63,574 bases of DNA, filler included, from Candidatus Eiseniibacteriota bacterium (GCA_043809585.1; 5 parts of 5 records of this genome joined end to end with filler, not necessarily neighbours in it), one strand, 5' to 3'. Shown: positions 1 through 63,574, counted from the first letter of the whole stretch. Translations and numbers: made by a program. The notes: generated from the sequence alone by a model not told the origin.

Positions 1-1
1 G

Positions 2-134
2 GTGCTCGACGATATCCGCCTGAGACCAGGGAGCGGCTTCTTCGTGACGCGTCCGGCCGGTGACGGCCCGGTGACACCGCAGGCGATCGACACGCTGGAT
101 GTCCGCTTCAAGCCGCACCGGCGAGGCGCGTTCA
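2..134 (+). pseudogene. Partial CDS resembling an Ig-like (ASH/choice-of-anchor D-like) domain, running into repeat copy A1
   Basis: Frame reads VTPQAIDTLDVRFKPHRRGAFT (VxFxP..G pattern), then switches at about 135 to repeat-derived sequence and stops at 262 inside the repeat; 5' end lies outside the window. Confidence 0.35.
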
Positions 135-271
135 CGCCTGCGAAGCCTCCTTTCCGTCGCCGCCTCCTCGACGTAGTGCATGACTACGCCTCCGGTGGCG
201 GCTCGTCCAAGTCGGCTTCTCGTCAGGCGATCCGAGCCCTCGTGACGGAGATTCATGCATAATCCAGGCTA
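135..271 (+). repeat. ERIC-like/MITE family A copy A1 (left arm missing)
   Basis: Near-identical to 34004-34139; apex cgtagt-gcatg-actacg; ends ATGCATAATCCAGGCTA. Confidence 0.9.
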
Positions 272-347
272 GGAGAAAGGTGTCGTTCGTACCCCGCGCC
301 GACTCAGACAGCCAACCCGCCCTCATGCCAACGAAGCCTCCCACAAT

Positions 348-428
348 GTCATCCCCGCGGAAGCGGGGATCCAGGAAATCGAATCCCGCCGATCGCTCCC
401 CACTCCCCGTTCGTCCTGAGAGTGCCGC
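348..428 (+). repeat. Composite REP-like element (GTCATCCCCGC..GCGGGGATCCAGG plus CCCGTTCGTCCTGAGTG modules)
   Basis: Reverse-complement matches at 1771-1893 and 2079-2180; second module also at 15075-15132 and 63401-63462. Confidence 0.8.
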
Positions 429-517
429 GCGCATGCCCCTTTCGGTACCGGATTCTCCCGGAGCGAAGCGGAGGGGTATCTGGTTGCGAAAGGACGGGAG
501 GGTGGGGATGCGGAGCC

Positions 518-1705
518 CTACCGGAAGAGCTTCTTCACGCTCCCCCACGACACCGGCTCCCGCGTTCCCCCGGCCGGCACCGACGTCACCGTGCACCCGA
601 CCGGGAGTGCCCCGATCAGGCCGCACCCGCCCGAATTCTCCGGTGCGCAGGGGGATTCGGAAGCGATGGAGTAATCGTCGGCGTCGGGATTACAGAAGAG
701 AGGATCGGCCGAGATATTGCCGTTCACCCCCGCGGAATCGCATGTGCCCTCGAGGCCGTCATAATCATACTCGGAGTTGGACCATGCGTTATTGCATGAG
801 AGTGCGGACTCGTAGCAGGTAATCCCCTCCCTGTTGCCTATAACGAGGTTGTTCGCCGCGATTCCATCGAAAACCGACAACCCACTCAAGTTGTTTCCGA
901 ATACCGTATTCGCATTTGCTTCCCCGCCGTTACATACAATTCCCGCCCCCATGTCCATCGCAACTAGGTTTCTTGTCACGGTCGAAATTGCGTGCGATGC
1001 ATATATGCACCACTTCATGGAGGAGTTCCTTAAACATGCATTGTCCTCGGCCACGATCTTCGAGAGGTACCCGTATATAGCCCCAAATTCTCCCGTGTTC
1101 CCTTCGAAATAGTTATCCCGAATACCGACAGTTCCACCGACGAATGAGAGATACACGCCGCCACACCCGTCGTCTTCGGTCGCCCGATTCCCGATGAACG
1201 AGTTGTTCTCGATCACCGAGCCTGCGCAGCTCGCGCAGGACCAGCGAAAGCCGATCCCCCCTCCGTAGTTTCCTCGGTTGTCGCGGATCATGTTGTCCCG
1301 AATCACCGGGTTGCTATCCCCGATCTCGATTCCCCCTCCCACGGTCCCTACCATCCCGACCCGTGCCCCCTGGATCGTGAACCCCTCGACCACTACCCCC
1401 GGAGAAGAAAAGACCCGAATCACCGACCGGTACTGGGAACTATAAGCCGGGTCCCCGTCGAGAATGGTAACGTCCCGTCCCCCCTCGCTCGCGAGGATGA
1501 GGTCGGGCTTCTGGAAAATGTGGAGATTGACGTAGTAGGTGCCTGGAGCGACAAGCACGGTGTCCCCACCACTGCTCGAGTCGATCGCCGCCTGGATGGT
1601 CGGCGCGTCGCCCGTCGAGTCGGGGAGGACATGCCAGGTCGTGGCGGGGGCGGGCTTCCAGGCAATGAGGAGAAGCGCGGCGACGATTAGAACGGCTCGA
1701 CGCAC
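518..1705 (-). CDS. Secreted right-handed parallel beta-helix (pectin-lyase-like fold) protein with C-terminal WGxVK tail
   Basis: Signal peptide MRRAVLIVAALLLIAWKPAPA; PTIQAAID..GDTVLVAPGTY motif; repeated GGGI/N-x-F-x-x-N beta-helix turns; GNISADPLFC; ends SWGSVKKLFR. Confidence 0.85.
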   Translation of the reverse strand: MRRAVLIVAALLLIAWKPAPATTWHVLPDSTGDAPTIQAAIDSSSGGDTVLVAPGTYYVNLHIFQKPDLILASEGGRDVTILDGDPAYSSQYRSVIRVFSSPGVVVEGFTIQGARVGMVGTVGGGIEIGDSNPVIRDNMIRDNRGNYGGGIGFRWSCASCAGSVIENNSFIGNRATEDDGCGGVYLSFVGGTVGIRDNYFEGNTGEFGAIYGYLSKIVAEDNACLRNSSMKWCIYASHAISTVTRNLVAMDMGAGIVCNGGEANANTVFGNNLSGLSVFDGIAANNLVIGNREGITCYESALSCNNAWSNSEYDYDGLEGTCDSAGVNGNISADPLFCNPDADDYSIASESPCAPENSGGCGLIGALPVGCTVTSVPAGGTREPVSWGSVKKLFR

Positions 1706-1770
1706 GAGGGCACCTCGGCGGTAAGGCGTTACGCATTGAGTATATCACAAGTGGGGTGATGCCGTTCCCC

Positions 1771-1893
1771 CCGGTTCATCCTTCGATACACCGCCCGGCG
1801 GACCGGGCGGCACTCAGGACGAACGGGGGGGGGGATTCGATTTCCTGGATCCCTGCCCCCCGCCTTCGCAGGGACAAGCTTCGCAGGGATGAC
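1771..1893 (-). repeat. Composite REP-like element
   Basis: ccttcgatacaccgcccgg..cactcaggacgaacgggg plus gattcgatttcctggatccc..gggatgac; inverted relative to 348-428. Confidence 0.8.
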
Positions 1894-2078
1894 AATTGCA
1901 TGAAATCGGATTGGCCGTTCGACCTGGCGCGCGGCGCGACCGGAACCTCTCTTCGAGCACCCGGGCTTGCCCGCCGAAGCCAAAGGCGAAGGCGGGTGGG
2001 CGGACGCCATTCTCTCCCCCTTCGGGGCCGGGAAGAGGGGGCTCCTCCAGATCCACGCCCGGCAGTCCTTGCTGATTC

Positions 2079-2180
2079 CCGGTTCGACCCTTCGATACGA
2101 TCCTCCCTCCGGTCGGATCACTCAGGGCGAACGGGGGGGGAGAATTCGATTTCCTGGATCTCCGCCTGCGCGGGGATGAC
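2079..2180 (-). repeat. Composite REP-like element
   Basis: cccttcgatac..actcagggcgaacgggg plus ttcgatttcctggatctccgcctgcgcggggatgac. Confidence 0.8.
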
Positions 2181-2565
2181 AAAGAGAGGAAATCGGCGGG
2201 CCGGAGGGCCGCCTACCCCTTCGTTTCCGCTTCCCCTCCTTCCGGCGGGGCGGGGGATCGGAGGAGGGAGGGGGATGGGGCCTACGTGGACGCTCGTCGT
2301 GCTGCGGGAGACAACCCTCCCTTTCTCCGGGCACGTGGAGCCTGCGGTGTGGAGGCCTTCCTTGAGTTGCCCGGTGATGCCCCGCCCCCTCCCGATGCCG
2401 GTCCCTCGTCCCGCCGAGCCTTTCTCGGGAGCGCGTGTGCCAACACGCGCTCCCGATCATTCCCCCCCTTTTCCTGGCCCCACACCCCCACCCCGTGACA
2501 AACTCGAAATATCCGTGAAGAATCCGCTCCGACGCCCGTTTCATCGTACGGAAAGGAGAACGGAG

Positions 2566-3107
2566 GTGCCTGTCCGCCGAGCCGACGAGGAACTGATGAT
2601 CGAGGCCGCCGGTGGTTCGGCGGAGGCGTTCGACGAGATCGTCCGGCGCCATCAGGGAACCCTCCTCCGACTGTTCATCATGATGACGGGAGATCGCGAG
2701 ACCGCGAGGGACCTCACCCAGGAGTGCTTCCTGAAGCTCCTCCGGAGCGCCTCCCGTTATCGCGTGAAAGCCAAGTTCACCACCTATCTCTTCACCATCG
2801 CCCGCCGCCTCGCCTTCGACGAAAAAGCCAAGGCGTGGAACCGGAGGGAGCCGATGGACCGGGAGTTCCCCTCGACCGACGACGCCCCGACCGAGCCCTC
2901 GAGAAGAAAGAGACCGCCCTCCGTCTCGCCGCCGCCGTGGCCAAACTCCCGGCGCCCGAGCGGGAGGCCCTCGTCCTCTCCGAGGCGAGCGGCCTCCGAT
3001 ACGCCGAAATCGCCGAGATCGCCGACTGCCCGGAGGGGACCGTCGCGTCGAGGAAGAACCGGGCGATCCGAATGCTCCGTAAGATCTGGAAGGAAGGGGC
3101 GCCATGA
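2566..3107 (+). pseudogene. ECF sigma-70 factor with one frameshift near 2884-2888 (pseudogene or sequence error)
   Basis: Region 2 (DEELM..AFDEIVRRH..ARDLTQECFLK..FTTYLFTIARR) in the frame of ORF 1756..3117; region 4 (LPAPEREALVL..GLRYAEIAEIADCPEGTVASR) in the frame of ORF 2724..3107; RBS AGGAG before GTG 2566. Confidence 0.85.
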
Positions 3108-3580
3108 CCGGCAATGATCGCGCGCCGAAATGCGAAGAGTTCCGTGAGCGGTTCGTCCTCCTCTGGGACGATGAGGGGGAACGGGCCGAACGGGACCGGA
3201 TCCTCGCCCACATCGAGTCGTGCGACGAGTGCGCCGCCGAGTGGGAGGCGTTCCGGATGACGGCGGAGAATCTCCGCGCCGTCGACGCCGAACCGGCCGA
3301 GGCGGAGCGCCGGGCGATCCTCGAGGCCGCCGCCCCGATCCTGGAAGAGCTCCGGCGGCGCCCGGAGGGGGCCCGGCCCGCTTCGCGGCAAACCCGCCCT
3401 CTCCGCCGGCTCCTCCGCTACGCCCTCACCGCCGCGGCGGCCGCGATCCTCTTCTTCCTCGTCCAAACCTTGTCCGGACCGGAGCGGGAAGGGCTCCGGT
3501 CGATGGACGTCGTCCACTACTACGATACCGGCGGGATGCCCCCCCTTCTCGGGGGCGCCGATTTCTCCGTGCCCCGCTGA
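3104..3580 (+). CDS. Zinc-finger (zf-HC2) anti-sigma factor with one TM helix
   Basis: HIESCDEC motif; hydrophobic YALTAAAAAILFFLV; ATGA overlap with the sigma stop. Confidence 0.8.
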   Translation: MTGNDRAPKCEEFRERFVLLWDDEGERAERDRILAHIESCDECAAEWEAFRMTAENLRAVDAEPAEAERRAILEAAAPILEELRRRPEGARPASRQTRPLRRLLRYALTAAAAAILFFLVQTLSGPEREGLRSMDVVHYYDTGGMPPLLGGADFSVPR

Positions 3581-3595
3581 CGGGAGGAATGAACC

Positions 3596-4396
3596 ATGAA
3601 AACCTCGAATCAACCTGCCCTTTTCGGCCTGGTGCTCGTCACCGTCGCCACCCTCGTCACGACCGTCCCCGCGTTCGGCGGCGCCGGGAAGACGCACACG
3701 ATCACCCTCTCCGGCGGCGATAAGATGGAAGGCCTCGTCGTCCCCCTCACGGAATGCGCCTTCCTCGTTCAGACCGAGGACGCCTCGATCGAAGTCCCCC
3801 TGGAGAGGATCGAGACCGTCGACGGAAGCAAAGACATAACGACGCTCTTCCGGTCCGGCGAGAATCCCCTCCTCCGGGAGGATGTCTTCGAGCGGGTCCT
3901 CGAGAACGGCGACGTCATTCTCCACTCCACCCACTCCCGGGAAAACCGGGGCCCTCGTATCCTCGATCACCTCTCGTGGGGCATCGCCGGCCACGAGGAA
4001 TCGTTGCTGGCGGATTGGAAGGTCTTCGACATCTACGGCAACGAACTGACCATGACCGTAGAGGAGCCCGACGAAAAGGGCCGCCGCCAGGCCCGGGCCT
4101 CCTTCATCCGCCCCATCCTCCCCGGGGAGCCGATCCGCTTCTCGGACCGCATCGTCTTTCACGACAGGATTCAGCATGAGGGGGACCATCTCCGTTACCG
4201 GCACCGGGGGGACTACCCCGAAGACCGGCTCGTCACCAAGATGATCCTCCTCCCCGCCGGCGCCCGGGTGATCGCGGCCACCCCCGAACCTCTCCGGCGC
4301 TTCGACTTGGGCGGCGCCCCTTGCCTGGTCTGGCGCCGCTTCTTCGCCCGGGGGGAGGTCTACCCGATCGAGGTGGATTACGAGTTGGGAGGGTGA
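3596..4396 (+). CDS. Secreted hypothetical protein in the ECF operon
   Basis: RBS GGAGG; N-terminal signal peptide; typical codon usage. Confidence 0.7.
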   Translation: MKTSNQPALFGLVLVTVATLVTTVPAFGGAGKTHTITLSGGDKMEGLVVPLTECAFLVQTEDASIEVPLERIETVDGSKDITTLFRSGENPLLREDVFERVLENGDVILHSTHSRENRGPRILDHLSWGIAGHEESLLADWKVFDIYGNELTMTVEEPDEKGRRQARASFIRPILPGEPIRFSDRIVFHDRIQHEGDHLRYRHRGDYPEDRLVTKMILLPAGARVIAATPEPLRRFDLGGAPCLVWRRFFARGEVYPIEVDYELGG

Positions 4397-4455
4397 TCCA
4401 GAGGATTCCGGCCGGGGTGCGAAGAGGGGGCCTCCGTGGCCCCTCTTCTGGATCC

Positions 4456-4562
4456 TGCACCGGGGGGACACAATCTGCACCGGGGGACACAATACCTAAT
4501 TCGGGGTTCCGTGCACCGGGGGACACAATACCTAATTCGTGCACCGGGGGACACAATACCTA
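4456..4562 (+). repeat. Four tandem copies of a 28-nt unit TGCACCGGGGGACACAATACCTAATTCG (REP-like)
   Basis: Units start at 4456 (truncated, G6), 4476, 4512 and 4540 (cut at TA); 0-8 nt between units. Confidence 0.9.
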
Positions 4563-4798
4563 TTGACATCTGCGTAATGAATGCAATAGAATGAAGCCCT
4601 CGAGAAGGAGGGCTTGTCATGCGATTGCCGGGATCGGCGAAGGTGTTGGAGGCCCGCCGGCGCCGGGCGTTGGCCCTGGTGGAACAGGGGTACTCGTTGA
4701 ACCAGGCGGCCCGGCGTATCGGTTGCGCGGCGAGTTCGGTGATGCGCTGGGTGCGAGCGGTGGAACGCCATGGCTCGGCCGGACTGGAAGTGCGACGC
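4561..4798 (+). mobile_element. IS630-family element left end with partial transposase ORF starting at 4619
   Basis: Begins at TA (TATTGACATCTGCGTAAT); RBS AAGGAGG; MRLPGSAKVLEARRRRALALVEQGYSLNQAARRIGCAASSVMRW HTH typical of IS630 N-termini; cut by contig end. Confidence 0.75.
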
Positions 4799-4898
4799 NN
4801 NNNNNNNNNNNNNNNNNNNNNNNNNNNNNNNNNNNNNNNNNNTTAATTAATTAANNNNNNNNNNNNNNNNNNNNNNNNNNNNNNNNNNNNNNNNNNNN
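4799..4898. other. Artificial contig linker (also 15187-15286, 34155-34254, 61405-61504)
   Basis: N-run plus TTAATTAATTAA (stops in all six frames) plus N-run, 100 nt each. Confidence 0.97.
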
Positions 4899-5873
4899 GG
4901 CAAGCTGGAGCTGACGAACACTCAGTTCCGGGATGACGGCCACCTGATGCAGGTCATCGACCGGATCGTCTCCCAGGTGGGGCGGCGCGTGGACGAGTCA
5001 TCGCCCATGGTCGACGCCCGACTCCCCGACGGCTCCCGGGTCAACGCCATCATCCCGCCCCTCGCCGTCGACGGGCCGATGCTGTCGATCCGGCGGTTCG
5101 GCCTGCGGCAGCTCTACATGAACGACCTGATCCGCCTGAACAGCCTGACCACGGAGATGGCCGAGCTTCTCCACGGGTGCGTCCGGGCGAAACTGAACGT
5201 GCTCATCTCGGGCGGCACGGGCTCGGGGAAGACGACGCTTCTCAACATCATGTCCGGGTACATCCCGGCGGAGGAGCGGATCGTCACGATCGAGGACGCG
5301 GCGGAGCTTCAGCTCCAGCAGCCCCACGTGGTTCGCCTCGAGACGAAACCGCCGAACATCGAGGGGGCCGGCGAGGTGACCCAGCGGCACCTGGTCCGGA
5401 ACTCCCTCCGGATGCGCCCCGACCGGATCGTGGTCGGCGAGGTCCGGGGGGACGAAGTGATGGACATGCTCCAGGCGATGAACACGGGTCACGAGGGCTC
5501 GCTCACGACCCTCCACTCGAACTCCCCCCGGGACGCCCTCTCCCGGCTCGAGACACTGATGCTCATGACCGGCTACGTTCTCCCCGAGAAGGGGATGCGC
5601 GAGCAGATCGCGTCCGCCCTCGACCTGATCGTCCAGGTCTCCCGCCTCTCCGACGGGACCCGGAAGGTCACGAGCATCTCCGAGCTCACCGGTATGGAGG
5701 GGGACGTGGTGGCCACCCAGGAGATCTACCTGTTCGACAAGTCGGGGATCGACAAGGACGGCCGGGTGCTCGGCACGTTCCGGCCGACCGGGATCTCCCC
5801 CAGTTTCTATCCCCGTCTCGCCATCGCCGGGGTTCATCTCCCCCCGGGGATGTTCGGGGCGGGCATGGACTAG
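4899..5873 (+). CDS. cpaF: Tad/Flp pilus assembly ATPase CpaF/TadA (5' partial)
   Basis: [11 protein letters not shown], Walker [41 protein letters not shown]. Confidence 0.95.
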
Positions 5874-5880
5874 GGGCCTC

Positions 5881-6846
5881 ATGCTATCGACGGCGACCAT
5901 CCTTGTCTTCTGCGCCATCCTCATGGTGGCGTTCGGCATTTCCCTGCTTTTCGAGTCGAGCCGTGAGTCCCGCCGGCTCCGGGAGCGTCTGAATGAGATC
6001 GGCGGGGCCGGCCCGAGCCGGGAGTGGACGGAGCGGGAGATCATCCGGAGCCGGAAGTTCAGCGAGATCCCGGTCCTCGACAGGCTCCTCTCCTCCGGCC
6101 GCTACGGCGAGGCGATCGAGCTCTTTCTGGCCCAGGCGAACGTAAGGACCACCGTCGGGACCTTCCTCCTCATGTCCCTCACCCTCGGCGCCCTCGGCAT
6201 GCTCGCGGGGGTGTGGGTCGTGAGGTTCCGGTTCGTCGGGTTCATCCTGGCCGTGGCCCTCGCCTCGATTCCTTATCTTTACGTGTCGAGCAAGAGGAGA
6301 AGGCGGTTCCAGAAATTCCTGGAGCAGTTTCCGGACGCCCTCGAGCTGATCGCGAGCGCCCTCCGGGCCGGTCTCGCGTTCAGCGGCGCCATCAGGATCG
6401 TCGCTCAAGAAATGCCCGATCCCGTGGGGGGCGAATTTTGGGTCGCCTCGGAGGAGCACAGCCTCGGCCTCGACATCCGGGAGAGCCTGGTCCGCATGAA
6501 CCGGCGCATGGACATCCCGGACGTGCGCTTCTTCGTCACCGCCGTGGTCCTCCAGAGAGAGACGGGAGGGAACCTCGCCGAGATCCTCGAGAACACGACG
6601 TCCATCATCCGGGACCGCTTCCGCATCCTGTCGGAAGCCCGGGTCTTCTCGGCCCAGGGAAGGCTGTCGGGGATGGTCCTCGTCTGCCTGCCCGTCGTGA
6701 TGGCGGTAATCCTGTCGGCCCTCTCGCCGGGATACTTGAAAATCCTGATCGACGACCCGATCGGCAAATACCTGCTTGTCGGCAGCTTGTTCTTCCAGGT
6801 CATCGGAATGCTGGCGATCCGCCGCATCGTGAGGATCCGGGTATGA
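5881..6846 (+). CDS. tadB: Tad pilus inner-membrane protein TadB (T2SSF family)
   Basis: QFPDALELIASALRAG, RETGGNLAEIL, SAQGRLS; follows cpaF. Confidence 0.9.
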   Translation: MLSTATILVFCAILMVAFGISLLFESSRESRRLRERLNEIGGAGPSREWTEREIIRSRKFSEIPVLDRLLSSGRYGEAIELFLAQANVRTTVGTFLLMSLTLGALGMLAGVWVVRFRFVGFILAVALASIPYLYVSSKRRRRFQKFLEQFPDALELIASALRAGLAFSGAIRIVAQEMPDPVGGEFWVASEEHSLGLDIRESLVRMNRRMDIPDVRFFVTAVVLQRETGGNLAEILENTTSIIRDRFRILSEARVFSAQGRLSGMVLVCLPVVMAVILSALSPGYLKILIDDPIGKYLLVGSLFFQVIGMLAIRRIVRIRV

Positions 6847-7793
6847 GCGGCATGACGATTCCCCTCATCTATTTGACCACCCTGCTGGTCTTCCTCGCCG
6901 TCTTCCTGGCGGTGGTGGCGATTTACCTGCTCTCGAGGCGAAAACGGAGCCGGCTCGAGAAGCGCATCGACGATCTCTCGCGTCGCCAAACCCCCCGCCG
7001 GCCCGAGCCGACGAGCCTGATGAGAGAGCACGAGCCGGGAATGTTCGGAAAGGTATTCGTCCTTTTCGGGGGGCTCTTTCCTCAGGCCCTCGCGGGGGAC
7101 GAGGCGCGGATACGGCTTCTCAGGGCCGGTTTCCCCTGGCGGGACCATCTTCCCGTCTACGTGGGGCTCCGCTTCCTCAGCCTCCTCGTGGGGGCCGCGA
7201 TCGGCGTCGTCGCCGCCGAGGCCCTGCACTGGTCCCCGTCCTACCTCGTCATGATGGCCCTCGTTTTCGGCGTGGCGGGATACCTGATCCCCGACGTCTA
7301 CCTGTTCATCCGGACGGATAAGAGGAAGCAGGACATCATCCTCGGTCTTCCCGACGCCCTCGATTTGATGGTCATCTGCGTCGAGGCGGGGCTCGGCCTG
7401 AACGCCGCTCTTCTCCGGGTCGGGCAGGAGATCCGAAGCGTCTGCCCCCCCCTCAGCCAGGAACTCCGGCTCCTCAACCGGGAGATGCTCGCCGGGATTC
7501 CGCGGGCCGACGCGTTGAAGAACCTGGCTTTCCGGACGGGCATCGATGACGTGAAAGCCCTGGTGGCGATCGTGATCCAGTCGGAGAAGCTCGGGACGAG
7601 CATCGCCCGGTCCCTCCGGGTGCACGGCGACAACCTCAGGGTGCGCCGGAAGCACCGGGCCGAAGCGAAGGCGCGGAAGGTCTCGGTCAAACTGGTATTT
7701 CCGTTGGTCTTTTTCATATTCCCGACCTTGATGGTGGTCATCCTCGGGCCGGGGTTGATTCAACTGATCCGCGCTCTGACGAGCGCGCAGTAG
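6843..7793 (+). CDS. tadC: Tad pilus inner-membrane protein TadC
   Basis: LPDALDLMVICVEAGLGL, QSEKLGTSIARSLR, KLVFPLVFFIFP; ATGA coupling to tadB. Confidence 0.9.
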   Translation: MSGMTIPLIYLTTLLVFLAVFLAVVAIYLLSRRKRSRLEKRIDDLSRRQTPRRPEPTSLMREHEPGMFGKVFVLFGGLFPQALAGDEARIRLLRAGFPWRDHLPVYVGLRFLSLLVGAAIGVVAAEALHWSPSYLVMMALVFGVAGYLIPDVYLFIRTDKRKQDIILGLPDALDLMVICVEAGLGLNAALLRVGQEIRSVCPPLSQELRLLNREMLAGIPRADALKNLAFRTGIDDVKALVAIVIQSEKLGTSIARSLRVHGDNLRVRRKHRAEAKARKVSVKLVFPLVFFIFPTLMVVILGPGLIQLIRALTSAQ

Positions 7794-7820
7794 GGCGCCG
7801 CCTCGAAAGGAGGAGTCATC

Positions 7821-7928
7821 GTGAACTCGATCTCTTGGGGGATTCTCATCCCCGCGCTGGTCGTTTTGGGCATTCTCTACTTTTTGGTCCGCTCGCGCCG
7901 GAAGGGCCGCGAGGCGAAAAGAAAGTAG
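7821..7928 (+). CDS. Small 35-aa single-TM protein with basic tail (absent from the ORF track)
   Basis: Strong RBS AAAGGAGG then GTG; MNSISWGILIPALVVLGILYFLVRSRRKGREAKRK. Confidence 0.6.
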   Translation: MNSISWGILIPALVVLGILYFLVRSRRKGREAKRK

Positions 7929-8001
7929 GAGGGCGCCGGATCGGGCCGGGCCGCCGGCGCTTTGAGACTTGCCTGATCGGTACTCGAATCGGGAGGCGCG
8001 C

Positions 8002-8427
8002 ATGAAACGCACCGCCGTTCTCGCCTTTGCATGGATGATCCTCTTTGCCGGCCCGTCCGCCGCGGAGAAGACGGACTGGGTGAAGGTGACCACCTGGGAC
8101 GGGCGGGAGATCACGCTGGGGGAGTACGGGTTCTACTCCTGCTCCACCTGGGATCGCTTGAGTGACTACGAGTTCGACCGGAATGAGGTCGCCGTCGTCT
8201 ACGGCGGCGGCGTGACGGAGTTCCCGCTGAAGCGGATCCGGAGCATCCGGCAGGATCCGCCCGTGTTCACGGAGCACTTCCGGAATCTCGAAATCGAGCT
8301 CGTGGACGGCCTCATGTTCCGGGCCGAGACGCTCCGCGGCGTGACAGGCATCGCCGGGATGGACCGGGTCGGCATGGTCCACATTCCGGGCAGGGCGATC
8401 AAGAACATCGAGTTCGTCCGCGAGTAG
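8002..8427 (+). CDS. Secreted hypothetical protein
   Basis: RBS GGAGG; signal peptide MKRTAVLAFAWMILFAGPSAA. Confidence 0.7.
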   Translation: MKRTAVLAFAWMILFAGPSAAEKTDWVKVTTWDGREITLGEYGFYSCSTWDRLSDYEFDRNEVAVVYGGGVTEFPLKRIRSIRQDPPVFTEHFRNLEIELVDGLMFRAETLRGVTGIAGMDRVGMVHIPGRAIKNIEFVRE

Positions 8428-8583
8428 CGGGAGAGCGGGAAGAAGGCCGGGATCGAAGAAGAATTGCATGGCCCGGCGTCCGCGGTCGGCCCCGCGGGGA
8501 GCGCCGGTTCGTTACGAGGGAACGTCCAGGGGAGAGCGCGGCGGGCCGCGGCCTCTCGTCCGTGGGGAAAAGGAGGTTGTCCG

Positions 8584-11295
8584 GTGGTGGTGGGCAGTCA
8601 ATCTCGGCCGGAGCGGCGGCATGGCGGCATCGGGCTTGCCGTACGCATCCTCGCCCTCTCCCTGGCGGTCTTGTCGGGGTGTGAATCGAAAGACGACGGG
8701 CCGACCGGCCCGGGCGCCCTTCGCACGGACGATCCCACGGTCGATGCGGGGGCGGGCGCGCTTCTCGCCGACGGAGTGTCCGGGAAGGAAGTGAACGCGT
8801 ACGTCCGGAGCGAGGGGGGCACCCCGCTCCGCAACGTGGTGGTTCGATTCGAAGTGGACGCCGGATCCATCACGCCGGTGGCGACGACGAATTCGGACGG
8901 CCGCGCGACGGCGACCTGGACGAGTGAGTACTCGGCTTCGGACGCCGCGGTCCGGATCTGCGCCTCCATTCCCGACGAGGTCGACTCGAGCGCCCTGTCG
9001 TTTCTTAAGTCGGACTACGAACGGCCCCGTCCCGAGGACCAGGAAGACGCGCTCATCGTCCTTCTCGCGACGGGCCCCGCGAAGGCGTCCGCCGCCGGGG
9101 AGGCCGCCGCCGTCCTAGGCGACAGGTCCGTCTGCGCCGTCGACACCATGCGGGGCGTCACGGTCCTTCTCTCCGCGGCTCCCGGCCAGATCCCCGCCGA
9201 CGGTGTCAGCGCCGCGATGATCCGGGCCGACGTTCGGGAAACCACCCGGGGCGTGCCGGTGCCGGGCCTCTCGGTCGGCTTCGGGACGACCGCGGGAAGC
9301 GTGGAGTCCGCAAAGGAGACGGACGGGCAGGGGATCGCCCTCGCGCGGCTCACGGGTAAGGCGGCCGTCGACACGGCGACCGTCAGGGCCTACGTCGGCG
9401 GCGTGGCGGCCGCGACGACGAGCGTTCCCTTCCGGCCGATCGTCGCGACTCTCGGGGCGGCGCCCGGCCGGATCCCCGCGGACGGCGCCGCGACGGCGGA
9501 CGTGATCGCCGCCTTCCTCTCGGAGGAGCGGGCGCCCTTGCCGGGTGTTCTCGTGACCTTCGAGACCGACCGGGGCGTGATCGCCTCCCCCGTGACGACC
9601 GGCGGCGACGGCCGGGCGATCGCGAAGCTGACGAGCGCCCCCGAGCCGGGGACCGCCCGGGTGATCGCCCGGTACGCAGGAGGCCCGGTGGACACGGTGG
9701 AAGTGGACTTCGTGAATGATTTCCGGCCCGCCCGGGTCGTCCTCTCCTCCGAGCCCTCGGCGATCACGGCGAACGGCGTGAGCGGCGCGACCCTACGGGC
9801 GACGGTCCTTGACTCGACGGGCGCCTACGTCATGGACGGCACGCCGGTATGGTTCCAGATTCTCTCCGGCGGCGGGGTCGTGCCCGGCCAGGTCGGGACC
9901 GAGTCGGGAACAGCCACGGCGGGCCTGACGAGCGGGACGGCGACGGGCATCGCGACGGTTCGCGCTTTCGCCGGGACCGCCGCGGACACGGTGGAGGTCC
10001 GGTACGTCGCCGGCCCGCCCGCGATGATCCTCGTCTCCGCCAACCCGGCCGCCCTCATCGGAAACGGGATCGAAAGGTCGTCGATCACGGCGTCCGTGAT
10101 CGACGCCTTCGGCAACCCGCTGCCCGCCGGCCGCGAGGTCCGATTCGAGGCGACCCGGGGCGAGATCGAGCCCTCGGCGCCGACCGACTCGTTCGGAATC
10201 GCCACGGCCGCTTACACCGCCGGTTTCGGAGGCGGGAACGCGAAGATCACCGTCCGGGCGGGGGACGCGCCGAACGTCGTCTCGGCCCATCTCACACTCG
10301 GTCTCCTTTCGGGCCCGCCGACGGCGATCCTCCTCGACTCGCTGAACCACGAAGAGATCCGGATTCAGGGGACGGGCTATCCCGAAGCGGCGACCATGGT
10401 CTTCCGCGTCTACGACGCGAACGGCGTACCGATCGGCCCGGGCACACCGGCGGCGATCACCTTCGATCTGGCGGCCATGACCGACGGTGGCGGGGAGTAC
10501 CTCTACCCGGCGGCGGACACGACCGACGAGTGGGGGAGGGTGCGGACGACGCTGAATTCCGGAACCCGGCCCGGCGTGACGGAGACCATCGCCCGCATCG
10601 CCAATCCCTTCATCGAGTCCCAGCTGGTCCCTGTGGCGATCCACGGCTTCCTGCCCGATCCGGCCCACCTGGACCTTGCGGCGGACACGCTCAATATTCC
10701 GGGGCTGATTTACGACGGCTGGGAGAATCCGATCACGGCGTTCGTCTTCGACAGGTTCACCAACCCGGTGCCGGCGGGAACGGCGGTTTACTTCTCCGTA
10801 TCCCACGGGGGCATCGAAGGGTCGGCCGTGACCGACTCGCTCGGACGGGCGACAGTCACCCTCGTCACCTTGAGGCCCCGCCCCGCAGACGGTTTCATGT
10901 ACATCGTCGCCCAGACGGCCGATTCCCTCGGCCATGCGATTCGCGACACGACGTGGATTCTCTGGAGCGGCAACACGATTCCCATCACGGTGGATCCTGA
11001 GTCGTTCGCGATCGCCGACGGCGGCTCCCAGTACTTCACGTACCATGTGAGCGACTTCAACGGGAATCCCCTCACCCAGCACACCACCGTCGCGGTGAGC
11101 GCCACGAGCGGCACCCTCGCCGGGGACATCGACTTCGACCTGCCCGACGCGATCGGGGGAACCACGGACTTCGGCTTCTATCTCGGCGATGCCACTCCGG
11201 GGGACCCGATCCCGCCGGTGCCGGTCTTCGTCACGATCTCGGTCACGAGCTTGAACGGGGACGCGTCGATCACCATTCCCGGCACGATCGACTAG
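8584..11295 (+). CDS. Lipoprotein with multiple Big_1 (invasin/intimin-type Ig-like) domains
   Basis: RBS AAAGGAGG; lipobox LAVLSGC; repeated IPADG..A.I.A.V..G..V.F.T..G..TD..G.A.A.LT modules. Confidence 0.85.
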   Translation: MVVGSQSRPERRHGGIGLAVRILALSLAVLSGCESKDDGPTGPGALRTDDPTVDAGAGALLADGVSGKEVNAYVRSEGGTPLRNVVVRFEVDAGSITPVATTNSDGRATATWTSEYSASDAAVRICASIPDEVDSSALSFLKSDYERPRPEDQEDALIVLLATGPAKASAAGEAAAVLGDRSVCAVDTMRGVTVLLSAAPGQIPADGVSAAMIRADVRETTRGVPVPGLSVGFGTTAGSVESAKETDGQGIALARLTGKAAVDTATVRAYVGGVAAATTSVPFRPIVATLGAAPGRIPADGAATADVIAAFLSEERAPLPGVLVTFETDRGVIASPVTTGGDGRAIAKLTSAPEPGTARVIARYAGGPVDTVEVDFVNDFRPARVVLSSEPSAITANGVSGATLRATVLDSTGAYVMDGTPVWFQILSGGGVVPGQVGTESGTATAGLTSGTATGIATVRAFAGTAADTVEVRYVAGPPAMILVSANPAALIGNGIERSSITASVIDAFGNPLPAGREVRFEATRGEIEPSAPTDSFGIATAAYTAGFGGGNAKITVRAGDAPNVVSAHLTLGLLSGPPTAILLDSLNHEEIRIQGTGYPEAATMVFRVYDANGVPIGPGTPAAITFDLAAMTDGGGEYLYPAADTTDEWGRVRTTLNSGTRPGVTETIARIANPFIESQLVPVAIHGFLPDPAHLDLAADTLNIPGLIYDGWENPITAFVFDRFTNPVPAGTAVYFSVSHGGIEGSAVTDSLGRATVTLVTLRPRPADGFMYIVAQTADSLGHAIRDTTWILWSGNTIPITVDPESFAIADGGSQYFTYHVSDFNGNPLTQHTTVAVSATSGTLAGDIDFDLPDAIGGTTDFGFYLGDATPGDPIPPVPVFVTISVTSLNGDASITIPGTID

Positions 11296-11324
11296 GCTCG
11301 ATCGGTAGCAGACGTCCATCTACG

Positions 11325-11354
11325 GCGCCCTCCCACCGGGGAGGGCGCTTTTTT
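11325..11354 (+). terminator. Rho-independent terminator
   Basis: GCGCCCTCCC-ACCG-GGGAGGGCGC followed by T6. Confidence 0.85.
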
Positions 11355-11529
11355 GGGTCCCCGGCGCGTGTGTCGCTCCCGCACCCTGGGCAGCCGGAGG
11401 TTCCCGGCTCGGGTCTTTGGCGGCCGAATATCGAGGGAGGGCCCTCCCCGGCGTCTGGAGACCCCGAGTATCGCTAACTTTATTCAAATGAATTGGTTGT
11501 CTTTTTTTTGCCCCCTCCGTCGTTTTTGT

Positions 11530-11559
11530 TTGACAGGGTCCGGGGGCGCTCCCTATAGT
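11530..11559 (+). promoter_or_regulatory. Sigma70-type promoter for nrdJ
   Basis: TTGACA-18 nt-TATAGT with a T-rich upstream tract. Confidence 0.65.
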
Positions 11560-11567
11560 GCGAGACA

Positions 11568-11614
11568 GCGGCAGATGTTGTAGTTCGGGCTTCTCTAGAT
11601 ACCATATATTGAAG
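11568..11614 (+). promoter_or_regulatory. Tandem NrdR boxes
   Basis: GCAGATGTTG (11571) and CCATATATTG (11602), 31 bp apart, resembling the CwAtATaTwG core; just downstream of the -10 and upstream of an RNR gene. Confidence 0.65.
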
Positions 11615-11954
11615 AGGGTTCCACCCGCTTCCTGAGTCGCGGACGAAGAATCGGCCCTTAATCCATTGATCTACAAGGGCTTGGAAGTTCTGCGCGGTCT
11701 CGGGACAAGGGGCCTCTTTCCCCTGGATAGGGGGATGATTCGGAGAAGCCTCCACTTCGGACGAAGAGTCTCTGCTTGGAAACGACGGGACGCAGCGCCC
11801 GGCGAACCGTTATCGAAAAGAAACAGGGAGTTCCCCGACCCGTCGCCTCGGTGCGGTTCTGATCGCGCCCCGTTCGCGACCCCGTTCCCGACGGTGATGC
11901 GTCGGCCGGAGCCCTCACGTGGTTGGGGATGTCGGTGTGATTTCGAGGGAAGCC

Positions 11955-14681
11955 ATGGGAGAGGCAGCATTCAACTTCGCGGTGCGAGAGGACGGATTGG
12001 GGTTTCAGAGGGTCTACACGACCGCCGGCACCCATCCCTTCGACCAGGTCGAATGGGAGAAGCGCCAGGCGACGATCAACAACGAGAAGGGCGAGGTCGT
12101 CTTCGAGAAGAAGAACCTCGAGTTCCCCACGTTCTGGTCCCAGCTGGCCACGAACGTGACGGTGTCGAAGTATTTTCACAAGACGAAGCCGGTCCCGAAA
12201 GGGGAGACCAGCCTGAGGCAGCTGATCTCCCGTGTGGCCGACACCATCGCCGCCTGGGGATGGGAGGGGGGATACTTCGCCGCCGAGGAGGACCGGGACG
12301 TCTTTCATCACGAGCTGATCTACCTGCTCCTCCACCAAAACGCCTCCTTTAACAGTCCGGTTTGGTTCAACGTGGGGGTCGAGAAGAAGCCCCAGGGCTC
12401 GGCGTGTTTCATCAATTCCGTCGAGGACCGGATGGAGTCGATCCTCTCGCTCGCCAAGACCGAGGGGATGCTCTTCAAGTACGGATCGGGCACGGGGACG
12501 AACCTGTCGCCGATCCGCTCCTCCCGGGAGAAGCTCTCGAGCGGCGGCGCCTGCTCGGGGCCGGTGTCGTTCATGAAAGGGTACGACGCCTTCGCCGGCG
12601 TGATCAAATCGGGGGGCAAGACCCGCCGGGCGGCGAAGATGGTCATCCTCGACATGCACCACCCGGACATCGTCGAGTTCATCCGGTGCAAGGCGGGGGA
12701 AGAGAAGAAGGCGTGGGCCCTGATCGACGCCGGCTACGATCCCTCCCTCGACGGCGAGGCATACGCCTCCGTCTTCTTCCAGAACTCGAACAACAGCGTG
12801 CGGGCCACCGACGACTTCATGAACGCCGTCCTCGAGGACAAGGAGTGGCGGACCCGGGCGGTGGCCGGCGGCGACGTGATCGAGACCTTCAAGGCCCGTG
12901 ACATGATGGGCATGGTCGCCGATGCGGCCCATGTCTGCGGCGATCCGGGCATGCAGTTCGACACGACGATCAACGACTGGCACACCTGCCCGAACACGGC
13001 CCGGATCAACGCGTCCAACCCGTGCTCCGAATACATGTTCCTCGACGACTCGGCGTGCAATCTGGCGTCGCTCAATCTCATGAGATACCGGAAGGAGGAC
13101 GGCTCCTTCGACGTGGAGCGGTTCTTCCACTCCGTGGACATCATGATCACGGCCCAGGAGATCGTGGTCGAGAAGGCGAGCTATCCGACGAAGGCGATCG
13201 AGGAGAACTCCCAGCAGTACCGGCCTCTCGGCCTCGGCTACGCGAACCTCGGCGCCCTGCTCATGTCGAACGGCCTCCCCTACGATTCGGAGGAGGGCCG
13301 CGCGTACGCGGCGGCGGTGACGTCGCTCCTCGGCGGCCGGGCGTACCTGCAGTCGGCGCGCCTCGCGGCCAAGATGGGGCCCTTCGCCGGTTACGAGAAG
13401 AACCAGGAAGCCATGCTCCGGGTGATGCGGAAGCACGCCGCCGCCGCGAAGGAGATCCCGGCGGACCACCTGCCGAGCGCCCTCTGGGATGCGTCGGAAC
13501 AGGTGTGGAAGCGGGTCGTCGACGAGGGGAAGAAGCACGGCTTCCGGAACGCCCAGGTGACGGTGCTCGCGCCGACCGGCACGATCGGCTTTATGATGGA
13601 TTGCGACACGACCGGCATCGAGCCGGATATCGCCCTCGTGAAGTACAAGAAGCTCGTCGGCGGGGGCATGATGAAGATCGTGAACCGGACCGCGCCGCAG
13701 GCGCTGAAGGTGCTCGGATACGACGGCGCCCACGTGGCGGAGATCCTCGACTACATCGACAAGAACGACATGATCGAAGGGGCGCCGGGTTTGAAGGACC
13801 GGCACCTGCCGGTCTTCGACTGCGCCTTCAAGCCCCGGGACGGGGTGCGCTCGATCTCCTACATGGGGCACATCCGGATGATGGGCGCCGTGCAGCCCTT
13901 CCTGTCGGGGGCGATCTCCAAGACCGTCAACATGCCGACCGAGGCGACTCCGGAAGAGGTGAAGAGCGCGTACATCGAGGCGTGGAAGCTCGGCGTGAAG
14001 GCGATCGCGATCTACCGTGACGGGTCGAAGCGGACCCAGCCTCTCACGACGAAGGAGCGGAAGGCGAAGACGGATGTGGGCAAGGCGGTCCGGCGCCGCC
14101 TACCGGACGAGCGGCGGTCGATCACCCACAAGCTCTCCATCGGGGGGCACGAGGGTTACGTGACGGTCGGGTGCTACGAGGACGGGATGCCGGGCGAGCT
14201 GTTCCTCACCATGTCGAAGGAGGGGTCGGTGGTGTCCGGTCTCATGGACGCGTTCGCGACGAGCGTTTCCATGGCCCTCCAGTACGGCGTTCCCCTCGAG
14301 GTGCTCTGCTCGAAATTCAGCCATATGCGTTTTGAACCGTCGGGATTCACGAACAACAAGGAGATCCCGATCGCGAAGTCGACGCTCGATTACATCTTCC
14401 GGTGGCTCTCGCTGAAGTTCCTGACCGACAAGGCGGGCGCCGACGGGGAGGAGGCCGCGGCGCTTCAGACGGAGTTGTTCGAGAGCGATCCGCCGGAGAA
14501 CGGCGGGAGCGGCGCGACGGCGCTCCACCTGCACAACGTGGAGAGCATCGAGGCGCGGGAGAAGGCGGTCTTCCAGGCCCAGTCGGACGCGCCGGCCTGT
14601 TTCGAGTGCGGTTCATTGATGGTGCGAAACGGTTCGTGCTACCGTTGCGACAACTGCGGCTCCACGTCGGGCTGCAGTTAG
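11955..14681 (+). CDS. nrdJ: Vitamin B12-dependent (class II) ribonucleotide reductase
   Basis: FNSPVWFN, SACFI, ASNPCSEY, LGLGYANLG, APTGTI, SKTVN, YRDGS; C-terminal TSCPD domain and Cys-rich CFEC..CDNC..GCS tail. Confidence 0.95.
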   Translation: MGEAAFNFAVREDGLGFQRVYTTAGTHPFDQVEWEKRQATINNEKGEVVFEKKNLEFPTFWSQLATNVTVSKYFHKTKPVPKGETSLRQLISRVADTIAAWGWEGGYFAAEEDRDVFHHELIYLLLHQNASFNSPVWFNVGVEKKPQGSACFINSVEDRMESILSLAKTEGMLFKYGSGTGTNLSPIRSSREKLSSGGACSGPVSFMKGYDAFAGVIKSGGKTRRAAKMVILDMHHPDIVEFIRCKAGEEKKAWALIDAGYDPSLDGEAYASVFFQNSNNSVRATDDFMNAVLEDKEWRTRAVAGGDVIETFKARDMMGMVADAAHVCGDPGMQFDTTINDWHTCPNTARINASNPCSEYMFLDDSACNLASLNLMRYRKEDGSFDVERFFHSVDIMITAQEIVVEKASYPTKAIEENSQQYRPLGLGYANLGALLMSNGLPYDSEEGRAYAAAVTSLLGGRAYLQSARLAAKMGPFAGYEKNQEAMLRVMRKHAAAAKEIPADHLPSALWDASEQVWKRVVDEGKKHGFRNAQVTVLAPTGTIGFMMDCDTTGIEPDIALVKYKKLVGGGMMKIVNRTAPQALKVLGYDGAHVAEILDYIDKNDMIEGAPGLKDRHLPVFDCAFKPRDGVRSISYMGHIRMMGAVQPFLSGAISKTVNMPTEATPEEVKSAYIEAWKLGVKAIAIYRDGSKRTQPLTTKERKAKTDVGKAVRRRLPDERRSITHKLSIGGHEGYVTVGCYEDGMPGELFLTMSKEGSVVSGLMDAFATSVSMALQYGVPLEVLCSKFSHMRFEPSGFTNNKEIPIAKSTLDYIFRWLSLKFLTDKAGADGEEAAALQTELFESDPPENGGSGATALHLHNVESIEAREKAVFQAQSDAPACFECGSLMVRNGSCYRCDNCGSTSGCS

Positions 14682-14940
14682 CCAGGACTATACATTAATC
14701 TCCTGCTGCGGCCCCGGATCGTGGGCTGCGAGGCCTTCTTTCCGACGCCGCTTTCTCAACGGGGCTTCGGGCCCCGCCTCCGGGAGCGGAAGTCCGACCG
14801 CGCCGGGGTACCCGTCAGAGCGAAGCGACGACGGGTCGGCGCCGGGAGTACCCGGAGCGCGGAAGCGCGAAGGGTGAAAGTCGGCCTCTCGCCAGACGAT
14901 CCGTGCCCTCACGACGGAGATTCATGTATAGTCCTGGCTA
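14679..14940 (+). repeat. Family A copy A2 carrying an 87-nt internal insert (14790-14876)
   Basis: Perfect 17-bp terminal IR TAGCCAGGACTATACAT/ATGTATAGTCCTGGCTA; starts on the nrdJ TAG. Confidence 0.9.
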
Positions 14941-15150
14941 GGATTCAGATCTCCGGGAGATGAATATGGAGATGGGGCCGGGTCACTTCCGCGTCGACCC
15001 GCCTCGTCGAGGCCCCGCGGGTTTCTACTCGCGGGGTTCTTCTATAGTGGTCGTACGGGCGGGGCACTCCATACCCCCGTTCGTCCTGAGTGCCGCCCGG
15101 TCCTCTGGGCGGTGTATCGAAGGACGAACCGGCGCGACAATACCTTAATT

Positions 15151-15186
15151 GTCGCCGGATGCTCGGATCCGGCGACGGGGCTTGCC
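15151..15186 (+). repeat. Short hairpin repeat (second copy 63233-63268)
   Basis: GTCGCCGGATGCTCGGATCCGGCGACGGGGCTTGCC vs GTCACCGGATGCTTGGATCCGGCGACGGGGCTTGCC; ends at a contig break. Confidence 0.75.
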
Positions 15187-15286
15187 NNNNNNNNNNNNNN
15201 NNNNNNNNNNNNNNNNNNNNNNNNNNNNNNTTAATTAATTAANNNNNNNNNNNNNNNNNNNNNNNNNNNNNNNNNNNNNNNNNNNN

Positions 15287-15438
15287 GAGTGCGTCAGATG
15301 CGGCAGCGCGCAGCATTCACCAAGCAGAGCATATCCAACGATATGTGAGCATTGGTGAATGCGAGCACTGTCGCAGATGGCGTGCTATCATGCGAGCGTC
15401 AGCGTTTTGAGCCGAGATTTTATGAAAGATCAAGGCTA
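15287..15438 (+). repeat. ERIC-like family B copy B1 (left end lost at contig break)
   Basis: Differs from 34255-34406 at two positions; homologous to the full copy at 55726-55918; ends in TA. Confidence 0.9.
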
Positions 15439-15493
15439 GCATGGTCTCTTTCGCGCCCCCTCGTGGGGGAGAGGGAAGAGATCGAGGTGCCCC

Positions 15494-16831
15494 ATGACTT
15501 CCGTGGTCCTGATCGGCAACACGGTGTTCTCTCCGGGAGCGGCTTCCCCCGTCTTCGCGCCGGGCGCGGTGCGCGTCGACTCGGGGACGATCACCCACGT
15601 CGGGGACCCCGGCGATGTCCCCCGGGAGGGGGCGGAGGTCATCGAAGACCGGGGGGTGGTTCTCGTCCCCGGCCTCGCCAACGCCCACACCCATCTCTAC
15701 AGCACTCTCGCCCGGGGGATGCCCTTCCCCGGCGGCCCGCCGGCGTCGTTTCGGGAGATCTTGGAGCGGGTCTGGTGGAAATGGGACAAGATCCTGGACC
15801 TTGACGCCGTGGAGATGAATGCCCGGGCGGGATTGATCGAGGCGGCGCGCTCGGGAGTCACGGCGGTCAACGACCATCACGCCGGGCCCCGTTCGATCGC
15901 GGGGTCCCTCGACCGGATCGCGGGGGCGGCGGAGGAAACGGGCGTTCGGGTCGCCCTCGCCTACGAGGTTTCCGACCGGGACGGCCCGGAGGTCCGCGAC
16001 CGGGGCCTCGAAGAGAACGAGCGGTTCGCGGAGCGACTCGAGAAGGCCCCCTCCCCCCGTCTCGCCTCCACCACCGGCGCCCACGCCTCATTCACCCTCT
16101 CGGACGAGACGCTCGGCCGTCTTGCCGTCCTCGCGGAGAAGACCGGGAGGCCGGTCCACATCCACATGGACGAGGGGCCCGAGGATGGGGAAGACGCCCG
16201 GGCCCGGGGGGAGCGGAGCACGACGACCCGCCTCGCGAAGCGGGGAGTGCTCCGGCGGGGAGCGATGGTCGCCCACGCCGTGCACATCGACGGCGAGGAC
16301 CGGGCGGACCTCTCCCGCCTCGGCGTCTTCGTCTCCCACAATCCGCTGTCGAACGGCGGGAACGCCGTCGGCCGGGCGGACGTCCCCGCGATGCTCCGGG
16401 CCGGCGTCGATGTCGGCCTCGGAACGGACGGCATGGCGGGGGGCCTCGCGGGGGACGCCGCCGCCGCGGGAGCGGCGCACCGGATGGCGGGCGGGGACCG
16501 GTCGATCCCCTTCGACCTTCCCGCACGACTCGTGTTCGGCGGGAGCGCCCGGCTCGCGTCGCGCCTCTTCGGGGAGACCTTCGGCGTCCTCGCCCCCGGC
16601 GCCGCCGGGGATGTGGCGGCCGTCCGTTACGGCCCGCCGACGCCCATCGACGAAACGAACGGGGCCGCCCACTGGCAGCTCGGCGTCCTCCACGCCCCGG
16701 TGGAGCACCTGGTCGTCGCCGGGCGGATCGTTCTCCGGGAAGGGCGATTCCCGGACCTGTCGGAAGAGGAGATTCTCGGCCGCGCCCGGGAAACGGCGCG
16801 CCGGCTGTGGAAAGAGATGAACCGCCCGTGA
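15494..16831 (+). CDS. ssnA: Amidohydrolase of the SsnA family
   Basis: PGLANAHTHLYSTLARG, DHHA, GAHASFTLSD, HIH.DE, GLGTDG; context with ygeY/ygeW/yqeB. Confidence 0.8.
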   Translation: MTSVVLIGNTVFSPGAASPVFAPGAVRVDSGTITHVGDPGDVPREGAEVIEDRGVVLVPGLANAHTHLYSTLARGMPFPGGPPASFREILERVWWKWDKILDLDAVEMNARAGLIEAARSGVTAVNDHHAGPRSIAGSLDRIAGAAEETGVRVALAYEVSDRDGPEVRDRGLEENERFAERLEKAPSPRLASTTGAHASFTLSDETLGRLAVLAEKTGRPVHIHMDEGPEDGEDARARGERSTTTRLAKRGVLRRGAMVAHAVHIDGEDRADLSRLGVFVSHNPLSNGGNAVGRADVPAMLRAGVDVGLGTDGMAGGLAGDAAAAGAAHRMAGGDRSIPFDLPARLVFGGSARLASRLFGETFGVLAPGAAGDVAAVRYGPPTPIDETNGAAHWQLGVLHAPVEHLVVAGRIVLREGRFPDLSEEEILGRARETARRLWKEMNRP

Positions 16832-16859
16832 GCGCGCGGGCCGAAGGACGGGGGAATCA

Positions 16860-18065
16860 TTGAGAAGGGCGATCCTCGATCGCGCGGGCGGCTACGAGAA
16901 ACGGGTGGTCCGCTTTCTGCGCGACATCGTGAAGATCCCCTCGCCGAGCGGCGGGGAGGAGGCCGTGGTGCAGCGCATCGGCTCGGAGATGAGCGGCCTC
17001 GGCTACGACGAGGTGCGCACCGACCGCATCGGGAACATCATCGGCCGGATCGGGAGGGGCCCGAAAACGCTCCTCTTCGATTCCCACATCGACACGGTGG
17101 GGATCGGAGACCCGGCGTCGTGGCCCTTCGACCCCTACCGGGGGCGCTACGAAGACGGCGTCGTTCACGGCCGCGGGACCTCGGACAACAAGGGGGGCAT
17201 CGCCGCCATGGTGTACGGCGGCCGACTCATCCGGGATCTCGCCGCCGACGGCGGCTTCACGATCCTCGTCGTCGGGTCGGTCATGGAGGAGGACTGCGAC
17301 GGCCTCTGCTACAAATCGATGATCGAGGAAGAGCGGATCCGGCCCGACTTCGTCGTTCTCGGCGAGGCGACGGGCCTCCGGATCTACCGCGGACACCGGG
17401 GCCGGGTGGAGATGAAGGTGACCGTCCGGGGGCGCTCGTGCCACGCGAGCGCGCCGGAGCGGGGGAAGAACCCGGTCTACGCCATGGCGCCGATCGTGGG
17501 GGGGATCGAGAGGTTGAACGACCGCCTGAAGGACGACCCGTTCCTCGGCAAGGGGACCGTGGCGGTCACGAAGATCGAGTGCGACACCCCTTCCCTGAAC
17601 GCCGTCCCCGACCGGGCGACGATCTACCTCGACCGGCGACTGACGGCGGGGGAGACGAAGAAGTCGGCCCTCGCCGAGGTTCGGGGCGTGGTCGGCAGGG
17701 CCGGGCTCGCGGAGATCCTCGAGTACCGCCGGCCGAGCTGGACCGGCCACGTTCTTCCCATGGAGAAGTACTTTCCCTCCTGGGTTCTTCCGGAGGACCA
17801 TCCCCTCGTGGAGGCCGGAGTCGACGCCTTCCGGAATCTCTTCCGCCGGAAACCGGTTGTGGGCCGCTGGGTCTCCTCCACGAACGGAACCTACACCATG
17901 GGCATCGCCGGCATTCCCACCATCGGGCTCGGCCCCTCGGAGGAGCGCTACGCCCACTCCGTCAAGGACCGCTGCCCGGCGGACCATCTCGTACGCGCGG
18001 CCGCGTTCTACGCCGCCCTTCCGTGGGCGCTCCGGGCGCGGCTCGAAGAAGGACCGAGGAAATGA
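16860..18065 (+). CDS. ygeY: YgeY-family M20 metallohydrolase
   Basis: DSHIDTVG, GRGTSDNKGG, EEDCDGL, IYRGHRGR, HASAPERG, STNG. Confidence 0.88.
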   Translation: MRRAILDRAGGYEKRVVRFLRDIVKIPSPSGGEEAVVQRIGSEMSGLGYDEVRTDRIGNIIGRIGRGPKTLLFDSHIDTVGIGDPASWPFDPYRGRYEDGVVHGRGTSDNKGGIAAMVYGGRLIRDLAADGGFTILVVGSVMEEDCDGLCYKSMIEEERIRPDFVVLGEATGLRIYRGHRGRVEMKVTVRGRSCHASAPERGKNPVYAMAPIVGGIERLNDRLKDDPFLGKGTVAVTKIECDTPSLNAVPDRATIYLDRRLTAGETKKSALAEVRGVVGRAGLAEILEYRRPSWTGHVLPMEKYFPSWVLPEDHPLVEAGVDAFRNLFRRKPVVGRWVSSTNGTYTMGIAGIPTIGLGPSEERYAHSVKDRCPADHLVRAAAFYAALPWALRARLEEGPRK

Positions 18066-19045
18066 CCAACGATCTGAAGGGTCGCCACTACATCGAGACG
18101 AGCGACTGGAGCGACGGCGAGATCGAGACCGCCCTCCGCGCGTCGGCGGAGTTGAAAGAGAAGTTCAAGAGAGGGGAGCCTCACCGGCACCTGCCGGACA
18201 AGACGATCTTTCTCCTCTTCTTCGACAAGTCGACCCGCACCAGGAACAGCTTCGAGGCGGGCATCACCCAGCTCGGCGGTCACGCGCACTTCATCACGAG
18301 CGAGACGAGCCAGGTCTCCCACGGCGAGAGTCCCCGGGATACGGGCATCATCCTCTCCCGGTACGGCCACGGCATCGCCATACGGCACGACCTGGTCCCG
18401 GGCGAGGGGAACGCCTACATGCGGGAGGTGGCGAAGCACGCGGAGAAGCCGGTCATCAACATGCAGTGCGACGTCGACCACCCGTGCCAGACCCTCGCCG
18501 ACCTCATGACGATCCGGGAGCGCTTCGGGGAGAACCTGAAGGGGATGAAGATCGCCGTTTCCTGGGCGTACGCGCCTTCCTACGCGAAGCCCATGTCCGT
18601 CCCCCAAGGTCTCGCCATGCTCATGACCCGGTTCGGCATGGACGTGGTGCTCGCCCACCCGCCGGAGTTCGCGCTCATGCCCCACACGATGGAGCGGGCG
18701 AGGGAAAACGCCGCCCGCTCGGGCGGATCCTTCCGGGTCGTCGGGTCCATGGAAGAGGCCTTCGACGGGGCGCACGTGGTCTACCCGAAGAGCTGGGGAT
18801 GCGCCGATCTCTTCGGCGCGCCGGAGAAATCCCTGGAGCTCGCGAAGAACTACAAGAGTTGGATCTGCGACGAGAAGATCATGGAGCGCGCCCACGAGGA
18901 CTCGATCTACATGCACTGCCTCCCCGCCGACCGGGGGAGCGAGGTGACGGATGCCGTCATCGACGGGCCGCGGTCGGTGGTCTTCGACGAGGCCGAGAAC
19001 CGGCTGCACACGGCGAAGGCCCTCATGGCCCTTACCATGGAGTGA
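18062..19045 (+). CDS. ygeW: YgeW-like (knotted) carbamoyltransferase
   Basis: STRTR, HPCQ, WAYAPSYAKPMSVPQ (YgeW-type), HCLPAD. Confidence 0.75.
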   Translation: MTNDLKGRHYIETSDWSDGEIETALRASAELKEKFKRGEPHRHLPDKTIFLLFFDKSTRTRNSFEAGITQLGGHAHFITSETSQVSHGESPRDTGIILSRYGHGIAIRHDLVPGEGNAYMREVAKHAEKPVINMQCDVDHPCQTLADLMTIRERFGENLKGMKIAVSWAYAPSYAKPMSVPQGLAMLMTRFGMDVVLAHPPEFALMPHTMERARENAARSGGSFRVVGSMEEAFDGAHVVYPKSWGCADLFGAPEKSLELAKNYKSWICDEKIMERAHEDSIYMHCLPADRGSEVTDAVIDGPRSVVFDEAENRLHTAKALMALTME

Positions 19046-19049
19046 CGAC

Positions 19050-20297
19050 GTGGCCCCACGCCCGCCCGACAGGGTGACCGGATTCGCCTGCCTCGGCTGC
19101 GGCAGGGAGTTCCCGCCGGAAACGGACGCGATGATCTGCGACGCCTGCGAAGCGAACCTGGACGTCCGGTACGACTACGACAAGATCGGCTCCCGGATCG
19201 ATCGGGACCGGATCGGCGCCTCCCGGGAGCGCTCCCTCTGGCGATACCGGGAACTGCTCCCCCTGCACGAATCGAGCGGGCCCCCTCCGCTCCCGGTGGG
19301 GGGGACGGCGCTGCTTCGGGGGGGGCGCCTCGCGGAGGAACTCGGCCTCCCCCGTCTCTACCTGAAGGACGACACGACGAATCCGACGGCTTCCTTCAAG
19401 GACCGGGCGAGCCTCGTCGTCGCCCTCCGGGCGAAAGAGATCGGCGTGAAGACCATTTCGTGCGCCTCCACGGGGAACGCCGCCTCCTCCCTCGCCGGCA
19501 TCGCCGCCCCCCTCGATCTCCGGAGCGTCATCTTCGTCCCCGAAGGGGCCCCGGCGCCGAAAATGACCCAGATGCTCACCTATGGGGCGCGGGTCTTCCG
19601 GGTGCGCGGGACCTACGACGATGCTTTCGACGTCTGCGCCGCCGCGACCGATCGCTTCGGCTGGTATTCCCGATCGACCGGCTACAATCCGTACACCGCC
19701 GAAGGGAAGAAGACCGCCGCCTTCGAAATCGCCGAATCCCTCGGCTGGGAAGCGCCCGACTGGGTGCTCGTCCCCACCGGCGACGGGAACATCGCCGGAG
19801 GGGTGGGGAAAGGCTTCCTCGAAATGGCGCGGCTCGGGTGGATCGAACGGGCGCCTCGGATCGTCCTGGTCCAGGCGGCGGGGGCGGCCTCTCTCACCGC
19901 CGCCTTCGAGAGGGGGGACGACCGCATCGAGGCGGTTCATCCCGTCACCGTGGCCGACTCGATCTCGGTCGGTTCTCCGCGGGACAGCCGGCGGGCCCTC
20001 CGTGTCGTCCGGAAGACCGGCGGGACGGCGGTCGCCGTGACCGACGAGGCGATTCTCCGGGCCGTCGGCGTTCTCGCCCGATCCACGGGCCTCTTCGCCG
20101 AACCCTCCGCCGCCGCTTCCCTCGCCGGACTTTGGGCTTTACTCGAGAAAAAGACTATAAACCCATGGGATCGAGTGGTTTTGATGATTACGGGACATGG
20201 CCTCAAAGACACGGCCACCGCCTCCCGACTCGTGGAGGAGCCGCCGGTGATCGATCCCGATCTCGCCTCCGTCGAGAGGCTCCTGGAGCCCCGGTGA
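19050..20297 (+). CDS. Threonine-synthase-like PLP enzyme (fold type II)
   Basis: N-terminal CxxC..CxxC, NPTASFKDR, ASTGNA, PTGDG, AEPSAA, ITGHGLKD. Confidence 0.85.
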   Translation: MAPRPPDRVTGFACLGCGREFPPETDAMICDACEANLDVRYDYDKIGSRIDRDRIGASRERSLWRYRELLPLHESSGPPPLPVGGTALLRGGRLAEELGLPRLYLKDDTTNPTASFKDRASLVVALRAKEIGVKTISCASTGNAASSLAGIAAPLDLRSVIFVPEGAPAPKMTQMLTYGARVFRVRGTYDDAFDVCAAATDRFGWYSRSTGYNPYTAEGKKTAAFEIAESLGWEAPDWVLVPTGDGNIAGGVGKGFLEMARLGWIERAPRIVLVQAAGAASLTAAFERGDDRIEAVHPVTVADSISVGSPRDSRRALRVVRKTGGTAVAVTDEAILRAVGVLARSTGLFAEPSAAASLAGLWALLEKKTINPWDRVVLMITGHGLKDTATASRLVEEPPVIDPDLASVERLLEPR

Positions 20298-20304
20298 GAG
20301 GCCG

Positions 20305-21114
20305 ATGAAGGTCCTCATTCTCGGCGCCGGCGAGATCGCCTCCGGTACGGCCCTCCGCCTCCACGCCTGCGGCTTCGAGCTCTTGATGACCGAGAAGGAG
20401 AAGCCCCTCGCCGTCCGGCGGACGGTCTCGTTCTGCGAGGCGGTTCAGGGGGGCGAGACCGCCGTGGAGGGGGTCGTCGCCCGCCGCGTGCGGGACCTCG
20501 TCGAGGCGGAGGAGGAGCGCCGGGCGGGCTCCATCCCGGTCTTGGTCGACCCGGACGGCCGGGAGGCCCTCTCCTGGGGCGTGGACGCCCTCGTGGACGG
20601 CCGGATGATGAAGAGAAACCACGGGCTCGGCCTCTCGAGCGCCCCCCGCGTCATCGGCCTCGGTCCCGGCTTCACGGCCGGCGTGGACTGTCACTTCGTC
20701 GTGGAAACCGCCCGGGGCCACGATCTGGGGCGGGTGCTCGCCGACGGATCCGGCCGGCCGGACACGGGAGTGCCCGGCCCGCTCGGCGGGGAGTCGATGC
20801 GAAGGGTCGTCCGCGCCCCCGGAAAGGGCGTCTTCACTTCGGACCGCCGAATCGGGGAGCCGGTCCGGGCGGGAGAGGAGGTCGGCCGGGTCGGCGGCGA
20901 ACCGGTGCGCGCCGCGATCAGCGGCACACTCCGGGGCCAGATCCGCCCGGGCACGCCGGTGGATGGGGGGATGAAGATCGGCGACATCGACCCCCGGCCC
21001 GGCGTGAATCCCCTGCTCACCTCCGACAAGGCGAGGGCCGTGGCGGGAGGGGTCCTCGAGGCGCTGCTCCGGGGGAATCCGCGGGAAGAGCCGCCGCAAG
21101 TGAAGCCCCGATAA
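20305..21114 (+). CDS. yqeB: Selenium-dependent molybdenum hydroxylase system protein, YqeB family
   Basis: GAGEIASG, VRRTVSF, IGLGPGFTAG, ETARGHDLG, KIGDIDPR, SDKARAVAGGVLEA. Confidence 0.88.
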   Translation: MKVLILGAGEIASGTALRLHACGFELLMTEKEKPLAVRRTVSFCEAVQGGETAVEGVVARRVRDLVEAEEERRAGSIPVLVDPDGREALSWGVDALVDGRMMKRNHGLGLSSAPRVIGLGPGFTAGVDCHFVVETARGHDLGRVLADGSGRPDTGVPGPLGGESMRRVVRAPGKGVFTSDRRIGEPVRAGEEVGRVGGEPVRAAISGTLRGQIRPGTPVDGGMKIGDIDPRPGVNPLLTSDKARAVAGGVLEALLRGNPREEPPQVKPR

Positions 21115-21372
21115 TGAAAAAAATGCTTGATCAATGAGGATCCGGTGTGATATTCTACGTTTGTCTAATAGCAAAGGTCGTCGCGCGCCCTACCCCCATG
21201 GGGTCAAGTCTCCCGCTTGGTGCGAGTGCCTCGTAAGTTATTGGCATTCGGTTGAATGCGTACGTTTTTGTGTTTTCAGGAGGGCAGATGCCGAATCGGG
21301 AAGAACTTGGAGTCTTCCCGTAGATTTGGGAATGGAGCCACCCTAAACCTCTCGAAGAGGAGGACAGAGAAA

Positions 21373-21996
21373 ATGAAGTTGTTACTGGTCATCAGTACCG
21401 CCCTGCTCGTGGCGACGGCGGCGTTCGCCGGCACGTCCTCGTACGGCTGGGAAGACGGCACCGGCACGATCCTGGGGTTCTTCGGGAACGTCGGGACCGC
21501 CGCGAACGTCACCAGCCCCGTCTACGCCGGGGGCCACTCGCTCTACCTGCAGGAAGCACCGATCGGCGGCACGCCGCAGGCGTACGTCGCCTACATCGAG
21601 GGATGCCTGGATGGCGACATCATCGACGCCGACTTCTGGTGCTATGATGTGACCGAGGGCGGCTTCCCGTCCGGCCGGATCTGGGCCCACTTCGGCTACG
21701 ATGGCGATGTCAACGCCTACGGCGGAAGCGCCGGTGGAAACGGCACCTACTCCGACGGCCTCGGCTGGTCGGATCTCGCCTGGAGCTGGACCTTCGTCAC
21801 CGAAGACCCCACATACGGGACTCGGACCGCCATGATCATCGAAGCCCGGATCTACTCCGCCGACGGCCTCGACGACATGAATGTCGACCAGATCACGGTC
21901 ACCGCGCCGGATCACTGCACCGTGACCTTCCCGGGCCAGGATCCGACCTCCACGGAAGCGACCACCTGGGGCAGCGTCAAGAGCCTCTTCCGGTAG
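21373..21996 (+). CDS. Secreted Gly/Thr/Asp-rich protein with C-terminal WGxVK tail
   Basis: RBS GAGGAGG; signal MKLLLVISTALLVATAAFA; ends TSTEATTWGSVKSLFR. Confidence 0.85.
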   Translation: MKLLLVISTALLVATAAFAGTSSYGWEDGTGTILGFFGNVGTAANVTSPVYAGGHSLYLQEAPIGGTPQAYVAYIEGCLDGDIIDADFWCYDVTEGGFPSGRIWAHFGYDGDVNAYGGSAGGNGTYSDGLGWSDLAWSWTFVTEDPTYGTRTAMIIEARIYSADGLDDMNVDQITVTAPDHCTVTFPGQDPTSTEATTWGSVKSLFR

Positions 21997-22017
21997 TTTC
22001 CGCACCAGTTCGTTATC

Positions 22018-22053
22018 GAAGACGGGCCTCCCCTCGCGGGGGGCCCGTTCTTC
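22018..22053. terminator. Hairpin between convergent genes (probable terminator)
   Basis: GAAGACGGGCCTCCC-CTCGC-GGGGGGCCCGTTCTTC. Confidence 0.55.
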
Positions 22054-22145
22054 ATCGGGGTAATGTCCCACCCACAGGACGCGGAAGACCACCTCCGCGC
22101 GGCTCAGAAGGCCAGGCCGAGGGGACATTACTTCTGCGATCGTCA

Positions 22146-24029
22146 CTAGCGCGCGCCATCCCCGCTCCGGAGGGCCTTCATCCGCGCGACGAGGGGATGG
22201 GCCCCGTCGACCTTCTCGGCCCGCCGGAAGTACCGTTCCGCCTCCTCCGCCCTGCCCGTCTCTCGGGCCGCGGTGAACCCGAGCCAGAGCCCCCGGATGT
22301 CATCCGGTCTCCGCTGCGAGTAGACCGCGATCGCCTCCCGCGCCCTCTCCCAATCGCCCGCCTCCGTTCTCCCGACGGCGACGAACCAGAGGAGCTCCGT
22401 CTCTTCCGGATGGAGGCTCCATCCCCGCTCGGCGAGGTCCCGGATGGCGGCCCGGTCCCGCTCCCCTCCGAGCGCCGCACGGGCCCGGATCAGGCTGATG
22501 AAAGCCGCGGCGGGCGGCGTCTGCTCGGCGGCCACGAGGGACGAGAGGATCTCGGCGGCTCCCGCGGGATCCCCGCCGTCGAGCATGTCCTGGGCCCGGG
22601 TCAGTTCCGCGAAGGGGCGGGTCGAGGCGCGGACGCCGAGGGGATCGGCGGAGAGGAGCAGGGTCAGGAGGAAGCCCCCGCCGACGAGGAGGAATGCCCG
22701 GCCGAAACGGCGGCTCCGGAGATCGCCCGCCAGGGCGTCGAAGGTCGCGGCGGCCCCCACGGCCAGGAAGGGGACAAGGGGGACCCGGTATCGGCCGGTC
22801 ACGAAGAAGGCGACGATCGTCAGGGCGTAGACGGCGACGAAAAGACGGAGGAAGGCCCGGAGGCGGCGGCGGAGTTCCGCCGGTGTCCCGCCGGCGGGCA
22901 GGAAGAGGGAGACCAGAAAGGTCCCGAGAAGAAGGGCGAAGCCGACGGGGGAGGCGCGGAGAGTGACGTATTCCCCCCGGCGCGCCTCGTAGGGCTCGTT
23001 GTTCGGCAGCTCCACGTTGCCCACGAGGGCGAGCCCCTTCCTCCCGGTCAGCCGGAGCCAACGGCCCGGCTCGTCGCGAATGAAACGAAAGGCCTCCCGA
23101 AACCAGTAGGCCGAGACCTCCGACGCCTTCAGCGGCCGCCCCTCCGACTCTTCGGCGATCCGCTCGGTGTCTTCGAAGCCCCCCCACCAGGTCGACCGGG
23201 TCCCCGGGACCACCGCCTCCATCCCGTTCGAACGGGGGTTGTTCCCGATGTAGAAATTGACTCCCCCCTGAGAGGCGACGACGACCCAGTCGCCACCGAC
23301 GATTCCGTTCCGCGCCGTCACCGCCGCCGGGGGGAGGAGAAAGGCGCCGGCGAAAAGAGGGACGAAGAGCCGGCGGGGGCACCGGGCGGCGGGGGCCGTC
23401 CGGACGAGCCAGAAGAGGGCGACGGGGAAGAAGACGAGGATGTTCGGCCGGGTAATCGCGAAGAGACCGAACGCGAGTCCCGCGGCGGCCGCGAGGATCA
23501 GATTCCTCCGTTCGAGCGCGAGAAAGAGGAGAAGGGTCCCGGCGAGGGAGAGGAAAACGAGCAGCACGGGAAGAAGCAGCTCCCCGTCGAAGTAGGCGAG
23601 CACCCAGGAGAGCGCCGACAGGAGGCCGGCGATCCGGCCCGCCCTTCTCCCGTATGCCTTCGTCGCCACCGCCGCCGCGAGGGAGGCGGAGAGAGCTCCC
23701 ATCACGAGCTGGAGGGCCCGGGCCGCCGTGACGTCGCCGCCGGTGGCCCGGAGAAGAAGGGCGAGGAACCGGGGGTAGAGGGGAGCCCGGAAGTAGGGTC
23801 CCTCGCGAAGCCGGTCGAAGGGGGAGGACCAGACGCCCGAGTTCAGCCCCTCCGCCCAGCGCAGGTGAATTTCCTGGTCCATGTAGAAGAGGCCGAAGTC
23901 GGGCTTCGACGACGCCTCGTGCAAGTAGGCGAGCCGGAAGGCGAGGGCGAGGGCGAAGATGATCGCGAGGTCCCGGAGGCGGATCCGGTGCGCTCCGGAC
24001 CGGCCCGGGTCGCTGGTTTTCCCGACCAT
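22146..24029 (-). CDS. GT-C/family-39-like (ArnT/PMT) membrane glycosyltransferase with C-terminal TPR region
   Basis: Multi-TM; YFRAPLYPRFLA, TRPN, QGGVNFYIGNNP, RYRVPL; helical TPR-like tail. Confidence 0.8.
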   Translation of the reverse strand: MVGKTSDPGRSGAHRIRLRDLAIIFALALAFRLAYLHEASSKPDFGLFYMDQEIHLRWAEGLNSGVWSSPFDRLREGPYFRAPLYPRFLALLLRATGGDVTAARALQLVMGALSASLAAAVATKAYGRRAGRIAGLLSALSWVLAYFDGELLLPVLLVFLSLAGTLLLFLALERRNLILAAAAGLAFGLFAITRPNILVFFPVALFWLVRTAPAARCPRRLFVPLFAGAFLLPPAAVTARNGIVGGDWVVVASQGGVNFYIGNNPRSNGMEAVVPGTRSTWWGGFEDTERIAEESEGRPLKASEVSAYWFREAFRFIRDEPGRWLRLTGRKGLALVGNVELPNNEPYEARRGEYVTLRASPVGFALLLGTFLVSLFLPAGGTPAELRRRLRAFLRLFVAVYALTIVAFFVTGRYRVPLVPFLAVGAAATFDALAGDLRSRRFGRAFLLVGGGFLLTLLLSADPLGVRASTRPFAELTRAQDMLDGGDPAGAAEILSSLVAAEQTPPAAAFISLIRARAALGGERDRAAIRDLAERGWSLHPEETELLWFVAVGRTEAGDWERAREAIAVYSQRRPDDIRGLWLGFTAARETGRAEEAERYFRRAEKVDGAHPLVARMKALRSGDGAR

Positions 24030-24067
24030 GGGCCGATCGTAGCACGAACGGGAGGGCGCCGCGTCCT

Positions 24068-24544
24068 CTACGAGGGGGGGCGGACGCCGCGGGGCTTTTC
24101 GTCTTTCCCGGCGAGCGGGAGGGCGGCCGGCACTTTCGCGCCGGGCGAGAAGCACGGGCGGATCGGCGGCAGGTCGGCCGGGGGCCGGACGTCGAGACGG
24201 ATCAAGGTCCCCTCCGGATCGTGCTCGATCGAGGCGATCCGGTAACGCCCATGGTCACCCCCCGGGTCTTCCCCCCGGTAGCAGGAGAGGGCGGCGCGGA
24301 GGGCGTCCCACTCGAGGAAGACGAAGAACCTGTCCTCCTCGTCTGTCGGGGCCGTCGCGGCGAGGGCCTCGTCGAAAGAGAGGGCGAGGAGGTCTTCGAC
24401 GGGGCGCCCGGCGCAGAACGGCTCGAGCCCGGTGCCTCCCCCGATCTCTTTCGAACAGGTGATCTTCCGGTAACGGTACCCGATGAGCCTCTCCTCGCCG
24501 TCCACGAGGACCTCGATTCGGGATGTGCTGTCGTCACAGGGCAT
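24068..24544 (-). CDS. Hypothetical protein
   Basis: RBS GGAGG before ATG; globular composition with several Cys. Confidence 0.65.
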   Translation of the reverse strand: MPCDDSTSRIEVLVDGEERLIGYRYRKITCSKEIGGGTGLEPFCAGRPVEDLLALSFDEALAATAPTDEEDRFFVFLEWDALRAALSCYRGEDPGGDHGRYRIASIEHDPEGTLIRLDVRPPADLPPIRPCFSPGAKVPAALPLAGKDEKPRGVRPPS

Positions 24545-24575
24545 GGCCGCCTCCGGGTGCGAAGAGGGTGGAGTC

Positions 24576-24660
24576 CGACTGTCGGGCGGCGGATCAGCCG
24601 CGGGGACTGGAGAAAGCGCAGCTTTCGCAGGGCCGTGTCGGCTGCATCCGCTTGATGGAC
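24576..24660 (-). other. Degenerate attC-like site
   Basis: Minus strand GTCCATC-AAGCG-GATGCAGCCG..CGGCTGATCCGC..GACAGTC: paired arms with one extra base; R boxes deviate from AAC/GTT. Confidence 0.4.
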
Positions 24661-24798
24661 GGCGCGAAGCGCCCGCTCCGTCTCTTGATTATAAGCGCCG
24701 GGGCGAATCGCGCAACGCCCGCTCCCGGCCCGGCCTCGAGACGCCCTCCGAAGCGGCCACTTCGCCCGGGCCCCCCGTGCCGGAACGGGGCTTTTCGT

Positions 24799-24827
24799 TT
24801 GACCGGACGGTCGACCTCGCGGATACT
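24799..24827 (+). promoter_or_regulatory. Putative promoter of the nucleoside operon
   Basis: TTGACC-17 nt-GATACT. Confidence 0.4.
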
Positions 24828-24854
24828 GAGTTTTTCGGAAACGGGAGCGTGTCC

Positions 24855-26183
24855 TTGCGCATGGTCGACCTGATCGAGAGGAAGAAGAGAGGGGGCGGGC
24901 TCACGCTGGGAGAGATCCGCGGCTGGGTCGCCGGGATCACCGACGGTTCGATCCCCGACTACCAAACCGCCGCCCTGCTCATGGCGATCCGATTCCGCGG
25001 CCTCGGTGGGGACGAGACGTTCGCCCTCACCGGCGAGATGCTCCGCTCCGGAGAGCTGCTCGATCTCGGCCGACTCGGCGGCCCGACGGCCGACAAGCAC
25101 TCCACCGGCGGGGTCGGAGACAAGCTCTCCTTCATCGTCGGCCCCCTCGCCGCGGCCTGCGGCGTCCGGGTCCCGATGCTCTCGGGGCGGGCCCTCGGCC
25201 ATACGGGCGGGACCCTCGACAAGCTCGAGTCGATCCCCGGCTACCGCACGCGACTTCCGACCGCCGAGTTTCTCGATGTGGTGGAACGGGTCGGCATCTC
25301 CATCGTCGGCCAGACCGATCGCCTCGCCCCCGCGGACGGAAAACTGTATGCCCTCCGCGACGTGACGGGCACCGTCGATTCGGTCCCCCTGATCGTCTCG
25401 AGCATTCTCTCGAAGAAGCTGGCCGCCGGCCCCGAATCGCTCGTATTCGACGTGAAGTCGGGGGACGGCGCGATCCTGGAGGAGCCCGAACGGGTCCGGG
25501 AGCTCGCGGATCTGCTCGTCTCCGTGGCGACCCGGATGGGGAGGCGGGCGTCGGCGCTCCTCACGGACATGTCCGTTCCCCTCGGCCGGACCGTGGGCAA
25601 CGCCCTCGAGATCGGGGAGTCGATCGAAGCCTTGCGGGGCGGGGGGGAGGCCGATATGATGGAGATCAGCCTGGCCCTCGCCGCCGAGATGCTTCTTCTC
25701 TCCGGTGTGGCATCCTCGGGCGAGGAGGCGAGGTCCCGGCTCGGGGACGCCCTCTCCTCCGGGAGAGCGCTCGAGGTCTTCCGGCGCATGATCGAGGCCC
25801 ACGGCGGCGACCCGGCGGTCGTCGACGACCCGGGCCGTCTCCCCCGGGCGACGATCGTCCGGGAGGTCCCGGCCCCGGTGGCAGGGACGGTCCTCGCCGC
25901 GCGGGCGAAGGAGATCGGACTCACCGCCATGAGTCTCGGCGCGGGCCGCGAGAAGGTGGAGGACCGGATCGATCCGGGGGCGGGCATCGAACTCCGGAAG
26001 AGACCGGGTGATACCGTCTCCCGGGGGGAGCCGCTCGCGTTGCTCCACGGGAACCACGAGTCGCCGATGGAGAGCGCGGCGGCTCGGGTGGCCGCGGCGT
26101 TCCGGATCGGACCGGGGGCGCCCCCCGTCCGGGATCTCGTGATCGATCGCATCCGCGCGACATCGAACGAAACAGGAGGATAA
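24855..26183 (+). CDS. pdp: Pyrimidine-nucleoside/thymidine phosphorylase
   Basis: [56 protein letters not shown]. Confidence 0.93.
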
Positions 26184-26185
26184 GC

Positions 26186-26758
26186 ATGGCCGAGGCGCCT
26201 GTCCGGGGCCGCCTGCAGGAGCAGGAGGTGGAGGTCTACATCTCGGAGGAGAGGATCCGGAAGATGGTCGCCGAACTCGGTGCCCGGATCACGGAGGACT
26301 ACGAAGGCCGGGATCTCTTCGTGGTCGCCGTCCTCCGGGGCGCGATCTTCTTCGCCGTCGATCTGGTCCGTCACATCGACCTTCCCCTGGTGCTCGATTT
26401 CGTGCAGATCTCCAGCTACGGCGACGGGACCGAGTCGGACGGCCGGGCGAAGATCACCCGGGAGCTGGACCTCTCCATCAAGGGAAAGGACGTCCTCGTG
26501 GTGGAAGACATCGTCGACACCCGGCACACGCTCTTCAATCTTCTCAGCTTCCTCCAGTCGAAGTTCCCCCGGAGCGTGAAGGTCTGCACCCTGCTCGACA
26601 AGCGGGAACGGATGGAGAAGGAGATCCCCCTGGACTACGTGGGTTTCTCCATCGAGAACAAGTTCGTCGTCGGCTACGGCCTCGACTACGGCCAGCGGTA
26701 CCGGAACCTCCCGTACGTCGGCGTGATCCGGCAGGAGGACGGCGAGGTGCTCACATGA
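26186..26758 (+). CDS. hpt: Hypoxanthine phosphoribosyltransferase
   Basis: [38 protein letters not shown]. Confidence 0.95.
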
Positions 26759-27618
26759 GCGAAGAGGCGGCCATCGATCGCATCGTCGATCGGGTCCTCG
26801 CGAGGCTCCGGGAGCGAGGGGAGGGAGAGGCGAACCTGGACGGGCGCTCGTGCGTGGTCTGCGCCACGCCCGGGAGCTGCGTCACCCTCTGCCCCCGGAC
26901 GACCGCTTCGATCTTCCGGGAAGGGGCCGACCGCCTCAGCCAGGCGCCGCCGGGCAAGGGCGATGTGCCCCGGGACATCGCGCGGATGATCGACCACACC
27001 ATTCTGAGAGCCGACGCCACCCGCGGCGAAGTCGACAAGCTCCTGGAGGAGGCGAAGCGGCACCGGTTCGCTTCGGTCTGCATCAACCCCTGCTGGGTGA
27101 AGCACTGCCGGGACGCCCTCTACGGCACGGACGTGAAGGTCTGCACCGTGGTCGGCTTTCCCCTCGGCGCGAACGCGACGGAGACGAAGGCCTTCGAGGC
27201 GCGCCGGGCCTGCTACGACGGGGCCGAGGAGATCGACATGGTGATCAACGTGGGCGCCCTGAAATCGGGCGACCCGGTCCTCGTGGAGCGGGACATCCGG
27301 GCGGTCGTGGAGTCCGCCGGCCCCCGGAGGGCGGTGAAGGTGATCCTCGAAAACGCCTACCTGACCCGGGAGGAGAAGATCGCCGGATGCCGGGCGTCGC
27401 TCCGGGCGAAGGCGGGCTACGTGAAGACCTCCACCGGGTTCGGCCCGACGGGGGCGACCGTCGAGGACGTCCGTCTCATGCGCGAAGCGGTCGGCCCGCG
27501 CATGGGCGTCAAGGCGGCGGGGGGCATCCGCACACGGGGCGACGCGGAAGAGATGATCCGGGCGGGCGCGACCCGCGTCGGGGCGAGCGCCTCCGTGGCG
27601 ATCGTGAAAGGGGAATGA
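26755..27618 (+). CDS. deoC: Deoxyribose-phosphate aldolase with N-terminal extension
   Basis: [40 protein letters not shown]; about 70 extra N-terminal residues. Confidence 0.95.
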
Positions 27619-27621
27619 TCC

Positions 27622-28050
27622 ATGATTCGACGCGCCCTTCTTCCGCTTCTCCTCGCCGCCCTTTTCGCGGGCTGCCAGGACGAGAACCCGCTCGACGAGA
27701 CATTCACCTTCACCGGCTTGTGGGAGACGGCGGCCCTCGAGGGGTCCTCGCTTCTCCTCGAGTTCGAGCAGCGGGGGGACCTGCTCGCCGGCAACATTTA
27801 CCTCCAGGACGCCACGGGGGAGATCGGCGACCCGATCCCCATCCGGGAGGGCGCGGTTCGGGGCGAGTCCGTCCTCTTCACCTACGACTTCCGCGGCGAA
27901 ACCGTGGACGGGATCCCGGTGGACACGGTCTACTTCCGGGGGAGCCGCCGCTCCGGCGTCCTCGTCGACATGGCCCGAACCGCCTGCTGGGCCGACACGA
28001 ACTGCACCGAGATCTCCTTCACGGTCACCCGCCGGCCGGCCGGATTCTGA
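27622..28050 (+). CDS. Lipoprotein, hypothetical
   Basis: Lipobox LFAGC after a hydrophobic stretch. Confidence 0.7.
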   Translation: MIRRALLPLLLAALFAGCQDENPLDETFTFTGLWETAALEGSSLLLEFEQRGDLLAGNIYLQDATGEIGDPIPIREGAVRGESVLFTYDFRGETVDGIPVDTVYFRGSRRSGVLVDMARTACWADTNCTEISFTVTRRPAGF

Positions 28051-28057
28051 GATCGCG

Positions 28058-29137
28058 ATGACGAAATCTCAGGAACCGAGGAAATCGGAGGGTCCGGCGG
28101 GAACGGTCATCTGCACCGGCATCAGCAAGGTCGACAAGATCCCCTTTCTCCGGGAGTTCGCGGAAACGGGCCGGCGCCGGGGGGGCCGCGTCGAGGTCCA
28201 CGACGTGGGGAGCATGCTTCTCCGGAAGGCGGAAATCCTCGGCATCCCCTACCGGGACGAGAAGATCCTGGACGCCCCCGAGGTAACCCTGAAGACCCTC
28301 CGGGCGGCGGTGTTCGAGGAGATCCTGAAGAACCTCTCGGAAGACCAGGTCAACCTCATCTCCCTTCACGCATGCTTCCGGTGGGACGGCACACTTCTCT
28401 CGGGGTTCGACCCGTACTATCTGAACCTGCTCCGGCCCCGGCTCTTCCTCACCCTGGTGGACGACCTCCGCAAGATCGAGACCCGGATGGGGGAGAGCAA
28501 GCAGTGGCGGGGACGGCTCACCAGAAGCGAAATCGTGGACTGGCAGAATACGGAACTCTTCGTCACCCAGACCATGTCCGCCTTCCTCAACCGGCCCTGT
28601 TACATGATTCCGAAGACCCAGCCCATGGGTCCCCTCTGGAACCTCGTGGTGAGGCCGGAGCATCCGAAGGCGTACATCTCCTATCCGATCAGCGCCCTCT
28701 TCAAGCGGGAGAGCGGTGTCGATCCGGACGCGTTTTTCGAGGAGGTGCGCGCCTTCCGGGAGTTCGCCGAGGAGTTCCTGGTCGTGTTCGATCCGATGAG
28801 CATCAAGGATCTGGAGATGGACCCCGCCCGCGCAGAGGACGACGAAGAAGTGGAGCTTCTGAAGAAGGTGACGGTCTGGCGCGATTTCACCTTCATCAAC
28901 CAGAGCGACTTCCTGATCGTCTTCAACCCCCACGGGCTGGACTCGCCCGGCGTGAACGACGAGGTCTTCCACGGGTTCTCGAACAACAAGGACGTCTACC
29001 TCTACTACGCGGGCGAATCCAGGTCCCCCTTCCTCGAGAGCAAGACCACCCGGATCTTCTCCGACCTCGGCGAGATGAAAGAGTTCCTGCTCGAAAAGTA
29101 CGGGCCCCCGGCGCGGGGCGAGAACGGGGCGCCGTGA
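28058..29137 (+). CDS. Fusion of an NMP-kinase-like P-loop domain and a nucleoside 2-deoxyribosyltransferase/DNPH1-like domain
   Basis: N-terminal TVICTGISKVDK; C-terminal KAYISYP..FDP..RDFTFINQSD..SPGVNDEV..KDVY. Confidence 0.6.
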   Translation: MTKSQEPRKSEGPAGTVICTGISKVDKIPFLREFAETGRRRGGRVEVHDVGSMLLRKAEILGIPYRDEKILDAPEVTLKTLRAAVFEEILKNLSEDQVNLISLHACFRWDGTLLSGFDPYYLNLLRPRLFLTLVDDLRKIETRMGESKQWRGRLTRSEIVDWQNTELFVTQTMSAFLNRPCYMIPKTQPMGPLWNLVVRPEHPKAYISYPISALFKRESGVDPDAFFEEVRAFREFAEEFLVVFDPMSIKDLEMDPARAEDDEEVELLKKVTVWRDFTFINQSDFLIVFNPHGLDSPGVNDEVFHGFSNNKDVYLYYAGESRSPFLESKTTRIFSDLGEMKEFLLEKYGPPARGENGAP

Positions 29138-29931
29138 GCGTCCCCTCCCTCCGCTGGCTTCCCCCCTCCCGGGCCCTGATCGGCGTGGTCCACCTCGAGC
29201 CCCTCCCCGGCGCCCCGCGCTTCGGCGGTTCCCTGGGCGAGGTGATCGCCCGGGCGGTGAAAGACGCCCGGGCGTGGGAGGAGGGAGGAGCGGACGGCGT
29301 CATCGTCGAGAACTTCGGCGACGCCCCCTTCTTCGCCGGCTCCGTCCCCCCCGAGACGGTCGCCTCCATGACCGCCGCGGCTTCGGCCGTGGGCGGGGAG
29401 GTCGGGATTCCCCTCGGCGTGAACGTTCTCCGGAACGACGGCGAAGCCGCCCTCGCGGTGGCGGTCGCCTCCGGGGCACGGTTCATCCGCGTCAATGTCC
29501 TCGCCCACGCCTACGTGACCGACCAGGGGATCATCGAGGGAAGGGCCGCCACCCTTCTCCGGAAGCGCGCGTTTCTCGGCGCCGACGTTTCGATACTCGC
29601 CGACCTTCTCGTGAAGCACGCCGCCCCTCTCGCCCCGATCCGGGGGGCGGACGCCGCGCGGGACCTCGCCGGGCGGGCGGGGGCGGACGGCCTGATCGTG
29701 ACGGGGAGCGCCACCGGCAGGCCCCCCTCCCCGGAGGAGGTCGTGGAGGCGGCGGAGGCCGGCACGGGGGCGCCGATCTTCGTCGGAAGCGGATTGAACC
29801 CGGGGAACGCCGCCGCCCTCCTCGGCCCGGCCCGGGGGGCCCTGGTCGGCACGTGGTGCGAGAGGGAGGGGAGGATCGACGCGGAACGGGTCCGCGAGAT
29901 CGCCCGGGCGGTTCACGGGCAAACGGGATGA
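29134..29931 (+). CDS. BtpA/SgcQ family protein
   Basis: IGVVHLEPLPGAP, ENFGDAPF, GVNVLRND, TDQGIIEG, VKHA, DGLIVTG.ATG. Confidence 0.9.
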   Translation: MSVPSLRWLPPSRALIGVVHLEPLPGAPRFGGSLGEVIARAVKDARAWEEGGADGVIVENFGDAPFFAGSVPPETVASMTAAASAVGGEVGIPLGVNVLRNDGEAALAVAVASGARFIRVNVLAHAYVTDQGIIEGRAATLLRKRAFLGADVSILADLLVKHAAPLAPIRGADAARDLAGRAGADGLIVTGSATGRPPSPEEVVEAAEAGTGAPIFVGSGLNPGNAAALLGPARGALVGTWCEREGRIDAERVREIARAVHGQTG

Positions 29932-29959
29932 CCCGGCGCGGCGGATCTCCTCTCGACCT

Positions 29960-30595
29960 TCAGGACCCGGAGGCGTCCCCCTCCGCGAGGGCGGTTTGGA
30001 TCCGGGAGATCACCATCTCCACGGCGGCGACGTTTCGCCCGCCCATGGGGACGATGATGTCGGCGTGCCGCTTCGAGGCGACCACGAAGCGAAGGTGCAT
30101 CGGCTTGATTCGTTCCAGGTAGGCGGTGCAGATGTCCTCGAAGTCGAGGCCCTTCTCCGTCAGGTCCCGGCCGAGCCGGCGGATGAAGCGGAGGTCCGAG
30201 TCGGCGTCGATGAAGATCTTCACGTCCAGGAGTTCCCGCACCGCGTCGGCGGCGAGGATGAGAATCCCCTCGACGATGATCACCCGGCGCGGCTCGATCC
30301 GCTCGCCCGTCTCTTCCCGCACCGAGGCGTCCCGGTGGTAGACGAGTCTCGGGATCGAGCGCCCCCCGATGAGCTCCTCCAGGTGCTTCCGCATCAGACC
30401 GAAGTCGATCGAATCGGGGTGGTCGAAGTTGATCGTCTCCGCCCGGGCGCCGGCGCTCTTCTTGTCGTGGTAATAGGAAGATTCCGCGAGGATGAGCGCC
30501 CGTTCGGTGCCGATCTCCTCGGCCACCAGCCGTGCGAAAGTGCTCTTGCCGGCGCTCGTTCCGCCGGCGATGCCGACGAGCAGGGGGCGCTTCAA
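29960..30595 (-). CDS. udk: Uridine kinase
   Basis: GIAGGTSAGKST, NFDHPDS, IIVEGIL, KIFIDADSDLRFIRRL.RD, KPMH; RBS GGAGG before TTG. Confidence 0.92.
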   Translation of the reverse strand: MKRPLLVGIAGGTSAGKSTFARLVAEEIGTERALILAESSYYHDKKSAGARAETINFDHPDSIDFGLMRKHLEELIGGRSIPRLVYHRDASVREETGERIEPRRVIIVEGILILAADAVRELLDVKIFIDADSDLRFIRRLGRDLTEKGLDFEDICTAYLERIKPMHLRFVVASKRHADIIVPMGGRNVAAVEMVISRIQTALAEGDASGS

Positions 30596-30787
30596 TTCGA
30601 ATCCTCCCGGTGGGCCCATGGCGCTCATGATACACGCCGGAACCCCCCCCGGTCGAGATTCGAACGGATTCACGGGGGCGATTCCCTTGGCAAGGGTCGA
30701 AACCCTCTGGTAACATGATGGCCCGATCGTGGCAAGGTCCCGGGACCGGAGCGCGGCCCCTTTTCCCCTCCACCGGAGGAATGACGG

Positions 30788-31375
30788 ATGGACATGATCC
30801 CCTCGAGGCCCGGATGGATCGAAGTCATCGCCGGGTGCATGTTCAGCGGAAAGAGCGAAGAGCTGATCCGGAGATTGCGGCGCGCCCAAATCGCCAAGAT
30901 GAAGGTTCAGGCCTTCAAACCCGCCATCGACACCCGGTGGGAGGGGCACCGGAGCGGCGAGATCATCTCCCACGACGCCCGGCGCATCCCCTCCTTCACG
31001 GTGACCGCGGTGGAAGACATCGAGCAAGTCCTCGAACGGGACACGGTCGTGGTCGGGATCGACGAGGCCCAGTTCTTCGACTCCTCCCTCGTCGGATTCA
31101 CCCAGGCCCTGGCGGCGGAGGGAAGGCGCGTGGTCCTCGCCGGTCTCGATCTCGACTACCGGGGCCGGCCGTTCGAGCCGATGCCGACCTTGATGGCCAT
31201 GGCCGACTTCGTCACCAAAGTGCACGCGATCTGCATGGTGTGCGGCGGCCCGGCGACCCGGTCCCAGCGGCTCGTCCACTCGGAGGAGCGGGTGCTCATC
31301 GGCGACGAGAAGATCTACGAGCCCCGCTGCCGCCACTGCTTCGCCCCCCACGAGGCGGGGGCCCCCGCGCCATGA
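30788..31375 (+). CDS. tdk: Thymidine kinase
   Basis: GCMFSGKSEELIRR, IDEAQF, AGLDLDY, CxxC..CxxC zinc site. Confidence 0.95.
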   Translation: MDMIPSRPGWIEVIAGCMFSGKSEELIRRLRRAQIAKMKVQAFKPAIDTRWEGHRSGEIISHDARRIPSFTVTAVEDIEQVLERDTVVVGIDEAQFFDSSLVGFTQALAAEGRRVVLAGLDLDYRGRPFEPMPTLMAMADFVTKVHAICMVCGGPATRSQRLVHSEERVLIGDEKIYEPRCRHCFAPHEAGAPAP

Positions 31376-31905
31376 ACCGCGGCGCCCCCCGCGACCTCGT
31401 CGGCGAGAGGGCGCGCGAATCCGGCACTCCCCTCGGGGCGTCGGTCGCCCTCGGGGCGGACCACGGCGGTTTCGAACTCAAGGAGAGACTGAGGCGGTAC
31501 GTCGAGGAGGAGCTCCGCCTCTCCGTCGCCGACTGCGGCGCCTTCTCGAAGGACGCCGTCGACTATCCCGACATCGCCGCCGAAGTCGCGCGGCGCGTCG
31601 CCCGGGGGGAATGCGCCCGGGGGATCGTGATCGACGGCGCCGGCATCGGCTCTTCCATGGCGGCGAACAAGATTCCGGGCGTGCGGGCCGCGCTCTGCCA
31701 CGACGATCGGACCGTACTGAACAGCCGGGAACACAACGACGCGAACGTGCTCTGCCTCGGCTCCGTGGGACTCGCGCCCGGAAACGCCCGGCGCCTCGTC
31801 CGGCTCTGGCTCGGCACCCCCTTCGCCGGCGGCCGCCACCAGCGGCGAGTCGACTTGGTGGACGCCCTCGACGAAGACAAGGGCGGGGGAGGGATCCACC
31901 CATGA
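31372..31905 (+). CDS. rpiB: RpiB/LacAB family sugar-phosphate isomerase (DGAGIG variant)
   Basis: GADHGG, DYPD, IDGAGIGSSMAANK, SREHNDANVL, FAGGRH. Confidence 0.88.
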   Translation: MNRGAPRDLVGERARESGTPLGASVALGADHGGFELKERLRRYVEEELRLSVADCGAFSKDAVDYPDIAAEVARRVARGECARGIVIDGAGIGSSMAANKIPGVRAALCHDDRTVLNSREHNDANVLCLGSVGLAPGNARRLVRLWLGTPFAGGRHQRRVDLVDALDEDKGGGGIHP

Positions 31906-33113
31906 CGACGAAGAACCGGGCGGCGAACCGGAAAGCTCGGAACCGCCGCTACGCCTTGGGCGAAGACTGGCGCGAGTTCACCATGCCCTACGTTCGGCGC
32001 ATGCCGAAGACCGACCTCCACGTCCACCTCGACGGATCGCTCCGCCTCGGCACCCTGTGGGACCTGGCGAAGGAGCAGGGGGTGAGTCTCGGCTCCCGGA
32101 CCAAGGAGTCGCTGAAACGAAAGGTCCAGGTGGGGGACGGGTGCAAGAGCCTCGGCGACTACCTGCGCTCCTTCGACATCACCCTCCGGGTCATGCAGGA
32201 GCCCGAGGCGCTCACCCGCATCGCCTACGAACTGGCCGCGGACGCGGCGAAAGAGAACGTCTGGTACATGGAGGTGCGCTACTCGCCCCTCCTCCACCTG
32301 AAGGGCCCCATGGACATGGCGGGCACGGTGGACGCGGTGCTCGCCGGCCTCAAGGCGGCGGAACAGCGCTTCTCCATCAAGACCGGAATCATCCTCTGCG
32401 GCATCCGCTCCATGCGCCCCGAGGATTCGATGGAGCTCGCCGAGCTGGCCGTGGCGTACCGCAAGAGCGGCGTGGTGGCCTTTGATCTGGCGGGCCAGGA
32501 GAAGGACTACCCGGCGAAGAAGCACCGGGAAGCGTTCTACAAGGTGCTGAACCACAACCTGAACGTCACGGTTCATGCGGGCGAGGCCTTCGACGTCCGT
32601 AGCATCCACCAGGCGATTCACTACTGCGGCGCCCACCGGATCGGACATGGAACGAGGCTTCGCGAAGACCCGGACCTCATGAATTACATGATCGACCACC
32701 GGATCCCCCTCGAGGTCTGCCTCACGTCGAACGTGCAGACCCGCGTGGTCGAGCGGATCGAGGACCACCCGTTCAAGTTCTACCTGGACCAAGGGCTCCG
32801 GGTGACGGTGAACACGGACAGCCGTCTGGTCTCGGACACGTCGGTCACCAAGGAGTTGGTGCGGGCGAGCCGGGCGTTCCGGCTGAACCATTACGAACTC
32901 CGGCAGATCCTCCTGAACGGCTTTCGGAACACGTTCCAGCGCTACCGGGACAAGGTCGGCATGGTGAGGGAGGCCCTTATCGAAATCGACCGCATCCTCG
33001 GCGAACGGTTCCCGATGGACCACTTGGTGGTGCTGCAGGATTGGCGCCACGTGGAAGGGAAGCGGGAAATGGTGAAACCCGGCCCGAGACGACCCCCCCG
33101 GGCCCTCTCGTGA
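31902..33113 (+). CDS. add: Adenosine deaminase
   Basis: PKTDLHVHLDGS, DLAG.E, TVHAGE, RIGHG, EVCLTSN, NTD. Confidence 0.93.
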   Translation: MTTKNRAANRKARNRRYALGEDWREFTMPYVRRMPKTDLHVHLDGSLRLGTLWDLAKEQGVSLGSRTKESLKRKVQVGDGCKSLGDYLRSFDITLRVMQEPEALTRIAYELAADAAKENVWYMEVRYSPLLHLKGPMDMAGTVDAVLAGLKAAEQRFSIKTGIILCGIRSMRPEDSMELAELAVAYRKSGVVAFDLAGQEKDYPAKKHREAFYKVLNHNLNVTVHAGEAFDVRSIHQAIHYCGAHRIGHGTRLREDPDLMNYMIDHRIPLEVCLTSNVQTRVVERIEDHPFKFYLDQGLRVTVNTDSRLVSDTSVTKELVRASRAFRLNHYELRQILLNGFRNTFQRYRDKVGMVREALIEIDRILGERFPMDHLVVLQDWRHVEGKREMVKPGPRRPPRALS

Positions 33114-33127
33114 GGGAAAGAGAAGGC

Positions 33128-33847
33128 ATGAGTCTCGATCGATTCGAATTGATCGCGCTGGTCGGCCGGCCCGCCGCCGGCAAGTCGGAAGTCATCGACT
33201 ACTTGAAAAAGGCGCGCCCGGAGGAGCGGGTCCGGCGATTCCACATCGGCGACTTCGTCGAAGTGGACGACTTCCCCTTCATCTGGGAGCGTTTCCAGGA
33301 CGACGACATCCTGACCCGTCTCGGCATGAAGAGGGCCTTCACGGACGAGAAGTACTACTTCCTCGACGAGCGCCTCTGGGACTTCTTCATCGCGAAGATC
33401 TCCCACCGGGTCGACCAGATTCGGGCCGAGAACCCCGCCTACTTCGAAAAGACCACGGGGGTCCTCGAATTCGCCCGGGGGGGGGAGCGGGGCTTCCGGG
33501 ACGCCTTCGAGCGGCTCTCGGACCACATCCTGAAACGGCTCGGCGTCGTCTACATCGAGGTGAGCTACGAGGAGTCGCGCCGGAAGAACCGAAGGCGGGC
33601 CCGCCCCGGCTTGGAGGGGTCGATCCTCCACCACTCGCTCCCGGACGACAAGATGAAGTTCTACTACGAGACGAACGACTGGAATGAACTCGCGCCCGAC
33701 CGTCAGGGGCGCTTCTCCGTCCGGGGGATCGAGGTGCCCTACGCGGTGCTCCCCAACGAGCCGGAAGTGACCGACGATCCGGCGAAGCTCGGCCCCGCCC
33801 TCGAGGACGTCTTCGAAAGGCTCTGGAAACTGCGGAATCCCGAGTAG
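33128..33847 (+). CDS. Uncharacterised P-loop (NMP-kinase-like) protein
   Basis: Walker A LVGRPAAGKSE; LEFARG; last gene of the tdk-rpiB-add run. Confidence 0.75.
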   Translation: MSLDRFELIALVGRPAAGKSEVIDYLKKARPEERVRRFHIGDFVEVDDFPFIWERFQDDDILTRLGMKRAFTDEKYYFLDERLWDFFIAKISHRVDQIRAENPAYFEKTTGVLEFARGGERGFRDAFERLSDHILKRLGVVYIEVSYEESRRKNRRRARPGLEGSILHHSLPDDKMKFYYETNDWNELAPDRQGRFSVRGIEVPYAVLPNEPEVTDDPAKLGPALEDVFERLWKLRNPE

Positions 33848-33960
33848 AACTCGTTTCAAAACCCCTTTCGCCGCGAGGGTGAGCGAAGGGACGGACGGCG
33901 AGGATCGAGGGCCGTCCCTGCAGCCGGCCGTAGCAGGAAGGGGTTTTGAAACGAGTTCTA
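33845..33960. repeat. MITE-like family C copy C1 (116 bp)
   Basis: Perfect terminal IR TAGAACTCGTTTCAAAACCCCT/AGGGGTTTTGAAACGAGTTCTA; starts on a TAG stop; shares its right TA with A3. Confidence 0.9.
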
Positions 33961-34139
33961 GCCTGGTTTATGCACAACTCTCCGACTGCGATCTCGGATC
34001 GCCGCCTGCGAAGCCTCCTTTCCTTCGCCGCCTCCTCGATGTAGTGCATGACTACACCTCCGGTGGCGGCTCGTCCAAGTCAGCTTCTCGTCAGGCGATC
34101 CGAGCCCTCGTGACGGAGATTCATGCATAATTCAGGCTA
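33959..34139 (+). repeat. Family A copy A3 (181 bp, no insert; reference copy)
   Basis: TA-bounded rod with terminal IR TAGCCTG..TATGCA/TGCATAA..CAGGCTA; apex tgtagt-gcatg-actaca. Confidence 0.9.
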
Positions 34140-34254
34140 GGAAACCGAGGGGAGNNNNNNNNNNNNNNNNNNNNNNNNNNNNNNNNNNNNNNNNNNNNTT
34201 AATTAATTAANNNNNNNNNNNNNNNNNNNNNNNNNNNNNNNNNNNNNNNNNNNN

Positions 34255-34406
34255 GAGTGCGTCAGATGCGGCAGCGCGCAGCATTCACCAAGCAGAGCAT
34301 ATCCAACGATATGTGAGCATTGGTGAATGCGAGCACTGTCGCAGATGGCGTGCTATCATGCGAGCGTCAGCGTTTTGAGCCGAGATTTTATGAAAAATCA
34401 AGGTTA
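34255..34406 (+). repeat. Family B copy B2 (left end lost at contig break)
   Basis: Near-identical to 15287-15438. Confidence 0.9.
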
Positions 34407-34417
34407 GGAGACTACCC

Positions 34418-35413
34418 ATGAAGGCGATGGTGCTCGGGCGGCAGGGAGAGCCTCTCCGGCTCTCGGACCTTCCGGTGCCGGAGCCGGCGCCCGATCAGGT
34501 TCTTCTCCGGGTCCACGCGTGCGGGGTCTGCCGCACGGACCTTCACGTCGTCGACGGCGACCTGACGGAGCCGAAGCTCCCCCTCGTCCCCGGCCACCAG
34601 ATCGTGGGCCGCGTCGTTCGGATGGGGGCGGAGGTCGGCGGAATCGCCGAGGGGGACCGGGTAGGCGTCCCCTGGCTCGGCGGAGTGTGCGGCGAGTGCG
34701 CCTACTGCCGGAGCGAGCGGGAGAACCTGTGCGGCGATGCCCGCTTCACGGGCTACCAGTTCGACGGCGGCTTCGCCGAGTACGCCGCCGCCGACCACCG
34801 CTTCTGCTTCCCCATCCCCGGCGGTTATCCCGACCTCCAGGCCGCCCCGCTTCTCTGCGCGGGGCTGATCGGATACCGTTCGCTCCGCATGGCGGGCGAT
34901 GCGCGGCGGCTCGGACTCTACGGCTTCGGCGCCGCCGCCCACATCGTCATCCAGGTGGCCCGCCACGAGGGGAGGGAGGTCTATGCCTTCGCCCGGCCCG
35001 GCGACGACGACGCCCTCGCCTTCGCCCGGGAACTCGGCGCGGTCTGGGCGGGAGGCTCCGACGAAACCGCGCTGGCGGAACTCGGCGCCGCCATCATCTT
35101 CGCCCCCGTCGGCGCCCTCGTGCCCGCCGCGCTTCGCGCCGTCGCCCGGGGAGGGAGGGTGGTCTGCGCCGGCATCCACATGTCCGACATCCCCTCCTTC
35201 CCGTACGAGATCCTCCGGGAGGAGCGGCAGCTCCTCTCCGTCGCGAACCTGACCCGCCGGGACGGGCGGGAATTTCTGGAGATCGCCCCGAAGGTCCCCG
35301 TCCGGACCGAGGTCGCACCCTATCGGCTGGAAGAGGCGAACGAGGCGCTCGCCGATCTACGAGAAGGACGGCTCCGGGGGGCGGCGGTGATCGCCGTCCA
35401 CGACGACGGATAG
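34418..35413 (+). CDS. Zinc-dependent alcohol dehydrogenase family protein
   Basis: CGVCRTDLH, PGHQIVG, CGECAYC..ENLC, LLCAGLIG, GLYGFGAAA. Confidence 0.93.
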   Translation: MKAMVLGRQGEPLRLSDLPVPEPAPDQVLLRVHACGVCRTDLHVVDGDLTEPKLPLVPGHQIVGRVVRMGAEVGGIAEGDRVGVPWLGGVCGECAYCRSERENLCGDARFTGYQFDGGFAEYAAADHRFCFPIPGGYPDLQAAPLLCAGLIGYRSLRMAGDARRLGLYGFGAAAHIVIQVARHEGREVYAFARPGDDDALAFARELGAVWAGGSDETALAELGAAIIFAPVGALVPAALRAVARGGRVVCAGIHMSDIPSFPYEILREERQLLSVANLTRRDGREFLEIAPKVPVRTEVAPYRLEEANEALADLREGRLRGAAVIAVHDDG

Positions 35414-35453
35414 AGCCGGCCGCCGATTCTCCTTGCCCCGTCCGCCACGCAAA

Positions 35454-35468
35454 TGATAATTCTTGTCA
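35454..35468 (+). promoter_or_regulatory. Fur/Zur-box-like operator overlapping the -10
   Basis: TGATAAT-T-CTTGTCA (7-1-7 imperfect palindrome) immediately before the Fur-family gene. Confidence 0.5.
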
Positions 35469-35471
35469 ACT

Positions 35472-35912
35472 ATGAACGCCGATGACCGTCCCACCCTATC
35501 GGAATTCCAGGAGGCCCTCCGGGAGGCGGGTGTCCGGGTGACGGCCCAGCGGGAGGCGGTTTGGACCCTCTTCCTTCGCCGCCCCAAGGGCCTCACCACC
35601 GGTGAGGCGGCCGCCCTTCTCGGCCGCGAGGGGATCGGCACGGCCACGGTCTACCGGGCCGCGACGCTCTTCGAGAGACTCGGCTTCCTTCTCCGCGTGC
35701 AAGATACGAAGGGGGAGCAGCGCCTTCTCGCCCGGCGCCCGGGGCATGCCCATCTCCTGCTCTGCGATTCGTGCGGGCGGGTGGAGCAGTTCCGCACCTG
35801 CGGGTTCGACGTGCTCGAGAAGCTCTTGGAGGCGGAGACGGGGTTCCGTGTCCGGAACCACAACCTGGAGGTGCGGGGGATTTGTCCCGGATGCGCGGGG
35901 GGTTCCAAATGA
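35472..35912 (+). CDS. Fur-family regulator (probably Zur)
   Basis: RVTAQR, ATVYR, HAHLLLCDSCG, CPGC; heads a znu-like operon. Confidence 0.88.
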   Translation: MNADDRPTLSEFQEALREAGVRVTAQREAVWTLFLRRPKGLTTGEAAALLGREGIGTATVYRAATLFERLGFLLRVQDTKGEQRLLARRPGHAHLLLCDSCGRVEQFRTCGFDVLEKLLEAETGFRVRNHNLEVRGICPGCAGGSK

Positions 35913-36802
35913 GATTCCTTATCACTATCGTCCTGGTGCTGGCGGCCGTTCTCCCGGCCCGCGGGGAGGATCGTCCCCGCATCGTGACGACCCTGCCCCC
36001 CGTCGAGAGTCTCCTCCGGTCGATCGCGGGGGAGGCCGCGGACGTCTACCGGCTCCTTCCGGGGGGAGCTTCCCCCCACACTTATGAACCGCGCCCGTCC
36101 GATCTCCGACGCGTGGAGGGGGCGGTGGCCCTCGTCTATGTGGACGAACGGCTCGACGGGTGGGCGGCGGATCTGCCCGGCCCGCCGAAGATCGCCCTCT
36201 TTCCGATGCTCCCCGAGTCCCTCGTGATCGCGATCGACGGAGGCGAAGAAGACGGTCCCGGCAGTCACGGTCCGGGCGCTCACGATCACGGGGCCGGTCC
36301 CGATCCTCACTTCTGGACCGACCCGGCGGCGGTCCGTGCCGTGGTGCCGTTCCTCGTCCTGGCCCTCGGGGAGATCGACCCCGAGCGGCGGCCGGCATAC
36401 GAAGCGAACGGCGCCCTTCTCGAAGCCCGTCTCGACTCCCTGGACCGGGCGATCCGGGCGCGCACGACGGGGATCCGGGGGCGCCTGGTGATCCTCTCCC
36501 ACCCCTTCCTCCGCTACTATCTCCGGCGGTACGACATCGGCGTCGCGGCGGTGGTCGAACCGATTCCCGGGAAGGAGCCGTCGGCGAGGGACATCGCGCG
36601 GCTCATCCGAGAGGCGGACAAGGCGAACGTCTTCGCCATCCTCACCCTTCCGCAACTCTCCCCCCGGGCGGCGGAGCTGGTGGCCGAGTCGACGGGAATC
36701 CCGGTCCGCGTCGTCGACCCTCTCGGCGGCGTGCCGGGCAGGGAGACGTACGAAGAGATCCTGGACGGCATCACCGCGGCCCTGACGAAAGGGACGCCGT
36801 GA
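35909..36802 (+). CDS. znuA: Zn/Mn ABC transporter substrate-binding protein
   Basis: PGGASPHTYEP, His-rich loop, DPHFWTDP. Confidence 0.85.
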   Translation: MRFLITIVLVLAAVLPARGEDRPRIVTTLPPVESLLRSIAGEAADVYRLLPGGASPHTYEPRPSDLRRVEGAVALVYVDERLDGWAADLPGPPKIALFPMLPESLVIAIDGGEEDGPGSHGPGAHDHGAGPDPHFWTDPAAVRAVVPFLVLALGEIDPERRPAYEANGALLEARLDSLDRAIRARTTGIRGRLVILSHPFLRYYLRRYDIGVAAVVEPIPGKEPSARDIARLIREADKANVFAILTLPQLSPRAAELVAESTGIPVRVVDPLGGVPGRETYEEILDGITAALTKGTP

Positions 36803-37563
36803 AGGACGGCATGATCGTGACGGCGAAGGACCTCACCGTTCTCTACGGCGAGCGGGTCGCGCTGGAGGAGATCAGCTTCGAAGTCCCGGAGAAGGCGGCG
36901 CTCTCCATCGTGGGTCCGAACGGCGCGGGGAAGTCCACGATCCTCCGGGTGCTGCTCGGCCTGATCCGGCCGGACCGGGGGGAGGTCCGCGTCTTCGGGC
37001 GGGACCCCTGCCGGACGGCGGCGGGGAGCGTCGGTTATGTCCCCCAGCTGAAGACGCTCGATCCCCGCTTCCCCGCCCTGGCGGCGGAGCTCGTCCTCTC
37101 CGGCCTTCGCCGCCGCTGGCCCGGCCCCATCGGCGCGGCGGACCGCCGGAAGGCGATGGACGCCCTCGCCCGGGTGGGGGCGGCGGATCTAGCGAAACGC
37201 CCCCTCGCGAATCTGTCGGGGGGGGAGATGCAGCGGATCTACCTCGCCCGCTGTCTCGTCGGTGAGCCGCGCCTCGTCCTCCTCGACGAGCCGGTCACCG
37301 GCGTCGACGCCGTGGGGGAGAGGGACTTCTATCATCATCTCGAAGAGTACAGGGACCGGATGGGGGCGACCCTCGTGATCATCACGCACGACTGGCAGGT
37401 CGCCTCGTACCACTCGACCCACGTGCTCGTCTTGAACCGTCGGCGGATCGGGTTCGGCCCCCCCGCCGAGGCGCTCACGGAGGAGTCTCTACGCGAGGCG
37501 TACGGGCATCTCGGGCACGCCCACGACGAATTGCGCGGGCCTAGGGGGCACCGCCATGTTTGA
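36799..37563 (+). CDS. znuC: Zn/Mn ABC transporter ATP-binding protein
   Basis: GPNGAGKST, GYVPQ, LSGGE, LLDEP, His-rich tail. Confidence 0.88.
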   Translation: MKDGMIVTAKDLTVLYGERVALEEISFEVPEKAALSIVGPNGAGKSTILRVLLGLIRPDRGEVRVFGRDPCRTAAGSVGYVPQLKTLDPRFPALAAELVLSGLRRRWPGPIGAADRRKAMDALARVGAADLAKRPLANLSGGEMQRIYLARCLVGEPRLVLLDEPVTGVDAVGERDFYHHLEEYRDRMGATLVIITHDWQVASYHSTHVLVLNRRRIGFGPPAEALTEESLREAYGHLGHAHDELRGPRGHRHV

Positions 37564-38353
37564 GGCCCTCTCGTTCCCCTTCATGCAGCGGGCACTCGTG
37601 GCCGGCGTGCTCGTCGGATTCCTGGCGAGCTACTACGGGGTTTTCGTCGTGCAGCGGGGCCTCAGCTTCCTCGGGAGCGGGCTCGCCCACGCGGCGTTCG
37701 GGGGCGTCGCCCTAGGCCTTCTGCTGAACGCCGAGCCCCTCTGGATCGCCCTCCCCTTCACGGTCGCCGTCGCCCTCGGCATCACTCTTGTCCGGGAGCG
37801 CACGGATCTGGCGGGGGACACCGCGGTGGGCATCTTCTTCGCCGTCTCCGTCGCCCTCGGCGTTCTCTTCCTCTCTCTGAAACAGCAGTACACGGAAGGG
37901 GCCTTCGCCCTCCTCTTCGGATCGATTCTCGCCGTGGAGACCCGGGACATCGTCCTCTCCGCGGGGGCGGCGGCGCTCCCCTTCCTGACGGCCCCCTTTT
38001 GGGGACGCTGGGCGTACGCCACCTTCGACCGGGAGCTGGCGCGGGCGGACCGCGTGGATGTGCGGCGCGACGACTACCTGCTTTCGGTGCTCGTGGCGGT
38101 TTCGGTGGTGGTGGCGGTGAAAGTCGTGGGCGTCATGCTGATCGCGGCGTTTCTCGTGATCCCCGCCGCGACGGCCCGCCTCGCGGCGCGGACCTTCTTC
38201 GGCATGACCCTGATCTCGGTCGGCGTGGGCGTGGCGAGCACCGTCATCGGCCTTCTCGCCTCCTTTCACTTAGACGTGCCGAGCGGGTCGATGATCATTC
38301 TGGTCCAGGCGGGCGCATTCCTCCTCGCCCTGTTCCTCCGGCGCGGGCGTTAG
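37556..38353 (+). CDS. znuB: Zn/Mn ABC transporter permease
   Basis: FMQRAL, GLAHAAFGG, LFGSIL, IPAATAR. Confidence 0.88.
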   Translation: MFEALSFPFMQRALVAGVLVGFLASYYGVFVVQRGLSFLGSGLAHAAFGGVALGLLLNAEPLWIALPFTVAVALGITLVRERTDLAGDTAVGIFFAVSVALGVLFLSLKQQYTEGAFALLFGSILAVETRDIVLSAGAAALPFLTAPFWGRWAYATFDRELARADRVDVRRDDYLLSVLVAVSVVVAVKVVGVMLIAAFLVIPAATARLAARTFFGMTLISVGVGVASTVIGLLASFHLDVPSGSMIILVQAGAFLLALFLRRGR

Positions 38354-38493
38354 CCTCCCGCCGGGCGGCTGATGAGAGATCTTCATTATTTGACGGATGC
38401 TGTGCCTTGTCAATGCGCGGGCTTCTCCGGGTCCGGGATTGCTCTATACTGACCGAAAGAGAAGGACACTCCGCGGTGTCGGGAGGACCCACG

Positions 38494-39060
38494 ATGGACC
38501 GATCCGAGGCGATGGCGATCGTCGAAGAGCACACGAGGAATAAGAACCTGATCAAGCACATGCTCGCCGTGGAGGCGGGCATGAGGGCCTACGCGCGCCT
38601 CTACGGCGAGGACGAGGAGGCGTGGGGCGTGCTCGGCCTTCTGCACGATTTCGACTACGAGAAGTACCCGAACCCGGACCGGCTCCCCGACCGGGAGCAC
38701 CCGTCGTGGGGCGTGGCGCTCCTCCGGGAGCGGGGCTATCCGGAGGAGGCCCTTCACGCCGTTCTCGCCCACGCCGAGTACACCGGCGTTCCCCGGGAGA
38801 CGCTCATGGCGAAGGCCCTCTACGCCGTGGACGAACTGACCGGGCTCCTCGTGGCCGTCGCCCTCGTCCGCCCCTCGAAAAAACTCGCCGACGTGGACCT
38901 CCCGGCGGTCAGGAAGAAATGGAAGGAGAAGTCCTTCGCCGCCGGCGTGGAGAGGGAAGCGATCGTGCGGGGGGCCGAGGAGCTCGGAGTCCCCCTGGAC
39001 GAGCACATCGGCGTCGTGCTCGGCGCGATGCAGGAGGTCGCCGGCGATCTGGGTCTTTGA
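38494..39060 (+). CDS. HD-domain phosphohydrolase
   Basis: KHMLAVE, GLLHDFDYE, AVDELTG, RPSK. Confidence 0.88.
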   Translation: MDRSEAMAIVEEHTRNKNLIKHMLAVEAGMRAYARLYGEDEEAWGVLGLLHDFDYEKYPNPDRLPDREHPSWGVALLRERGYPEEALHAVLAHAEYTGVPRETLMAKALYAVDELTGLLVAVALVRPSKKLADVDLPAVRKKWKEKSFAAGVEREAIVRGAEELGVPLDEHIGVVLGAMQEVAGDLGL

Positions 39061-39219
39061 TCGGGACGCGCGGAGTATCTCCCTCCGTCGCCTTGCCCGG
39101 CCGCCGGTTTCTGCCTATTCTTCAAGCAAGCCGAAGCCGGACATCCCCTGGTTCGCGCTCGACCCGAATACCCCATCCATCGGCCGGGCGAGGCCGTCCC
39201 GCCCGCGGAGAATCGACCC

Positions 39220-40683
39220 ATGCATACAGAGATCCGCACTTTCGGTGCCTTGAAGGAGTCGGGCTACCGGACGAGGGGCGTCCGGGACGAGGTCCGCGAG
39301 AATCTGATCCGGGCGATGAGGGAGGGGCGGACGCTCTTCCCCGACATCGTGGGGTACGACAAGACCGTCCTGCCCCAGCTCGTGAACGCCCTCCTCTCCC
39401 GTCACGACATACTCCTCCTCGGTCTCCGGGGCCAGGCGAAGACCCGCATCGCCCGCTCCCTCGTCCTCTTCCTGGACGAGTGGATCCCGGCGGTCGGGGG
39501 CTCGTCCCTGAACGAGGACCCGTTCCATCCGGTCACCGGGCCGACGAAGAAGATGATCGACGAGATCGGCGACGAGACGCCGATCCACTGGATCCACCGG
39601 GACCAGCGGTACCAGGAGAAGCTCGCGACCCCCGACGTCAGCATGGCGGACCTGATCGGCGACATCGACCCGATCCGCGCCTCCCGGGACCGGCTCGATC
39701 TCTCCGACGAACGGGTGATCCACTTCGGAATCATCCCGCGGACCAACCGGGGCCTCTTCTGCCTGAACGAGCTCCCCGATCTCCAGCCCCGCATCCAGGT
39801 GGGTATGCTGAACATCCTCGAGGAGAGGGACCTCCAGATCCGGGGCTTCCCGCTTCGTCTCAAGCTCGACATCCTGATGCTCTTCACGGCGAATCCCGAG
39901 GATTACACGAACCGGGGAAACATCATCACGCCCCTGAAGGACCGGATCCCGAGCCAGGTGATCACCCACTATCCGGAGAGCGTGGAGGAGGGGATCCGGA
40001 TCACACGGCAGGAAGCCCGGGTGGAGCGGAGCCTGGAGATCCGGATTCCGCCGGTCTTTCGCGAGATCATCGAGGAGATCGCGATCCAGGCGCGGGAGAG
40101 CGAGCATGTGGACCAGACGTCGGGCGTGAGCGCCCGGCTCCCGATCAGCGCGATCGAGACTCTGGTCAGCAACGTGGAGCGGCGCGCGATTCAGACGGGC
40201 GACACGAGCACCGTCCCCCGGCTCTCCGATCTCTTCTCCCTGCTGCCGGCAATCACCGGGAAGCTCGAGCTCGTGTACGAAGGAGAGCAGGAGGGGGCGA
40301 CCATCGTGGCGACCCGCCTCATCGGCCGGGCGGTGAAGAGCGTCTTCCGGAAGTACTTCCCGCCGGTTCACGAGGAGCGGCGCGGAACGCCCGGCATGAA
40401 AGAGCCCCTCTACGAGAGGATTCAGGCCTGGTTCAACGCCGGGAACACGATCGAGATCACCGACCACCGGCCTTCCGGGGAGGAGCGGGCGGCACTGGAA
40501 GCCGTTCCGGGCCTCGAGGAACTGGCCGACAAGTATCTCCCGGCGATGAGCGACGACGAGCGGCCGGCGGCGATGGAGCTGGTTCTCGAGGGCCTCCACC
40601 AGCACTCGGTCCTCTCCCGCGAGGGGATGTACGGCTCGGCCCGTTACGGCGACATGCTCTCGAGGATGATGCAAGACCTGTAG
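39220..40683 (+). CDS. AAA+ ATPase (Mg-chelatase/MoxR-like)
   Basis: LLGLRGQAKTR, EKLATPD, NELPDL, TANPEDYTNRG. Confidence 0.85.
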   Translation: MHTEIRTFGALKESGYRTRGVRDEVRENLIRAMREGRTLFPDIVGYDKTVLPQLVNALLSRHDILLLGLRGQAKTRIARSLVLFLDEWIPAVGGSSLNEDPFHPVTGPTKKMIDEIGDETPIHWIHRDQRYQEKLATPDVSMADLIGDIDPIRASRDRLDLSDERVIHFGIIPRTNRGLFCLNELPDLQPRIQVGMLNILEERDLQIRGFPLRLKLDILMLFTANPEDYTNRGNIITPLKDRIPSQVITHYPESVEEGIRITRQEARVERSLEIRIPPVFREIIEEIAIQARESEHVDQTSGVSARLPISAIETLVSNVERRAIQTGDTSTVPRLSDLFSLLPAITGKLELVYEGEQEGATIVATRLIGRAVKSVFRKYFPPVHEERRGTPGMKEPLYERIQAWFNAGNTIEITDHRPSGEERAALEAVPGLEELADKYLPAMSDDERPAAMELVLEGLHQHSVLSREGMYGSARYGDMLSRMMQDL

Positions 40684-40856
40684 GCGGGATCTTCACTCGA
40701 TCCTGCTGCGGCTCATGATCGCGGGCTACGAGGCCTCCTTTCCGTCGCCGCTTGCTCGCCGTAGCTTAGGCTACGACTCCGCGAGCGGCTCGTCCAAGTC
40801 GGCCTCTCACCGCGCGCTCATGACCCTCGCGATGGATCGAGTTCAGATCCCGCCTA
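40681..40856 (+). repeat. Family A copy A4 (divergent stems)
   Basis: Terminal IR TAGGCGGGATCT/AGATCCCGCCTA; core gaggcctcctttccgtcgccgc..gcggctcgtccaagtcggcctc; starts on a TAG stop. Confidence 0.85.
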
Positions 40857-40966
40857 CAAAGGGCGCTTGATTGGATTCGCGACGGACCGACCTCGGACCG
40901 CGGCTACGAGGGAATCTTGGGTCCGGAGCGATTCGAACGGAATCGGAATGGGAGTTCTTGAAGGCC

Positions 40967-42079
40967 ATGCTCGGTTTTCGTTACAGCGAATGGGATCCGG
41001 AACTGGTCGGGAAGCTGGCGGCGCTCAAGGACCTGCTCGACCTGTTCCATTTCCTTCTCTTGAAGACGAACGGGGACCCGGAACAGGCGCTCGATCTGAT
41101 GAAGTACCTCCAGGGGAAGGGGTACGTGGACGCGGAGGTGGACCTGGATGAGTTCCTGGAGGAGCTCGAGCACCGGGAGATCGTCTCCGCCGACGGGCGG
41201 GGACGGCGGGCGCTCACCGGCAAGGGAGTGCGGGGCCTCCGCCGGTCCTCTTTGGAGAGCGTCTTCCGTTCGTTGAAGGCGGGGAGCGAAACGGGGGGAC
41301 ACCGGACGCCTTACGGGGGGGGAAGCCAGAATGACGCGCTCCCGGAGCGCCGGGAGTACCGGTTCGGCGACGACCTCGAATCGATCGATTTCTCCGAGAG
41401 CCTCTGGAACGCGGTGCGGCGGGACGGCACCACGGACACCGCCATGGATGAAGCGGACCTGGTCATCTACGATCGGGAATTCGGCGCGTCCTCCGCCACC
41501 GTGCTTCTCCTCGACATCTCCCACAGCATGGTGCTCTACGGCGAGGACCGATTCACGCCGGCGAAGCAGGTCGCCTTGGCGCTCACGGAGCTGATCCTCA
41601 CCCGCTACCGGAGGGACACTCTCGACGTGGTTCTTTTCGGCGACGAGGCGGCGCCCGCGGAAATCGCCGATCTTCCTTTCGCGTCGGTCGGGCCCTTTCA
41701 CACCAACACGAAATCGGGGCTCGCCCTCGCCCGGCGCATCTTGGACCGGCGAAAGAACCCGAACAAGCAGATCTTCATGGTCACCGACGGCAAGCCGACG
41801 GTCATCGACCTCCCGGGGGGCCAAACCTACAGGAACACGTGGGGGACCGACGAGCGCATCCTGAACCGCACCCTGGACGAGGCGGTCGCCTGCCGGCGAC
41901 GGGGGATCGTCATCACCACCTTCATGGTCGCCCGGGACCGTTTCCTCCAGAGATTCGTCGAGCGGTTGACCGAGCTGAACCGGGGCCGGGCTTACTTCAG
42001 CACCCCCGACGATCTCGGTTCCTTCGTGCTCGTCGACTTCATCCGGAACCGGCGCTCCCGGCGGGGCCCCGGGACCTGA
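40967..42079 (+). CDS. VWA-domain protein, partner of the AAA ATPase
   Basis: MIDAS DISHS, TNT, VTDG; FRYSEWD N-terminus. Confidence 0.88.
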   Translation: MLGFRYSEWDPELVGKLAALKDLLDLFHFLLLKTNGDPEQALDLMKYLQGKGYVDAEVDLDEFLEELEHREIVSADGRGRRALTGKGVRGLRRSSLESVFRSLKAGSETGGHRTPYGGGSQNDALPERREYRFGDDLESIDFSESLWNAVRRDGTTDTAMDEADLVIYDREFGASSATVLLLDISHSMVLYGEDRFTPAKQVALALTELILTRYRRDTLDVVLFGDEAAPAEIADLPFASVGPFHTNTKSGLALARRILDRRKNPNKQIFMVTDGKPTVIDLPGGQTYRNTWGTDERILNRTLDEAVACRRRGIVITTFMVARDRFLQRFVERLTELNRGRAYFSTPDDLGSFVLVDFIRNRRSRRGPGT

Positions 42080-42128
42080 TTCACCAACTCACTGTAAATT
42101 ATAGCGTTAAGGATAATCACTTCTTTCC

Positions 42129-42174
42129 TTGCGCCCCGGCGGCGGCGGGTGTATATTTGCATTGTCATGCAAAT
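42129..42174 (+). promoter_or_regulatory. arsR promoter with palindromic operator
   Basis: TTGCGC-17 nt-TATATT; perfect ATTTGCAT-TGTC-ATGCAAAT at 42155-42174 overlapping the start codon. Confidence 0.7.
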
Positions 42175-42547
42175 GAAAGAAGACCGAAAAGCCGAGAACT
42201 GTCACTCCTGCCGGGCCGTGGGAGACGTTCTGGTTCCCGGGCTCTTCCGGGCTCTCGGGGACCCGACGCGGGTGGCGATCCTCGCCCACCTCGCCGAGCT
42301 GTGCGGGCCCGCCTCGGTCGGGAGCATCGCCTGCTGCACGCCCGTGGACGTGTCGGTGGTATCGCGCCACCTCGCGACGCTCCGGGAGGCGGGGATCGTC
42401 GATGCCCGGCGGAAGGGGAGAGAGGTCCTCTACTCGGTCCGGTACCCCGAACTGGTGAAGACGCTGAGGGCGGTCGCGGACGCTCTCGAGGCGTGCTGCC
42501 CGGCAGGGCCTCCGCGGGAAGACGACGAAATCGCCCCTGAGGGATGA
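42167..42547 (+). CDS. arsR: ArsR/SmtB-family repressor
   Basis: FRALGDPTR, VSRHLATLREAG; Cys pairs IACC and EACC. Confidence 0.88.
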   Translation: MQMKEDRKAENCHSCRAVGDVLVPGLFRALGDPTRVAILAHLAELCGPASVGSIACCTPVDVSVVSRHLATLREAGIVDARRKGREVLYSVRYPELVKTLRAVADALEACCPAGPPREDDEIAPEG

Positions 42548-42558
42548 GGAGATCGCCC

Positions 42559-43425
42559 ATGAGCGGGAACGACGAGATTCGCAAGAGCGTATCGGAGACT
42601 TACGGCAAGGCGGTGAACGCGCCGTCCAAGAGAGGTTGCGGATGCGGATGCGGGGAGGGGGCGCAGAAGGGGGTCGCGGCCAAGCTCGCCGGCTACTCGG
42701 CCGACGAACTCCGGGGCCTTCCGCCCGACGCTGTGGTCAACTCCTTCGGCTGCGGCAACCCCCTCGCCTTCATGGAAGTGGAGGAGGGGGAGGTCGTGCT
42801 CGACCTCGGAGCCGGCGCGGGAATCGACATCCTTCTCGCGGCGAAAAAGGTCGGCCCTTCGGGACGGGCCATCGGCATCGACATGACCGGCGAGATGATC
42901 GAGAGGGCACGCCGGAACATCGCCGCCTCGGGGCTCCGGAACGCGGAGGTGCGGAAGGGCTTGATCGAGGAGATGCCCGTGGAGGACTCCTCCGTGGATT
43001 GGGTGATCTCGAACTGCGTCATCAATCTCTCGCCGGAGAAGGAGAGGGTCTTCGCCGAGATCGCCCGGGTGCTCCGGCCGGGAGGGAGGATGCTCGTCTC
43101 GGACATGGTGGTCGAGGATATGCCCGCATGGCTCCGGGGCGTGCAGGATCTGTACGGGTCGTGCATCTCCGGCGCCATCAGCGAGGGGGAATATGTCCGG
43201 GGGCTCGAATCGGCCGGGCTCGTGGACGTGGAGGTGCGGGAGCGGCAGGTGTACGACACCTCGGCGCTCGAGGCCTTCATCGTGTCCGAGGTGGTGCCCG
43301 GCGCGGAGGAGGCGCGAAAGGCCCTCGCCCCCGTCGCTTCGGAGAGGATCGTCCGGCGGGCGGCGGCCGACCTCCAGGGGAAGCTGGCCAGCATCCAGGT
43401 CTTCGCGAGGAAACCGGGGGAGTAG
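42559..43425 (+). CDS. arsM: Arsenite S-adenosylmethionine methyltransferase
   Basis: SFGCGNP, LDLGAGAGID, ISNCVINLSP, SCISGA; downstream of arsR. Confidence 0.9.
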   Translation: MSGNDEIRKSVSETYGKAVNAPSKRGCGCGCGEGAQKGVAAKLAGYSADELRGLPPDAVVNSFGCGNPLAFMEVEEGEVVLDLGAGAGIDILLAAKKVGPSGRAIGIDMTGEMIERARRNIAASGLRNAEVRKGLIEEMPVEDSSVDWVISNCVINLSPEKERVFAEIARVLRPGGRMLVSDMVVEDMPAWLRGVQDLYGSCISGAISEGEYVRGLESAGLVDVEVRERQVYDTSALEAFIVSEVVPGAEEARKALAPVASERIVRRAAADLQGKLASIQVFARKPGE

Positions 43426-43474
43426 AACTCGTTTCAAGACCCCTTCCTGCTGCGGCCGGCTGCAGGGAGGGCCC
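43423..43474. repeat. Family C half copy C2
   Basis: 52 nt matching the reverse complement of the right arm of C1 with 3 mismatches; starts on the arsM TAG. Confidence 0.85.
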
Positions 43475-43513
43475 GCCCGGAAGCCGGGCGGACCCCTTTC
43501 CCCGATCGGCGGA

Positions 43514-43696
43514 TCAATCGTCGCCGGTTTGGTCCCCTTCGCCGGCCTTCCGACCTTTCCGCCTTTCTTCCGCCGCGCGGCGGAGGAGAAATTCGATCTG
43601 CCCGTTCACGCTCCGGAGCTCCTGAGAGGCCCACCGGTTCAGCTCGTCCCAAAGCTCGGGACTGATGCGGAGCAGGAATGCCTTCCGACGGGCCAT
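43514..43696 (-). CDS. Arc-like ribbon-helix-helix protein
   Basis: [22 protein letters not shown]; downstream of the SPFH gene. Confidence 0.85.
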
Positions 43697-43702
43697 GGCT
43701 CT

Positions 43703-44584
43703 CTACTGGTACAGGGTGCCTGCGTTGATCACCGGCGAGGCGGACGTCTCGCTGCAGAGGACGACGAGCAGGTTGCTCACCATCGCCGCCTTCCGCTCTT
43801 CGTCCAACTCGATCACGTGTTTCTGCGCGAGCTGCTCGAGGGCCATCTCGACCATGCTCACCGCGCCGTAGACGATCTGGGTGCGGGCGGCGACCACCGC
43901 CGAAGCCTGCTGGCGCCGGAGCATCGCCTCGGCGATTTCGGGCGCGTAGGCGAGATGGGAAATCCGGGCCTCGACCACCTTGATGCCCGCCCGGTGGAAC
44001 CTCTCCGTCAGCTCCTGCTCGAGGACCTCGTTCACCTGCTCCTTGCCGGCCCGGAGGGTCAAGGTCTCCTCTTCGTCGTCATTGAACGTGTCGTACGGGT
44101 ACGTGCCGGCCAGGTGCCGCACCGCCGCCTCGCTCTGGACGATCACGTAGTGCTCGTAGTCGTCCACGTCGAAGGAGGCGCGGAAAGTCTCTTCCACCTG
44201 CCACACCACGACGGCGGCGATCTCGATCGGGTTGCCCGCCTTGTCGTTCACCTTGATCTTGTCGCCGTTCAGATTCCGGGCGCGGAGGGTGATCTTCTTC
44301 TTCGTGTAGAAGGGGTTCGCCCAGAAGAAACCATTCTTCTTGACCGTCCCCTTGTAGGTGCCGAAGAGAACGAGCACGCGGGAGTCGTTCGGATTCACGA
44401 TGAAGAACCCGGCGCTGGTCAGCATGGAAACGAGGAAGAGGAAGACGGCGAAGATGATCATCGGCGGGTCCTGCATGCGAATCCCTCCGACGAGAACGAC
44501 GATCGTGACTCCGTAGAGGATCAGGTCGAGGAAGAGCATCAGATAACCCGATCGGGCGTCGCGGTTCTTTTCATTCGACATCAT
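43703..44584 (-). CDS. SPFH/band-7 membrane protein
   Basis: Two N-terminal TMs; LFGTYKGT, KVND..GNPIEI, AYAPEIAEAMLRRQQA, SNLLVVLC. Confidence 0.92.
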   Translation of the reverse strand: MMSNEKNRDARSGYLMLFLDLILYGVTIVVLVGGIRMQDPPMIIFAVFLFLVSMLTSAGFFIVNPNDSRVLVLFGTYKGTVKKNGFFWANPFYTKKKITLRARNLNGDKIKVNDKAGNPIEIAAVVVWQVEETFRASFDVDDYEHYVIVQSEAAVRHLAGTYPYDTFNDDEEETLTLRAGKEQVNEVLEQELTERFHRAGIKVVEARISHLAYAPEIAEAMLRRQQASAVVAARTQIVYGAVSMVEMALEQLAQKHVIELDEERKAAMVSNLLVVLCSETSASPVINAGTLYQ

Positions 44585-44607
44585 CCGGCCTCCTTCTTGG
44601 CTAAGGC

Positions 44608-44637
44608 TGACATCAGAATGATATCATATTGATAGCC
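44608..44637. promoter_or_regulatory. Three phased TGAyATCA-like boxes upstream of the SPFH-RHH operon
   Basis: TGACATCA (44608), TGATATCA (44619), TGATAGCC (44630); 11-bp period. Confidence 0.55.
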
Positions 44638-44700
44638 ATCCAACAAGGGGGCGCGGCAGAAAAAAAGGGACTCTCGGTGAAAACGTTGCTGGAATATGAG

Positions 44701-45345
44701 TTAGGAGCGAATCAGGATGGCCCTTACCGGACTGGCGTCCCCGCCGACGATCCGGAGGGGGAGGGCGATCAACTCGTAAAGGCCCGGCTCGACTCCTCGG
44801 AGGTCGAGGTTTTCGATCCACCGGAGTCCGCCGGCGGCGAGGATCCGGTGGGCGGCGAGGTCGATCGAATCGGGGGGATCCACGCCCGGCGTGTCGAGAC
44901 CGACGAGTTTCGCCCCCCCGTCGACGAGGGCGCGCGCCGTCCTCTCCTCGAGTCCGGCGAAGCCCGGATTCCACTTCTCGGGATCGTCGTTCGTGCCGGT
45001 CTTGAGGAGAATCCGCGGTGGGTCGGAGAGGTCCAGCCCCTCGAGTGAAGCGGGACCGACGGCGGCGCCCGGGAGGACGCTCGCCTCGACGACCCGGGCG
45101 GGCCCGACGAAGGGGTCCAGGCCGACTTCGCCGATGCCCGGCTGACCGTCGATCACGTGAAGGGGCGCGTCCGCATGGGTGCCACTGTGGGGACTGAGGC
45201 GGAGGGCGCTCAGGTTGACCGGTTTCCCGTCCCGGAGCCGCCAGCGCCACTCGAGGAGAAACGGTTCGTCCCCCGGCCACGGCGCCGTACCGGGCGACAG
45301 GGGACGGCTGATGTCGATGATCTTCCGTCCGCGCCCGCCGCCCAT
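44701..45345 (-). CDS. Cyclase-family protein (kynurenine formamidase-like)
   Basis: IIDIS..PWPGD, HSGTHADAPLH, GLDTPGVD, IENL, DASPVRA. Confidence 0.88.
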   Translation of the reverse strand: MGGGRGRKIIDISRPLSPGTAPWPGDEPFLLEWRWRLRDGKPVNLSALRLSPHSGTHADAPLHVIDGQPGIGEVGLDPFVGPARVVEASVLPGAAVGPASLEGLDLSDPPRILLKTGTNDDPEKWNPGFAGLEERTARALVDGGAKLVGLDTPGVDPPDSIDLAAHRILAAGGLRWIENLDLRGVEPGLYELIALPLRIVGGDASPVRAILIRS

Positions 45346-46808
45346 CACGGGCCCCCGGAAGCGAGGGCCCGGTAAACCTCGTACATCGCGAGCGAGTCCT
45401 GCCTGCAGTATTCGAGGAGATCCCGGGAGATGCGGTCCCGCTCGCCGTCGCCGAGGTCCTCCGTCGTCAGCAGATGGTAGGCCCAGACCGCTTCCATCCC
45501 GTCGGAAACGCCCATCCCTCCGTAACCCAGGCCCTGCGCGAGCACGGGGAGGACGTTCTTGATCGAGAAGGAACCGTCGAAGTCGGGATGGTAGACGTGG
45601 TCGCGAACCACCGGCAACAGGTCGACGAGACGGCCCTCGAGAGCTTCCAGGGGGGAAGCGAGTTCGGGGAAGACGACCGCCATGTTCCGCAAGACCTCTT
45701 GCTCGAAGGATGAATAAACGAGGATGCTCCCCTCCGGGCGGATCGTCTCGAGAAGGGCCTCGGTCATCGGCCGCCGGGGATCGCCGGGCCGGTTCGAGAG
45801 GAACTCGTGATGATCGAGAGGCGCCTCCGGTTCGTCCTGAACGTGACACGACCATTGAAAGGGAATGAGGTCGTACGGATGTTGTCCCGGAAACTCGGGC
45901 ACCGGGGGGCGGGCCGCTTCGAAGTCGAGAAAGTGGAGGGGGAAGACGAGCTCCCGGGCGACGTAGGCGGCCGGATCGCCGACCACGACGGGCGAGCCCG
46001 TGAGCGCGGCCTCCACCTGGCGGCGCTGGATCTCGGTGAGGGGGACGTCCTCCGGGATCCGGGCGATGTCCGTGACCCCCCGCGCGAGGAGGTCCTCCAC
46101 GACGCGCCATCCCCCGTGCCCCTGGTAGAGATCGAGAACGCTTCGCCGCGGGAGACGGGGCCAGCACTCGGCCCTCCGCGCGCAATCCCGGCACCGTCTT
46201 CCGAGGACCCCCTCGGGCGTTTCCCCCCCGCCGGCGAAAGCGGCGAGCCCGTCGATCACTTCCCGCACGAGGGGGAGGCGGAGGCGCGCTTCCCCGTCGC
46301 AATCGAGGCGCCGAAAGAGGGTGGGCGAGAGGCGGGTCGCTTCCCGGTCGACCAGCATGAGGCCGGCCCGGACGCTCATTCCGAGCCCCTCGAGCACGTG
46401 GATCTGGACCGCGATGTCGACGAGATACTCCTCTTTCGGTTCCGCCCCCGCCTTCACCTCCCAGAGGGCCCACGACCGGTCCCCTTCCCGGAGGAGGATG
46501 TCGGTCCGCGCGCGGACCGGACCGAGGGCGAAGGCCGCCTCGAAGAGAACTCGTTCGCCCCGGCCGATGCACTCCTCGGTCAGGCGGAGGGAATCGGTGA
46601 AGCCCGCGCCGTCGACGGCGAAGCCGCCCGGGAACTCCCCTCTTGACTCGGCGCCGACCATGTTCCCGTGGGCGAGCTGGATGCGGGTGCCGGCGTCCGT
46701 CTCCGTTCTTTCCCGGCCGAGAGCGCGATCCCGCAAGGAGAGGCAGGCGAGCCTCGGGCATTCGATCGCCTGGAGGATGTCCCTTTTCGTGAGTGTATGT
46801 GAGTGCAT
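45345..46808 (-). CDS. DUF2779-type predicted nuclease (PD-(D/E)xK plus RNase H-like domains)
   Basis: RTDIL..WEVK, CxxC, FLDFE, PFQWS.H, SFSIKNVLP, LLEYC..D; start uncertain. Confidence 0.8.
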   Translation of the reverse strand: MHSHTLTKRDILQAIECPRLACLSLRDRALGRERTETDAGTRIQLAHGNMVGAESRGEFPGGFAVDGAGFTDSLRLTEECIGRGERVLFEAAFALGPVRARTDILLREGDRSWALWEVKAGAEPKEEYLVDIAVQIHVLEGLGMSVRAGLMLVDREATRLSPTLFRRLDCDGEARLRLPLVREVIDGLAAFAGGGETPEGVLGRRCRDCARRAECWPRLPRRSVLDLYQGHGGWRVVEDLLARGVTDIARIPEDVPLTEIQRRQVEAALTGSPVVVGDPAAYVARELVFPLHFLDFEAARPPVPEFPGQHPYDLIPFQWSCHVQDEPEAPLDHHEFLSNRPGDPRRPMTEALLETIRPEGSILVYSSFEQEVLRNMAVVFPELASPLEALEGRLVDLLPVVRDHVYHPDFDGSFSIKNVLPVLAQGLGYGGMGVSDGMEAVWAYHLLTTEDLGDGERDRISRDLLEYCRQDSLAMYEVYRALASGGP

Positions 46809-46986
46809 CCGCCGCTCGGCCGCCGGGATCGGGTGGAATAGGTACGGGTTCGGCGCCCATTCCATTCTGCGCCATCCGGGCTCTCGACGCAACCGGCGAA
46901 GAGGACCGAGAGGGCGCCGCCGGGGGCGCCCTCTCTCGTTCGATGCGAAGATCCTGTCCCCCCGCGGGGGGACGGGGAGGCCCTCT

Positions 46987-48057
46987 CTACCGGAAGCGGC
47001 TCTTCACCTGGCCCCAGGTCGTCTTCTCCGCGGCGGATGGATCGCACCAGCCGGTGACGGAGGAGGAGTACGCCGAACCGCAGGGGACCACGTCGTACCA
47101 GGAAGCGGGTCCGACCCAGTACCAGTACGTGCCCGGGCCGAGTGTCGCTTCGATCACCGCTTCCTCTCCGGGGGGCGCCGTGTCGAGGTACGGGTAGGTG
47201 TCGTTGCCGCATTCGGAATCGGGGATGATCAGGATCGTCTGGACGTTGAACCCGGCGCACGTGGTGAACCGGACCGTCTTCGTCTCCGAAAGCGTGAATT
47301 CCCACCAGTCCGTATCCCGCCAGTACGAGATCCCGTCGAACCAGGTGCCGCTCTCCCCGCAGAACGGTACCGGATCGAGTTCGCAGGGCACGCGGAGGAA
47401 TACCGGCGTCTTCGAGTTGCAGCCGCCGTTGTAGTTGTCCACGTATCCGGTGCCGCAGCCGGGCTCCTGCTCGACCGTCGCGTCCGACGGACAGGTCGCG
47501 TCGCAGGGCTCGGGCGGGACGCATTCGTCCACGTTCAGCACGTAGTCGCCGCAGTCCTGGGAGTAGCCGTCGACCACGATGTAGTACGTGCTCCCGGCGG
47601 TCATGGGAACGCACTCGAGATTGGAAAGCCATGGGTACGGGTAGTTCGGCCCGTCGCAGGCGTCGTCGTTGCGTCCCACGAGCTTCCCCGCCGCGTTTTC
47701 GTACACGAAGACCTTCGTGTCGAAGTACGACTCGCACAGGTCGATGCTCACGAGCATGTTCACGGCCGGCGTGAAGGCGTAGACCACGTCGGGGGCCGCG
47801 CCGCCCCACGGGCACGGCTCGTCGTAGTCGTTCGCGTAGCCGCAGGAATTGAAAGAGTCGGTGTAGGGCAGGGCGGGAATGACATTCGCGTTGGCGATGT
47901 CGTCGCCCGACCGGAAGTGGCCCTCGAAGGGGGTGCCGGTGGGAGTCCAGTCCTTCCACCCGTCCCAGTTCTGCGCGGTCCGCGAGGGATTCCCCGCGAG
48001 GGCGGGGGACGAGACGAACAACCAGAGAGCCATTGCAATCAGGGCCTTCCGTTTCAT
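46987..48057 (-). CDS. Secreted Cys-rich protein (PPC-like modules) with C-terminal WGxVK tail
   Basis: Signal MKRKALIAMALWLFVSSPALA; DYDEPC..PDVVY, YYIVVDGY; ends TTWGQVKSRFR; paralog of 48340-49425. Confidence 0.85.
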   Translation of the reverse strand: MKRKALIAMALWLFVSSPALAGNPSRTAQNWDGWKDWTPTGTPFEGHFRSGDDIANANVIPALPYTDSFNSCGYANDYDEPCPWGGAAPDVVYAFTPAVNMLVSIDLCESYFDTKVFVYENAAGKLVGRNDDACDGPNYPYPWLSNLECVPMTAGSTYYIVVDGYSQDCGDYVLNVDECVPPEPCDATCPSDATVEQEPGCGTGYVDNYNGGCNSKTPVFLRVPCELDPVPFCGESGTWFDGISYWRDTDWWEFTLSETKTVRFTTCAGFNVQTILIIPDSECGNDTYPYLDTAPPGEEAVIEATLGPGTYWYWVGPASWYDVVPCGSAYSSSVTGWCDPSAAEKTTWGQVKSRFR

Positions 48058-48260
48058 TTTCCGCGATCTCCTTCCACCGATTCCGACTCACCGGCCGGAG
48101 CGGCCGGGCATTCCCCTCGTCCCCCGGGGGAGAAGAAAGGGGTCGTGGGAAAGACGCGGCCGCCGGGAGACGGACGGGCCTCTCGGTCGAAGGATCGACG
48201 GGGGAGGGGGGGTTCTTTAGGAAGGGGAACGGGATGGGGGGTGGGGGAGCAAGTGGTTCG

Positions 48261-48297
48261 AAAAAGGAGCGGGCGACCGTCCCGGGTCGCCCGCTCT
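48261..48297 (-). terminator. Rho-independent terminator of the 48340-49425 gene
   Basis: Minus strand GAGCGGGCGACC-loop-GGTCGCCCGCTC-C-T5. Confidence 0.75.
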
Positions 48298-48339
48298 CGA
48301 TTCGGCTGGCTGTGCGATCAGGAGAATGCTAGGTCATGA

Positions 48340-49425
48340 CTACCGGAACATCTCCTTGACGGCACCCCAGCTCTTGTTCTCGGTCGCATCCGGCGTGCAC
48401 CAGCCCTCGATGGAGGACACGTACTGCGAACCGCACGGTGTGTCGGCGTAGAAGCTCTGGGGACCAACCCAGTACCAGTACTCGCCCGGGCCGAGGGCGG
48501 CCGTGATGGGAGCGGTCCAGAAGGGATTGGCGAGCGAGACGTACGGGTAGGTGTAGTAGGAGCAGTCCGGCTGCGGGATGATCAGCAGCGTCTGCACGTA
48601 GAAATTGGCGCATGTGATCAGCGTGACCGTCTTGGCCTCGGTCAACGTGAACGACCACCAGTCGGTATCCCGCGTGTAGTAGCCGGTGTAAGGATCGTAC
48701 CAGTTGCCGGACTCACCGCAGAAGTAGAGCGGATCGGTGTCGCAGGAGAGGTACGAGAAGACCGGAGGCGTGCTGTTGCAGCCGCCGTTCCAATGGTCGG
48801 TGTAGCCAGGACCGCAGCCGGGCTCGTTCTCCATGATCGCGCCGGCCGGGCAAACCACATCGCAAGGCTCCGGATCCGGCGGCGGCGGCGGCGGAACGAA
48901 CTCGTCGATCTTGATCACGTAATTGCCGCAGCTGAAGCCGTAACCGTCGACGACGATGTAATAGGTCTGGCCTGAGTAAACCGGAAGCTCGACGTACGAC
49001 AGGTACGGGCTCCCGTAGTTCGGGCCCGAGCAGAAGTCGTCGTTACAGGCGACGAGGAAGCCGACCGCGTTCTCGTACACGTACAGCTTCGTGTCATAGT
49101 ACGAGTCGCAGAGGTCGATCTTGATGTTCATGTCGGACGTCGGGGTGAAAGCGTACACCACGTCCGGCGAGGTCGCTCCGGTGTAGGGGCAGACCTCGTC
49201 ATAGTCATCGACGTAAAGACAGGTGTTCCCCGTGTCAATGAACGGGAGGGAGCCGACGACGGTCGCGTCGCCGATGGTTTCGCCACCCACGGGGGTCCCG
49301 GGAATCAGGGTCCCTTCGGAGTGGTCGTCCTTGGGAGCGATGAAGTTGATCGGAGTGCGGGCTTCATTCGCAAGAGCGGCAGAAGACGCCACGAGCACCG
49401 CGACGAGAATAGCAACGTACTTCAT
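48340..49425 (-). CDS. Secreted Cys-rich protein (PPC-like modules) with C-terminal WGxVK tail
   Basis: RBS GAGGAG; signal MKYVAILVAVLVASSAALA; Pro-rich linker; ends KSWGAVKEMFR. Confidence 0.87.
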   Translation of the reverse strand: MKYVAILVAVLVASSAALANEARTPINFIAPKDDHSEGTLIPGTPVGGETIGDATVVGSLPFIDTGNTCLYVDDYDEVCPYTGATSPDVVYAFTPTSDMNIKIDLCDSYYDTKLYVYENAVGFLVACNDDFCSGPNYGSPYLSYVELPVYSGQTYYIVVDGYGFSCGNYVIKIDEFVPPPPPPDPEPCDVVCPAGAIMENEPGCGPGYTDHWNGGCNSTPPVFSYLSCDTDPLYFCGESGNWYDPYTGYYTRDTDWWSFTLTEAKTVTLITCANFYVQTLLIIPQPDCSYYTYPYVSLANPFWTAPITAALGPGEYWYWVGPQSFYADTPCGSQYVSSIEGWCTPDATENKSWGAVKEMFR

Positions 49426-49970
49426 TTTTCTCCTCACGCTTGGCAGAAGGTTGACAGGAAACATCTCCTTGGGCTCAAGAACGGATATTTGCGTTCCTCC
49501 TTTCTCGACGATTCATCCATGGGGGACACGATGAACCGTCCGGGCTCAAGACAGCCAACCGAATGAAACAACGCCAATTACGGAGTTGCGCGGTTTCACA
49601 CCTGTTTTCAAAGAACCACGAATTCACCAATACCCTTTTCGACAAACCGGAGTATAGCACAAGGGATGCCCCGGAGGGAAGCGAAAATTTGGTCGAAATC
49701 AGGCCGTTTTTCCCCCAAAAGGCCAGATTGCGTTCAGACAGGTTACGCAATATCCACCCAAGAGGGTATCAATCGTGTAACAACTTGTCAATTAGTTAAT
49801 TACCTTGGTGGCGTCCACGGAGGGTACCGATCCGGTCTCGGTATCCGGCCAAGGAATCTCTTGTCGGGGGGCCTCCCCCGGTGTTAAGGAAAGAGAAGGA
49901 GGCTGGAATCGGTCTCCTAGCCTGGTTCCCGCCCCGAAATGGGCCCCTACCCCGGAGAGAGGGGGAGGTC

Positions 49971-50696
49971 ATGTGGAGCGGCGCCGCCGGCCGGAGTCGC
50001 CCGGTTCTCGCTGTCTACTGCCGGCGCCCCGAAACGGAAAAGGTCATGCCCCGTCTCGCGGAGGGGGTGGGAGATCGTCTCGCGGCCCAGATCTACACCC
50101 TCTGCCTTGATCTTCTGCAGCGGGAGCTCCCCCTGCTGACGGATACCTTCGACCTCGCGATCTGCCCCTCCCGGAACGAAGACCGGGATTGGGTCGTGTC
50201 CCGTTTCGGGTGTTCGAATCACGTGGTTCCGCGGGAGGCGGAGGACTTCGGAGAGAGGCTCATGGAGGGACTATGCTTCCTTCGGCGACTCGGTTACCGT
50301 GACGTCGTCTTCCTCCGGTCCGAAGCCCCGTCGCTTCCGCTCCCCTACCTGCGCGTGATCCGCCGGATCCTCTACGAGAAGGACGTCGTCATCGGCCCCG
50401 CCCAGGAGGGAGGAGCTTACGCGCTCGGCGTCCGGACCGATCTTCCCCCGATGGGGGGTCTCCCCTGGGATTCGGAGCGCCTATTCGGCGAGCTGACCGA
50501 TCTCTTTGTCCGCCACGATCTTTCCGTCGGCATCGGACCGCCCTGGTACGGCGTGCGGTCGGTCGACGATCTGCACCGGGCGGCGAAAGATCTTTCGAGA
50601 TCTCCCTCCCTGGCGAGACAGATGTTCGGCCGGTGGGTCCGCGACGTCTTGGCGTGCCGGGGGGCCGAGGACGGAGCCGTCCGTGACTCCCACTGA
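49971..50696 (+). CDS. DUF2064/TIGR04282-like GT-A fold protein (degenerate motifs)
   Basis: PE..KV.PRLA, DFGERL, SEAPSL, VVIGPAQEGGAYALG. Confidence 0.7.
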   Translation: MWSGAAGRSRPVLAVYCRRPETEKVMPRLAEGVGDRLAAQIYTLCLDLLQRELPLLTDTFDLAICPSRNEDRDWVVSRFGCSNHVVPREAEDFGERLMEGLCFLRRLGYRDVVFLRSEAPSLPLPYLRVIRRILYEKDVVIGPAQEGGAYALGVRTDLPPMGGLPWDSERLFGELTDLFVRHDLSVGIGPPWYGVRSVDDLHRAAKDLSRSPSLARQMFGRWVRDVLACRGAEDGAVRDSH

Positions 50697-50720
50697 CCGG
50701 CGGCCCGGGCCCGAATCCCC

Positions 50721-51434
50721 ATGAAGCGGCTTCCGCCCGTCCGCCTTCTCCTCTTCCTGTCGTTTCTGCTCCTCTTCGTGGCGGGTATCCGGTTCCTCCC
50801 GATCGGATCTTGGGGGGAGGCGATGCTCCGTTGGGTCGCCGGGGCCGGCCCGCTCGGCCCGCCCGCCCTCGCGGCGATGTTCATCGTCGTCTGTGTCTTC
50901 GCCCTCCCCGGCCTTCCCCTCACTCTCGGCGGCGGGTTCTTCTTCGGTTTTCCGGGTGGCTTCTTCCTGGTCATGGCCGGCACCTCCCTCGGCAGCGCCG
51001 TCGCCTTCGGTCTCGGCCGCACCGTTGCCCGGCCGTGGGTGGTGCGATGGGGATCGAGCCGGCCGAAGCTCGTCGCCCTCGACCGGGCCGTCGGCCGGAG
51101 GGGCCTGCTTCTCGTGATGCTCAGCCGCCTCTCCCCCTTCTTTCCCTACAACCTCCTGACCTACGGCTACTCGATCACCCGGGTCCCCATGCGGACGTTC
51201 CTGGTCGGGTCGGTGATCGGCGTCGCCCCGGTGACGGCGTTCTACGTCTACGCGGGGACGGTGATGAAGAGCGTCGCCGATGTCGCCGCGGGCCGGGTGG
51301 AAGCCTCCGAATTCGGGATCACCGCGCCCCTCGCCGCGGTGGGCGCGACCGCCGCCGCCCTCTTGGTCATCGCCCGGGTGGCCGGGCGGGAAATGGAACG
51401 GGCGCTCCGGAAGGACGATTCGCCCTCCGCTTGA
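50721..51434 (+). CDS. TVP38/TMEM64 (DedA/VTT) membrane protein
   Basis: LPG.PLTLGGG..FG, RLSPFFPYNLL.Y. Confidence 0.88.
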   Translation: MKRLPPVRLLLFLSFLLLFVAGIRFLPIGSWGEAMLRWVAGAGPLGPPALAAMFIVVCVFALPGLPLTLGGGFFFGFPGGFFLVMAGTSLGSAVAFGLGRTVARPWVVRWGSSRPKLVALDRAVGRRGLLLVMLSRLSPFFPYNLLTYGYSITRVPMRTFLVGSVIGVAPVTAFYVYAGTVMKSVADVAAGRVEASEFGITAPLAAVGATAAALLVIARVAGREMERALRKDDSPSA

Positions 51435-51574
51435 CGTCCCGTTCGGGGCGCTGTACTGTTTGTCGAGACAACCGAATGCTCCGACCGTTCCCGCCTACGG
51501 CCCTCGGGCTAGGGGGGGATCGGCGATAGGGTCGGCCGGGAAACGGGCCGGCCTCCCATCCTTGGAAAGGAGCC

Positions 51575-51753
51575 GGTCGGGGATCGTTCGGGATGGCTGC
51601 TGCGGTCCGGGATCGTGGGCTGCGAGGGATTTCCTCCTTCGCCGGCTTGCTCACCGGGGCTAAGGCCCCGCCTCCGCGAGCCGGCTCGTCCGGAAAAGCC
51701 TCTCGCCGCACTCCCCGAGAACCTCGCAACGCCCTCCCTCACGATCCACGACC
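51575..51753 (+). repeat. Family A copy A5 (most divergent, no TA ends)
   Basis: tgctgcgg..ctgcgagg..tgctcac-cggggc-taag-gccccg-cctccgc..ctcgtcc..gcctctcgcc core with self-complementary arms. Confidence 0.7.
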
Positions 51754-51909
51754 ACCGGACGCGATCTCGGTGCTGAACCGTTCTCTCCATCGATCGAGGA
51801 GCGAGGTTCGGTGCGGAGCGCGATCCGGTGTCCCGGCCCGTTCGATGCGAGCCGAGACTTCGCACTCCTTTCGAATGCGATGTCTCGGTTTCTTATTGAA
51901 GGATTATCT

Positions 51910-53127
51910 ATGCTCTCCTACGAGGAAGCGCTCTCGAAGGTGCTGGAGACGGTGACGCCGGTCGGGGCGGAGAGGGTTCCGCTGGCGGAGGCGGTGGGCC
52001 GGGTGTTGGCGGCGCCGGTCCGGGCGGACCGTGACCTGCCGCCGTTCCGGCGATCGGAGAGGGATGGGTGGGCGGTCCGGAGCGCCGACCTGGCGGGGGG
52101 AACGGCCGCGCTCCGGTGGGACGGCCGGGCGATCTTCGCGGGGGACGAGCCGGGCGCGCCCGTCGAGGCGGGAACGTGCGTGGAGATCATGACCGGCGCG
52201 GCGCTCCCCGAGGGGGCGGACGCGGTGGTCATGGTGGAGAAAAGCCGGCGGCAGGACGGCGTGGTGGAAATGGACGAGGAGAAGATCCGCCCCGATCTCC
52301 ACGTGCACCGGCGGGGGGCGGACGCGTCGGCGGGGGAGGAGCTGATCCCGGCGGGCGCGTCCCTCACCCCCTCCCGGATCGCCGTTTGCGCGTCGGTGGG
52401 CGCCGCGGAGCCGGAAGTCCGGCGCCCCGTTCGCGTCTCGGTCATCTCCACGGGGGACGAACTGACCGCCTATTCGGACGACCCCGGGCCGAACCGGATC
52501 CGCGAGTGCAACGGGCCGGCCCTCGGGGCGATCATCCGCGGCCTTCCGTGGATGGAGATGAGGTCGTGGCGGATCGTCGCCGACGACGCGCCGGCCCTCG
52601 AGCAGGCGATCCGGGAAGTGCTCGTCCACTCGGACGTGGTCATCCTTTCGGGGGGCGTTTCGATGGGAGAGAAGGACCTCGTCCCGGACGCCCTCGCCGC
52701 CTGCGGAGTGAGGCGGGTGCTGCACAAAGTCGCGATCCGTCCGGGGAAGCCGTTCTGGTTCGGCGCCGCGGACGGGGATCGCGTCGTCTTCGGTCTACCC
52801 GGCAACCCTGTCTCCCTCCAGGTCACGTTCCGGGAGTTCGCCCTTCCCGGGATCCGCCGGATGGCGGGGTTCACCGACGTCCACTCCCCCGCGCTCCGGA
52901 TCCCCGCGGCGGAGGCGATCGGCAAGACCATCGCCCTCCGGCAATTCGTTCCGGCCCGGCTCGAGACGGGCCCGGGAGGGGGAACCACGGCCCGCCCCGT
53001 CGAGAACGGCGGCTCGGGGGATTTCGTCTCCGCCTCCCGGGCGGAGGGCGTGATCGTTCTCCCCGAGGGACCGCTCCGGGTCGGGCCGGGCGATCTCGTC
53101 ACCTTCCACCCATGGAGCCTCTCGTGA
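51910..53127 (+). CDS. moeA: Molybdopterin molybdotransferase
   Basis: PPF..S.RDGWA, IMTGA.LP, STGDEL, SGGVSMG, RPGKP, LPGNPVS. Confidence 0.93.
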   Translation: MLSYEEALSKVLETVTPVGAERVPLAEAVGRVLAAPVRADRDLPPFRRSERDGWAVRSADLAGGTAALRWDGRAIFAGDEPGAPVEAGTCVEIMTGAALPEGADAVVMVEKSRRQDGVVEMDEEKIRPDLHVHRRGADASAGEELIPAGASLTPSRIAVCASVGAAEPEVRRPVRVSVISTGDELTAYSDDPGPNRIRECNGPALGAIIRGLPWMEMRSWRIVADDAPALEQAIREVLVHSDVVILSGGVSMGEKDLVPDALAACGVRRVLHKVAIRPGKPFWFGAADGDRVVFGLPGNPVSLQVTFREFALPGIRRMAGFTDVHSPALRIPAAEAIGKTIALRQFVPARLETGPGGGTTARPVENGGSGDFVSASRAEGVIVLPEGPLRVGPGDLVTFHPWSLS

Positions 53128-54098
53128 AAGACGGGTACGGCCGCGTGATCGATCGTCTCCGCGTTTCCGTCACCGACCGGTGCGATCTCCGGTGCGTCTA
53201 CTGCATGCCCGCGAGAGGGGCCCGGTTTTCGCCGTCCGCCGATCTTCTCTCGTTCGACGAGATCGAGTCGGTCGTTCGGTTCCTCGTGGAGAAGGCCGGT
53301 CTTCGACGGGTGCGGATCACGGGGGGGGAGCCCCTCGTTCGTCCCGGCCTGGTCGGCCTGGTCGGCCGGCTCGCCGGGCTCGGCCTCGAGGACCTCGCGA
53401 TGACGACGAACGCCCAGCTTCTCGCGCCCGTCGCGGAGGACCTCCGGAAGGCGGGGCTCGCAAGGGTGAACGTCTCTCTCGATTCCCTCGACGGCGAACG
53501 GTTCCGCCGGCTCGGCCGGGCCGGCGAGGTCGCCCGCACGATCGAGGGGATCGACGCGGCGATCCGGGCCGGGCTCCGGCCGGTGAAGCTGAACATGGTG
53601 CTCCTCCGGGGGTGGAACGACGACGAGATCGTCGACGTGGTCCGCTTCGCCGCGGAGCGGAAAGTGGAGGTGCGGTTCCTGGAGCTCATGGCGATCGGCG
53701 AGTCTTCGCCGTGGCACGAGAAGCGGTTTCTCCCCATGGACGAGGCCGTCAAGCGCCTCCGAGAAGTCTGGCGCCTGGACGAGACGCCCCTCTCCCCCGG
53801 TTCGACATCGGTCACCTACGACGTCTCGAACGGGAACGGATTCCGCGGCGCCGTCGGGTTCATCGCGCCCGTGACCCGTCCCTTTTGCTCCCACTGCCGC
53901 CGCCTCCGCCTCTCCGCCGACGGACTGCTTCGAGGGTGCCTGATGAACCCCGGCGGCGTGGATCTGATGCCGGTCCTCCGGGGGGAGGGGACGGAGCGGG
54001 AGGAAGGGCTCCGCCGGGCGCTTCACAGGGCGATCGCCGAGAAGCCGTGGGTGAGCGACATGGAGACGGGCGTCGGGATGCACGCACTCGGAGGGTGA
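53124..54098 (+). CDS. moaA: GTP 3',8-cyclase (radical SAM)
   Basis: LRVSVTDRCDLRCVYCM, TGGEP, FCSHC.RLRL, C-terminal MHALGG. Confidence 0.95.
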   Translation: MKDGYGRVIDRLRVSVTDRCDLRCVYCMPARGARFSPSADLLSFDEIESVVRFLVEKAGLRRVRITGGEPLVRPGLVGLVGRLAGLGLEDLAMTTNAQLLAPVAEDLRKAGLARVNVSLDSLDGERFRRLGRAGEVARTIEGIDAAIRAGLRPVKLNMVLLRGWNDDEIVDVVRFAAERKVEVRFLELMAIGESSPWHEKRFLPMDEAVKRLREVWRLDETPLSPGSTSVTYDVSNGNGFRGAVGFIAPVTRPFCSHCRRLRLSADGLLRGCLMNPGGVDLMPVLRGEGTEREEGLRRALHRAIAEKPWVSDMETGVGMHALGG

Positions 54099-54100
54099 GA

Positions 54101-54598
54101 ATGGACGAGAGGAGACTGAGCCACGTCGGTGAGGAGGGCGGGGCGCGCATGGTCGACGTTTCGGCGAAGGGGGAGACCCTTCGCACCGCGCGGGCCGAGG
54201 CGGTCGTCCGGATCGGTCCGGAAACGGCCCGACTCGTCGCCGAGCGGGGGGGGACCGGGAAGGGGAACGTCCTCGAGACGGCGCGGCTCGCGGCGATCCT
54301 CGGGGCGAAGCGGACGGCGGACCTCGTTCCCCTCTGCCACCCGCTCCCGATCGACCACATCGACGTGGACGCCCGCCTCGAAGATGAGACCGTGCGCCTT
54401 ACCGCGACGGTCACCGGCCGGGCCCGGACCGGCCTCGAGATGGAGGCGATGACGGCGGCGGCGGTCGGCGCCCTCACCGTCTACGACATGTGCAAGTCCG
54501 CGGAGAAGGGGATCACCATCGAGTCGGTCCGCCTCCTCGAGAAGCGGGGGGGAAAGAGCGGTGATTGGAAACGGCGCGAAGAGGGAGGAGATCGTTGA
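54101..54598 (+). CDS. moaC: Cyclic pyranopterin monophosphate synthase
   Basis: ARMVDVS.K, LVPLCHPL, TGLEMEA, YDMCKS, GGKSG. Confidence 0.95.
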   Translation: MDERRLSHVGEEGGARMVDVSAKGETLRTARAEAVVRIGPETARLVAERGGTGKGNVLETARLAAILGAKRTADLVPLCHPLPIDHIDVDARLEDETVRLTATVTGRARTGLEMEAMTAAAVGALTVYDMCKSAEKGITIESVRLLEKRGGKSGDWKRREEGGDR

Positions 54599-55065
54599 GC
54601 GAATCGAAGCCTCGCGTTCTCGCGGTCTGTGTTTCGCCCGGCGGGATCCCCAAGATCCCCGTAGACCGGGCGGTCGTGGGGGAGGAGGGCCTCGCCGGTG
54701 ACGGGAGGGACCACGAGAAGCATCGGAAGCCGTCCCGGGCGGTGCTCATCCAGGACGAGGAGTTGCTCTCTGAACTCCGGGCCGACGGCTACGAGGTGTC
54801 GTGGGGCTCCCTGGGGGAGAACCTGACGGTCCGGGACCTCCACGTGCAGAGGATGGAGGCCGGCCGGCGGCTCCGCTTCTCGGGCGGACTCGAGCTGGAG
54901 CTGACGGAGCCGCGGAGGCCCTGTTACGTTCTCGACGCCATCGACCCGAAGCTGAAAGAGGTCGTGGTCGGCCGGTGCGGCTTCATGACCCGGGTCGTCA
55001 AACCGGGCGTGATCCGTCCGGGCGAGACGATCGAGGCGGTGGACCCCCCCGGCGGGGAGGAGTGA
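54595..55065 (+). CDS. MOSC-domain protein
   Basis: GGIPK, GLAGD, LGENLT, PRRPC. Confidence 0.85.
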   Translation: MSESKPRVLAVCVSPGGIPKIPVDRAVVGEEGLAGDGRDHEKHRKPSRAVLIQDEELLSELRADGYEVSWGSLGENLTVRDLHVQRMEAGRRLRFSGGLELELTEPRRPCYVLDAIDPKLKEVVVGRCGFMTRVVKPGVIRPGETIEAVDPPGGEE

Positions 55066-55693
55066 CACGGAGGGCCGGAGCGAATCGGGAACGCCCTTCC
55101 GCCCCCCCACCGGCGCCGTCCTGATCGGCGGGCGGAGCCGCCGGATGGGAACGCCGAAGGCGGGTCTCGTGCTCCCGGACGGGAGCCGGATGGGAGAGAG
55201 GATGGTTCGCATCCTCTCCTTCGTCTGCCGGGAAGTCGTTCTCGTCGGCTCCGGCGAGAACCCGCCCGAGCCCCTCGCGGAACTTCCCCGCATCGACGAC
55301 CTCCGGCCCGGCCGGGGCCCCCTCGCCGGCATCGAGGCGCTCCTTGCTTCCGGCCGGGACGACGCCTACCTCGTGGTCCCCTGCGATCAGCCCCTTCTCC
55401 TCCCCTCGCTCCTCCGGGCTCTCTCGGCAGCCGCGCAGGGAGGGGCCGCCCTTTTCCGCCTGCCGGGCCGGGCCGGGCCCGAGCCGCTCCCCGCAGCCAT
55501 TCCCGCGTCGGCGCTCCCCTTCGTCACCGAATCCCTGGACGCCGGGCGCTCCGCCCTTCGTGACGCCGTGGATGGGCTCCGCCCCCGGCTGCTCGATGTT
55601 CCTCCCCTCATGGCGATCTGCTTTCGCAACCTGAACGAGCCGGCCGACCTCGAGGACGCCCCGTTTCGGGACCACTTCTTCCCCGTTCGGTAG
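55062..55693 (+). CDS. mobA: Molybdenum cofactor guanylyltransferase MobA with an apparent 1-nt frameshift at a C7 run (55102-55108)
   Basis: TGAVLIGGRSRRMGTPKA, GPLAGI, PCDQP, NLNEPADL; the coupled GTG at 55062 is out of frame with the conserved body. Confidence 0.8.
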
Positions 55694-55725
55694 AGCCCCT
55701 TCTTGACCCTCCCGGGACGTGCCGT

Positions 55726-55918
55726 TAGCCTCAACCTGGCAAGAAATCGCGAGTGAAAACGCGCGAGAGTGCATCAGATGCTGCAGCGCGGAGCATTCAC
55801 CAAGCGGAGCATATCCGGCGATATGTGAGCATTGGTGAATGCGAGCACTGCGGCAGATGGCGTGCTATCGCGCGAGCGTCAGCGATTTGCACCGGGATTT
55901 TTTGCCGGGTTGAGGTTA
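55726..55918 (+). repeat. Family B full copy B3 (193 bp)
   Basis: TA-bounded; imperfect terminal IR TAGCCTCAACCTGGCAAGAAATC/GATTTTTTGCCGGGTTGAGGTTA; apex CATATC-CGGC-GATATG. Confidence 0.9.
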
Positions 55919-55929
55919 GTGTCCGGTGC

Positions 55930-56982
55930 ATGACGACACCGATGCAACGGGCGGAGGAAACGCGACGGGGCCTGGCCGACCTCTTCGACAAGACCTTCGG
56001 AGAGAAAGCCCTTGCCATAGAGCCGATTCGGGCGGACGGGTCGACGCGTCTCCTCTTCCGTCTTCGGGGGGCCCACCGCTCGGTGGTCGGCGTCGGCCAC
56101 GACCGGCCGGAGGAGAACGCCGCGTTCCTCGGCTTCACCCGGGCCTTCCGGATCGCCGGGTTTCCGGTCCCCGAAATCGAGGCCGAAGACGCCGGGCGGG
56201 GCCTCTACCTCGAAACGGATCTCGGCGACGAAACCCTCTTCCTCCTGGTGCGCCGGGCCCACGATGAGAGGCGCTTCCCGGAAGGAGTGGAGGCGCTCTA
56301 CCGGGAGGTGGTCCGCAACCTCGTCCGTTTCCAGGTGGAAGGGGCGGAGATCTTCGACGACTCCCTCTGCTACCAGACCCGAGTCTTCGACGGCGCGGCC
56401 ATGGCCGCCGATCTCGCCTATTTCCGAGAGTACTTCCTCCAGGCCCTCTTCCTCTGTCCCTACGACGGGGACGCCTTGGAACGGGACTTCGAAACCCTCA
56501 GGGTCCGGGCCTCCGGGGCCGACGCCTCTTACTTCCTCTACCGGGACTTCCAATCCCGGAACGTGATGATCTCCGGAGGGCGGCCCTGGTTCATCGACTA
56601 CCAGTCGGGGCGCCGGGGCGCGCTCCCCTACGACCTCGTCTCCCTTCTCTACGACGCCCGGGCCGAGCTCGGCGAACCCTTCCGGTGGCGGCTCGTGGCC
56701 GCCTACCTCGACGAACTGTCGAAAGTGATTCCCGTCGACCGGGAGTCGTTTCTCGCCCTTCTCCCCTCCTTCGCTCTTCTGCGTATCCTTCAGGCGATGG
56801 GCGCCTACGGGAACCTCGGTGTCCGGCAGGGGAAGAAAGGTTTTCGGGAGAGCGTGCCTTTCGCTCTCGTCAACCTCCGCTCCCTGATGGAGCGCCACGG
56901 AGCCTTCGACGGTCTTCCGGAACTCGCGAAGATCGTCCTCCGCATGATCGAAGAACCCCGATCGGTGAGGGGGACGCCATGA
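55930..56982 (+). CDS. Aminoglycoside-phosphotransferase-fold sugar kinase (AmgK-like)
   Basis: ADGSTR, ETDLGD, YRDFQSRN, IDYQ, YDLVSLL, RILQAMGAYG. Confidence 0.85.
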   Translation: MTTPMQRAEETRRGLADLFDKTFGEKALAIEPIRADGSTRLLFRLRGAHRSVVGVGHDRPEENAAFLGFTRAFRIAGFPVPEIEAEDAGRGLYLETDLGDETLFLLVRRAHDERRFPEGVEALYREVVRNLVRFQVEGAEIFDDSLCYQTRVFDGAAMAADLAYFREYFLQALFLCPYDGDALERDFETLRVRASGADASYFLYRDFQSRNVMISGGRPWFIDYQSGRRGALPYDLVSLLYDARAELGEPFRWRLVAAYLDELSKVIPVDRESFLALLPSFALLRILQAMGAYGNLGVRQGKKGFRESVPFALVNLRSLMERHGAFDGLPELAKIVLRMIEEPRSVRGTP

Positions 56983-57389
56983 GCGGTAGGGGCCCCGAAG
57001 TCCACATCGTCAGCTTCTCCTATCACGCAGGGGGGATCCCCGCCGACACGACCGGCCACGGCGGCGGATTCGTGTTCGACTGCCGCGTCCTCCCCAATCC
57101 GGGGCGGGAGGAAGGGTACCGGGCGATGACCGGGCGGGACGGGCCGGTCGCCGCGTGGATCGAGGGGAGGGAAGAATCGGCGCGGTTCTGGGAGCGCGTC
57201 CGGGGGCTGGTGGACGAGGGCGTGAAGGCGTACGGGGCGCGGGGTTTCACGGACCTTTCGGTCGCTTTCGGATGCACCGGCGGTCAGCACCGGTCGGTCT
57301 ACTTCGCCGAACGCCTCTACCGGCATCTCCGGGGCCGGGGGGTGCCGTGCGACCTCCGGCACCGGGAGTTCCCGGAGCTCTCGCCGTGA
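56979..57389 (+). CDS. Stand-alone RapZ C-terminal domain protein
   Basis: SFSY..GGGFVFDCR.LPNP, FGCTGGQHRSVY. Confidence 0.85.
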   Translation: MSGRGPEVHIVSFSYHAGGIPADTTGHGGGFVFDCRVLPNPGREEGYRAMTGRDGPVAAWIEGREESARFWERVRGLVDEGVKAYGARGFTDLSVAFGCTGGQHRSVYFAERLYRHLRGRGVPCDLRHREFPELSP

Positions 57390-58123
57390 GGGCGATGGTC
57401 CTCGCCGCCGGGTTCGGGCGACGGCTCCGGCCCCTCACCGACGCCTCGCCCAAGGCGCTCCTCGAGGTGGGGGGGAGCCCGCTTCTCGCGATCCTCCTCG
57501 GCAAGTTGGCGCTCTCCGGCGCCGCCGGCGTCGTGGTCAACGTCCATCACTTCGCGGGCCGGGTGGAGGAGTTCCTTCGGGGGGGGACGTGGCCGGAAGG
57601 TTGGATCAGGATCTCCCGGGAGACGGAGATCCTCGGTACCGGCGGAGGCCTCAGAAATGCCGCCCCCCTTCTCGGCGAGGGAGATCCGGTGATCGTCCAC
57701 AACGTGGACGTCCTCTCGAACCTCCCCCTCCGACGGCTTCTCGATGCCCGCCGGGACGCCGGGGCCTCCGCGGTCCTGGCCGTGCAAAGCCGGAAGACGG
57801 ACCGGGCCCTCGCCGTGGACGGCGGCGGGTTCCTCTGCGGGCGCTGGGGGATGAAGCCGGCCCGCGCCCCCCGGGGAGACCTCCGTCCGGTCGCGTTCAA
57901 CGGGATTTCGGCGATCGGGCCGGGAACGGCGGGACGCCTCGCGGGGGAGGGCCCGTTCAATCTGGTGGACGCCTACCTCCGTCTCGCCGCGGCGGGGGAG
58001 ACGGTCCGGGTCTTCCCCATGGACCCGTGGTACTGGGCCGACGTGGGCACGCCGGGGCGTCTCACCCTGGTGGAGCGGGACCTCGGGTCGGGCCGCATTT
58101 CTCTCGATAGTCTTTCCGGGTGA
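57386..58123 (+). CDS. Sugar-phosphate nucleotidyltransferase (MurU-like)
   Basis: AMVLAAGFG.RLRPLTD..PKAL, ILGTGGGL, HNVD, WADVGTP. Confidence 0.88.
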   Translation: MRAMVLAAGFGRRLRPLTDASPKALLEVGGSPLLAILLGKLALSGAAGVVVNVHHFAGRVEEFLRGGTWPEGWIRISRETEILGTGGGLRNAAPLLGEGDPVIVHNVDVLSNLPLRRLLDARRDAGASAVLAVQSRKTDRALAVDGGGFLCGRWGMKPARAPRGDLRPVAFNGISAIGPGTAGRLAGEGPFNLVDAYLRLAAAGETVRVFPMDPWYWADVGTPGRLTLVERDLGSGRISLDSLSG

Positions 58124-58132
58124 CCGGGGATA

Positions 58133-58939
58133 TCACCGGATGCCGACGATGTAGGCGATCCAGGCGGCGTCGTTCTCCCCCGTCTTCACGGCCTTGAAGA
58201 CGCCGTTCCCCTCGCCGTCCTCGTCGGCCCCTTCCCAGTAGACGGTCACCTTCGAGAAGCCCGCCTCCCGGAGGAGGTCCTGGATCTCCGGGAGCCCCCA
58301 GAGACGCCAATCGTACTGAAAGGCCCGGGGAATCTCCGTTCCGTCGGGAAACCGGAAGTGAATGTAGCAACGGTAGTCGGCGGTGACCGGGTCGTAGTGA
58401 TCCTGGTCCCAGACGTACGAGTAGTCCTCGTATTCCGTCTCCTCTTCCTGAAGCACCATCGCCTCCGGCCCGCCGTAGATGTCGAGGAGGATCATTCCCC
58501 GTTGGTGGAGCGACCGGTGGACCTCGCGGAAGTACTCGAGGAGCACGGAGCGCGACTTGAAGGCGAAGTAGGAGAAGTTCATCGCCGTGACCACGTGGGG
58601 ACGTTCGTCGGGAGGCGGATCGAGGACGTTTCGGCGGTGGAGGGCGACCCGTCCGGCGGCGGAGCCGAGGGGGGCAACGTTGTGCCGTCGGCCCCACTCG
58701 AGGACCTCTTCGTCGAGGTCGACCCCGATGGCCCGGTTCCCCTGGTCCTTCCGGACCCACTCGCGGCAGACCGCCGCGGTCCCGCAAAAGTCCTCGCGGA
58801 TCAAGGTCGGGAATCGCCCGTATGCGCTCTTGTAGACCCGCCGGATGAAGCGGATCTCCTCTTCCGGGTTTTGGACCGACTCCTCGTACAGTTTGTGCCG
58901 GTCCGCGCTCTTCGCCGTGAGTGCCGTCAGCTCCGCCAT
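58133..58939 (-). CDS. Class I SAM-dependent methyltransferase
   Basis: LYEESVQ, REDFCGTA, GVDLD, NFSY, YDWRLW. Confidence 0.82.
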   Translation of the reverse strand: MAELTALTAKSADRHKLYEESVQNPEEEIRFIRRVYKSAYGRFPTLIREDFCGTAAVCREWVRKDQGNRAIGVDLDEEVLEWGRRHNVAPLGSAAGRVALHRRNVLDPPPDERPHVVTAMNFSYFAFKSRSVLLEYFREVHRSLHQRGMILLDIYGGPEAMVLQEEETEYEDYSYVWDQDHYDPVTADYRCYIHFRFPDGTEIPRAFQYDWRLWGLPEIQDLLREAGFSKVTVYWEGADEDGEGNGVFKAVKTGENDAAWIAYIVGIR

Positions 58940-59091
58940 GATCTCCAGTCTTCCGCATTCGTGAAACGGGGGGACCCTTGCCCTGCCGGGACGCCCCCCG
59001 GCGCCCGGTGACGGGAGGTTATCACAAGCGGGGGCGAGGGGGAACGGCCCGGCGCCTTGACCGGCCGGGAGGAGCGTGGAAGAATGCGGCC

Positions 59092-61107
59092 ATGAACGGC
59101 TCGATCGATTCTTCGGACCGGAAGGGCGTCGCCATCCGTGCGGACCGGTTCCTCATCCCGGCGGCACTCTTCCTCGCCGCCCTCGCCGTCCGCCTCGTCT
59201 ACCTCGCCCAGATCGACGGCACGTCGCTGACCGAAGTGCTCCTCGTCGATTCGGAGACCTACGACCGCTTCGCCCGGCGGATCCTGGACGGGACCTTCCG
59301 GGGGGAGGAGGTCTACTCCATGAACGTCCTCTACCCCTGGTTCCTCGCCCTTCTCTATCGTATCGGGGGCGGCCCGTGGATGTCGGTCCTGCCGGTGCAG
59401 GCCGTTCTCGACGCCGCCTCCGTGGTTCTCGTTTACTTCATCGGGCTCCGGTTCTTCGGCCGCGCCGTCGCGGTCGTCGCCGCGGCCGTCGCTGCCCTGT
59501 ACGGCCCCTTCGTCTTCTACTCGGGCGCGCTGCTCACGCCCGCGCTCGTCGGGTTCCTGACCTTGGCCGGGGTCGCCCTTCTCGGAAGGGCCGCCGGCGG
59601 GAGCGGGGGGTGGCGCGCGGCCGTGGGGGCGGGCCTCTTCGTCGGCCTCGCCACGCTCGGCCGGGGGAACGCCGTGCTGCTCATACCGGCGGGCCTCGTC
59701 CATTTCTCCCTCGCCGGCATGAAGAGGAGCGAGGCGGTCAGGCGGGGCGGGATCTTCGCCGCCGCGGCCCTCGCCTTTCCCCTCGGCGCGACGGTGCGGA
59801 ACTACGCCGTCGAGGGCCGGATCGTTCCGATGGCCGCCAACTACGCCGCTTTCTACATCGGGCATCATCCGGAGGCGAACGGCCTCTATTCGATGCCCTC
59901 GTTCATCGAGAGCGCCCGCTTCGAAGGGGAGGTCCTCGGGACCCGGGAGTGGGTGTCGGGAGCCCTCGGCCGGCCGGTCACCCTCGCCGAGAGCGCCCGG
60001 GTCCTGCTCCGGTGGGGCATGGGGCACGTGATCGAAGACCCGGCGGGCGCGCTTCTCCGAACGGCGAAGAAGTTCTACTTTTTCTGGAACCGGACCGAGT
60101 CACCGACGAACCTGAACTACCACTTCGCCCTCGATTTCTCGCCGCTCCTCCGGCGTCTCCCCTTCGGGTTCGGGATCGTGGCCCCTCTCGGCCTGATGGG
60201 CATGGCCTGGTCCTTCCGCCGCCGGCGGGAACGGGCCTTGCTCTATCTGACCGCCGCCGTCTACCTGTTCACCTGTCTCGTCTTCTTCGTCTCCGCCGAA
60301 TACCGGCTGCCGGCGGTCCCGATCCTCATCCTCTTCGCGGCCCAGGGCGTTCTCGCTCTCGGCCGCGCCCTCCGCCGCCGGGAGAGGCGAGGGCGCGCCC
60401 TCGCGGCCCTTCTCGCCCTCCCCTTCCTCTTCGCCTTCACCAACTACCGGAGCCCTCTTCTCGAAGCGCAGACGTGGAAGCGGGTCGACTACCTCAATTT
60501 CGGGGTGCTCTACCGGGACCGGGAGGAGTTCGGAAAGGCCCGCGCCCTCCTCGAGCGGTCCCTCGAAATCGATCCCCGATTCGGTCCCGCCCACGAGGCC
60601 CTCGCGGAACTCCACGCCCGGATCGGCGACGACCTCGCGGCCGCCCGCCACCGGGAGCTCGCGGAGCGCTACGCCCTCGGCGGCCAGTACCGGGGAGGGC
60701 CCGGAGCCCCGGACGCCGCGACCGCGGACATGCTCGAGGTGGCGGAGCTGTACGCGCGGGGGGAGTACGAGAAAGCCCTCGCCGGGTTCGAGGAACTTCG
60801 GGACCGCTTCGACCGGGAAGGGAATCGGGACCTCTCCTTCCGGGCGCGGAACAACGTCGGGCTCTGCCTTTACAAGATGGGGCGCCACGAGGAGGCGGAC
60901 CGGGAGTTCCGGGTCTTGATCGAGGAGGACCCCGGCTACGTCAAGGGGTGGACGAACCTCGCCAAGGTGTGCGCCGCCCGGGGGCGGACGGAGGAGGCCG
61001 GGCGGATGTACATCCGAGCCCTCGATCTCGATCCGAACAACCCGCGGATCCGGCAGGATCTCGAACGGCTTCGGCGGGCGGGCGCCGGAGAGGGGGCCGG
61101 TCCGTAG
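59092..61107 (+). CDS. GT-C/family-39-like membrane glycosyltransferase with TPR repeats
   Basis: LYPWFLA, FYIGHHPEANG, EYRLP; C-terminal TPRs; paralog of 22146-24029. Confidence 0.82.
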   Translation: MNGSIDSSDRKGVAIRADRFLIPAALFLAALAVRLVYLAQIDGTSLTEVLLVDSETYDRFARRILDGTFRGEEVYSMNVLYPWFLALLYRIGGGPWMSVLPVQAVLDAASVVLVYFIGLRFFGRAVAVVAAAVAALYGPFVFYSGALLTPALVGFLTLAGVALLGRAAGGSGGWRAAVGAGLFVGLATLGRGNAVLLIPAGLVHFSLAGMKRSEAVRRGGIFAAAALAFPLGATVRNYAVEGRIVPMAANYAAFYIGHHPEANGLYSMPSFIESARFEGEVLGTREWVSGALGRPVTLAESARVLLRWGMGHVIEDPAGALLRTAKKFYFFWNRTESPTNLNYHFALDFSPLLRRLPFGFGIVAPLGLMGMAWSFRRRRERALLYLTAAVYLFTCLVFFVSAEYRLPAVPILILFAAQGVLALGRALRRRERRGRALAALLALPFLFAFTNYRSPLLEAQTWKRVDYLNFGVLYRDREEFGKARALLERSLEIDPRFGPAHEALAELHARIGDDLAAARHRELAERYALGGQYRGGPGAPDAATADMLEVAELYARGEYEKALAGFEELRDRFDREGNRDLSFRARNNVGLCLYKMGRHEEADREFRVLIEEDPGYVKGWTNLAKVCAARGRTEEAGRMYIRALDLDPNNPRIRQDLERLRRAGAGEGAGP

Positions 61108-61403
61108 CCTGGATTATGCATGAATCTCCGTCACGAGGGCTCGGATCGCCTGACGAGAAGCCGACTTGGACGAGCCGCCACCGGAGGCAGGGACCCGTCG
61201 GGCAGTTGGGCTTATCGCGCCCATCGAAGCGATAAGCCCTAGGGCCCGGGGGGCTCCCCCGGCGCACTAACACTTCTCGCTCCGAGCGGTCGCGAGAAGA
61301 TGAAAGTGCGCCACGGGCCCCGTCGAGGAGGCGGCGACGGAAAGGAGGCTTCGCAGGCGGCGATCCGAGATCGCAGTAGGAGATTTGTGCATAATCCAGG
61401 CTA
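61105..61403 (-). repeat. Family A copy A6 with a 133-nt branched insert (61189-61321) replacing the apex
   Basis: Perfect 16-bp IR TAGCCTGGATTATGCA/TGCATAATCCAGGCTA; starts on a TAG stop. Confidence 0.9.
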
Positions 61404-61504
61404 GNNNNNNNNNNNNNNNNNNNNNNNNNNNNNNNNNNNNNNNNNNNNTTAATTAATTAANNNNNNNNNNNNNNNNNNNNNNNNNNNNNNNNNNNNNNNN
61501 NNNN

Positions 61505-61644
61505 CTGCTCCTCGATCGCCTCGGGCTCCGCCTCCCCCAACGACTCCGCACGCCTCCCGGAATCTCCAAAATGTAGTGCCGACTCGACCCCGTAAGTCGT
61601 TGAAAAACCTCAAAACCACCCCCCGAACTGCGGAACTTGCGCTA
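61505..61644 (+). mobile_element. Right end of an IS, probably IS1634 family (transposase C-terminus 61505-61576)
   Basis: LLLDRLGLRLPQRLRTPPGISKM-stop, then GAACTGCGGAACTTGCGCTA end; lies at contig start; family call from recalled similarity only. Confidence 0.55.
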
Positions 61645-61679
61645 GGAGCGATAAGTGGTAGCGCCCGGGGGGAGGCTCT

Positions 61680-61853
61680 CATGACTACGCCTCCGGTGGC
61701 GGAAGTCCGACCGCGCCGGGGTACCCGTCGGAGCGAAGCGACGGCGGGTCGGCGCCGGGAGTACCCGGATCGCGGAAGCGCGAAGGGTGCAAGTCGGCTT
61801 CTCGTCAGGCGATCCGAGCCCTCGTGACGGAGATTCATGCATAATCCAGGCTA
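61680..61853 (+). repeat. Family A copy A7 (right half) with the same 87-nt insert (61703-61789) as A2
   Basis: Right arm matches A1; insert 84/87 identical to 14790-14876. Confidence 0.9.
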
Positions 61854-61938
61854 GCTCTGTCGAGTAAGGCGACGAAGGAGAAGGGAGCCCGCAGCCCGCG
61901 ATCGCGGGCCGCAGTAGACGCCACCCCGGAAAGCCGAC

Positions 61939-63009
61939 CTACACACTGAAGCGGACCAAAATTACGTCGCCGTCCTGGACGATGTACTCCTTCCCTTCGA
62001 GGCGCATCTTCCCTTTCTCCTTCGCGTGCTTCTCGCCGCCCAGCTCGATCAGGGTCTCCAGCTCGATCACCTCGGCCCGGATGAAGCCCCGTTCGAGGTC
62101 GGTGTGGATCTTGCCGGCGGCGCGGCGGGCGTTCATGCCCCGGGGGATCGGCCATGCCCGGGCTTCGTTCGGCGCGGCGGAGAAGAAAGTGATGAGATCG
62201 AGCGCCTCGTAGGCTCCCCGGATGAAGCGGGAGCGGCCGTGTCCTTCGATGCCGTACTCCCGGTAGTAGGTCTCCCGGTCCTCTTCGGGGAGGGAACGGA
62301 CCTCGTGCTCGAGGAGGGCGTTCAGCGAAACGAGGGGAGCGTGCATCTGCGCGGCCCGGACGGTGAGGGCCTCGGGGGCTTTGGGGGGCCGGTCCTCGCC
62401 GATGTTGCGGAGCAGGATCAGTCCTTTCATCGTGAGAAAGCCGTATCCGGAGATCTGCTTCTTTTCGTCGTCGGTGAAGTCGAGGGTGGCGAGCCGGTGC
62501 GCCCCCTCGAGGCACTCCTTGGCGCGGACGAACAACTCGTACTCGCGCACCTTCGCCGGGTCGCCGGAGCGTTTCTCCTTCTCGAGATGGCCGAGCTTCT
62601 TCTCCACAATGGAGAGGTCGGAGACGATCAGATCCGAGCGGATCTCGCCGAGGTCGGCGGCGGGATCGACCCGGTCGCCGGGGGCGTGGGGGGATTCGAA
62701 GTCCCGGAGGACGAGGGCGAGGGCGTCGGCGTCCCGGAGGTGGGGGAGGAGGTCCTCGGCCCGCTCGGCGGCCCGGTCATCGCCGGGAATGCCCGCGAGA
62801 TCGACGAAGGAGATCTCGGCATGGGTGATTTTCTTGGAGCCATAGAGGACGGCGAGGCGCTCGAGGCGGTCGTCGGGGACCTTCACGACGCCGAGGTTCG
62901 CTTCGCGCTTGCCGGAACCGAAGGGGGTGGTGTCGGCCCCGGAACCGGTCAAGAGGTTATAGAGAGTGGTTTTACCCGACGTGGGCAACCCGAGTATGCC
63001 GACTTTCAT
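61939..63009 (-). CDS. ychF: Obg-family ATPase YchF
   Basis: GLPTSGKTT, VPDDRL, DLAG, AGKIHTDLERGFIRAEV, EGKEYIVQDGD. Confidence 0.93.
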   Translation of the reverse strand: MKVGILGLPTSGKTTLYNLLTGSGADTTPFGSGKREANLGVVKVPDDRLERLAVLYGSKKITHAEISFVDLAGIPGDDRAAERAEDLLPHLRDADALALVLRDFESPHAPGDRVDPAADLGEIRSDLIVSDLSIVEKKLGHLEKEKRSGDPAKVREYELFVRAKECLEGAHRLATLDFTDDEKKQISGYGFLTMKGLILLRNIGEDRPPKAPEALTVRAAQMHAPLVSLNALLEHEVRSLPEEDRETYYREYGIEGHGRSRFIRGAYEALDLITFFSAAPNEARAWPIPRGMNARRAAGKIHTDLERGFIRAEVIELETLIELGGEKHAKEKGKMRLEGKEYIVQDGDVILVRFSV

Positions 63010-63400
63010 CGTCCGATCCTCCCGGGGGGAGAGGATAGCAGATCGGGAGGCGTGCGGAGGGGGATGGGAGAAAGAAAATGGCCCGGACGGCGGAGATGGG
63101 TGAAGGTGGAGAAGAAGGCCCACCGCCCGGGCGCGAAACGGCCGTCTTGCGACGGCCAATCCACGTATCGGATGAGGGGGTTCCGGGCTTGAGGGGGGCG
63201 GCGACGCCTGCATTATAGAGTCACCGGATAGAGTCACCGGATGCTTGGATCCGGCGACGGGGCTTGCCCGTCCCGTCGCTCACTAGGGAAGGCCGCTTCC
63301 GCTGGCCAAGCGCTCGCGAGGGACGGGCGGCGCCCCTGCCACCAAGCACCGGCGACGGTATTTCGGAAGCGCCGCCTCTATCCCAAACCAGTCCACCTCT

Positions 63401-63462
63401 CCCCGTTCGTCCTGAGTGACGCCGAACCCTTCGATACGGACCTTCGGTCCTACTCAGGACAG
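63401..63462 (+). repeat. REP-like CCCGTTCGTCCTGAGT/CCTTCGATAC module
   Basis: Same module as 15075-15132 and 1771-1826. Confidence 0.7.
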
Positions 63463-63492
63463 GCCTTCGGCCGGCCACGATCATCGGTGGGG

Positions 63493-63527
<35 letters not shown>

Positions 63528-63574
63528 CGGGGGGGGATGGGGGGCGGGGGGGGGCGGGCGGCGCCGCCACACCC

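Follow-up and report, generated by a model that had tools for sequence, protein, structure and literature searches.

Four genes in the window (the whole 63,574-nucleotide stretch of DNA analysed) encode proteins that end in the same short C-terminal tail, which is real, far above what chance would produce, and probably a hitherto undescribed address or anchor tag. The window is from a Candidatus Eisenbacteria-like MAG, and is made up of five contigs (4798, 10288, 18868, 27150 and 2070 bases) with N44-TTAATTAATTAA-N44 linkers between them. An earlier note on this DNA had placed four such genes on three contigs, and checking of the open reading frames bore this out for positions and endings alike, with gene 1 on contig 1, gene 2 on contig 3, and genes 3 and 4 on contig 4. 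The genes and their parts are as follows.

518 to 1705, minus strand: gene 1, an exported right-handed beta-helix protein of 395 aa, ending ...EPVSWGSVKKLFR and then TAG (open reading frame).
1643 to 1705, minus strand: gene 1 signal-peptide-like N-terminus, MRRAVLIVAALLLIAWKPAPA (from the sequence; AF2 helix 2–15; cleavage site by eye).
521 to 571, minus strand: gene 1 tail module, the last 17 aa, with core SWGSVKKLFR at 521–550 and stop at 518–520 (regex match 521–547 and DNA).
21373 to 21996, plus strand: gene 2, an exported protein of 207 aa, ending ...EATTWGSVKSLFR and then TAG (open reading frame).
21373 to 21429, plus strand: gene 2 signal-peptide-like N-terminus, MKLLLVISTALLVATAAFA (from the sequence, by eye).
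21943 to 21993, plus strand: gene 2 tail module, the last 17 aa, with core TWGSVKSLFR at 21964–21993 and stop at 21994–21996 (regex match 21967–21993 and DNA).
46987 to 48057, minus strand: gene 3, an exported Cys-rich protein of 356 aa with 17 Cys, ending ...EKTTWGQVKSRFR and then TAG (open reading frame).
47995 to 48057, minus strand: gene 3 signal-peptide-like N-terminus, MKRKALIAMALWLFVSSPALA (from the sequence, by eye).
46990 to 47040, minus strand: gene 3 tail module, the last 17 aa, with core TWGQVKSRFR at 46990–47019 (regex match 46990–47016 and DNA).
48340 to 49425, minus strand: gene 4, 361 aa, adjoining gene 3 on the same strand and ending ...ENKSWGAVKEMFR and then TAG (open reading frame).
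49369 to 49425, minus strand: gene 4 signal-peptide-like N-terminus, MKYVAILVAVLVASSAALA (from the sequence, by eye).
48343 to 48393, minus strand: gene 4 tail module, the last 17 aa, with core SWGAVKEMFR at 48343–48372 (regex match 48343–48369 and DNA).

The earliest possible starts of genes 2 and 4 are at 21256 and 49464, respectively, and the starts listed (21373 and 49425) are those that give signal-peptide-like N-termini.

The core of the tail is ten residues long, [ST]-W-G-x-[IV]-K-x-[LM]-[YF]-R-COOH. In front of it lies a short, extended linker that is likewise conserved, P-[VT]-P-[VT]-[ER]; counted with its last two variable residues (P-[VT]-P-[VT]-[ER]-x-x), the linker makes up with the core a module of about 17 residues. 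A six-frame search of the whole window with W[GA].[VILM][KR]..[FYW][RK] returned exactly four matches, each with a stop codon directly after it, and the looser core WG.[VILM]K returned the same four and no others. For [ST]WG.[VI]K..[FY]R, the number expected analytically in the window is 1.7e-4 anywhere and 2.5e-6 before a stop, and shuffling the window 300 times gave none. The four tails use different synonymous codons (GGG/GGC/GGT, GTG/GTC), so that the conservation lies at the level of the protein.

Sequence comparison supports the view that the tail is a portable module carried by unrelated exported proteins. BLASTP among the four proteins confined the similarity between gene 1, gene 2 and the gene 3/4 pair to the last 10–29 residues, apart from a weak likeness between the signal peptides of genes 1 and 3, which agrees with the earlier description of three unrelated bodies. 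Gene 1, the nearest relative of which is protein P0002 from a Candidatus Eisenbacteria MAG, has a weak NosD/beta-helix match in the domain search and an AF2 model that is a beta-helix (mean pLDDT 86). No family was found for gene 2 in Pfam and NCBIfam, and an identical sequence is present in the ESM Atlas. Genes 3 and 4 are paralogues (53% identity over 359 aa), and the PPC match of gene 3 is weak (E = 0.0038) and fails the Pfam cut-off. Among 72 tail proteins from the loci collected, Pfam matches were obtained in 23, to Beta_helix (9), LTD (5), PD40, NHL, CBM96, CBM_4_9, SGL, ThuA, Phosphoesterase, Cleaved_Adhesin and DUF7451, with none in the other 49, so that the motif extends over many body families rather than one homologous family. 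A hydrophobic N-terminus is encoded by 71 of 79 tail genes and by 320 of 766 neighbour genes (Fisher p = 2e-17), which agrees with the expected enrichment for signal peptides, called here by eye and with a crude hydrophobicity heuristic that 42% of the neighbour genes also pass.

A codon-biased genome scan located the motif in at least 121 loci, and a profile search recovered the tail in 1579 protein clusters (50% identity, E ≤ 1e-3), with carriers annotated as Eisenbacteria, Krumholzibacteria, Latescibacterota, Fibrobacteraceae, Gemmatimonadota and Bacteroidota. The cultured Hymenobacter artigasi is among the carriers. Several tails may occur in one genome, as with the four in 63.5 kb of the present MAG, and in two other loci the contigs hold four (L031) and three (L079) tail genes, those of L031 being consecutive. 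No entry in Pfam, NCBIfam or the PDB covers the tail, a point that the earlier note had left to be checked, and a literature search found no paper on it.

Conservation of the core is strict. The residue directly before Trp is Ser or Thr in 123 of 124 tails, and when one family was retrieved by its body alone, [ST]WGx[IVLM]K was kept in 120/120 among the matches listed (there being 112 further matches beyond these), with W, G and K invariant, K never replaced by R, and the final YR variable. This invariance is counted in favour of specific recognition of the tail. With regard to position, 147 of the 149 best profile matches have five residues or fewer beyond the aromatic residue, and exactly one in 124; of these 149, 122 end in a single R and 2 in a single K. 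Among 959 called proteins from the loci, the core lies at the very end in 93 of its 94 occurrences, and in a scan allowing TAA, TAG, TGA or TGG as the last codon, TGG was found in none of the 128 unique matches listed. The motif is therefore mostly terminal and not internal, as was proposed previously, and the strong bias stands, but its strictness does not. Some relatives extend 1–9 residues past the core, and one lipoprotein family, the only one from which tandem and N-terminal copies are known, has 2–4 tandem copies about 15–25 residues apart. Two relatives of this family (P0135 and P0136) are without a lipobox, possess a type-I-like signal peptide, and have a copy of the tail right behind it, at the site of the lipidated Cys in the others.

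These extra residues and additional copies are easier to reconcile with a peptide that anchors or docks than with a terminal sorting signal that is cleaved off. On the other side, multiple copies occur in 9 of 357 full-length tail proteins, and the remaining 348, each with a single copy near the C-terminus, together with the terminal Arg of the best matches, make the tail look like a genuine signal for recognition or secretion at the C-terminus. The reading preferred here, tentatively and at somewhat less than even confidence, is that in Eisenbacteria and related bacteria of the FCB group the tail acts as a post-Sec localisation tag, docking proteins to the envelope through a conserved partner. 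We infer from this evidence that the tail has a localisation role, that it is more likely to work by docking or retention than by translocation, and that it has a specific partner. Once the body has been exported and has folded, the flexible tail would remain exposed, and an envelope component that is itself conserved, be it a receptor protein or some defined lipid or glycan, would bind it, probably by contacts with the invariant Trp-Gly...Lys and with the aromatic-Arg end. Such binding may retain the protein at the envelope or cell surface, and tandem copies could add avidity.

It is unlikely that the tail is instead a secretion signal, the earlier note's idea of a minimal alternative to the T9SS CTD, with an outer-membrane machine (related to T9SS or otherwise) reading the C-terminus and delivering the periplasmic protein to the surface or medium. 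The extreme C-terminal bias and terminal Arg would suit such a signal, and the carrier phyla named in the record titles belong to the FCB group, the lineages known for T9SS. Like the tail, the T9SS type-A CTD sits at the C-terminus of Sec-exported proteins of extracellular type (LTD, beta-helix, CBM) in FCB-group lineages, and separate full-length FlgD_ig/Por_Secre_tail CTD proteins are encoded in the same loci. LTD and beta-helix bodies take either ending; in locus L070, gene 3 (with a tail) and gene 2 (with a CTD) share 41% identity over 160 aa. Tail and CTD were never found on one protein (0/72 locus tail proteins), and by eye both finish K-x-hydrophobic-hydrophobic-R/K. However, the type-A CTD is a folded domain (Por_Secre_tail, PF18962, 75 positions; FlgD_ig, PF13860, 79), whereas the tail is an unfolded peptide of 10–17 residues, and ten residues are too few for the beta-sandwich that defines the CTD. 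The models PF18962, PF13860 and TIGR04183 matched none of the 4 window proteins, 72 locus tail proteins or 128 tails of 40 aa. Tandem and post-signal-peptide copies would be useless for an export signal read at the end of the protein, and the tail also occurs on lipoproteins, which have their own route.

CTD genes are not enriched beside tail genes (11/246, vs 17/502 among more distant genes, p = 0.54), and clustering of neighbours (959 genes from 77 loci, with 20-kb flanks) revealed no recurrent candidate receptor, enzyme or machine gene. With the CTD proteins of the loci being separate from the tail proteins, these results do not bear out the earlier proposal of an export signal for a T9SS-like machine; the interpretation in the earlier note is thus partly supported, whilst the observation on which it was built is confirmed.

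A bolder reading makes the tail the address used by an undescribed, FCB-specific system of envelope sorting or attachment, parallel to T9SS, in which a dedicated receptor or enzyme would recognise the motif; in the boldest version, small tail proteins would be coupled covalently, through the invariant Lys, to the envelope or to further proteins at the surface. This is doubtful, but conceivable, and if true would add a further class to the known bacterial sorting signals, one needing neither a transmembrane segment nor a folded domain. Covalent attachment taken by itself, with the Lys as nucleophile for a transpeptidase (a PorU-like sortase, or L,D-transpeptidase-like) and peptidoglycan or CTD-trimmed T9SS cargo as target, has only a slim chance of being correct. 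It would account for a Lys never replaced by Arg in the 120/120 among the matches listed, for a motif that varies in position and copy number, as might be tolerated in an acceptor site, for a range limited to FCB lineages, and for small tail proteins (median 248 aa) beside much larger CTD cargo (about 500–1470 aa). There is precedent in the Braun lipoprotein, which ends ...YRK and is joined through its Lys to peptidoglycan by L,D-transpeptidases, and in the pilin motif of Gram-positive bacteria, in which Lys serves covalent linkage; the tail likewise has an invariant Lys near an aromatic-Arg end, and some of its carriers are lipoproteins. The proposal is, however, pure conjecture with no enzyme linked to it. 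Unlike that of Lpp, the Lys of the tail is not terminal, lying five residues from the end, with R as the last residue in 122/149 matches. Furthermore, an acceptor Lys needs no C-terminal bias, and the CTD genes are not adjacent.

AF2 models of two proteins with unrelated bodies show the tail as flexible and exposed: it is detached, with pLDDT < 50 and 58–67, respectively, and a short helix of low confidence is predicted across the core; in gene 1, residues 376–395 have pLDDT < 50, with the helix predicted at 387–394. This predicted helix would suit a generic amphipathic anchor lying in the plane of the membrane, in which about 2.5 helical turns would present W, I/V, L/M and Y/F on the same face while K/R snorkel and no protein partner is needed, but this explanation is improbable. 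The hydrophobic moment of the tail at 100 degrees exceeds that of shuffles (z = 8), and Ser/Thr before Trp fits a helix N-cap; the moment is, however, as high at the periodicity of a strand (180 degrees, z = 10.6), and the AF2 confidence is low. The C-terminal helices of E. coli PBP5 and PBP6, and the membrane-targeting sequences of MinD and FtsA, are amphipathic anchors of this kind, the weak binding of which is strengthened by multivalency; the tail resembles them in being short, terminal and apparently amphipathic, with Trp/aromatic and Lys/Arg residues, and both the tandem copies and the exchange of lipobox for motif fit weak, additive membrane binding. Known anchors nevertheless tolerate K/R and hydrophobic swaps, and the invariance of W, G and K (120/120 among the matches listed) is much stricter. 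In addition, the tail is shorter (nine residues being very short for an anchor), follows a conserved Pro-rich linker, and is confined to one group of phyla.

A role other than localisation, as a periplasmic quality-control or turnover tag (for a tail-specific protease or chaperone) or as a self-association peptide, is very improbable. The C-terminal position, free carboxylate and conserved aromatic-basic end would be in keeping with it, as would the flexible exposure predicted in the models. A degradation tag on > 1500 families with stable-looking, extracellular-type domains is nonetheless hard to explain, and tandem and N-terminal copies are a poor fit for end-dependent proteolysis.

The docking peptide preferred here may also be compared with the tripartite small C-terminal sorting domains, namely LPXTG/sortase, PEP-CTERM/exosortase, GlyGly-CTERM/rhombosortase and MYXO-CTERM/myxosortase. 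As Haft defines them, these lie near the C-terminus, number several per genome, have at least three near-invariant signature residues, and occur with signal peptides on otherwise dissimilar carriers, homologues of which elsewhere have another signal or none; the motif is followed by a strongly hydrophobic TM segment and a terminal cluster of 2–5 basic residues, and there is a cognate peptidase (10.1101/2023.06.07.544157). The tail is alike in being C-terminal, multiple per genome and invariant in its signature, with signal peptides and dissimilar carriers. It differs in having no TM segment, with only 8 residues after Trp, the invariant Lys included; a single terminal Arg (122/149 best matches) in place of a basic cluster; a Lys in mid-core; and copies in tandem or behind the signal peptide. 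Sequence and model searches agree with the earlier note on this point, finding the tail to be without a transmembrane segment, Arg cluster or T9SS CTD fold, and far shorter than a CTD.

The four open reading frames that the earlier note had described as sharing a C-terminal motif were borne out as described. They lie in the window, together with its artificial linkers, as follows.

Tail genes and linkers of the window
518 to 1705, minus strand: gene 1, right-handed beta-helix protein (weak NosD match; AF2 mean pLDDT 86)
21373 to 21996, plus strand: gene 2, no family match in NCBIfam or Pfam
46987 to 48057, minus strand: gene 3, 17 Cys, sub-threshold PPC match (E = 0.0038)
48340 to 49425, minus strand: gene 4, 16 Cys, weaker PPC match (E = 0.17)
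4799 to 4898: artificial linker
15187 to 15286: artificial linker
34155 to 34254: artificial linker
61405 to 61504: artificial linker

The window has a G+C content of 66.8% and consists of five contigs linked artificially by N44-TTAATTAATTAA-N44; because it is not one molecule, synteny across the linker points is meaningless. A six-frame scan with W[GA].[VILM][KR]..[FYW][RK] gave four matches in the window, each with a stop codon directly after it, and the looser core WG.[VILM]K found the same four sites only. From six-frame residue frequencies, [ST]WG.[VI]K..[FY]R is expected 1.7e-4 times anywhere in the window and 2.5e-6 times before a stop, and 300 shuffled windows held no match. Synonymous codons differ among the four tails and the DNA downstream of them is unrelated, which, with an expectation of around 1e-4, rules out chance or an artefact at the DNA level. 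Genes 3 and 4 lie side by side and are paralogues with 53% identity; apart from this paralogy the proteins have nothing but the tail in common. The neighbours of these genes are housekeeping genes. An ESM Atlas search with the tail of gene 2 gave no usable feature match, its structural rows falling below TM 0.5.

With the last 40 residues of gene 1 as query, the closest relative came from a MAG of Candidatus Eisenbacteria, and beta-helix relatives carrying the same motif followed by 3–9 additional residues were found as well. Genomes were scanned with a DNA pattern back-translated from the tail plus stop, in which Lys was fixed as AAG, Phe/Tyr as TWC and Arg as CGN; these codons favour G+C-rich genomes, and low-G+C carriers are therefore under-sampled. 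The scan gave at least 138 matches, at least 128 of them unique, in at least 123 stretches and at least 121 loci, with full flanking DNA for 80 loci. At the stop position, the 128 unique matches listed have TAG (67), TGA (37) or TAA (24), and never TGG, which the pattern allowed; three lie in very short closed ORFs (12–19 aa) and may be due to chance.

Lineages in the record titles of the 121 loci listed (64 of the 121 give no lineage)
Eisenbacteria/Eiseniibacteriota: 28
Fibrobacteraceae/Fibrobacter: 9
Krumholzibacteria: 5
Latescibacterota: 3
Gemmatimonadota: 3
Kapaibacterium: 2
Other Bacteroidota (Hymenobacter artigasi strain 1B, Melioribacter, Ignavibacteriaceae, "Bacteroidetes"): 4
"Alphaproteobacteria" co-assembly bins: 2
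Limnocylindria: 1

One carrier, Hymenobacter artigasi 1B (L117), is a cultured bacterium. Both "Alphaproteobacteria" tail proteins fall into the small family that also includes those of Kapaibacterium. A profile of 128 tails, 40 aa each, was run on a set of 5.8 billion, from which 8000 candidates were scored and 520 proteins matched at E ≤ 10. The same profile gave 1579 representatives at E ≤ 1e-3 when 1.84 billion clusters of 50% identity were searched exhaustively. The tail is a real and widespread tag at the C-terminus of proteins exported by Eisenbacteria and further bacteria of the FCB group.

Residues were counted ungapped from the C-terminus in 124 of the 128 unique tails, leaving out four that were shorter than 40 aa or duplicated others in the last 22 residues. 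From −17 onward the tail reads P, V/T, P/S/A, V/T/A, E/R, x, x, S/T, W, G, x, I/V, K, A/S, L/M, Y/F, R, and Cys is frequent at −18 to −20. Because the scan pattern itself fixed W, G, K and R, conservation was checked independently through a search with the body alone (residues 1–205) of P0051, one of the tail proteins. Among the matches listed were 120 homologues. In all of them [ST]WGx[IVLM]K is preserved, W, G and K do not vary and R never stands in for K, whilst the end of the tail is variable (YR, YRD, YRN, YK, Y, GN, HD). Exactly one residue follows the aromatic in 124 of 149 new top profile matches and at most five in 147; in the other two, 32 and 39 residues separate the nearest copy from the end. 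Across the 959 called proteins of the loci, 93 occurrences of the core are terminal and one is internal. A single copy is present in 348 of 357 full-length tail proteins, two copies in eight and four in one. The proposal that the motif sits strictly at the terminus therefore stands as a strong terminal bias, but not in its strictness, given the extra residues and the tandem and near-N-terminal copies. P0008, P0166, P0190 and P0264 each have two bodies, with one tail mid-protein and one terminal, and resemble two tandem tail genes joined into one, through stop loss or an error of assembly or gene calling.

No model in NCBIfam (release 20) or Pfam-A covers the tail of the four window proteins, none matched 128 isolated 40-aa tails at E ≤ 10, and a profile search of the PDB with the tail gave 0 matches. 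No paper naming the motif was found in the open-access and bioRxiv literature, where the strings WGxIK and WGxVK gave an unrelated match only; the tail is apparently unnamed so far. The UniRef name of P0051 begins "PEP-CTERM sor...", but an exchange of the tail for PEP-CTERM within this family was rejected, since all 120 body relatives listed carry the tail; Pfam is empty on P0051 itself. Eight attributes define small C-terminal sorting domains in section 5 of Haft (10.1101/2023.06.07.544157). Set against that section, the tail shares the position near the C-terminus (1), several carriers per genome (2), near-invariant residues (3), a signal peptide (6) and carriers with only the signal in common (7), but is without the transmembrane segment (4) and the Arg cluster (5). 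On homologues that bear a different signal or none (8), the observations point both ways: some tail bodies are homologous to bodies of CTD proteins (below), and all 120 listed relatives of P0051 keep the tail.

The tail proteins have a median length of 248 aa, and by a crude heuristic a hydrophobic N-terminus is found in 71 of 79 tail genes vs 320 of 766 neighbouring genes (p = 2e-17), and in 61 of 76 tail genes in a stricter pass. Of the 76 complete locus proteins, all but four of 61–89 aa were run against Pfam; 23 of these 72 matched and 49 had no match. The matches were to Beta_helix/NosD (nine proteins), LTD (five), and PD40, NHL, CBM96, CBM_4_9, SGL, ThuA, Phosphoesterase, Cleaved_Adhesin/MAM and DUF7451 (one each), domain types that are usual on surface or secreted proteins. 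With bodies unrelated, the tail alone shared and many Pfam domain types, these findings support the earlier suggestion of a portable sorting or anchoring module. Tandem arrays of paralogous tail genes are frequent, as at L031 7898–11124 (four genes), L079 6891–8810 (three) and 46987–49425 of the window.

The content of bacterial surfaces is largely set by C-terminal sorting tags and, to our knowledge, a dedicated enzyme or machine has been found by way of every such tag discovered to date. The tail-bearing phyla, of which almost nothing is in culture, are common in soils, sediments and sludge. At least 1579 of their protein clusters carry the tail, on environment-facing kinds such as carbohydrate-binding modules, beta-helices, propellers and LTD domains. 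A model of the tail would sharpen localisation calls for these genomes, the search for its partner could reveal a new envelope system, and a 10-residue tag could act as a display or retention handle.

The CTD models of type IX secretion (FlgD_ig, Por_Secre_tail) matched none of the 72 locus tail proteins, and the tail was rejected as such a CTD, these models matching other, larger proteins of the same loci. The CTD proteins are of ∼500–1470 aa, end in ...GVYF...K-x-x-L-L-R and match both models. Their bodies are homologous to bodies of tail proteins: L062 gene 7 (tail) matches L070 gene 2 (CTD) at 47% over 161 aa, and the neighbour of the latter, L070 gene 3 (tail), matches it at 41% over 160 aa. 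CTD genes were no nearer to tail genes, with 11 of 246 genes within two positions vs 17 of 502 farther away (p = 0.54), and no CTD-like ending was found in the window. The link to type IX secretion raised in the earlier note is neither supported nor refuted.

AF2 models were made for gene 1 and for P0033, an FN3/Ig-like tail protein of 133 aa, with 29 sequences in each alignment. In both, the body is confident and the tail detached with low confidence (pLDDT <50 in gene 1, 58–67 in P0033), and a short helix predicted in this low-confidence region covers the core (residues 387–394 and 121–131, respectively). A fold search with P0033 found a sandwich of generic FN3/Ig-like type, which gave no lead. 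Over the nine core residues, the hydrophobic moment is above that of shuffles at both 100 degrees (z = 8.2) and 180 degrees (z = 10.6), which suits helix and strand alike. An amphipathic anchor acting without a partner is unlikely, as the strictness of W, G and K favours a specific partner over plain amphipathic membrane binding.

In one lipoprotein family (P0017, P0128, P0131, P0140, P0155), a lipobox Cys is followed by acidic residues, and the C-terminus holds 2–4 motif copies ∼15–25 residues apart. Two relatives without a lipobox, P0135 and P0136 (44% identity to each other), have one copy ∼10 residues past a type-I-like signal peptide and one at the C-terminus, and the near-N-terminal copy aligns with the lipidated Cys of the lipoproteins. 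A signal that is repeatable, usable near either end and able to occupy the site of a lipid anchor resembles a docking or retention element, and a tag that docks with or is retained by a specific partner is the reading that we tentatively prefer. The tandem and near-N-terminal copies speak against a signal read from the protein end for export across the outer membrane, possibly linked to type IX secretion. The heavy predominance of terminal copies with Arg as the last residue, however, would fit end-read export or processing equally well, and the multi-copy forms on which the docking reading draws amount to just 9 of 357 proteins and come from one family; such an export signal is possible, if rather doubtful. 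The multi-copy, strictness and terminal-placement evidence thus places docking first, followed by export and the amphipathic anchor, then a turnover or self-association tag, which is improbable, and lastly a Lys-based covalent attachment site, the least probable of all.

Clustering of 959 unique called genes from 77 loci gave recurrent neighbour groups of response regulators/kinases, ABC ATPases, S9 peptidases, aminotransferases, amidohydrolases, GGDEF proteins and FlgD_ig CTD proteins, with no plausible dedicated partner among them. The window also encodes a pair of polytopic membrane proteins with helical repeats at the C-terminus, paralogous to each other at 30% identity over 395 aa (E = 1e-24). 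One, at 22146–24155 (minus strand), is convergent with tail gene 2 across a gap of 150 bases, and the other, at 58978–61107 (plus strand), matches PMT_2 (GT-C glycosyltransferase) and TPR; no such genes recurred near tails in the other clustered loci. In Kapaibacterium/Ignavibacteria-type bins (L010 9336–10402, L053 9325–10453), a small FN3/Ig-like tail protein (∼130–150 aa) adjoins a PAP2 phosphatase gene and a response-regulator/histidine-kinase gene cluster; L024 5734–6324 also has a PAP2 homologue, with a tail protein from a different family. The start of contig 2 (4947–6846 and 8464–11295) encodes T2SSE (type II/IV secretion ATPase) and T2SSF platform proteins, then a 943-aa protein with six Big_1/invasin-type Ig domains and a C-terminus with neither the tail nor a CTD-like ending.

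All four window tail genes end in CGG TAG (stops at 518–520, 21994–21996, 46987–46989 and 48340–48342). Locus tail genes use TGA less often (TAG 37, TAA 21, TGA 21) than neighbouring genes do (TGA 414, TAG 258, TAA 94; Fisher p = 3e-6 for TGA), an avoidance that may come from expression level or from the context of the terminal Arg.
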